Below the pieces are notes generated by a model. That model had not been told where the DNA came from. It saw only the letters and a list, made by a program, of their open reading frames with translations, and ran no database searches. Of a stretch of 32,000 bases of DNA, positions 1-32,000 are shown one piece after another. Position numbers and translations under genes: made by a program. Every line of letters begins with the position of its first letter. Positions within the stretch are counted from its first letter, which is position 1. This DNA comes from Candidatus Saccharimonadota bacterium (GTDB taxonomy: Bacteria; Patescibacteriota; Gracilibacteria; BD1-5; UBA6164): contig OZ245768.1 in assembly GCA_965227835.1 (NCBI GenBank), positions 1,140,001 through 1,172,000 of the forward strand, written 5' to 3'.

Positions 1-52
1 ATTTTATATAATTTTTTTAAATATTTTACATACAATTAATTATATAAAAAAT

Positions 53-1300
53 ATGATGGATCCTTTTAAAAATGCTTTGAAGCAACTTAACGATTCTTGC
101 AGTCTTTTTGAGTACTGTACAAACAATGAAAATATATTTGCTCAAATTTCACAGCCTAAAAGAGTTTTGGAAGTAAATCTTCCAGTTGAAATGGATGACT
201 GAAGTATCAAAGTTTTTACAGCTTATAGATCACAACATAATGATTCAAGATGACCTTTTAAATGAGGTATTAGATTTCATCCAGATGTTACTTTGTCTGA
301 AGTAAAAGCTCTTTCTTTATGGATGACTTTTAAATGCTGAGTGATTGATATTCCTCTTGGTTGATGAAAGGGAGGAGTAATTGTAAATCCTAAAGATTTA
401 AGCGAGAGAGAATTAGAAAGACTTTCTAGGGCTTATGTAAGAGCTATATTTAAATATATTTGACCTGATAGTGATATTCCAGCTCCAGATGTAAATACAA
501 ATCCAAAAATAATGGCATGGATGATGGATGAATATTCTGTTTTAGCTTGAAAATATTCTCCTTGAAGTTTTACATGAAAGCCTCTTGAAATATGAGGAAG
601 TAAGGGAAGAGCTACAGCTACAGCACAAGGTTGAGTTTATGTATTGCAAACTATTTTAAAAGAATTCTCACTGGATATTAAGTGAAAAAAGATTGCTATA
701 CAATGAGCTTGAAATGCTTGATTGACAGCTTGAGAATTACTGAAAGATTTATGAGCTAGGATAGTTGCTATTTCTGACTCTAAATGATGAGTTTATGATG
801 AAAACTGACTAGATTTGTGAGAAATTTCTAGACTTAAAGCTTCTAGGAAGTCTGTTATAGAATATAGTTGAGGTTCTATCTTAAAAGCAAAAGAAATTCT
901 TGAACTTGATGTAGATATTTTAATTCCTGCCGCTCTTGAAAATCAAATTACTTTGAAAAATGCTTCCAGTATAAAGGCTCCTTTTATATTAGAACTTGCC
1001 AACGGACCTGTTACACCAGAAGCAGATGAGATTTTAGAAAAAAACTCTATAAAGGTAGTTCCAGATATTTTAGCAAATTCGGGAGGAGTTATGGTTTCTT
1101 ATTTTGAGCAGGTTCAAAATAATATGAATTTTTATTGGGATGAGCAAGAAGTTGATTCTAAACTTTATAAAAAGATAAGTAGTGCTAGTATTGATGTTTT
1201 CAATACTTCTAAGCAGTATGGTTGTAGTCTTAGAAATTGAGCATATATAGTTTCTATAAAAAGAGTTATGGATGCTATGAAACTTAGAACAGAGGTTTAA
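53..1300 (+). CDS. gdhA: NAD(P)-dependent glutamate dehydrogenase, 415 aa (table 25)
   Basis: ATG at 53, TAA at 1298-1300. No in-frame TAA/TAG (checked triplet by triplet), but 24 in-frame TGA. With TGA=Gly it gives RGPFKGGIRFHP (TGA at 252, 264), PLGGGKGG (TGA at 363, 366) and the IQGAGNAG dinucleotide loop (TGA at 704, 710, 719). The standard-code track sees only the last 95 aa (953..1240). Confidence 0.92.
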
Positions 1301-1321
1301 AAATTTCCTCAAAAAATTTTT

Positions 1322-1376
1322 TCAACAGAGAGCTTTAGATTTTTGCTATTGTAGTAAATTTCTATTTTTGAAAAAA
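1322..1376. repeat. REP-like palindromic intergenic element, copy 1 (degenerate)
   Basis: TCAACAGAGAGCTTTAGATTTTTG followed by ...TTTCTATTTTTGAAAAAA. Same ~55-nt architecture as 19862..19916. The core also occurs at 22131..22154 and inverted at 24877..24905. Confidence 0.6.
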
Positions 1377-1381
1377 GAAAG

Positions 1382-1400
1382 CCCCGGTCTGGAACCGGGG
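1382..1400. terminator. Bidirectional stem-loop CCCCGG-TCTGGAA-CCGGGG between convergent gdhA and small ORF A
   Basis: Perfect 6-bp GC stem flanked by an A-run upstream and a T-rich tract downstream. The identical hairpin recurs at 1819..1837 and 3951..3969, behind the paralogous small ORFs. Confidence 0.6.
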
Positions 1401-1405
1401 ATTTT

Positions 1406-1672
1406 CTAGTTTTGCTTTTTGTTTAAGGTTTCACTAATATGTAACATTATTCTTTTTTCTGCATCACTAATGTGTGATATTATTACTTTTCTTAAATTAC
1501 AAATAAGATCACCTATTAATAAAATGAAAAAAAATAATGCTAACACAAAAAAAAATTTATTCCCTTCAAATAAGGCCACATGAAGACAAAGAAGTGGTAA
1601 AGATGTAACCACTATTTTAGAAATCAAATTTACTATTTTAGCAATATTACCAACAATACCAAATTCTTCCAT
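1406..1672 (-). CDS. Small membrane protein A, 88 aa, function unknown
   Basis: ORF-track ORF with ATG at 1672 and TAG at 1406-1408. Hydrophobic segments (VTSLPLLCLHVALF, FFFVLALFFFILLIGDLI). Has its own conserved upstream leader and terminator hairpin. Contains no TGA. Confidence 0.6.
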   Translation of the reverse strand: MEEFGIVGNIAKIVNLISKIVVTSLPLLCLHVALFEGNKFFFVLALFFFILLIGDLICNLRKVIISHISDAEKRIMLHISETLNKKQN

Positions 1673-1693
1673 AACAGTTCTCCTAAAGAAGAA

Positions 1694-1772
1694 ACAGCAA
1701 AACTATACGAGATATATAGATTTGCCATTTAAAGGTTTAAAAATTAAAACAGAAAAAGCAAATTTTCTATTC
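1694..1772 (-). promoter_or_regulatory. Conserved ~80-nt upstream/leader box of the small membrane-protein cassettes (copy upstream of ORF A)
   Basis: ACAGCAAAA..TATAGATTTGCCATTTAAAGGTTTAAAAATTAAAACAGAAAAAGCAAATTTTCTATTC is shared nearly verbatim with 2142..2221, 3826..3904 and 4274..4353. Each copy lies directly upstream (minus strand) of a small ORF. Confidence 0.5.
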
Positions 1773-1818
1773 TCGTATATTGATTATATCATATTTTTCA
1801 CATATAAGTCAAAAAAAT

Positions 1819-1837
1819 CCCCGGTCTGGAACCGGGG
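1819..1837. terminator. Stem-loop CCCCGGTCTGGAACCGGGG downstream of small ORF B
   Basis: Same hairpin as 1382..1400. Lies 17 nt past the TAG of ORF B on the minus strand. Confidence 0.55.
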
Positions 1838-1853
1838 AGAGTTTTGTCTTTTG

Positions 1854-2120
1854 CTATCCTGTTGGCATTTCTTGAGAGATAAAATTCTTATCAAAATTTA
1901 CCATTTTATCTATCGTTGATATAGCGATAAACATAATAGAAACTCCTCCTCCGATAAAGCTTGCTATAATTAAATAGTTGAAATTACCATAATCATTTGA
2001 AAACCCATAGTTTATAGCACAGTTCATAAGGTGAAAAATTCCTACAACAATAAGTGATAATCCTAAAAAACAAAAAATACTTTTAATGTTTTCCAAAGAA
2101 ACTAGTGAAGATTTTTTCAT
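1854..2120 (-). CDS. Small membrane protein B, 88 aa, two predicted TM helices, function unknown
   Basis: ATG at 2120, TAG at 1854-1856. Hydrophobic stretches IFCFLGLSLIVVGIFHL and YLIIASFIGGGVSIMFIAI. Eight Gly codons, all GGN (no TGA). Paralog B' at 3986..4252. Confidence 0.65.
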   Translation of the reverse strand: MKKSSLVSLENIKSIFCFLGLSLIVVGIFHLMNCAINYGFSNDYGNFNYLIIASFIGGGVSIMFIAISTIDKMVNFDKNFISQEMPTG

Positions 2121-2141
2121 AAAATATTCTCCTTGGATGTA

Positions 2142-2221
2142 ACAGCAAAATTATATGGATAGATATAGATTTGCCATTTAAAGGTTTAAAAATTAAAACA
2201 GAAAAAGCAAATTTTCTATTC
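2142..2221 (-). promoter_or_regulatory. Conserved leader box, copy upstream of ORF B
   Basis: See 1694..1772. Same ~80-nt sequence. Confidence 0.5.
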
Positions 2222-2371
2222 CTCCATATATTTAATTTTAATTATAAGACAAATAATGTCAAAATTTTTTATTCACAAAACTCCCCATTTTTTTTAACAA
2301 AAAAGTCTAAAAAAAGCTTGACAGAGGGGATAATCTAATAATTGAAGTAATATATTATTATTACTTTTTTT

Positions 2372-3460
2372 ATGCAAGAAATACAAAAAATAATAAACAA
2401 AGAACTATGATATTTAATGAAATATGAATGCAAAAATGATAAAAGATTTATTAAAGAGTTTTTTTGAGATATAATAAAGCTAAGAACAACAATAATGAAC
2501 AAATTATGATTTTGAAAATATAAAAATCCTAACAAAATGAGTGAAAAAATAAAACATTTCTTTGAAAAAGATAGTTTTAAAAATTTTAACCTAAAAGTAG
2601 AAAAAAGATGTTTTTCTATGTTATGAAAAATAAATAAAAATGATTATATAGTTTTTGATGAAGTTGATATAGCAAAACAATACTCAAAGAAGCTAGAAAA
2701 TTTATCTAAAGTAAGAGATTGAAGTACTTGAAATATAGTTTCTTGATATATGTATCATTGAGTAAGTATAAATTGAATTCCTGTAATACTTGAGTATGAA
2801 GATTTAACTAATAAATTTAAATCTGAATATTTTTGAAAATTAATTAAAAAAGTAGAAGATTATACTAAATGAAAGTGAATATATGTATATGATGCTTGAT
2901 ATGATATAGCATCATATATAGAGTTTTTAAATAATAGTGTAAATAGATGGATAATAAGAGCTAAAAAGAATAGGATATATTTTGATTTAAAAACCAATAA
3001 ATATTTGAAATTAAAGGAATTTAAAGATTGAGTTCATAAGGTAAGAATTAATTCAGTTAATGAATCAATATATCTTCATATTAAATCAAATCCTAAATTT
3101 CCTGAACCAATGAGGATATTATCAAATTCAAGAAAAACAGATATAGAAGAATATAAACAAAGACGGGAAATAGAGACAATATTTAAAACTATGAAGCAGG
3201 AGTTTCAGCTTGAGAAACTTCAAGCTAAGAGTTTAATAGTATTTAAAAATTTTGTTTCTACTATACAGTTGGCTATGGCTTTGACTAGGACTATATATAA
3301 AAAGAATAATTCTTTTTGTGAGAATCAGAGGTTTATACTTTCTTCTAGATTTAAATCTAGATTTAGAGATTATACAAAATCTCGATGAATAACTATGAAT
3401 TCTAATTCTCAAAACTACCCACTTTTTATAAAAAGTATACCTATATTTTACTTTAAATAA
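2372..3460 (+). CDS. DDE transposase (DDE_Tnp_1-like), 362 aa from ATG 2372 (alternative starts at 2495 and 2537)
   Basis: Open under table 25 (checked). Candidate DDE residues in IVFDEVDI and YVYDAGYD (the G is TGA). C-terminal Y-x2-R-x3-E-x6-K signature YKQRREIETIFKTMK. The standard track sees only 3110..3388. Confidence 0.8.
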
Positions 3461-3779
3461 AGGGAAATTAAGCTATTTTTAGTGTTTTATCTTTAGTATT
3501 TTATAAATGACTTATTTAAGCTAACTTTATCTTTATAAAATTCAATCAATATAAAATCTCTGTTTTTACTTATATAAAGGTAAAAAATAAAATATAAAAT
3601 ACAAAAAACTGGGTAGATTTAAGCTAATTCTATTGTTAAATTTATATCTTATTGTTTAACAAAGTTGTATAAACCTCCTAAAAAACATATTAAAAATTTA
3701 AACAATAAAAACAACCTACATTTCCCTCAGTTATCCTTATTCTCATATGTCGATTTTATAAAAAGTGGGTAGTTTTGAG
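3408..3779. repeat. MITE-like sub-element bounded by perfect 26-nt inverted repeats inside the IS
   Basis: CTCAAAACTACCCACTTTTTATAAAA at 3408..3433 is the exact reverse complement of 3754..3779. The left copy lies within the last 53 nt of the transposase ORF. The ~320-nt interior is non-coding. Confidence 0.6.
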
Positions 3780-3804
3780 TACCAACAATACCAAATTCTT
3801 CCAT
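3780..3804 (-). pseudogene. 5' fragment of a second copy of small ORF A (8 codons, MEEFGIVG), truncated by the IS
   Basis: Identical to 1648..1672. The reading frame runs straight into the IS right end at 3779. Confidence 0.7.
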
Positions 3805-3825
3805 AACAGTTCTCCTAAAGAAGAA

Positions 3826-3904
3826 ACAGCAAAACTATACGAGATATATAGATTTGCCATTTAAAGGTTTAAAAATTAAAACAGAAAAAGCAAATTTTCT
3901 ATTC
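3826..3904 (-). promoter_or_regulatory. Conserved leader box, copy upstream of the truncated ORF A'
   Basis: Identical to 1694..1772. Confidence 0.45.
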
Positions 3905-3950
3905 TCGTATATTGATTATATCATATTTTTCACATATAAGTCAAAAAAAT

Positions 3951-3969
3951 CCCCGGTCTGGAACCGGGG
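3951..3969. terminator. Stem-loop CCCCGGTCTGGAACCGGGG downstream of ORF B'
   Basis: Identical to 1819..1837. Confidence 0.55.
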
Positions 3970-3985
3970 AGAGTTTTGTCTTTTG

Positions 3986-4252
3986 CTATCCTGTTGGCAT
4001 TTCTTGAGAGATAAAATTCTTATCAAAATTTAACATTCTATCTATCGTTGATGTAGCGATAAACATAATAGAAGCTCCTCCTCCGATAAAGTTTGCTATA
4101 ATTAAATAGTTGAAATTACCATAATCATTTGAAAACCCATAGTTTATAGCACAGTTCATAAGGTGAAAAATTCCTACAACAATAAGTGATAATCCTAAAA
4201 AACAAAAAATACTTTTAATGTTTTCCAAAGAAACTAGTGAAGATTTTTTCAT
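3986..4252 (-). CDS. Small membrane protein B' (paralog of B), 88 aa
   Basis: Differs from B at 5 residues (S->N, V->A, I->T, K->R, V->L), all within the C-terminal 21 codons. Confidence 0.65.
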   Translation of the reverse strand: MKKSSLVSLENIKSIFCFLGLSLIVVGIFHLMNCAINYGFSNDYGNFNYLIIANFIGGGASIMFIATSTIDRMLNFDKNFISQEMPTG

Positions 4253-4273
4253 AAAATATTCTCCTTGGATGTA

Positions 4274-4353
4274 ACAGCAAAATTATATGGATAGATATAG
4301 ATTTGCCATTTAAAGGTTTAAAAATTAAAACAGAAAAAGCAAATTTTCTATTC
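4274..4353 (-). promoter_or_regulatory. Conserved leader box, copy upstream of ORF B'
   Basis: Identical to 2142..2221. Confidence 0.5.
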
Positions 4354-4452
4354 CTCCATATATTTAATTTTAATTATAAGACAAATAATGTCAAAATTTT
4401 TTAGTTTCTAGATTTATCCTCTTGTATTCCTTTAAAAATAACTAATTTTTTT

Positions 4453-4480
4453 TTGACTTCAAAACACTTTTTTATAAAAT
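4453..4480 (+). promoter_or_regulatory. Candidate sigma-70-type promoter of rpsF-ssb-rpsR
   Basis: TTGACT (4453-4458), 16-nt spacer, TAAAAT (4475-4480). AAGGA lies a few nt before ATG 4556. Confidence 0.4.
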
Positions 4481-4555
4481 ACCTTTGCTTTTCAAAAAAA
4501 GCTTTTTATCCTTCTTTTTATTTAATTATAAAAAGATTTAATCCAAAGGAAAAAT

Positions 4556-4843
4556 ATGGCAAATTATGAACTTATGTTTATAATAGATCCTGCTTTACCA
4601 GAAGAAGATAGGAATAAATCTATTGATAAACTAAAAGCTGTTTTTGATAAAAATTCTATAAAAATAGAAAAACAAGATCTTATTTGAGATCAAAAACTAG
4701 CCTATAAAATAAATAAGTCTTCTAAATGATATTATGTTTTATTAGATTTAGAAATGGACTGAAAAGAAATCAAAAATATTTCAAAAGACATAAATCTAGA
4801 TAAAAGTATTTGGAGATATATGTTTACAAAAAAAGAAATATAA
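4556..4843 (+). CDS. rpsF: 30S ribosomal protein S6, 95 aa
   Basis: MANYELMFIIDPAL...LAYKINK..GYYVLL pattern. Classic rpsF-ssb-rpsR order. 3 in-frame TGA read as Gly. Frame checked. Confidence 0.88.
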
Positions 4844-4887
4844 GGCCTTTTCGAAGAATATAAAAATATTTTATTAAAAAAACTAAA

Positions 4888-5283
4888 ATGAGAACAATAA
4901 ATAAAGTTATACTTATTGGAAATATAACTAAAGATCCTACAGTGAGGACTACTGAAGGAGGTAAAAAAATAGCTATGTTTACTATAGCTACAAATAGAAA
5001 TTTTAAAGATTCAAATGGAGAAGATAGATCCGAAGCTGAGTTCAACAACTGTGTTGTTTGGTGAGCTTTGGCTGATAGAGCCGAATCTTTCGTAAAAAAA
5101 GGTAAACTAGTTTATGCTGAATGAAGATTAAAAACTAGGGTTTTAGAAAAAGAAAATGGAGAAAAATCTTACAGAACAGAGATAGTTGTATCAAATTTGA
5201 TATTTTTAAACAAAAAATCTGATTTTGATTGATGAGAAGAAACATCTGATGAACTAGATTCAATAGATTCAGATGTATTTTAA
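4888..5283 (+). CDS. ssb: Single-stranded DNA-binding protein, 131 aa
   Basis: MRTINKVILIGNITKDP OB-fold start, CVVWG (G is TGA at 5062), acidic C-terminal tail DSIDSDVF. Frame checked. Confidence 0.9.
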
Positions 5284-5310
5284 ACTATATTTTAATTAAA
5301 AATTATTTAT

Positions 5311-5529
5311 ATGACTAAAAAAATATGTCCGTTGGACTGACAAAACATTGATTATAAGAATGTATCTTTATTAAAAAAATACATTACTAAATTTGGTAAA
5401 ATAGTACCTAGATACTATTCTGGAGTTTCATTGAAAAACCAAAAAAAACTATCTAAAGCTATTAAAAGAGCTAGAATTATGGCTCTTATACCTTTTGTTA
5501 AAACTTATGATCCAGAATACAATGGATAG
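5311..5529 (+). CDS. rpsR: 30S ribosomal protein S18, 72 aa
   Basis: [49 protein letters not shown] matches the S18 core. TAG at 5527-5529. Confidence 0.9.
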
Positions 5530-5562
5530 TATTTAGATTTTCTTTCATTATTATATAAAAGC

Positions 5563-5589
5563 AAAAAACCTCTTTTCAGAGGTTTTTTT
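5563..5589 (+). terminator. Rho-independent terminator after rpsR
   Basis: AAAAAACCTCT-TTTC-AGAGGTTTTTTT: stem-loop followed by a T-run. Confidence 0.75.
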
Positions 5590-5745
5590 AAGCTAATTTT
5601 TCAGTCTCTCCTTAAATTCCTTATTTATAGTTTGCAAAGAACTAAGACTCTCTTTTGAATTAAGAATATATTAAACCTTATGTCTTAATAGAATAATCTT
5701 ACAGAAGTTCATACAAATAAAAAGTTTATATTACATTAATAACCT

Positions 5746-7746
5746 TTAAACTAAAATTTTAAAATACATTATCAAATCATCAAAATTAACTTTTTCCAAC
5801 TCAACTTTTAAATGATCTCAAATTTTATAAAAAATATTTTTTCTTTTATCTTCAAACTGCATTAGTTTTTCGTTATAAAAAAAATTATTTCTGTTATTAG
5901 ATTTTTTTCAATTTTCTAGGCTTATAAAACCCTCTGACCCATTTTCTAGAGTTATAAAAAGTCACCTTGTATTTACTCCAGAAATATATGTGTCAAATAC
6001 TTCTCAAATTTTATTTTCATAAAATTTACATATGTAGAAATCTCTTGCTTTGTATTCCAAAGATTCAGCATTTCTTTCTTGTTTTGAGCAATTATCTGCT
6101 ACATTATCTAAAATAAGCTTGTAGTTATTTAAAGCTTCTTTTGAGAGTTTGTTTTTAATTTTATCTTTTATTATTCTGTGTATTTGTAAATCAGGGTATC
6201 TTCTTATAGGTGAAGTAAAATGGCTGTAAAAATCAATTCATAAACCAAAATGTCACTTATTTTTTGTAGAATAGTTAGCCTTGGATAATGATCTTAAAAT
6301 TACTTTCTCAATTATTTGTCTGCTTTTATGGCTTTTAATTTCCTCTAAAAGCAAACTAAATTCCTTACTGTCATATTTTTTAAACATAAAATTTATTCAA
6401 AATAAATTTAAACTATCCTGTAAAATATTAATATCATCTAAACATGGTTTTTCATGAACTCTGTATAAAAAAGGGATATTTGAGAAAAGTTTTCAAACAC
6501 TTTGATTTGCTGAAACCATGAAAACTTCTATAAGTTTATTTGATTCAAATCTAGGCTGTTTTTCTATTCATAAAACTTCCCTTTTTTTGTTTAAAATAAT
6601 TTTTAATTCTGGGAATTCAAAGTCTAAAGTTCATGATTCAATTCTATTTTTTTCAATAAGATATTTTATCTCCCAAGCTAAATTGATATTATTTTCTAAT
6701 TCTTTATCTAGAACTCAATCTCAAAAAAGCTTATCTCATATATTTAAAACTTTATTTTTCTTATATTTATTAGAAAACTCATATTTTTCTTTTGCTCAAA
6801 TTTTATCAACTTCTTCATATGTAAGTCTAAATTTTGACTTTATTAAACTTTCATATACTTCTGCTTTTTTTATATTTCAGTTTTTCAAGACTAGCATTTC
6901 GCATGTTAAAGTTAATTTTTCGGTATTTGGATTTAAACTACAAAGATTATTTGATAATTTTTCTGGTAACATAGGCAATACCCTATCTGCTAAATATACA
7001 GATGTAGCTCTTTTTAGTGCAATTTTATCAAGACTGGAATTTTTGGAAACATAGTTTGAAACATCAGCTATATGAACATATAGTTTATAGCTTTGTTCGT
7101 CTAACTTTTCTACAGATATTGCATCATCTAGATCTTTTGCATCTGGAGAATCAATTGTAAAAGTAAATAGATCTCTTAAATCTTTTCTTGATTTTTTGAT
7201 TTCACTTTTTATATCAATTGTTTCTTTAATTTGTTTTACCTCATTTTCCACACCTTCTCCAAATTTTTCCCTAAATCATGCTTCTAGTATATAGGCATCT
7301 ATATACTTGTTTTTTGCACTTCAAAAAACTTCAATTATCTTTCATTTTGGAGATTTTTTATCATCCCAAGAAACAACTTTTACTCACACTAAATCTCAAT
7401 CTATTGCTTTTTTGAAATATTTTTCTGGAACAAATATATCGGTTTGAATTTTTTTGTTTTTTACTAAAACAAATCCAAATCTATAATAATTATTTTTTGA
7501 TTTTTTTGATTTTTGAAAAATACCTATAAATACATCTCTTTTTCTTTTTAAGATTTTTTTTATTACTGCTTCTTCTCTTCCTCTGAAAATTTTTACTTCT
7601 GCTAATACTTCATCTCAATCTAGTGCTTTTTTTCTATTTGAAAAATGTGTGAAATATCATTTTTTTGTACTTTCTACATCTACAAAACCAAATTCTCATG
7701 ATTTTGAAGAGTGATATATTCAAATTATGTTTTGTTTTTCTTTCAT
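5746..7746 (-). CDS. rnr: Ribonuclease R (RNB family 3'-5' exoribonuclease), 666 aa
   Basis: ATG at 7746, TAA at 5746-5748. No in-frame TAA/TAG over 667 codons (checked). RNB motifs [24 protein letters not shown] and [27 protein letters not shown]-terminal cold-shock-like region. The track sees only 6877..7251. Confidence 0.92.
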
Positions 7747-7832
7747 TTAAATAATAATTTTTAATTATTCTTGTTAATTAGTTTTATAAAAGAAATTTAA
7801 AATATTTCAATGATGAGTTTTTTAGAAAATAC

Positions 7833-7861
7833 TTGTATATATAAATTTAATATGATAGAAT
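7833..7861 (+). promoter_or_regulatory. Candidate promoter for the 355-aa membrane protein gene
   Basis: TTGTAT (7833-7838), 17-nt spacer, TAGAAT (7856-7861). Lies 34 nt upstream of ATG 7895. Confidence 0.35.
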
Positions 7862-7894
7862 TTTTATGTATTTTATTTTAATAACAAATTTTTT

Positions 7895-8962
7895 ATGAAT
7901 TTTTGAGATATAGCAAATATAGCTAATAGTGTTAACAATATGGCTAACAAATGAAATAATAATTATTGAAGCAATAATGAAAACATTAATAAAACTTGAG
8001 TTAGCAATAAAAATAGTAATTTTTCTAAAAAGAAAAAAGTTCCTTTTAAAGAACAGCTAAAAAACACATTTTTTCTTTTAAAAAATACTTTTAAAATTTT
8101 AGGGAGAAATAAAGATATAGTTAAACCCACAATGTTTTCTGTATATTATAGTTTGATATTAAGAATATGATTTTATGTAATGATAGTATCATTTGTTTTA
8201 AATGTTTTATTATGATTACTATTATTATTGATATGGATTATAGCTTTTATCTATAAGTTTTTTTATTTAGCTAAACAAAAGGCTAATCAATCATATTTAG
8301 TATATAATATAATCTCTTGAAACAATATTTCATACAAAAAATCATTAGATTATACAAAAAATGATTTTAATAAATATAAATCAATTGCATTTATAGATAT
8401 GGCTAGATGATACATAGATAAAGCAAATGATTGAAAAGGTGGAGGGATTAAATGAATGTTAATTGGTTTAATTTTATCATGACTAGAGGAAGTTTTAGAT
8501 TTAATTAGTAATTATTTACTACCTGCAATGGTAATTGAGAACAAAAGTATGCTTGAATCAAAAGATGATTTAAAAGCTGTAAAAGACAATGTGCCCCAAA
8601 CTCTTGCATGAGTTTTTTGAATAGATTTTTTATGAAGTTGTATTAATAGTTTACTTTGATTAACATACCTTATTATGATAGTAGCTTCATGATTAATTGG
8701 TTGGTTAATCTGATATTCTTCAGAAAATATATTTATGGCAATGTTGCCTTCAATTATAACTTTTGTGATAATATCTCTTATTTCTATAGTAATACTTAGA
8801 TTAGTAGATGGTGTAAAAGTTGTTTATTTCACAGTTTTTTATACAAGTATAATGAAGTCTGAAAGTATCACAGATGATTTAAAGGATGAATTACAAAATT
8901 ATTTACAATTTAAAGAAAAAAATGAAACAAAGAGTATGATAAATGAAGAAAGATTGTGATAA
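7895..8962 (+). CDS. Polytopic membrane protein, 355 aa, Asn-rich N-terminus, function unknown
   Basis: Open under table 25 (checked). Several hydrophobic helices (FYVMIVSFVLNVLLGLLLLLIWIIAFIY, LTYLIMIVASGLIGWLIGY, AMLPSIITFVIISLISIVIL). Ends TTG TGA TAA. Confidence 0.7.
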
Positions 8963-8994
8963 TATTTTGTTAAAAAAATTGATTAAATATAAAA

Positions 8995-9025
8995 GCCAGA
9001 AACAAAAAAATTTCTGGCTTTTTTT
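8995..9025 (+). terminator. Rho-independent terminator
   Basis: GCCAGAAA-loop-TTTCTGGC followed by TTTTTTT. Confidence 0.75.
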
Positions 9026-9029
9026 GTCT

Positions 9030-9057
9030 TTGATATTTTCTAGATTATAGCTATATT
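9030..9057 (+). promoter_or_regulatory. Candidate promoter of the HNH nuclease gene
   Basis: TTGATA (9030-9035), 16-nt spacer, TATATT (9052-9057). Confidence 0.3.
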
Positions 9058-9084
9058 GTATTATATATCTTTTAAGAATATAGA

Positions 9085-9828
9085 ATGCCAAAATTTAATG
9101 ATTTAGATATGAATAGTGATAAAGATTTAACATATTCAAAAGCTATTGAACAGGTTATGCTAAATAACGGCTTTTATGCTACTCTTAAATTACTTTATGA
9201 AAAAATTTGGGATTACAAAGATAAATCAAATATTGTAGGGAAAACACCAGATATGACTATTCAAGAAAGAGTACAAAGAGACCCTAGGTTTACAAGGATT
9301 GCAAAAGGAGTTTATGCACTCACTGCCTTTTTAGAAAAAGTTGAAAAAGAAGATTTAGGTTTTTTTACTGTAAACAAAAAAGGAGATATTGTTTTCAAAA
9401 AGAATCCAGATTTTGAAACAAGGGTTTTTGAACAGACTGAAAAAATCGTTCAACAAAAAGCAAGAAAAGGACAATCATATTTTAGGGATGTACTTTTAAA
9501 AGAAATGCAAAGATGTCCTATAACAGGAATTGATGACAAAAGGCTCTTGGTTGCAAGTCATATAAAACCTTGGATTCATAGTGATAATGAAGAAAGAGTT
9601 AACTCAAAAAACGGTATATTACTTTCTCCATTGTTTGATAAGCTTTTTGATAAAGGAATTGGACTTATTACATTTACAACTGATAAAAAAATTTTAATTT
9701 CAAATAAACTCTCAAAAGAAAATATTGCCAGATTAAATATTTTTCCAAATAAAACTATAGAGAATTTAGATATTATTGGAAGAGAAAAATATCTTGATTA
9801 CCATAGAAAGTATATATTTCAATGATAA
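9085..9828 (+). CDS. HNH endonuclease (HNH_2-type domain) with an N-terminal HARE-HTH/winged-helix-like domain, 247 aa
   Basis: C-terminal GQSYFRDVLLKEMQRCPITGIDDKRLLVASHIKPW...NGILLSPLFDKLFDKGIGLITF matches the HNH_2 nuclease pattern. N-terminal AIEQVML..GKTPDMTIQERV..DPRFTRIAKGVYAL resembles HARE-HTH. There is no internal TGA and all 11 Gly are GGN. Ends TGA TAA (one extra Gly under table 25). Confidence 0.8.
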
Positions 9829-9872
9829 TTTATTTTTTTAATTACAAAGGACCCCTTAAAATCTACTCAAAA

Positions 9873-12800
9873 CTACCTCTTCCAAACAAAATTCAAATTA
9901 TCTTTATATTCATAAGTAATACCACTATATGTTCACAGCTCATGAATCTTTTGTAAATCTATTTTAACGAGCTCTCAATTATCATCTCTCAATACTGAAT
10001 TTTCAAAAACTGTCTGAAATGCTCATCACCTATTTGTTCAGTGTCAATGACTAGTGTCAACTATTATCCCATCAAAATTATTATCACTAGCAAAACTTAC
10101 GATATTTTTTAAAATGCTATTATATAAGTCTTTGGAAGACACTTTGGATGTAAACTCTTCACTAGGATTTGGACAAAAAAGTAAATATTTTTTATTATTA
10201 TCTTCTATCTTTAAAAGCATAGTAGTTCAAATATTTTTCTTTCTATCTAAATCCATAAGTAAAAATTCAAAATAATTTGGATTACTCCACATCTCTTTAT
10301 CATTTCAAATACATATTCATCAAACTCATCTTGCTTTAGCTTGCTCCTTTGTCTTTGAAAAATATCAGATAACATTTCTATCTTTTGATGATTTTTTTAC
10401 CAATTCTCAATTTGATTTTTGTTCTAATTCTCTTTTTTCTTCATATTTATCATTTTCCTTTTTCAAAGTTTTATATATTTCTCACTGTAGATTATGAATC
10501 ATTTTTAAATCAAGATCTATTTTATAATTATCTTGTAAAAATTTTAATACATTTTTTTCTAGTTTTATTTCCAGTTTTTTAATATTTTCCTCATTTGATA
10601 ATGCTTTAAAATCCTCTAAATCAAACATATTTACCAAATCTAAAACTCTTTCTTGTAAAAAAGAGTTTGTTTGCAAAGTTGTTGAAAATCTAGTTTTTAA
10701 AGATTTCTCTACAATTTTAAAATTTAGCTTATCTTCAGGAATATTTATAAAAGATCTAATTATTTGTTCTAAAAGTCTTTTTTTTACTAAGTTTTTATAT
10801 TCAGCTTTTTCCTGTAAATTTTTGGTTTTAGGAGCAATTATTTCTAAATCTTTTTTATCTTGTGAGGCAACTATTTTTCTCTCAATAGCATTAATAGTTT
10901 CTTTTAGACTATCACCATATTCATTTATCAAAGCTTCCAGTTGAAAAGCATTTTTAGAGTGCTTGTTACTTATCCTTAATATTTTATCATTACTTGCATT
11001 TTGAAATTCCTCAAACCTTCAAAGTAGCTGATAAGCTAGTAAAACATCCATATCTTCTATATCAAATTTCTGTTTATTCTTTTCAATTTCTTTAAAATAT
11101 TGGATTATCTGGAATTCTATTTTTTCACTACTAAATTGAAAATCAGGTATTATTTTATTTAAACTATCTTGCATAAATTTAGAAATATGACTCTCTCATT
11201 TTGACATTTCTTTTATATTTTCTACCCTTTTTCTAAAAATATTCATTAAATTTTCATCAACTTTTTCTCAATCTTTAAGTTTGTATCAGTTCAATCAAGA
11301 AAAAATCATTTTGTATCAAGTTTTGTCATATATATAATCTTTTAAATGGCTTGAATTGTCTTTATAATCATCCAAGGTTTCAGGAGTATAATAATCTACT
11401 CCATTATATACCATACAGGCAATATCATCTTCAAATCAATAACTAGATTTTATAGGTTTCAATTCAATTAAGTTATTTACTATTTCATCATACTTTAGCA
11501 ATAAATCTTTTTCTTCTTCTTCACTATTTGCTTTTAAAAAATTTATTATAAACTTAGATGGAGCATCTATTCACTTTAAATGAATAATTTTAATGAATTT
11601 TTCTACACGATTAGAATCAAAAAAATTATTATGTTCACCTGAAGATAAAAGACCGATTAAATTATTAAGTATATTTCAAAATTTATCATATTTGTTAGGT
11701 TCTCATATTTTTCATATATACTCCATAAGTATAGATATATTTCCTCAAAAGCTTGTAAGTGTTTTATTATATTTTAAAGCCTCTATTATATCATCTTTTT
11801 TTCATAAATATTTAAATAATACTTCCTTTCAAAAATGATTTTCTAATTGCAAAAGATCATTTAAATGATTGCTGTACATACTTGATATCTCAAACATCTT
11901 ATCTTCTGATTTAATATCTTTTTCATCAAACTCTAATTTATTTATTATATCTATATGATGATTTTGTATTGATTGATTTCTAAAAGAAGTATAAAATCAT
12001 TTAAATTCTAATAAATCATCTAAATTATTAATTTTATTAGAGAAATTTTCTTTTAAAAACTTAAAATAAATTTTGAAGTCTCTAAATGGAGTAAATATAT
12101 CATTATATTTTTTAAAGTCCTCAAAGCTTACTTCAATTCAAAATATCTCTTCTACACTTTTAACATTAATAATTCAAGTTGATGTTATTAGTGAGTAAAA
12201 TGATGGAAATTTATTTAAGGATCAGTCTTCAGATCTTAATGCAATTGGAATTAAATTATCTAAAAATCATTTTTTATCTCTTAAAAAATCATCTCAAAAT
12301 TTTGAAAATATATAATTGTATCCTTTATAATATTCAAAATTTTTAGGCAAAGTGCAATCTGAAGAAATATCGTAAAATTCTTTAAATTCTAATAAATCAT
12401 CTAATGTTTTTATTTTATCAGGGAAGTTTTCTTTTAAAATCTTAAATTCATTTTCAAGATTTTGCCTTGCAATAAATATCTCACTGTATTTTTTAAAATC
12501 TTCAAAACTTATCTCAAATCAAAATATTTCTTTTATATTTAAAATGTTTCAAATTCAGTTCAAACATCCATAATTACTTTTTAAAATATCTAAAAATCAT
12601 TTTTTATCTCTTAAAAAATCATCACTATACTTTGAAAATAAATAACAATATTCTTTTTCTAATCCAATTAAAACTACATTAAGATCATCGCTAAATTCTA
12701 TAAGTTTATGTTTGAAGAAATTTCTATATGAAAATATTTCTGGTATAGTTTTTTCTATTTCAAGATATTCTTTTAAGATATCTTCCCATTTACCTCAAAA

Positions 12801-13994
12801 TATAAAATTTAAGAATTCAATTCAATTTTTTCATTGTAAATCATATTCATCTATAATTCAATAACTACCTCAACTTATCAAATCAGAAGCCTTATAGTCT
12901 GATTTAAAAATTCATCTTAAAATAAGTTCTTCTTTAAAAATATCGTCTCAAAATCTAGAATGTAGCAATTTCAACAAATCAAAATTTTCTTTTTCAGTTT
13001 TACCTCAAAAAGTATTTTTATTTAAGATTTTTAAAACTTTACAAAAGTCACTATTTTTATCTAAACTTATATTTCATTTTCAAAATAGTTCCAATGAATT
13101 TCTTAAAACCTCGTTATCTATGCTAAATAGGTTTTCTACCTGACCTATAACTTCTACTAGTCTTGGAATATCTTTTATTATAGGATCTCCTTCTAAATTA
13201 TTATTTAGGTAAATTAAGTTATTTAATCAATCTTTAGGATATAAGGAAAAGAATAATTCTGTAATTTCTAAATATGAAATAAATTTCTCATCATCTGAAT
13301 TATCTATGTTTAAAAATTTATATAAATTTATAAGTTGATTAAAATCATCTAAATCTATTATAGAATAAAATAAACTATCATAAGTATGTTTAATTATTTT
13401 ATTATATATAAATCATTCAATAGAATTTCTAAGCTTTAAATACTTATCCAAATTTTCAGTTAATAAATCCCTTAGATTTTCTTCTCTCAATATATAAAAA
13501 CATAGTTTATTATCATTTGAGTAAAAATCTCATCTAATTTCTTTGAATTTTTCTAAATCTAAGTTCTTTAAAAAATTAACTCATTCATAACTACATATTG
13601 AAAATTTATTATGTCCTCATTTTTTAATATTTTCATAGTCATTATCTAGTATTCATAATCAAAAATAGTTAACTTTTTCTATCAATCATTTATTTATTCA
13701 CAAAAACTTAAATGATTTTAACACAGACAATCAAATCCTTCAATTTTCATCATATCAAAATTTTTTTCAAAGAATATCAATAAAAAGATTTAAGTTATCT
13801 ATTTCTTCCAAAAAATCATATTCACTTTTTTCTCACTCTACCACTCAATATTCTTTTAATATTTCTTCCCTTGATTTTAGATTAACTAAATTCATAGCTT
13901 TATTTTTAGTATCAAGAACATCTAAAGAAACTTGACTTTCATTTCAGCCTTCTTGTTTTAATCATTGATGTATTTCTAACTCACTAAGTGTCAT
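9873..13994 (-). CDS. Giant orphan protein, 1373 aa, no recognised domain
   Basis: ATG at 13994, TAG at 9873-9875. All 1374 triplets were checked: no TAA/TAG, dozens of TGA. Composition is rich in K/E/D/F/L/N/I. Internal ~125-aa tandem duplication. The C-terminal ~200 aa (..RGVGGICIGNDKEMWSNPNYFEF..IIVDTSHGHGTNRGGAFQ..) is more globular. The track sees only 10482..10931. Confidence 0.8.
11990..12670. repeat. Intragenic tandem duplication (two units of ~330-380 bp) inside the giant ORF
   Basis: Identical 36-nt block at 12258..12293 and 12588..12623. Identical 21-nt block at 12003..12023 and 12384..12404. Protein units share ..FSK(F/Y)(G/S)DDFLRDKKGFLD.. and ..EIFG(F/I)E(I/V)SFEDFKKY..LKENF..DDLLEFK.. 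. Confidence 0.8.
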
Positions 13995-14180
13995 TTTTTG
14001 TTTTTATTTATAATTTTTTTTATTTTATCATATTTGACTTAATGAAGCAAAAAATATGGCATAGAAAATAGAATTTTTAGCTTAAAGAAAGGCTGAAAAA
14101 TTCATTTAAAAGAAAAAAATTCTTTTTTGTTAATTTTTACCAGAATTTTTTTTTGGCTTAGTTAATATTCTTTTGTAATT

Positions 14181-14224
14181 AAAAAAACCAAGCATTAATT
14201 TTAAAATTAATGCTTGGTTTTTTA
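14181..14224. terminator. Strong bidirectional terminator hairpin
   Basis: CCAAGCATTAATT-TTAA-AATTAATGCTTGG (13-bp stem, 14188..14217) flanked by an A-run and a T-run. Separates the SDR transcription unit from the giant-gene promoter region. Confidence 0.75.
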
Positions 14225-14247
14225 TATATTGAAAAAATTTAACAAAA

Positions 14248-14382
14248 TTAAGATCTATGGATTAAGTTATTTATAAACTTATCATCTACTTTTAAAGCAA
14301 AATCTTTATCATTATCTGATAATATTCATCTTAATGAATCATATATATTTGATAAAGAAAGCTCTAATCATCTACTAAGCAT
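14248..14382 (-). CDS. Possible small ORF, 44 aa (MLSRGLELSLSNIYDSLRGILSDNDKDFALKVDDKFINNLIHRS), or a gene remnant
   Basis: Open frame between the SDR stop and the terminator. Contains 2 TGA. No recognisable homology or RBS. Confidence 0.25.
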
Positions 14383-14462
14383 ATTTTTCCAAAATGTAGT
14401 ATCGCGATTACGATTTATGTTATAAATTGCACTACGAATAATATATTCTCTAAAAAATTCTC

Positions 14463-15245
14463 TTACTCTGCTTTACTCTGCATTTTAAATATTATATCCA
14501 AAGAAATTTTTTTAGGGATAAATGGTAAAATAAAAAGAGCAAACCTTTGTCAAAATGTTAATCAAGATATAACATCCATTTTTCAATTTAACATTGCATT
14601 ATATCAATCTAAAGCAACTTTGTTTGCAGAAGCAGTTTTTGCAAATAATTGGGTTTTTTGAAGTCATGCTGTTTTTTCAAATCATGTTTCAGTTGCTCAT
14701 GGCATCAAGTTTGTAACAGTAACTCATGTTCATTCTAATTCTCTTGAAAGTGCATTTGAGAAAAACTGAACAAATGATTTACTAGCATAATATACAGCTT
14801 GTAGTGGACCTGGCATATATGAAGCAGTAGATGATACATTTAATATTTTACCAGATCATCTTTTAACCATATCTTCTAAAAAATATCTAGTTAACTCCGT
14901 CAGAGTTGTAATATTAAGCTGAATCATATTTTTATCATCTCTAAAGTCTCTTTTATGAAAAAATCACTGACCCCCAAATCATGCATTGTTGATTAAATAA
15001 TCAATTTCTATCCCTTGTTTTTTTATTTCATCGTATAATTCTTTAGGAGAATTTGGATTACTTAAATCTTTTGAAATAACAACTACTTTTCTCGAAAAAC
15101 TACTTTCTATTTCATCTTTTATTTTTTCTAGTTTTTCTTTATTTCTTGCTACCAAAACTAAATCTCAGGTTTGTTTAGCATGTATAAATGCAAATTCTTT
15201 TCATATTCCTAAGCTTGCACCAGTTATTAAAGCTACATTTTTCAT
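14463..15245 (-). CDS. Short-chain dehydrogenase/reductase (SDR) family oxidoreductase, 260 aa
   Basis: MKNVALITGASLGIGKEF cofactor loop (last G is TGA at 15201-15203), NNAG motif, and catalytic S...YxxSK (VSSTASY..YYASKSF). Frame checked. Confidence 0.9.
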
Positions 15246-15423
15246 ATACAAATATATTAAATTTTAAAATTATTTAACACTTTATTAATATATAAAATTA
15301 AAGGTAAAATATCAAAATATTTTTGTAATATTTTTTAGAAAGTAAAAGGAAGCTTTGATATTCCAAAGCTAAATATATTATTAAAGTAGCTCTATTTTAC
15401 ACTGATATTAAAAATTTAATGAC

Positions 15424-15450
15424 TAAAAAAAGAGCCCCCGAAGGGGCTCT
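15424..15450 (-). terminator. Rho-independent terminator of the 590-aa gene
   Basis: Minus strand reads AGAGCCCC-TTCG-GGGGCTCT followed by TTTTTTT. It is a GC-rich stem in an AT-rich context. Confidence 0.8.
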
Positions 15451-15492
15451 GTTGAATCAGGTTTTATCCTGAAGTTATTGTTACCTAATGAC

Positions 15493-17265
15493 TTATTGGC
15501 TTCTCATCTGATCTAGAATATTAGCCTTTTGTTCATCAGAAAGACTTTCTCACTCACTATCAGCTTGTTTAGCATCACGAGCATTTTGCTTTCTTGTATC
15601 AGCTCTTTTAAATCGTTCAGATACTTCAAGCTGTTCACTGGTAGTAGAAAGATTAATATCAAGATTATCAAACCCTGAAATATCAATGATTCCACTTCCA
15701 CCATCCATGAACTCAACCCAAACTGTATCACCGATCAAAGTTGGAGGAACTTCATGTGAAACACTAGATGAGGTTATAAATAATTTATTATCTATACCAT
15801 CAAGCATTATGTAATAGAAAGTTTCTCCATTTTTGATATCACTTGAAAAACGAACGACATCACCGGTATATGTGTAGCTTTGAACAGCTCCATCAGGAAC
15901 AACTGATCTACCATTGCTTGCAATTTCACTTCTATATGAACGCAAAGCATCACGGATATTATTCCCTACACCGACAATACTGTAGTCTTCAACGGACACC
16001 ATAGCAATCATCTTGATCAGTCCACCTTTGTCTTTAAGTGACATTACATAAGTTGGAATACCAGAGATATTGTAAAGAATAGGAAATGAAGTTGCATAAT
16101 TTTTTTCCGGAACTTTTCCCCGTGCAGAATCTTGTGCTTTAGTTTCAGTTGCACCAGCCTGCTTGTACCAATGACTTTCTTTAGTACGAGTATCAACTAA
16201 GACAAAACCAACAGTAGAACCATCTCTACCAATAGAAGTAATACCAGAATACCAGTAGGATTTGCCATCTTTGCCATATACAAGAGACATACCAGGAGTA
16301 GTTTTCAATACACCTTCTTTGGAACCAAAACCACTTTGATTCAACCAGCCTTTTCCAAACTTACCCCAGTTATCAAGTTGGGTAATGATAAAACTCTCGG
16401 GTTGTATTCTATCAATCCATTCGGGTGCATTTTCAGGTTCATATAATTCGCTGATTTTACCTGTGTTAGGATTGACTGTAACAACACCAATTGCATCACT
16501 ACCAAGATAACCAACTTCTTTATCATAAACAGTAACTACCCAAAAAGGCATACCATCATCACGAACCTCAAAGGTATAATCATAAAGACCATAACCCATA
16601 TATCCATTGGTATATAGATGTCTTTTTAGATTATCACCAAAGTATGCATGGTTTTGATAACGAACAGAAATCTTTTTACCCTCAACTTGAGTTACATATT
16701 CAACATCACGGTCATTTGTTGCAGATACTTTCACGTATCCAGGAGTAGAGTCAAATCTAAGCCATTTCCAAAAACCAGAATGAACCACAGGAGCAACCCA
16801 ATAAAGATCACCATTTATTTGTTGAATACTAAATTTACCCAACTCTGCACGACTACCTAATGCATTTGGTGCTTCCCCAAGAACTACTTGACCAACACGT
16901 TCAGCAACACTCTGATCCACAATACGCATCTGAGTAATATCTACAGGAGCTATATCTTGGGTAAATACACTTTCTCTGACATCACCTATAAGTCTGTGGT
17001 ATTCTTTTGCATTAAAAGGACTCAAGGAAAATATAGGCATAATAAAAAGAAAGAGAAAACCAATACTAGATATAACAATACCACCTATTCTATGAGTGAA
17101 ATAGGAAATAATACCACCAGATAGTATTAGGATAAAAGCCCAAGTTCCAAAACCATAAGCCATTACAGGCATAGGAAAGTAGTAAGAAAACAAAAGAAAT
17201 AATAAAGTTAATATTACCCCAGAAATCTTAGAGAATGTCCCTAGAGTTTCTTTGAAATATTTCAT
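15493..17265 (-). CDS. Membrane-anchored protein with a large extracytoplasmic domain, 590 aa under table 25 (571 aa if TGA 15550-15552 were a stop), function unknown
   Basis: ATG at 17265. Three N-terminal TM helices, then a W/Y/G-rich soluble domain. 57 Gly codons are all GGN, and the only TGA is codon 572. G+C is about 38-43% on sampled lines versus 12-30% in neighbouring genes. GAGGA RBS 8 nt before the ATG. Confidence 0.85.
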
Positions 17266-17301
17266 AATTTTTCCTCAATATTTTAGGATTAATTAAAAAT
17301 T

Positions 17302-17320
17302 AGTAACACAATGTGTTACT
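17302..17320. promoter_or_regulatory. Perfect 19-nt palindrome AGTAACACA-A-TGTGTTACT in the leader of the 590-aa gene (operator or RNA hairpin)
   Basis: Lies 37-55 nt upstream of the start codon. On the minus-strand RNA it forms an 8-bp hairpin followed by AAUUUUUAAUU. Confidence 0.45.
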
Positions 17321-17461
17321 ACCATAAAGCCTACAATGGTAAAAAATACCGAAAGCAGGTAACATTTTTGTTATTTTAAAAGCAATCACATAAAAATGAT
17401 ACTTTTAAAAAACAAAGTTTCTGTTTACTAAAATTATTTTAAAGAACACAAAAACATATGG

Positions 17462-17489
17462 ATTATAACTATAATAATTTGTTTGTCAA
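17462..17489 (-). promoter_or_regulatory. Consensus sigma-70 promoter (TTGACA, 16-nt spacer, TATAAT) for the 590-aa gene
   Basis: The reverse complement of 17462..17489 reads TTGACAAACAAATTATTATAGTTATAAT. This implies a ~190-nt 5' UTR. Confidence 0.5.
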
Positions 17490-17565
17490 AAAAATCCCAA
17501 AAAAATACTAGAATTAAAAAACTCTAGTAACTTCCAAACACCTTTTTAAATTTTAAATATGTACT

Positions 17566-17808
17566 TTACTCCACCTCTTCAAAATAAACTCTATATCTTT
17601 TTCAGTCTATAATTATTAGATTTTGAGAATTTAAAGTATTTTTAGCTTCTACCTCCAATACATTGTTTTTTAAACTATCAATATTATTGCTTGGAATTAA
17701 AATTCAAACACTTATTATTAAAAAAGATATACCCATTATCAAAAATAGAGAATCTTTCAACTTAACATCAAACAATTCTTTGTATGCTTTGTATAAAATC
17801 TTTGCCAT
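17566..17808 (-). CDS. Small membrane-anchored protein, 80 aa, function unknown
   Basis: MAKILYKAYKELFDVKLKDSLFLIMGISFLIISVGILIP.. with one TM helix and 2 TGA. Frame checked. Confidence 0.55.
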
Positions 17809-17974
17809 TATCCTTTATTAAATCTAAATATTTTTATCCCCTGAGGGATGGAGGCATATACATTAAAACACACTTTTGACATAAAGTCAAAAAAATGTAT
17901 GAAAAAATTATAAAAATATTTAAAAATAATAAATTTTTTTGAAAAAACTTGAAAAATTAGAAAAAACAAAGACT

Positions 17975-18382
17975 CTATCTTAAATCTTTATTAAACAAAA
18001 ACCACATCCATTTTTGATAAACACTCATACCATAAGTTTCATCATAAGATCTATTTTTTATGTTAGAAAAATCATCTGTATCTTCACTGGTAGCATTTAC
18101 AAATTTATTAAAATCCTCTTCTTCTTTTAAATAAACAACTATTTCTCACCTATTTTTTAAACTATCCTGCTTTAAAATCTTGTTTTGATAACTCTTAGAT
18201 TTTTTATATTTTATAGTTTCTTGAGCCTCTTTTATATATTCTCTTATTTCTAGATTTAACTCATTTATACTCTTTATATGTTCAGCTATCTTGTATTGCC
18301 TATATTTATGATCTACAATACTATACAAAATCAAAAGCAACAAAAATATTAAAATCAAAAACATGTAATACCTTCTGTTCAT
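17975..18382 (-). CDS. FtsB/DivIC-like septum formation initiator family protein, 135 aa
   Basis: N-terminal TM (YYMFLILIFLLLLILYSIV), a coiled-coil stretch, then ..ILKQDSLKNRGEIVVYL, which resembles the family C-terminal (L)G(L)xxxGExV motif (the G is TGA at 18146). Frame checked. Confidence 0.5.
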
Positions 18383-18466
18383 TTTTTACTTGATTAAATT
18401 CATCAAAAATTATAATACAATATAGATTAAATAATATCTAAAAAATTAAAAAGTAAATCAAAACTA

Positions 18467-19666
18467 ATGAAAACACCACAGAGCAAATTTTTGTTTATAG
18501 TTCTATTTTTTATAAGCATAATAATAATATATGTAGTCTTTGATAAAGTCTTTAATTCCAAAATAGATAGAAGCTCATACGTGTCTCTTCTAAACTGAGA
18601 AGCATTTTTAAATGAAAATAAACTAGAAATTGAAATAAAAAATAAGCTTGAAACTTGAGATAAAATAAAAACTATATGACAAAGCTCTTTAGCAGTGATA
18701 AAATGGGGGGATTGAAGTATTACCAGACTTTGATGAGACTCTTCCCTGGTAATAAAAGAAGCAAACATTGATAAAAAGTTACTCAACATAAAAATAGACT
18801 TTGAACTTGAAAAGTGAAAAACTTGGTCAAATGTAGTAAGCTTTATGTGAAATGATTCTTATTTTTCTCAAGAATTTGCTGATACTACAGCAGCTGTTAG
18901 ATGAACAATATTTGAGGTAAATCTAGAGAAAGATTATGTTTATACTCATTCTCATGAGATAAAACTTACAAAAAAAGATTGAGAAACAAAGACAATATCT
19001 GAAAATAAACCATTTATAATATCACAATTTTCTTTTACAAGTTTAGTAGAATTCATAAAAAACTTTAAAGATGATAGCTTTATGAAGCTAAACATAAACC
19101 TTGATAAAGAATTTTATAATGATTTAGTAAAAAATATTTGAGATTTAAGTAAGTTTGGTTCTGATAAAATATCAGATATATCAAAACTAAGCCCTGAAGA
19201 TAAGAAAAAACTTTATAATAAAATTTTATCTCAATATCAAAACTTATGATTTGTAAATCCAGACTCAAAAGAACTTTATAACAAAAAAATTGAGATAAAA
19301 AAATCTCTTTTAGAATTAGCAGATGATAGCGAAAAACAAAAGATATTAGTTGAAAGTCTCTATGATTTCAAAGCTTTAGCTAAAAACAAACAATTTGAAG
19401 AGCTAAAAAACCTAAGCATAATACTTGCCGAAAACAAAGATGCTTTATTTAACTCAAATATAAGATGGGAAAACTATATTGATAAAAGCTTTATTGATAA
19501 ATTAAATGATCTAGATATAGCAGAAGGTTTGAAAAAAGAATTTGAGAAAAATTTTAACGAAATCAAGACAAATCTAAATCTGGAAAATATAGACCCTCTT
19601 ATAGATTCAGCTAAAAAATCTATACAGTGAATAAAAGATAGTTTTAAGGATAGTTTTAAAAATTAG
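18467..19666 (+). CDS. FecR-domain membrane protein, 399 aa
   Basis: N-terminal TM anchor, then GDKIKTIGQSSLAVIKWGDGSITRLGGDSSLVIKE, typical of the FecR beta-sandwich domain. Long K/E-rich helical tail. Frame checked. The antisense track ORF 18427..18789 is a shadow. Confidence 0.7.
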
Positions 19667-19861
19667 CATTCTACAAAAAAACAATTTTTTGTAAATTTTT
19701 GGCTTGGAATAACTAAACAAAAAATTATCTAAAAAATGGTTATTTTTCTTCCAAAGAATCCCATTTTTAAAACTATCCTTGATAAATTTATAGTAAATTA
19801 ACTCGTAAATTAGACTATTTTGAAATACAATTTTAATTAAAAAATAATTCTTTGTTGCTTG

Positions 19862-19916
19862 TCAACAGAGGGCTTTAGCCCTTTGATATTATAAGAATTT
19901 TATATTTTTGAAAAAA
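19862..19916. repeat. REP-like palindromic intergenic element, copy 2 (best-preserved)
   Basis: TCAACAGAGGGCTTTAGCCCTTTG (imperfect palindrome CAGAGGGCT-TT-AGCCCTTTG) plus ATATTATAAGAATTTTATATTTTTGAAAAAA. Flanked by two 24-nt boxes, ATAGTAAA(T/A)TAACTCG(T/C)AA(A/G)TTAG, at 19790..19813 and 19942..19965. Confidence 0.65.
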
Positions 19917-20000
19917 TACTACCCAGTTTATTCATCATAACATAGTAAAATAACTCGCAAGTTAGTTTACTATAAACAAGAGAACTAATCAAAATAACAA

Positions 20001-22091
20001 ATGGAAATATTTAAAAAGAATTTATTTAAAAATAAGTTAATACTAACCTCTATTTTATCACTTTTTATTTTCATAATAATCTTTTCTCTACCTAAGTTTT
20101 TTATAATCCTAGATAAAAAAATATCTTATTATTTTTTAAAAAATCAAAATAAAAATTTTGAGGTATCAAAAGAAATAGTAGTGGTAAATATTGATGATTT
20201 ATCTATATCAAAAATATGAAGTTTTCCATTTTCTAGAGAAGTTTATTCTACGCTTGTAAAAAACCTAGATGAAAAAAAAGCTTGAGTAATAGCTTTTGAT
20301 ATAATTCTGTCTGATAATTGACCAGATAAAAAAGTGGATGACAATCTATCTTCCAGCATATTTGAATCAAAAAAAGTAGTACTTTGATCAGCAATAGTAG
20401 ATAATTGACTAGAATCTATAATACCCCCTTTGAATAAATTTCTAACTTGATCCACAAAGTACTGATTTTTTACACCAAACATCCATAAAATATCATGAGA
20501 ATCTTATTCTTTTTCACCAATAAAAAGGTTAAATATAACAGAAAAACTAGAAGATTTAAGAGTTAGAAACTCAAAAAAAGATTTTAATCACTTTTCTGTT
20601 GAGATATTAAAAAAATATTTCAGTAGAGAAAATATAAAGTATTACAAAAACTCTATAGAAATAATACCTTGAGAGAAAATACCCTATTCAAATGCTAAAA
20701 ATAAAGAAATTTTAATTAACTACCTCCCAAATAAAAAATTTAAAAAACAAATATCACTTTCAGATATATATTTCAAAGAATGAAGATTTGAAAGCTTTGA
20801 TTTTGAAAACAAAATAATTCTTCTTTGAGCCACAGCAAAAGGTTTAAAAGATATATTCAACACCCCTAATTGAGCTGATTTTTGAGTTTATGTCCATGCA
20901 AATATACTAAATACCATTTTATCTGGTAAATTTTTAGTTCTATTCAATGAAAAACTAGAATGGGCTCTTTTAATTTTAATTATAATTTTGGCTGTTTATT
21001 TCAATTTAAGTAATAACAATAAACTTGTAGTTATATCAAATTTGGTTTTATTTTTCTCATATATAGCTTTATTTAATATTCTTCTTTCACTTCAAGTTTG
21101 AATAATGCTTAATTATCCTGCATATACTATATTTGCTTTTATTATGGCTATAACTATTTCAAACATAGCCAAATACCTAACAGAAAACAAAGACAAAAAA
21201 AGAATGCTTGGGGCACTTAGTGAATATATATCAAAAGATATAGCATCTGAAATACTAAATTCTTCATGAAATGTAAATCTATCGGGAGAAAGAAAAAACA
21301 TATCTATATTTTTCTCTGATATTGAAGGTTTTACAACTATTTCTGAAAAGATGAATCCAGAAGAATTAGTTGAATTTTTGAGAGAATATCTGTGAGCTAT
21401 GAGTAATATAATAATGGATGAAAGATGATTTATAGATAAATATGAATGAGATGCTATTATGGCATTATGGTGAGTATTTGGTCACGAAAACAAATCTAAT
21501 TATGATAATTGTATTTCTGCTTTGAAACAACAGAAAGCTTTAGAAAAACTAAATGTAGCTTGGGAAAAAATATTTGGGCAGAAGCTAAATATTAGGATGT
21601 GATTAAATTTTTGAGAAGCTATTGTTTGAAATATATGAGCTAAAGGAAGAAAAATGGAATTTACAGCTCTTTGAGATTCTGTTAATTTAGCTTCCAGACT
21701 TGAGTCTATAAACAAAAAATATGGAACAAGTATATGTGTTTCTCAAAGTGTTTATAATAACCAAAAAGATAATTTTGAATTTAGATATTTAGATAAAATA
21801 AGAGTAAAAGGGAAAGAAATAGCTACTGATATATATGAACTAGTATGAGAAAAATCTCTTGTATCTGATTTCAAGATGGATATTGCAAGAAGGTTTAAAG
21901 AAGCCATATGATTTTATTTGAAGAGGGATTTTGGGAAAGCTAAAGATATATTTCAAGATTTATCAAACTTGTGAGATAAACCAAGTAGTGTTTATTTGGA
22001 TAGGTGTATTATGTATACAAAAACTCCACCACCTGAAAATTGGGATGGAGTTTGGAATATGGATTCTAAGTAGAGTAAAGCTTATAAAATA
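20001..22091 (+). CDS. CHASE2 sensor domain / class III adenylate-guanylate cyclase, 696 aa as read in frame; apparent 1-nt frameshift near the 3' end
   Basis: N-terminal TM, periplasmic CHASE2-like region ([29 protein letters not shown]), a TM cluster, then cyclase motifs [38 protein letters not shown] and [13 protein letters not shown]. Frame 0 checked to 22020. After the A4 run at 22019-22022 the conserved-looking tail [16 protein letters not shown] lies in another frame (ends 22072). Confidence 0.85.
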
Positions 22092-22130
22092 GATTTTATT
22101 ACAATTTACCCTAAATTTTAGTATATGCTT

Positions 22131-22154
22131 TCAACAGAAGGCTTTAGCCTTTTG
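22131..22154. repeat. REP-like palindromic element, copy 3 (core only)
   Basis: TCAACAGAAGGCTTTAGCCTTTTG, just downstream of the cyclase gene. Confidence 0.6.
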
Positions 22155-22234
22155 TCCATTGGTCCATTTCTGATTAGATCTAACTATAACCCTCTTTCAG
22201 CAAAACCTTACCCTAACTTTATGGAACAGCCCTC

Positions 22235-22328
22235 AACCTAACCTTCTACATCTATACCTCACCCCCAAGCCCCTCTCCTCTAAGGAGAAGGGAGTAGAAC
22301 AGAAGGAATAGAATATAAATTACTATTA
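22235..22328. repeat. Left arm of the ~90-nt GC-rich inverted repeat bracketing the pilin cassette
   Basis: Outer block 22235..22268 matches the reverse complement of 25019..25052 at 32/34. Inner block 22295..22328 matches the reverse complement of 24965..24998 at 34/34. The centre GCCCCTCTCCTCTAAGGAGAAGGGAG is self-complementary and diverged by indels. Confidence 0.9.
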
Positions 22329-22438
22329 TAAGAGAGAAAACATAGATGATAGAGCAGATGTGGATAAGATAACTAAAAACAAATTAATAAGTTCATAAGA
22401 TTTTATATTTTTATGAGGTAGCAAAAATATATAAATCT

Positions 22439-22678
22439 TTACTTTTCATCCCTATCTTTTCAAACAGATGATAGTATTTCAAATATTTTATTTTTTACCA
22501 TTTCAGGAACTTGAGAGTAGGAGGAAAGATATTCTTTGACTTTTTTGTAGTAGGATACAATCTCTAAAACAGGTCAAAGTATTTTTATTAATCTAAAAAG
22601 AAAAACTCACAAAAGAGTTCAAATTATAGAAACAAATATAGAAAGTACTATGTATAGTATATCAAGAGAAGTCAACAT
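22439..22678 (-). CDS. Small membrane protein, 79 aa, function unknown
   Basis: MLTSLDILYIVLSIFVSIIGTLLGVFLFRLIKILGPV.. has one or two TM helices and 4 TGA. Frame checked. Last gene of the cassette. Confidence 0.55.
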
Positions 22679-22721
22679 TTTATTGAAAATTTAAGATTAA
22701 AATCTAGGATTCTTTCTTCTT

Positions 22722-23216
22722 CTAACTATCTCCTTTTGCCTCTTCATCTTTTATATCTTCAATAGATTTAATAATATCTAGATCCAAAGTTTTTACAATA
22801 GTTTTTATATGTTCTTCTCAATATATGGTTTTTACTAGTTTTTGGTTTGTAAAAAGAGTCAGACTTGGTGTTTTGGAAATGCTGTATTTTTTTAAATCTT
22901 TCAAATCAATATCTGACATCTTGAGAGCTATTCATCAAGACCAAGCTTTAGCCATTAAAACAGGCATTTGTATTAAAGCATCTTTATAAAATTCAGAGTT
23001 TTTTTCTGTAAAGATTATTATAGAATGTTTTGTGAAGGTTTTTTCTTCTCATGTTTGTTTGTCTTTGAAAGTACTACTTTTTGATTTATCTATATGAGCT
23101 TCTAAATCTTCAATTTTTTTTATTACCAAGTTTGATTCTGATAGTTTTTTTGCTCATGTAGCCACAGCATCATTTTTTATTTTTATTGCTTTTTCTTTAA
23201 GAGCTTTAAAATCCAT
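22722..23216 (-). CDS. Thioredoxin-fold-like protein without a CxxC motif, 164 aa
   Basis: ..HSIIIFTEKNSEFYKDALIQMPVLMAKAW...SKTPSLTLFTNQKLVKTIYGEE.. resembles the thioredoxin beta-alpha-beta core with the cis-Pro TP(S/T)L strand, but has no redox cysteines. Frame checked. Confidence 0.4.
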
Positions 23217-23308
23217 AGTAAAAGTTTTTAATTTTTAAGTTTTTATATATCAAAAAGATTATATCATAAAATTTTTTGAAAAACAAGATTTGAGAGAGTT
23301 TTTATATA

Positions 23309-24592
23309 TTATCTAATAAACCAAGAGCTAGCAATATTTTCATATCCCCGACTTCAGTCCCACCATCATTTATTTAATCAAGAGGAATCTATTATAAAAT
23401 GCCATCTACTATCTTTATTGTTATTGTCACCACAATACCGTATATCAACATCAGATATAGTATTATAGTGACCTCAGTACATCAACCGTGAATTTCAACA
23501 ATTTTTATTATCTAATCAAGAAACATTTGATCTGTTAATGAATAAGTCATTTTCAATGCTATGAGGATATCAAGTTATATTATTATGCATTATATCTTCT
23601 ATCTGATTCTTGAACCGTGGTTCTAGTACTGAAATCCATCTTCAGTCTGAATATCTATGATGCCATTCTTCCCATCTATTTCAATTAGTTTGACAAGCTC
23701 AATTTTCTCCAAAAACTTTTAGTGGACATCATCACTGATCTCTAGTAGTTGTTCTTCAATTGTTATAATCATTTACAGGTCATGTGTTTGTAGCAACTAA
23801 TTGCCACCCCCCTCCATCAGTACTCATATCACAATAAACCTCAAATTCATCATTTCAGCTTGGATTTATCTTATAAATTCAATCTCAATTATCTAAGCTA
23901 GATTCTAGTATCCTCTTACAACTAGAATTATATATTGATTTTATTAATTCACTTCAACTTCAACTAATCTTATCAATATCATCTATATGGGATATATATT
24001 CTTCTGGTGTAGTAGCTATATCTAATTCTCAATTATCTTTTATCTCTCATATCTCTTGTACTGGTACATTTAAATTATCTCAACCCCCAGTTAATATTCA
24101 TAGCTTCTTTCAACTTACCTTAACTTGTCTGTCTGCATAATCTATATCATTAGATAATACTTCTCTTCTATTATGTAAACTTACAGTTTCACCTGTTTCT
24201 TCTAGTAATGCCATTAATTGAAAGTTTTTTCTATTGTCTGTAGCATAGTATGAAAAATATGTATTATCTAGTGGGTCTTTACCTTCTTTATCATATTTAA
24301 TTTTTTTTAGTACTTCTTCTCATGCATATCCTTGATATGCTATAGTATCTCAACTAGTTTTAACTTCTATATAGTCATCGGGTATTGGAAGTCTTCATTT
24401 TGTTAGTGATAGTTTTAATCAGTCTCATATACTTTCTAGTTGTACTGTTCTATTTGTATCTCTTACTCATGATAGGTAGTCTGTATAGCTTACAAATCAT
24501 ATTGTTCAGATTATAGCTAATATTGTTACTACTACTATTAGCTCTACTAAGGTGAATGCTTTTTTTGGTTGGAGGGTTAGTTTGTTTTTCAT
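23309..24592 (-). CDS. Type IV pilin-like protein (prepilin N-terminal cleavage/methylation motif) with a C-terminal fibrinogen-like YCDxxxxGGGW domain, 427 aa
   Basis: N-terminus MKNKLTLQPKKAFTLVELIVVVTILAIIGTIGFVSY. C-terminal half SSCKRILESSLDNGDGIYKINPSGNDEFEVYCDMSTDGGGWQLVATN. 428 triplets checked, with many TGA=Gly. Confidence 0.85.
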
Positions 24593-24782
24593 TTGAGGGG
24601 GAAGTTAAAGGTTAAAAGTTTAAAATTTTTTTATAAAAATTTCTACTAGGCAAAGGGATGAAGCTTTCTGCTGAAAGGATATAATGTAATATGGTACAAA
24701 TGGTTAAAGCCATCTGCCTAAAGGAATATATTAAATTTAGGATAATTTGCAATTAAGATTTATTTTGCAAAAATCTTACTAT

Positions 24783-24905
24783 GCAAAAGGCTGAATGCAA
24801 ATATTGTTAATTGAGCAAAGGGCTAAATGCAAATATTGTTAACGGGCAAAGGACTGAATACAAATATTGTTAATGGGCAAAGGGCTAAAGCCCTCTGTTG
24901 AAGGG
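24783..24905. repeat. Tandem array of about 3.9 copies of a ~31-nt unit upstream of the pilin gene
   Basis: Units are GCAAAAGGCTGAATGCAAATATTGTTAATTGA, GCAAAGGGCTAAATGCAAATATTGTTAACGG and GCAAAGGACTGAATACAAATATTGTTAATGG. The last unit, GCAAAGGGCTAAAGCCCTCTGTTGAAGGG, is an inverted REP-like core. More degenerate copies lie at 24651..24740. Confidence 0.85.
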
Positions 24906-24964
24906 AAACAATAGATTAAAAAATAATTTATAGAGTAAAATTTATTTTATTATTCTCTACTCTG

Positions 24965-25052
24965 TAATAGTAATTTATATTCTATTCCTTCTGTTCTAAT
25001 CTCCTCTAAGGAGAGGGGTTGGGGGTGAGGTATAGATGGAGAGGGTTAGGTT
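24965..25052. repeat. Right arm of the GC-rich inverted repeat bracketing the pilin cassette
   Basis: See 22235..22328. Confidence 0.9.
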
Positions 25053-25179
25053 TTGGGTTAGAATGAGTTATTCCTCAGATTAGGTTGAAGCTTTACTCAG
25101 AAATATTCAGGCTTTGGCTTATTTGAATTAAAGTGAAATCTACAAATCAATAAACCGCTAAATTTTTTTCTATTACTCC

Positions 25180-27099
25180 TTAATTATTCAAAAGTATTTT
25201 TTCCTCATTCTCACTAAAAGATATATCATATATACCATTTTGATTAACTACAGTTATAACTCCATCTTTTTCTACAAAAAATCATATTATTTTTGAATCT
25301 CTAGATTCTATTTGTCATAGATATTTCATAGAAGTAGTTTGTTTATAAAATCTAGTATTAGGCTTAAATATCCATATTTTATCTTCAAGTAACATATATA
25401 TATAATTCAAATCATTCCTTGCCATCATTTCTACATTTGATTCACTCATTCTCTTGTAATTATCTGGAAGATCATTTAAAGCTATATTTTCAATTCTATA
25501 AGGAGAACTATAAAACTTTATTACAGATAAATCATCTCTAAGAATATAAATTCAACCATCAATAGCTATACTCAATATAGACTTATCACCCATATCCTCT
25601 TTTTTTAAATAAGGTTCTGCTTTTTTAAAATTATTTCAACTTCTAGAATGCTTAAAAACTTGGTTAATTTCTCATCAGACTAAATAAATATTATTTGCAT
25701 AACTTTTGAGACTCCTTGCTTCTTGCCAAGTGTCTTGGTTTAAAACATCTCTAAACGAAAAACTACCCGATTGTCTAAATTCTATTACTTTTCATAATTT
25801 TGTAAGCAAAATCAAGTTTCATTTTAGCTCTGTAACATCTATATATTCATCTTCTCCTAATTCCTCAAAACTATAGCTTTGGGCCTCTTGATCATTTAAT
25901 ATAGGTCAAACCACCAAGTTTTTAGTAATCAAATAAAGTTTTTTATCAACTCTTAAAATCTTAACAAAATCTTTTACATATTCATAAGGAATTTTGTTGA
26001 TTAAACTTTTATCATCAGCTTGCCACTGTTCTACACGATTAAATGTCTTTTTTATTACTGCTATTTGTTCCTCTAAGACTTTTATATCATCCAAAAATAT
26101 CTTCTTGCCTTTTAGTTCTCTTATTATATCTTCACTAGATTCTATATTTAAGTTAAAAAGCTCTGGATTCGTGTAATTATCACTAGCAGTAGTTTTGTAT
26201 CTCTTAGCATTTTCAAGCAACATTAAATTCTCTTCATTATTTAAATCTTTACTTACACTGGATACAGCTCATGATAAAATTTGGAACAAAAGAATACTTG
26301 CGACAAATATTCAAGACACCAAAAGCAAATTTTTTACCAACATAGATTTTTTATCAAGCCATTCTTCAAAAATTTTGAAACATGCCACAGATAATTTTAT
26401 CAAATTATTATCTATCAATTTCAATCATATTTTTCAAAATTTCTCTAAAACCTTATTTTTCTTCTCTTCTTCCTGGGAATCTTTTGAATACCTTATAGCT
26501 AAACTTCAAATATTTCTAGATAAACTCTCACTGCCTAGTATAAGTTCAATATTTTTGTTTATTTTATCTATATCACCTAGAGAAACAGAATCTGTAAAAT
26601 CACTATAAGAAAGATAATCTAAAAGCCTAGATGGTGCCATGACTAAAATATCCAAGTGTTCAAGTTTTCATTCAAATATATAAGAAAATTCTTTTTTGTT
26701 CTCATTTTTATCTGTTATTTCTATTGTCTCATTTGTTTCTTTTATCAAGTACAGAGAAGATGATCATATATTTGAAAAAATAAAATCATCTTTATTTAGT
26801 ATAGATATAAGTACATTTAAATATTTATCGTTTTGATTATCATTATCGTTTTTTGAAACATATGACTTTATTACACTGTTTATTTTCTCAAGAGCTAAAC
26901 TAAAATCCTTATAACTTCACTTAATACTTATTTTGTCTATTATGAAATCTAATATTTTATTTTCTATAATATTTGCATAATTTTCATCATTGGAATCAAT
27001 AACCATAAAAAAGTCCAGTTTATAATCTAGACTTATATGTTTTATTATTATTTTATTTGGAAAACCTTTTTCTATCTTAAATATATTGTGTTCAAGCAT
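25180..27099 (-). CDS. Single-pass membrane protein, 639 aa; degenerate PP2C/SpoIIE-like N-terminal domain (tentative) plus an extracytoplasmic domain
   Basis: 640 triplets checked. N-terminal DFFMVIDSNDEN.., NVLISILNKDDFIFSNIGSSSLYLIKE.. and LDILVMAPSRLLDYL follow the spacing of PPM phosphatase motifs but lack the metal-binding Asp/Gly residues. TM helix LLLVSGIFVASILLFQILSGAV. The C-terminal ~350 aa look beta-rich. Confidence 0.7.
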
Positions 27100-27227
27100 T
27101 TTACTTTAAAAAAAGATTATTTTATAGGAATTAAAGGATTTTTGCCACAGCCAACTTAATATCAAAATTTTCACAAGAAATCTTTATATGAAGCCGTATT
27201 ATAACAATAGGATTATAAAACTCAAAT

Positions 27228-27449
27228 TTATTTTAAATCATAAAATTCTCCCTGTATTAGGTCTCAATTTATAGTTATTTCAGTATTTTCATCTTTAGAA
27301 ATTTTTATTTTGGTTTTAAGTATTTCTATACCCACATAATTCTTTTCAAGTTTTTGTTTTTCTGCTTTTTGGGATTCTGAAAAAAAGTATCAAACAAAAA
27401 AAGATGTAATTATAAGCACACTTGAAATAAATATTTTTACATCTTTCAT
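27228..27449 (-). CDS. Small secreted or membrane-anchored protein, 73 aa
   Basis: MKDVKIFISSVLIITSFFVGYFFS signal/anchor. Frame checked. Confidence 0.5.
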
Positions 27450-27525
27450 AATTTAAAAAAGCTTATTTTTGGTTTAACATAAAAATACTTAATTGGGACG
27501 GAAAAAATTGAAAACCTAAAAAATT

Positions 27526-27990
27526 CTAAAGTTTTAACATTCTTATAATTTTTTCGCTAACACTAAGCTGATCTTTAGGGCTTTCTTCTAAAAAATTATC
27601 AAGTATTTTTTTTATATCAGATAAAATTTGATTATCTATTGATAAATCAATATTTCTTGTTCATATTTTATTTGGCATTATAATTCTAAGTATAACGGCA
27701 TTATCATTGTCATATACAATTGAGTACCTCAATATAGAACCAAAATTGTAAAGATTATTATCTACCTTTATTCAAGAATCTAGTATCTCTACATTTACCA
27801 AATCATCACTATTATTTTCTATGTAAAATGCAAGTCACAATAAAATTATTATCACAAAACTCATTCAATACTGTTTTGACAAAAATCACCATATTATAAG
27901 TCAAACAGAAATCGATAAAACAATTATATACCATAAAGAACCTCTGTTTTTTCTACTGTCAAAACTCCAAGAATAAATTGATTCAGACAT
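27526..27990 (-). CDS. Membrane protein, 154 aa, two TM helices, function unknown
   Basis: ..SLWYIIVLSISVGLIIWGFLSKQYGMSFVIIILLGLAFYI.. followed by a soluble C-terminal domain. Frame checked. Confidence 0.6.
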
Positions 27991-28047
27991 TTTTATATAG
28001 TTAAAATTTACAAAAAAATTATTATTTTTTTCACTACTTGTAGGGGG

Positions 28048-28413
28048 CTATGAAAAATTATCAAGAATTAACTTTACTATAAACCACGAAAGAGAAGCTA
28101 AGGCAAAACCCATAATCGAAGCCACTATTGTATCTCTTCATTTTGTTTTATCTTGTTGTAAAGCACCAAAAAGTATCTTGTATGCTCAAACTATTATAAA
28201 TATCACAGCTACACTAGCTGCTATACCCATAAAAAAATTTATAGCATAAGTTATCATATTTGGTATATCTTCAAATCCTATATCTCCCCTTCTTAAATCA
28301 TCTCAATTATCACTTCAAAGTATCCCTCAATCTAAATCATTAGAATAAATTCTATTAATTAAAAGAGAGAAATAAACAAAAAGTAGACTAAAAATTCTTA
28401 TTATGTTTTTCAT
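28048..28413 (-). CDS. Type IV secretion system pilin (TrbC/VirB2-like, CPR-type), 121 aa
   Basis: Signal peptide MKNIIRIFSLLFVYFSLLINRIYS, then two hydrophobic helices separated by a short charged loop (NFFMGIAASVAVIFIIVGAYKILFG..QQDKTKGRD..IVASIMGFALASLSWFIVKLI). Frame checked. Confidence 0.6.
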
Positions 28414-28431
28414 TTTTAATAAAATTAATTT

Positions 28432-29154
28432 TTATTTAATTAAGTCATAATTATCTATTCAAGTTTTCATTTCAGTAAAATTATCAAGTCTAGGGTTATA
28501 ATAATCTATTAAAAAGCTTACAAGTTCGCTTTTACTCAGTTCTTCAGCTTTTACTCACATATTTTCTATTCATGTTTTTATAGAATTTGATCTAGAGCTT
28601 AATTCTTTCTTGGTATTGCTAAAATTTCTTAATCAAGCTTTTATGGTTGCTATATCTACTCAAGAGTTAAATATAGAATTCCAAAAAGATTTTACTGGTC
28701 AAAACATTGTATTGTCTCTGACAGAAGTATTATCAAGATTGTCATAAGGGACTATTATATAAAATTCTTTTTTCATTATTTGAGCAACTTCTATAAGTTT
28801 CTTTAAATATCATATATACTCATAAGTTTGATTTTGTAAAAGAGTATTTTCCTGTTTTAGAGCTTTTTCTTCTAATTTTTGCAAATAACTATCTATATCA
28901 AGTTTTTTTGATCTAATAAGTATTTGAATTGGGAACTTTAGTGTATTTAAAAATCTTTGGAAACTAACTATTATAGCATCTTGTTCTTCAGATGATTTAA
29001 GTAAAAAATTAATTGAAGAGCATTTCAAAATTATTCTAGCACTTCAATCTTTCATTAAAACTATATTATCTCTAATACTACTAAAAGCCAAACTCCTTTG
29101 GGTAGAATTATCAGCTAAAGGCTTTTTGCTAGATTTTACAGAATTTTTACTCAT
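28432..29154 (-). CDS. VirB4/TraC-family N-terminal domain protein lacking the ATPase domain, 240 aa
   Basis: FSSIRDNIVLMKDGSARIILKCSSINFLLKSSEEQDAIIVSFQRFLNTLKFPIQILIRSKKLDIDSYL...KKEFYIIVPY is, from memory, the typical start of CPR/Firmicute VirB4-like ATPases (~800 aa). No Walker A/B motif. The ORF ends at TAA 28432 and the pilin gene starts 18 nt later. Frame checked. Confidence 0.55.
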
Positions 29155-29173
29155 ATTTTTTTGTTTGTATTAA

Positions 29174-29590
29174 CTATATTTTACTTAATTTTTCTTTTAA
29201 CTCGTCCAGTTTCTCTTTTTTATCTTCTAGATTAACTGATTTTTTATCTTCCAAAACATTTTGTGTCAAATATCATATTTCCATAGGTTCAAAACTATCT
29301 GTTCATTTTACCCAAATTTTAGGGTCTCCATTTATGGATAATCTTATCAAATTTAGTATAAATGGCACAAATGTCATTTCGCTGTGTTTAAATAAAACAA
29401 CCATTAAAAATATCAAAAATATTAAAACAGAGGGGACCAAAGATATTTCTAATCAAACACTAGGAGCTAATCATTTTTGTGTCATATAAGCTAAAGCTCA
29501 TCATATCATAAGTATGATAAGTTGCCTTAGGCTAAATGGTCATATTATGGGATCTTCGTTTTCTATTTGTACAGGTATTTTGTATTGCAC
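29174..29590 (-). CDS. PrgI-family (VirB3-like) T4SS membrane protein, 138 aa, probable GTG start
   Basis: (M)QYKIPVQIENEDPIIGPFSLRQLIILMIGGALAYM.. followed by a second TM helix and a K/E-rich tail. GTG at 29590 is the first plausible start after an upstream in-frame TAG. Frame checked. Confidence 0.55.
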
Positions 29591-29655
29591 TTGGAAAAAA
29601 ATAAAGGCTAAATTTATTTTCTAAATTAATTTACAAATAATATAGGGAAAAATAA

Positions 29656-30099
29656 CTATTTTTCAAATACTTCTTGCCATATTGTTTTTTCAAGATCATT
29701 CATCATTTTGTAATCATTGTCTTCTGTATGATCATATCATAGTATATGAAAGACTGAGTGTATCAAAAGTTTATAAAATTCTTTTTCTTCTCAAAGTCCA
29801 TAATATAGGGCTTGTTCTTTTATTTTTTCTTCACAAAAAAGTATTTCTCATGCTATTTCATCAGGTTTTAAATTTGAAAAATCTGAAAAATAATGAAAAC
29901 TCAAAACATCTGTTATTTCATTTTTATTTCTGTATTTATCGTTCAATTTTTTTATACTTTCCTCATCTAAAAACACTATATTCAAGGTTCAATTTTGTTT
30001 TATTTTCACTTTATCAGAAATTTCTTTTAATATCTTGTCAACAACTTTCTTTTCTGGCTTTATGCTTGTGTTTTTTATGAATAAATTGTATCTAAACAT
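29656..30099 (-). CDS. ybeY: rRNA maturation endoribonuclease YbeY, 147 aa
   Basis: ..TDVLSFHYF.. and the zinc motif HSVFHILGYDH (G is TGA). Frame checked. The antisense track ORF 29682..30080 is a shadow. Confidence 0.88.
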
Positions 30100-30142
30100 C
30101 TTATAATTTTTAGTAAAAAATTACCAAAAATTATACAAATAC

Positions 30143-30170
30143 TTGAAAATTATACAAAAATAAATAGAAT
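30143..30170 (+). promoter_or_regulatory. Candidate promoter of the putative sRNA
   Basis: TTGAAA (30143-30148), 16-nt spacer, TAGAAT (30165-30170). Confidence 0.4.
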
Positions 30171-30176
30171 AGTTTT

Positions 30177-30428
30177 CGTATAGGATCTATTTTAGAGGCT
30201 GCATGCTTGGAATATTTTCTCTTACGGTAAATATAATTAAGAATCGCTTTACTACTTTCTATAGTAGGATCTTGTATGAGAATTAAGTTTTTCTGATGGA
30301 TCGAAGGGTTCTTTAAATCTTTTGAATTTTAGGGAGTTACTAAATCTCTAAACTGACCTTGAAACGGATCTTGTATATTTGAATTTTATTTTATAAAAAA
30401 GCTAAATTTAAACGGTTTAGCTTTTTTT
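30177..30428 (+). ncRNA. Candidate ~250-nt non-coding RNA of unknown class
   Basis: Part of a 490-bp ORF-free gap in a densely coding window. Locally raised G+C (~35%). Promoter-like element upstream. Ends in the hairpin AAAAAAGCTAAA-loop-TTTAGCTTTTTTT (30395..30428). GGATCT(T)GTAT-like box repeated at 30183, 30268 and 30367. No ORF longer than 27 codons on either strand. Confidence 0.35.
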
Positions 30429-30587
30429 ATTACGAAAAAACTAATTGGGTTTATGGGAAAATATATAAAGTGTATTTTAGATTTAAAAAAGATTTTTTTA
30501 GAAAAGTAACCCAAGAAAAATGAGCAACGAAAATTTGCAATTTTAGGGTTTTTTATATAATTATTTTTGCTTTTACAAAGCAAAAAA

Positions 30588-30674
30588 GCCCAGGTGGTGA
30601 AATTGGTATACACGGGGGACTCAAAATCCCCTGACCTTATGGTCGTAAGGGTTCAAGTCCCTTCCTGGGTACCA
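30588..30674 (+). tRNA. tRNA-Leu (anticodon CAA), type II with a long variable arm, CCA encoded
   Basis: Acceptor stem GCCCAGG/CCTGGGT, discriminator A, then CCA. Anticodon stem GGGGA/TCCCC with loop CT-CAA-AA. Variable arm TGACCTTATGGTCGTAAG. T-arm AGGG-TTCAAGT-CCCT. Confidence 0.9.
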
Positions 30675-30690
30675 AAGTAAAAATTCAAAA

Positions 30691-30717
30691 AATAGCACTT
30701 AAAAAGTGCTATTTTTT
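30691..30717 (+). terminator. Rho-independent terminator after tRNA-Leu
   Basis: AATAGCACT-TAAAA-AGTGCTATT followed by a T-run. Confidence 0.75.
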
Positions 30718-30853
30718 ATATAATTATATAAAACGGAATATTTCTATAAAATACAATTTAGAATAAATTTAAACATGAAAATAATATGTAATTTTCAAAA
30801 AAGATGTTAAAACTTGAAAGGCAAACTTAAAAATTCTTTATTTAAAAATATGT

Positions 30854-32000
30854 CTAAGCAGTGTACCTTGGCCTATAATGAACCTCCAATTTATCTGGAT
30901 CATTTAATATACGATCAACTTCAAGAGAAGATTTTTTAAAACTGTATTGTAAATAATCAGCAATAATAATACGGGTATTTTGCTTAAAAATTGGGCTATT
31001 CCTACTAATTTTACCTGCTTGATTAAAACTAGAACATGGATTTCCAAATTGATCTTCTAAATTAAGGTTAGAATATTTATTATTTATATTTCCATCTAAA
31101 ATTAAGTCTGGTTCACTAAACTGATACTCACGAATACAATATTGTACAAATATCAATTGTTCTCTTGTTAAATCATCTTTACTCAATTGATCTAAAATAT
31201 CAGAATATGGTTTTCATTCAGATATCATAACAAAGGCTCAAGATAAAATATTTCTTTGTTTCTCTTCGCTAGTAATATTTTCTGAATAACTATGTTCTAA
31301 ATCGGAAAATCTTATATAATTGGTATCTGATTCATTATACCCTAACCCAGGTTTTTCTCAATTAATATTATCTAATCTATATATTTTAGGAGATTTAGAA
31401 TAACCTTGGCTTTCTATTTTATTACTATTATTTCTATCCATTACATTATCTTTAGTTTTAGATTTTGAAGAAGAACCAATAAAAGGAATTAATCAGATAA
31501 GCCCTCTAAAATTTATTGAAGAAAAAAAAGATAAACTTTTTTCTTCTAATTCATTTTCGTCAGCTACCAAAGGCTTTATTCTTGAACGATGAAAAGCTTC
31601 TATTAAGTCAGATTTCAAACAATAAATACGAATAATCTTTGATGAATCAAGTTTTGAAGGTCTTTCTTTATACCACCTACCTTTTATTTCATCCCAAAAA
31701 ATACCCTGAGTTTTCATCCTTGCATGAATTCTAGGACTCCATTCTCTTTTTAAATTGAGTTGATTTATTCAAGATAAGTGATTATCATTAGAATGTTGAT
31801 TTTGAGAATCTAAAGCTTCATTAATTTCGTTAGTTTCATTAGTTTCTTCAGATTTTAATTCATCTGGAGTAATAATATCTTTAGGGAAAATTCATTCAAA
31901 TGGTTTTCTAGCTTCTTCTATTGCATTTCTAGGTTCATCAAGTTGGTTAAAAAGATCTGCCAAATATTTTGAATATTCAGGTCTTGGATCTTTTTGACTA
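30854..32000 (-). CDS. Hypothetical protein, C-terminal 381 codons (5' end beyond the window)
   Basis: Track ORFs 31493..31717 and 30854..31186 are in one frame. The stretches between and upstream of them have no TAA/TAG (checked), only TGA. TAG at 30854-30856. No motif recognised (..EWSPRIHARMKTQGIFWDEIKGRWYKERPSK..). Confidence 0.7.

Follow-up and report, generated by a model that had tools for sequence, protein, structure and literature searches.

Genetic codes with UGA as a sense codon

Reading of UGA as glycine is documented in the Gracilibacteria/Absconditabacteria lineage (PMC8629427, PMC4032931, PMC11452946) and corresponds to translation table 25, the Candidate Division SR1 and Gracilibacteria code (Campbell 2013 and Rinke 2013, as cited in PMC8629427; Hanke 2014, PMC4032931). 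An extended code, in which CGA and CGG are read as Trp in addition to UGA as Gly, is described for Absconditabacteria (Shulgina & Eddy 2021, PMC8629427), and reassignment of CGG to Trp is predicted for some Gracilibacteria (PMC8629427). Phages that are free of TGA and thus code-neutral have been predicted to interact with hosts that use code 25 as well as with standard-code hosts (Liu et al. 2023, PMC10746230).

The 32,000-nt stretch of DNA analysed here (hereafter the window) resembles table 25 organisms in its low GC content, in UGA as a sense codon for Gly, in UGG as the Trp codon, and in UAA and UAG as the only stops. Further similarities are the CPR-like content (T4SS pilin, type IV pilin, small genome) and the nearest named homologues, which are from Gracilibacteria. 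With regard to the assignment of UGA, the window and table 25 do not differ. Table 4 (Mycoplasma/Spiroplasma) shares with the window a sense UGA in a low-GC genome, but UGA stands for Gly here and not for Trp. We consider it almost certain (probability about 0.97) that the window belongs to a low-GC chromosome that uses NCBI table 25, probably that of a member of the Gracilibacteria/Absconditabacteria (Patescibacteria/CPR). Since UGA = Gly is a well-established code, this main finding in itself adds nothing new.

Gene content and open reading frames

The window has a GC content of 25.4%. Its 24 reading frames, delimited by TAA/TAG, contain 305 in-frame TGA codons (36 per 1000 codons), no in-frame TAG, and a single in-frame TAA that results from one loosely set frame boundary. 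All 24 genes end with TAA (13) or TAG (11), and UAA and UAG are the only terminators. The features discussed below are as follows, where L002 is a related contig from an independent metagenome.

53-1300, plus strand: gdhA (glutamate dehydrogenase); 24 in-frame TGA; Pfam ELFV_dehydrog_N and ELFV_dehydrog, full length
2372-3460, plus strand: IS transposase (Pfam DDE_Tnp_1); 16 of 16 Gly codons are TGA
4556-4843, plus strand: rpsF (ribosomal protein S6); 3 TGA, 0 GGN; Pfam Ribosomal_S6, 1-90 of 90
4888-5283, plus strand: ssb; 4 TGA; Pfam SSB, 1-103 of 104; PDB alignments
5311-5529, plus strand: rpsR (ribosomal protein S18); 1 TGA; orthologous to an L002 gene annotated Ribosomal_S18
5746-7746, minus strand: rnr (RNase R); 24 TGA; Pfam RNB, OB_RNB and CSD2
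9085-9828, plus strand: HNH_2 restriction-type endonuclease gene; 11 GGN, no internal TGA; terminus Phe-Gln-TGA-TAA
9873-13994, minus strand: 1373-aa protein; 65 TGA
14463-15245, minus strand: short-chain dehydrogenase; 14 TGA; Pfam adh_short; PDB alignments
15493-17265, minus strand: 590-aa membrane-anchored protein; GC 36%; 58 GGN, 1 TGA (15550-15552)
20001-22073, plus strand: CHASE2 and class III nucleotidyl cyclase; 27 TGA; Pfam
23309-24592, minus strand: type IV pilin-like protein with fibrinogen/intelectin-like domain; 32 TGA
28048-29620, minus strand: three genes for T4SS pilin, TraC-like and PrgI-like proteins; 5, 8 and 7 TGA; Pfam T4SS_pilin, and Pfam on the L002 orthologues
29656-30099, minus strand: ybeY; 4 TGA, one of them the Gly of the H-x-x-x-H-x-x-G-x-x-H motif
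30588-30674, plus strand: tRNA-Leu(CAA), the only tRNA in the window

A preliminary description of this DNA had regarded the whole window as recoded. This holds with two exceptions, namely the gene at 15493-17265 (minus strand) and the HNH gene at 9085-9828 (plus strand). Stop-to-stop ORFs that do not overlap and reach 60 aa or more, the longest taken first, were compared under several stop sets. With the stops of code 11, ORFs cover 57% of the window and only one reaches at least 300 aa, whereas TAA and TAG as sole stops yield 89% coverage and 11 ORFs of at least 300 aa. Opening TAG or TAA instead, as a control, gives one and three such ORFs, respectively. The Pfam domains of GDH, RNase R, SSB, S6, SDR, YbeY, CHASE2-cyclase and DDE transposase are full length and uninterrupted by the TGAs, and alignments to homologues extend to within a few residues of the reference C-terminus or the end of the family model (gdhA, 414/419; S6 model, 90/90).

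TGA encodes glycine

The meaning of TGA was assessed against one standard-code PDB homologue per gene. Of the 75 positions at which TGA could be aligned, 41 have Gly in the reference and none has Trp, against a Gly background of 7% (binomial p = 2e-27). With the same references, the GGN codons of the window match Gly at the same rate (38/64), and TGG is found opposite Trp at 6 of 12 positions. The preliminary assignment of TGA to Gly with TGG kept for Trp, that is table 25 and not table 4, is thereby upheld. In a per-codon table from seven genes, all well-sampled codons keep their standard meaning except TGA, which is assigned to G.

Single genes illustrate this pattern. In the alignment of gdhA with 1euz_A (E = 8e-130), the residues opposite TGA are G (17), A (5), R (1) and D (1); in rpsF they are G, G and P (compared with M. 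tuberculosis bS6). For rnr, G is found opposite 9 of 22 aligned TGA in B. subtilis RNase R and 11 of 19 in E. coli RNase R, and W opposite none. G also faces TGA at 8 of 10 positions in the comparison of the cyclase with CyaB (3r5g), the TGxxxGIG loop of the short-chain dehydrogenase includes the TGA codon at 15201-15203 (minus strand), and the YDA-x-YD motif of the transposase contains a TGA codon at 2897. The count of 24 in-frame TGA in gdhA had been given exactly in the preliminary description, and the TGAs that it placed at 704, 710, 719, 5062, 21672 and 15201-15203 (minus strand) are indeed in frame. Four other coordinates (252, 264, 363 and 366) were one base too high and must be corrected to codon starts at 251, 263, 362 and 365. 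The claim that the TGA in the VVW-G motif of SSB marks an invariant Gly does not hold either, as Arg occupies this position in the B. subtilis SsbA chains and in a third SSB structure.

A scan of genome contigs with RNase R gave a Clostridiales locus (36% identical) as its sole match. L002, which is about 90% identical to the window, allows a comparison at the codon level. Among 2522 aligned codons, 77 TGA are conserved; TGA is exchanged with GGA seven times, with TAT once, and never with TGG. In ordinary genes of the window TGA makes up about 72% of the Gly codons and is thus the main Gly codon, and with TGA read as Gly their products contain 5.6% Gly and 0.6% Trp.

A Mycoplasma-type code 4, with UGA as tryptophan, might be suspected because the public protein collection that we searched translates the source genome with TGA = Trp and because one TGA (15550-15552) lies in a conserved Trp column. 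However, the complete lack of Trp opposite TGA in the 75 aligned positions, against 41 matches to Gly, and the exchange of TGA with GGA but never with TGG in orthologues make this reading highly improbable, and it would also imply contents of about 4% Trp and 2% Gly. Even less credible is the standard code, under which the TGAs would have to reflect pseudogenes, assembly errors, selenocysteine or programmed readthrough. Apart from the mere presence of in-frame TGA, nothing speaks for it. Ribosomal protein genes, ssb and rnr are among those that contain the 305 TGA codons; 77 of these codons are conserved one by one in an independent metagenome contig, and they occupy Gly-specific positions in frames essentially devoid of TAA and TAG.

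Some observations also count against table 25. The TGA in the conserved Trp column is one of them, although it concerns one site only and the gene is atypical. Named relatives are distant: the nearest named homologues of RNase R stem from Candidatus Gracilibacteria and share at most 49% identity. In this lineage, UGA is decoded as Gly by a tRNA-Gly with the anticodon UCA, and release factor 2 has been lost. By analogy with its relatives, the source organism would read UGA via tRNA-Gly(UCA) and would have lost release factor 2. A tRNA-Gly(UCA) was found neither in the window, where tRNA-Leu(CAA) is the only RNA gene detected by Rfam and ARAGORN, nor in those loci of recoded genomes that were scanned for tRNAs, where tRNA-Leu(CAA) is again the only tRNA.

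CGG as a possible tryptophan codon

Plain table 25 may be incomplete here because CGG probably encodes Trp. According to this reading, which refines table 25 and is no true rival to it, a Trp-accepting tRNA would have taken over the rare CGG, and CGA would still be Arg. The window contains six CGG codons, about 2% of its nominal Arg codons. The CGG at 3164-3166 in the transposase gene occupies the invariant Trp of the motif Y-x-x-R-W-x-I-E; this column is W in 75 of 89 homologues, and the 14 sequences with 'R' are the closest relatives. Among 23 DNA copies of the IS family, the codon at the Trp site is TGG (14) or CGG (9) and never AGA, AGG, CGT or TGA, whereas the adjoining invariant Arg is encoded by AGA (14), CGA (5) or CGT (4) and never by CGG. 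In the low-GC IS copies, CGG is essentially confined to the Trp column.

The rarity of CGG in the window and its one informative occurrence, at an invariant Trp and alternating with TGG in IS relatives, are reminiscent of the extended Absconditabacteria code. In contrast to that code, CGA behaves as Arg in the close relatives of the window, which carry it at conserved Arg positions. In the transposases of L009-L011, L024 and L025, the motif has CGA at its invariant Arg, which argues against CGA = Trp, and the Y1 transposase of L002 has CGA at the 'KY[R]KK' position, presumably a conserved Arg of that family. The pattern in the window is thus like the 'CGG only' variant that was predicted in some Gracilibacteria (PMC8629427) and unlike the full Absconditabacteria code.

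Our preference for CGG = Trp is nevertheless a cautious one, as only one of the six CGG codons in the window is informative. Four others (23617, 23488, 23440 and 23350) lie in the pilin-like gene; the intelectin/fibrinogen-like PDB matches to the C-terminal half of its product cover only the first ~50-70 query residues, and the CGG positions fall outside. The CGG of the 590-aa gene is in a variable column without Trp. Furthermore, CGG lies at conserved Arg columns in the L005 and L006 members of the 590-aa family, and the reassignment may be absent from these two genomes. Finally, no tRNA(CCG) was seen.

A gene family that avoids UGA

The gene for the 590-aa membrane-anchored protein differs from its surroundings in codon usage. 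Apart from the TGA at a Trp site in the window, its orthologues in four diverged recoded genomes contain no TGA among about 218 Gly codons, whereas TGA accounts for 50-70% of the Gly codons in the genes next to these orthologues. The gene is also enriched in CGT, ATC and TAC codons. Its AlphaFold model is confident (pLDDT 85) and has no meaningful fold match in the PDB (TM ≤0.18), and the protein has no Pfam or NCBIfam matches.

The TGA at 15550-15552 is the one TGA seen in a conserved Trp column; 29 W and 2 F are found in its column among the 32 homologues with a residue there. As the orthologues carry TGG at this position, a TGG to TGA transition is the simplest reading.

Two explanations of the TGA avoidance were considered and rejected. 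High expression alone does not account for it, because the ribosomal proteins of L002 show only a mild depletion of TGA (56% versus 69%) and lack the enrichment of CGT, ATC and TAC. Nor does one recent horizontal transfer agree with the data: the copies from recoded genomes form one clade with 58-64% identity, and their synonymous sites are saturated. A tentative alternative, to which we give rather less than even odds, is that selection has kept the family free of UGA inside UGA = Gly bacteria. A UGA-free family would then be 'code-neutral', that is, read identically under codes 11, 4 and 25. Repeated movement of the gene between recoded episymbionts and standard-code bacteria could favour the absence of UGA; alternatively, its message might need accurate translation where UGA decoding is unreliable.

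As in the TGA-free phages, in-frame TGA is avoided in the 590-aa family and in the HNH gene, and their stops are TAA or TAG; except for the single TGA in the window, their products would be the same under code 11, 4 or 25. Unlike those phages, they are single chromosomal genes without phage context, and avoidance in the 590-aa family lasts across four diverged recoded genomes.

Consequences for annotation and gene flow

Annotation of the contig with table 11 would fragment almost every gene. The preliminary description had warned that standard-code annotation misleads, and code 11 ORFs are indeed short (median 81 aa), but the error actually made in public data is a different one, namely translation with code 4 and TGA = Trp. 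Density-based gene finders choose table 4 for such genomes. In the window, table 4 puts Trp in the place of 305 Gly residues, some of them in catalytic and nucleotide-binding loops, and homology searches and structure prediction are therefore degraded. If CGG is confirmed as a Trp codon, table 25 would be slightly wrong for the source organism, too. A UGA-free gene family in recoded genomes, if confirmed, would be relevant to the question whether an altered code really impedes gene flow.

Coding Frames and Gene Content

With TAA and TAG as the only stops, the window (25.4% GC) contains about 24 long reading frames, which together hold 305 in-frame TGA, 192 GGN, and 59 TGG codons. The coding frame has 36 TGA per 1000 codons, no TAG, and essentially no TAA; in the two off-frames, TAA and TAG are frequent. 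Non-overlapping stop-to-stop ORFs were picked longest first under several stop sets. They cover 57% of the window with code 11 stops (median 81 aa; one ORF of at least 300 aa) versus 89% with TAA and TAG alone (11 ORFs of at least 300 aa), and control sets that opened TAG or TAA in place of TGA gave no comparable set of long ORFs. Gene ends comprise 13 TAA and 11 TAG, and every gene is accounted for. The preliminary description had regarded the whole window as recoded, which holds with two exceptions, the HNH and 590-aa genes treated below. Its count of 24 in-frame TGA in gdhA is exact, as are most of its TGA coordinates; the exceptions, 252, 264, 363, and 366, should each be lowered by one base.

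Frames translated with TGA masked as X gave full-length Pfam matches across the masked positions for glutamate dehydrogenase, the DDE transposase of an insertion sequence (IS), S6, SSB, RNase R, a short-chain dehydrogenase, a CHASE2-nucleotidyl cyclase, a T4SS pilin, and YbeY; S18 is located between ssb and rnr. This gene content is cellular and CPR-like, not phage. Genes referred to by position are:

2372-3460 (+), DDE transposase gene of the IS
9085-9828 (+), HNH_2 endonuclease (full-length Pfam match)
9873-13994 (-), 1373-aa protein without family assignment, 65 TGA codons
15493-17265 (-), 590-aa membrane-anchored protein without family assignment
23309-24592 (-), type IV pilin-like protein with a fibrinogen/intelectin-like domain (full-length Pfam match)

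The pilin-like protein carries the N-terminal methylation motif and is fused to the fibrinogen/intelectin-like lectin domain, and its gene shows the window's highest TGA density (32 TGA in 431 codons). The 1373-aa protein contains an internal repeat (...FSK[YF]xDDFLRDKKxFLD...) twice, with similar segments after each copy.

The Amino Acid Encoded by TGA

Seven genes with masked TGA were aligned to solved-structure homologues from standard-code organisms, one reference per gene. Gly stands opposite TGA at 41 of 75 aligned positions (Gly background in the references 7%; binomial p = 2e-27), the same rate as for the window's GGN codons (38/64). The other residues are mainly Ala, Asp, Glu, Lys, and Ser, and Trp is found at none of the 75 positions, whereas TGG is opposite Trp at 6 of 12. 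In a per-codon table, all well-sampled codons correspond to their standard amino acid, with TGA, assigned to Gly, as the sole exception. Amino acid composition agrees: ordinary genes contain 5.6% Gly and 0.6% Trp if TGA is Gly, versus about 2% and 4% if it is Trp. The preliminary description's reading of TGA as Gly is thus upheld, as is its rejection of code 4 on the grounds that Trp is encoded by TGG. Its claim of an invariant Gly at the VVW-G site of SSB was too strong, because the SsbA chains of B. subtilis and a third SSB structure have Arg at this position.

The related ENA metagenome contig L002 shares 11 orthologous genes with the window and encodes a homologue of RNase R with 89% identity. 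Across 2522 codons aligned in their true frames, 77 TGA codons are conserved, TGA and GGA are exchanged seven times, TGA and TAT once, and TGA and TGG never, which is the pattern expected of synonymous TGA and GGA.

The UGA=Gly assignment is correct and firmly backed by the evidence; the code itself is known, and the genome was already public. The nearest named homologues of RNase R belong to Candidatus Gracilibacteria (at most 49% identity), and the reading of UGA as Gly is documented for both Gracilibacteria and Absconditabacteria (PMC8629427, PMC4032931, PMC11452946). According to the literature on this lineage, UGA would be decoded by a tRNA-Gly(UCA) and RF2 would have been lost; a tRNA scan of the window and of a subset of the recoded-genome loci detected tRNA-Leu(CAA) only, and no tRNA-Gly(UCA) there. 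The mis-annotation of which the preliminary description warned is real. A large public protein collection already contains the window's own proteins, assigned to a 1,489,121-bp NCBI/ENA contig and translated with TGA as Trp (RNase R: 3.9% Trp, 1.5% Gly), and its entries P0241, P0001, and P0244 show this genome and its relatives translated in the same way. Consequently, homology-based statistics on these lineages are systematically distorted.

Genes Avoiding TGA

The HNH gene contains 11 GGN and no internal TGA codons and ends in ...Phe-Gln-TGA-TAA. The NCBIfam model of a phosphorothioated DNA-binding restriction endonuclease matches its product weakly, with 30 bits where the cut-off is 180. 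The gene appears to have been acquired recently from a standard-code donor, and its TGA looks like the inherited donor stop, now read through by one codon as an extra Gly. In another recoded genome, a 203-aa OB_RNB/CSD2 protein (L003, 3813-4424, +) has 27 GGN and no TGA codons, and its gene adjoins genes with 18-21 TGA.

The 590-aa gene has 36% GC versus about 24% in its surroundings, CGT makes up 44% of its Arg codons versus 3% elsewhere, and its Gly codons comprise 58 GGN (39 GGT) and one TGA. This sole TGA, at 15550-15552 (-), falls in a conserved Trp column (motif W-[ED]-[ND]-L-[ST]); of the 32 homologues that have a residue in this column, 29 have W and 2 have F. The corresponding codon is TGG in the orthologues from other recoded genomes. 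The TGA is a Trp-to-Gly change under code 25 and would remove the last 19 residues under code 11. Three other TGA-recoded genomes (L003/L004, L005, and L006) carry orthologues with 58-64% identity to the window copy:

L003, 6001-7686
L005, 2215-3960
L006, 2909-4573

These have 33-40% GC and no TGA among 52-56 Gly codons each, although TGA is frequent in the neighboring genes and makes up 50-70% of their Gly codons. Across the four diverged recoded genomes, and leaving aside the window's TGA in the Trp column, TGA encodes none of about 218 Gly residues in this family. Synonymous sites are saturated: the GGN codon differs in 35 of 38 shared Gly columns, and none of the 152 codons in these columns is TGA. 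In a neighbour-joining tree, the copies from recoded genomes group as a single clade. Identity to standard-code homologues, including those of Flammeovirga and Bernardetia, is about 50%. High expression might be considered as the cause of TGA avoidance. However, the L002 ribosomal proteins are only mildly depleted in TGA and, unlike the 590-aa gene, not enriched in CGT, ATC, or TAC, so that expression alone does not account for the pattern. The nearest precedent comes from phages that lack TGA and are predicted to interact with hosts of either code, 25 or standard (PMC10746230). Structure prediction gave a confident model of the 590-aa protein, for which comparison with PDB folds returned no match.

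CGG as a Candidate Tryptophan Codon

CGA (2) and CGG (6) are rare in the window. The CGG codons are located at:

3164-3166 (+), transposase gene
16122 (-), 590-aa gene
23617, 23488, 23440, and 23350 (-), pilin-like gene

The transposase CGG occupies the Trp site of the motif Y-x-x-R-W-x-I-E-x-x-F-K. This column holds W in 75 of 89 homologues, standard-code ones among them, and an apparent R in the other 14, which are the window's closest relatives. Among the 23 IS copies with available DNA sequence (20 distinct), all from TGA-recoded genomes, the Trp-site codon is TGG in 14 and CGG in 9, and AGA, AGG, CGT, or TGA in none. The adjacent invariant Arg is encoded by AGA, CGA, or CGT in these copies, never by CGG, and CGA is found at conserved Arg positions in close relatives. 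CGG is essentially confined to the Trp-site column in low-GC copies; in recoded copies of 38-50% GC it lies in Arg/Lys columns. This pattern agrees with a published prediction that some Gracilibacteria read CGG as Trp (PMC8629427), and we consider this reading somewhat better than an even bet in the present lineage (probability roughly 0.6). The four CGG codons of the pilin-like gene cluster in its Trp-rich C-terminal lectin-like domain.

The 20 distinct IS copies (window 2372-3460, +, and loci L008-L030) contain 4-23 TGA each, and the family appears to be restricted to UGA=Gly hosts; the source contig encodes several proteins of this transposase family. A 624-nt direct duplication (1648-2271 and 3780-4403, +; about 99% identical, offset 2132 nt) lies on either side of the transposase gene. 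Each copy includes a hydrophobic-looking 98-codon minus-strand reading frame and a GC-rich hairpin, CCCCGGTCTGGAACCGGGG, which recurs at 1382-1405.

The main claim, UGA=Gly, is of low interest in itself, and further work would better be directed at the UGA-free gene family and the evidence on CGG. If CGG does encode Trp, plain table 25 would mistranslate a few codons here.

Follow-up and report, generated by a model that had tools for sequence, protein, structure and literature searches.

A modular pilin gene bordered by REP-like repeats, one cassette of a probably recombining family of putative adhesins in a code-25 bacterium

The 32,000-nt stretch of DNA analysed here (the window) contains a modular type IV pilin gene whose locus probably represents an expression cassette, with REP-like borders, from a family of recombining adhesins. 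The two inverted arms that bracket the cassette are best read as copies of a lineage-specific REP/BIME-like intergenic repeat, named A here, which is dispersed in a related genome and is the insertion target of an IS110-family element. Members of the pilin family combine a constant 5' part with variable 3' ends and, at the window locus, the whole 3' module was replaced with respect to the orthologous locus of the relative. The features of the locus are summarized in Table 1.

Table 1. Features of the pilin cassette and of its borders (window coordinates)
Feature	Coordinates	Strand	Characteristics
Resident generic element downstream of the cyclase gene	22129..22217	+	B palindrome 22132-22154 and degenerate C-rich A units
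Left arm	22230..22338	+	~110-nt patch of pilin-upstream-type A, inverted
79-aa gene	22439..22678	-	predicted membrane protein; 3' of pilin, co-oriented
164-aa accessory gene	22722..23216	-	no recognisable family
Variable head-coding module	23309..23803	-	codons 264-427 and stop; orphan sequence
Constant coding module	23804..24592	-	codons 1-263; prepilin signal KKA/FTLVE, pilin module, linker, first FReD subdomain to YCDMSTDGGGW
Upstream region of the pilin gene (within the constant module)	24593..24964	-	tandem array, B palindromes, promoter-like site
Right arm	24965..25061	-	pilin-upstream-type A: C-rich units, short hairpin TCTCC-TTAGA-GGAGA, then TAGAACAGAAGGAATAGAATATAAATTACTATTA

CDS 23309-24592(-) encodes a 427-aa prepilin with a fibrinogen-like YCDxxxxGGGW motif (genetic code 25, TGA = Gly). 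Assignment to code 25 follows from its 32 in-frame TGA codons, the frame being open only with TGA as an amino acid, and from the use of TGA as the main Gly codon of the neighbouring genes. Public protein records of the source genome use TGA = Trp, including that of the window pilin itself (P0001), which results in 32 wrong residues in this protein alone. The prepilin signal reported in the first-pass annotation was borne out: the N-terminus KKA/FTLVELIVV displays a class III signal and a methylation motif with Glu at +5, and scores were above the cut-offs of both profiles (Pfam N_methyl, 26.6 bits vs 21.2; TIGR02532, 23.5 bits vs 16.3). The same is true for the YCDxxxxGGGW motif, which was recognised by NCBIfam NF040941 GGGWT_bact (58.2 bits vs 30, residues 224-266) and by Pfam Fibrinogen_C (PF00147; 27.7 bits vs 22, residues 235-269 only). 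Residues 223-283 further matched XEEL (E = 1e-5), FIBCD1 and FGL1. The gene product is thereby supported as a modular type IV pilin that carries a motif of the fibrinogen-like/intelectin-like type.

The structure model, for which the sequence was translated with TGA = Trp, predicted a helix (15-63) followed by strands, i.e. a pilin fold; its pLDDT was about 87-96 across most of the 20-270 stretch, with a dip to ~60 at 131-150. In this same TGA = Trp model, residues 278-427 stayed below a pLDDT of 50 and only ~45-60 residues aligned with FReD structures (E of 0.18 or worse). The recognisable FReD part of the window pilin is limited to the first ~50-60 residues of the domain and the remaining 160 residues are orphan; the 120 best family hits and a search of 5.8 billion proteins yielded no homologue of the variable head, and none of the relative loci compared displayed a match to its sequence. 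A properly translated member of the family (P0008) models as a complete FReD (E = 4.5e-7, ~220 aligned columns) and aligns with FGL1, MFAP4, angiopoietin and ficolins; the WFIR C-terminus of the window head resembles the conserved C-terminal strand of the family. The pilin head may be regarded as a candidate for adhesion or host recognition, with the last ~160 codons presumably specifying its ligand-binding part. Neither a prepilin peptidase nor assembly machinery was found in the window; T2SSE and T2SSF genes are present at one locus of the relative (L005).

The pilin family already bears an NCBI name and has no fewer than 401 members, of which most are from Gracilibacteria; a second paralogue (P0005) is located on the source contig. 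Six cassettes were recorded at different loci of the relative (ENA ERZ25074195; L002-L006 and L013). The constant module, of ~1.25 kb, is composed of A, the upstream region and codons 1-263. Its coding part is 94-98.5% identical in nucleotides among six aligned copies (window and L002-L006) and L013 displayed 92-94% identity by BLAST; constant-coding identity was placed within the range of orthologues of the window genome and the relative (89-97%). The constant/variable junction is located directly after GAGGGGGGTGG, similarity ending within a few bases of the GGGW codons, and the C-termini of 100 family members fell into 47 clusters. None of the copies examined has lost the constant 5' module, and the promoter-proximal portion, at least, of the upstream region is retained in all of them; no silent partial pilin copies were found in the relative's loci examined. 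Two cassettes are interrupted by ISs, L006 upstream and L013 within its coding part as well as in its upstream A. This organisation into cassettes is specific to the lineage, compact pilin genes without flanking repeats being found at more distant Gracilibacteria loci (L008 and L009). A 2019 paper on hypervariation in a Gracilibacterium was set aside, the gene described there being an unrelated PTD-repeat gene.

Comparison of the window with L003, which represents the same locus, revealed a divergent segment whose limits are exactly the GGGW codons (23804) on one side and the outer left-arm edge (~22217-22230) on the other, L003 displaying another head and another downstream gene. The term "recombination cassette" of the first-pass annotation is therefore a fair description, since head and cargo are different at the orthologous locus of the relative. 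The association of the 5' module with 164/170-aa and 79-aa genes and an inverted A was found in the window and in L002, i.e. at unrelated loci of two genomes; the DNA of the 164- and 79-aa genes is 97.6% identical to L002 11368-12333, where it lies downstream of a different pilin paralogue. Identity in the constant module is mosaic as well. L003 and L004 are 98.5% identical in the coding sequence and 84% upstream, and the upstream region of the window, in a set showing 84-97% identity between cassettes, is nearest to that of L004 (97.4%) and not to that of its positional orthologue L003 (87.6%). Such mosaic identity between cassettes suggests homologous recombination as the mechanism.

The two small co-oriented genes noticed at the outset (164 and 79 aa) are present, but the thioredoxin-fold label of the larger one was not retained since the 164-aa protein matched nothing in Pfam or NCBIfam and its best PDB match had an E value of 0.37. 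The upstream repeat array is real: it consists of a 31-nt tandem (24783-24889, 3.4 copies, score 156) whose copy number varies from 1 to 4 between cassettes. B palindromes are located in the same region at 24878-24900 and ~24697, and a promoter-like site at 24752-24725. Assignment of the tandem to TIGR-arrays or CRISPR was rejected, as it has neither spacers nor an associated protein, and that of the B palindrome to a sigma-54 or sigma-70 promoter was set aside by inspection because of wrong spacing.

Repeat A is composed of 2-4 tandem C-rich units of ~20 nt, a GC hairpin, TAGAACAG and a purine-rich tail. An nhmmer profile recorded 22 copies in ~150 kb (window and relative's loci), a sample biased to A-containing regions since the loci were chosen via pilin and IS110 proteins. 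The hairpin is kept in all 22, with a mean folding energy of -13.8 kcal/mol vs -5.4 in shuffles, and in 20 of them folding is much more stable than in shuffled sequences (z from -3.2 to -6.0). A MAFFT alignment of A cores, not being structure-aware, yielded no structure with RNAalifold. Copies occur in both orientations, in arrays as well as solo, and were also found at intergenic sites devoid of pilin genes (L002 at 3543 and 4422, L005 at 4215, and four copies in L015). A likeness to E. coli BoxC-type repeats was abandoned, as nothing was found in 5,426 E. coli genomes. Exact-pattern scans with the arms yielded one chance match in genome_contigs (Thermoguttaceae), one unrelated GC-normal contig in metagenome_contigs and none in viral_contigs, which indicates that the source species is absent from those collections. 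Rfam returned nothing but one tRNA at the gathering threshold, with 21900-25400 free of matches even at E up to 5.

All five IS110-family copies of the relative were inserted in the A hairpin at CCC-CT-CTCC, in either orientation. One IS110 copy occupies the A copy equivalent to the left arm of the window (L014, a co-occurring strain), and an identical IS110 transposase is on record for the source contig. In the window itself, free IS110 targets are available in both the left arm (CCCCTCTCC at 22270-22278) and the right arm (GGAGAGGGG at 25010-25018). The statement that no element of this kind had been described was too strong, given that the arms behave like REP/BIME repeats, IS110 target included. 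A REP-like family, together with an IS110 element targeting it, is hereby documented in a code-25 CPR genome.

Both arms were confirmed at 22235..22328 and 24965..25052, with 32/34 identities between the outer block (22235-22268) and the reverse complement of 25019-25052, and 34/34 between the inner block (22295-22328) and that of 24965-24998. Each 20-34-nt arm block was found exactly twice in the window, where shuffles expect 0, and similarity reaches about 22230-22338 and 24955-25061. The self-complementary centre is indeed a hairpin, but that of the left arm is imperfect (full, 22270-22292) and that of the right arm is shortened. Likewise, a G+C content close to 50% is encountered in the outer two thirds alone (52-54%), but not in the arms as delimited (40%), and the background was measured at 25.4% for the window instead of ~22%. 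Only the central hairpin folds significantly, a single-arm RNA fold over the whole 111 nt being non-significant (z from -0.9 to -1.9).

The right arm (nhmmer E = 7.8e-14) constitutes the outer boundary of the constant 5' module, homology to the L002, L004 and L005 cassettes beginning at window 25050-25052. As for the left arm, its 24-nt inner-block sequence was encountered elsewhere only in pilin-upstream A copies. This patch is bordered on the outside by L003/L014-orthologous sequence and on the inside by sequence like the downstream tail of L002. The adjacent resident element is 86-97% identical to L003 13034-13175 and to L014, and shares 77% identity across 235 nt with an element located between the L002 rpsG and rpsL genes. 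Being orthologous with the relative's locus, the outer left-arm region was not brought in by the cassette.

These observations bear directly on the TIR-bounded, transposase-less element proposed in the first-pass annotation, i.e. a non-autonomous mobile cassette reaching from arm to arm and moved by a transposase encoded elsewhere that would recognise A ends. The arms are near-identical and inverted, the same type of cassette occurs at unrelated loci in the window and L002, and a DDE transposase gene is present in the window (2372-3460). Yet, no target-site duplication was found, the two outer flanks sharing no k-mer of at least 5 nt. L004 and L005 have a direct downstream A, whereas three other cassettes have an inverted one; in L002 and L003 the downstream A is only 74-75% similar to the upstream A (~75% in L002). 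Solo copies at non-pilin intergenic sites, synteny of the outer left-arm region with the relative, and the fact that the sole A-associated IS uses A as target and not as ends likewise argue against transposition of the arm-to-arm unit. Copies of the arm repeat do recur at other loci of the relative, so that the arms are not confined to the window locus. Neither an empty site nor an inverted version was found among the three strain versions of the locus (window, L003 and L014). Mobility of this kind was considered very unlikely.

The same three versions of the locus, all in one orientation, are relevant to a second interpretation, in which the inverted arms would be crossover sites and the 2.8-kb cassette would flip, by a site-specific invertase or homologous recombination, thereby altering pilin expression or read-through. 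Inverted repeats of ~100 nt with nearly perfect blocks would suit such a reaction, the flanking genes converge on the cassette, and the upstream-type A patch of the left arm is the trace expected from exchange between arms. However, no invertase or recombinase family was recognised in the scanned window proteins, and the downstream copies of other cassettes are direct or poorly matching. Moreover, the pilin has its own upstream region of ~370 nt, with the promoter-like site, inside the arms, so that inversion would not cut the gene off from its promoter. Flipping of the cassette thus appeared highly improbable.

Alternatively, the bracketing may be devoid of meaning, A being a generic intergenic REP-like or terminator-like element with two copies lying by chance beside the pilin operon. 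This would agree with the dispersal of A in both orientations and at pilin-less sites, and with the generic A already located downstream of the cyclase gene in the relative. On the other hand, all seven cassettes start with A (at window 25050-52 unless an IS interrupts) and a downstream A was found in five of the six examined for it (window and L002-L006). The breakpoint of locus replacement coincides with the left arm edge, and this arm carries a pilin-specific inner block. A U-run terminator signature is absent, and the upstream A of L002 sits between divergent gene starts. Chance bracketing is therefore unlikely, and the enrichment of A at cassette borders in this biased sample fits a role more specific than that of a passive REP.

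The explanation that we consider probable is that of a recombining adhesin family of which the window locus is one expression cassette. Its proteins would combine an N-terminal pilin module with a fibrinogen-related (FReD/intelectin-like) head. Recombination or gene conversion between loci would keep the constant module near-identical, while heads and downstream genes would be swapped between cassettes. A marks the borders of cassettes, besides occurring elsewhere, and serves the resident IS110-family element as insertion target. That the two arms are nearly identical may then result from a recent recombination or gene-conversion tract of ~110 nt, by which upstream-type A would have been copied into the resident downstream A.

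A more specific role for A was suggested by three observations, i.e. G4 motifs in A arrays, the locus-replacement breakpoint at an A edge and the upstream-type A patch in the left arm. In 120 kb, all G4-type motifs are within A arrays except L004 11665-11718, taken as tRNA-like; the A copies of the window have weak G4 potential (loops of 2, 17 and 9 nt). By analogy with the G4 upstream of Neisseria pilE, A arrays could act in cis as the borders at which an episymbiotic or predatory CPR bacterium switches its adhesins: the hairpin and a G-rich, quadruplex-prone strand would start or delimit recombination and head-plus-cargo modules would be swapped, changing host-cell specificity. The inverted pair of the window locus would then record an exchange or inversion. 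We regard this extension as doubtful.

Gracilibacteria are uncultured bacteria with reduced genomes, thought to live on other cells, and in the related Saccharibacteria type IV pili drive host attachment. A multi-copy pilin with a near-invariant shaft and promoter module and unrelated head ends is a candidate for host-range determination and variation, and the flanking repeat A provides a handle to locate all cassettes and test head exchange.

Among known systems, ficolins, FIBCD1, FGL1 and intelectin/XEEL share the motif region with the window pilin, of which only the beginning of the domain is recognisable. Modular pilins with a class III signal and a pilin module onto which a binding module is grafted have been described, with proposed display at the pilus tip (PMC8179133). 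Like PilB (vWA module) and PilC (lectin module) of Streptococcus sanguinis, the window pilin appears, as judged from its sequence and predicted modules, to graft a head onto a pilin module. It differs from them in that the predicted head is fibrinogen-related/intelectin-like and in that the gene occurs in several copies, which share a constant front but have unrelated head ends.

Recombination-based variation of pilins and adhesins is known from Neisseria pilE/pilS gene conversion, the R64 PilV shufflon and Moraxella Piv inversion. The window family likewise displays a conserved N-terminal and a variable C-terminal part, several copies, border repeats and mosaic identity. In contrast to pilE/pilS, it is devoid of silent promoterless partial copies in the examined loci and, unlike the PilV shufflon and Piv systems, no invertase was recognised among the scanned window proteins and the pilin gene does not contain sfx-like repeats. 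The window family is further distinguished from these systems by variable parts that are unrelated sequences and not variants of one.

At the DNA level, A resembles REP/BIME elements in being a short GC-rich imperfect palindrome that is intergenic, dispersed in both orientations and often clustered. It differs from them in sequence (no match in the 5,426 E. coli genomes or in Rfam), in its composite build and, in this biased sample, in its strong enrichment at the borders of one gene family. The CT core encountered at the insertion sites is a hallmark of IS621. As with IS621 of E. coli and ISPpu10 of Pseudomonas putida, an IS110-family element (DEDD transposase) occupies a fixed hairpin position, here in A and with a CT core. 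Targets of IS110 elements are described as being selected by a bridge RNA (PMC11208160), and ISPpu10 insertions as being all located in copies of one conserved intergenic sequence (bioRxiv 10.64898/2026.03.19.712850).

The evidence best supports reading this locus as one of a family of recombining pilin cassettes with variable heads, at whose borders stands a REP-like repeat, here called A. Genetic code 25 has to be applied to the window, since only short ORFs appear under table 11, coding becomes dense once TGA is sense, and the conserved motifs of the cyclase are correct with TGA as glycine. TGA is the commonest glycine codon (32 TGA against 12 GGN in the pilin gene). The resulting pilin reached the curated cut-offs of Pfam N_methyl and Fibrinogen_C and those of NCBIfam TIGR02532 and NF040941 ('fibrinogen-like YCDxxxxGGGW domain'), in agreement with the prepilin signal and fibrinogen-like motif noticed in the first-pass annotation. 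Public protein records from the source contig and an ENA relative (P0001-P0007 and P0121) translate TGA as tryptophan and display 9-10% Trp; for the window pilin this amounts to 32 wrong residues and makes homology and structure tools less effective.

A search of 5.8 billion proteins uncovered at least 401 relatives of the window pilin, mostly in Gracilibacteria, and some already bear the NCBI name for the YCDxxxxGGGW domain. The best match, P0001, is the window pilin itself with TGA as Trp, and its 1,489,121-bp contig carries a second paralogue (P0005). Homologues P0002-P0007 shared residues 1-263 with the window pilin at ~92-95% amino-acid identity, and their sequence beyond YCDMSTDGGGW was unrelated to it. 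This post-motif region (~140-180 aa) formed 47 sequence clusters among 100 family members; for that of the window pilin, no homologue was detected among the 120 best family matches or in the 5.8-billion-protein search.

The structure model of the window pilin, built on the TGA = Trp version, was confident over most of residues 1-277, with pLDDT < 50 for 278-427. Foldseek aligned ~45-60 residues of this model to solved structures (E >= 0.18), in the first subdomain of the fibrinogen-related domain (FReD) only. Likewise, phmmer matches to XEEL/intelectin, FIBCD1 and FGL1 (E = 1e-5 to 1e-4) covered residues 223-283 only. The C-terminal domain of P0008, a correctly translated relative (model pLDDT 77), aligned over ~220 columns with FGL1, MFAP4, angiopoietins and ficolins (E = 4.5e-7, TM ~0.5), and on this basis the head of the family is predicted to be FReD-like. 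For the window pilin, this likeness is established only for the constant subdomain and for the C-terminal strand that the family conserves (WFIR versus the family's MIFVR).

Comparison was made with five paralogous loci (L002-L006), all belonging to a close relative and to a single ENA assembly (ERZ25074195). L003 is the positional orthologue of the window locus, at 89-97% DNA identity and with T4SS-like genes, the 639-aa gene, a pilin and the CHASE2 cyclase in succession. Its pilin (P0003) has a different head, followed by an AI-2E transporter gene in place of the window's 164- and 79-aa genes. The latter were 97.6% identical to the pair behind a different pilin (P0002) in L002, a locus unrelated to that of the window and located beside a ribosomal protein operon. 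Homology of the window cassette with L002, L004 and L005 began at 25050-25052, where the right arm has its outer end, covered the complete upstream region plus codons 1-263, and ended at 23804 or 23795, with a nucleotide-level break directly after GAT(T/G)GAGGGGGGTGG. The constant coding part was 94-98.5% identical across the six aligned copies, which is within the orthologue range of the two genomes. L003 and L004 displayed 98.5% identity in coding sequence versus 84% upstream, and the window upstream region was nearest to L004 (97.4%), the positional orthologue L003 reaching 87.6%. This mosaic similarity of the constant module is taken as evidence for probable exchange between loci.

The GGGW codons are spelled with GGN although the usual glycine codon is TGA. 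Their G-run coincides with the constant/variable junction in the window copy and L002-L005; in L006 the break falls earlier, after TATTGTGATATG. A sixth cassette of the relative (L013, 5700-9500) was disrupted twice, by an IS110 element in its upstream A and, within the constant coding part, by a ~1.2-kb insertion with an associated DDE_Tnp_1 gene call. The number of 31-nt tandem units ahead of the pilin gene ranged from 1 to 4 across the window, L002-L006 and L013, a variation that could tune expression.

Features of the window and composition of repeat A
Feature	Position	Strand	Description
Left arm	22230-22338		upstream-type A
Right arm	24965-25061
A, part 1			2-4 tandem C-rich units, ACCTCACCCTAACCCTCTCC with 6-7-nt spacers
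A, part 2			GC hairpin, for example CCCCTCTCC-TTTGG-AGGAGAGGGG
A, part 3			(A/T)AGAACAG, then purine-rich tail
IS110 targets	22270-22278, 25010-25018		intact, unoccupied
G-quadruplex-type motif	25015-25057		loops of 17 and 9 nt needed
Pilin CDS	23309-24592	-	427-aa protein under code 25
GGGW codons	23804-23815		GGA GGG GGG TGG
31-nt tandem unit	24783-24889		3 copies
B palindrome	1323, 19863, 22132, ~24697, 24878		CAAAGGGCTAAAGCCCTCTG
AT-rich 35-nt stretch, sometimes after B	1319-1376, 19859-19916		conserved, 81%
609-nt stretch	1648-2256, 3780-4388		99-100% identity
88-aa ORFs	1854-2120, 3986-4252		one in each 609-nt copy
DDE_Tnp_1 transposase gene	2372-3460		flanked by the 609-nt copies
Inverted repeat	3408-3433, 3754-3779		26 nt, perfect
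T4SS-like gene set upstream of 639-aa gene	28048-29509 and 25180-27099
G+C island	15500-17000		36-38% (window 25%)
590-aa ORF	15493-17265	-	coincides with the island; without Pfam match

The two arms matched at 32/34 positions in an outer block and 34/34 in an inner one, exactly as first counted, with zero such matches expected in shuffled windows. Their G+C content, initially put at ~50% against ~22%, was 52-54% in the outer two thirds, but 40% over whole arms, in a window of 25.4%. Alignment of all copies showed A to be a composite of three parts. The arms are not unique to this locus: a profile search with IS insertions removed recorded 22 copies of A in ~150 kb, a sample biased towards A because the relative's loci were picked via pilin and IS110 genes. 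All 22 kept the hairpin, its stem differing in sequence; folding energy averaged -13.8 kcal/mol versus -5.4 for shuffles, and 20 copies folded far better than shuffles (z -3.2 to -6.0). Over 120 kb, G-quadruplex-type motifs (four G3+ runs) occurred on the G-rich strand of A arrays (window, L002-L005), with one exception taken as tRNA-like (L004 11665-11718); canonical loops of <= 7 nt were found only in L004 (2398-2420) and L005 (4199-4223).

Near-identical inverted arms had suggested a TIR-bounded mobile element. Such a transposon is unlikely: no target duplication was found flanking the arms, none of the three strain versions of the locus was an empty site, synteny with the relative covers the outer flank, and the orientation of downstream A varies (inverted in the window, L002 and L003, direct in both L004 and L005). 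Moreover, solo copies occur away from FReD pilins, between rpmA/rpsG and rpsG/rpsL in L002, near tyrS in L005, and four times in L015. Inverted arms could also serve an inversion switch, which is possible but unsupported, as the promoter region lies inside the arms, three strain versions of the locus share one orientation, and the scanned window proteins include no recombinase. Dispersed as A is, bracketing by pure coincidence is likewise unlikely, because every pilin cassette has A upstream at the outer limit of its constant module, and the breakpoint of the replacement falls at the border of an A copy. A recombining cassette family remains the preferred reading.

Left of the left arm, up to 22217, the sequence is orthologous to a generic B+A element that follows the cyclase gene in both L003 and L014, and also resembles the rpsG/rpsL element of L002. 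Inward, from about 22340-22363, it matches the tail of L002's downstream A. The left arm in between contains a 24-nt stretch found elsewhere only in pilin-upstream A copies. The simplest account of the likeness of the arms would be gene conversion or a double exchange, over a tract of ~110 nt, between the resident downstream A and the upstream A of the same cassette. Alternatively, the near-identical arms may be left over from the recombination event in which the 3' module was replaced.

Another dispersed intergenic palindrome, B, often lies alongside A (about 30 copies in ~150 kb, many in L002-L015); it could be an operator or terminator. Elsewhere in the window, 1648-4388 looks like an IS within a duplicated segment. 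The T4SS-like set comprises T4SS_pilin and, via the relative's precomputed Pfam matches, TraC-like and PrgI-like genes, and is kept in L003 (~91%).

The concept of modular pilins with binding modules grafted onto them is established (PMC8179133); no published description of the present cassette organisation was found in the literature. It is specific to the source lineage, since in more distant Gracilibacteria the family consists of compact genes that lack such repeats. The relative also harbours a 1.34-kb IS110-family element (DEDD transposase, 340 aa), whose 5' non-coding region contains the paired segments GAGTGAGATAG / CTATCTCAC that a bridge RNA would be expected to have. All five copies (L004, L006, L013, L014, L015) lay inside the A hairpin, always at CCC-CT-CTCC in either palindrome orientation and flanked by the CT dinucleotide. 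In L014, a strain variant of the L003 locus, the occupied A corresponds to the window's left arm, and a transposase protein identical to the relative's is on record for the 1.49-Mb source contig. This targeting supports calling A REP-like, since IS110 elements are known to target a conserved intergenic palindrome specifically (PMC11208160; bioRxiv 10.64898/2026.03.19.712850).
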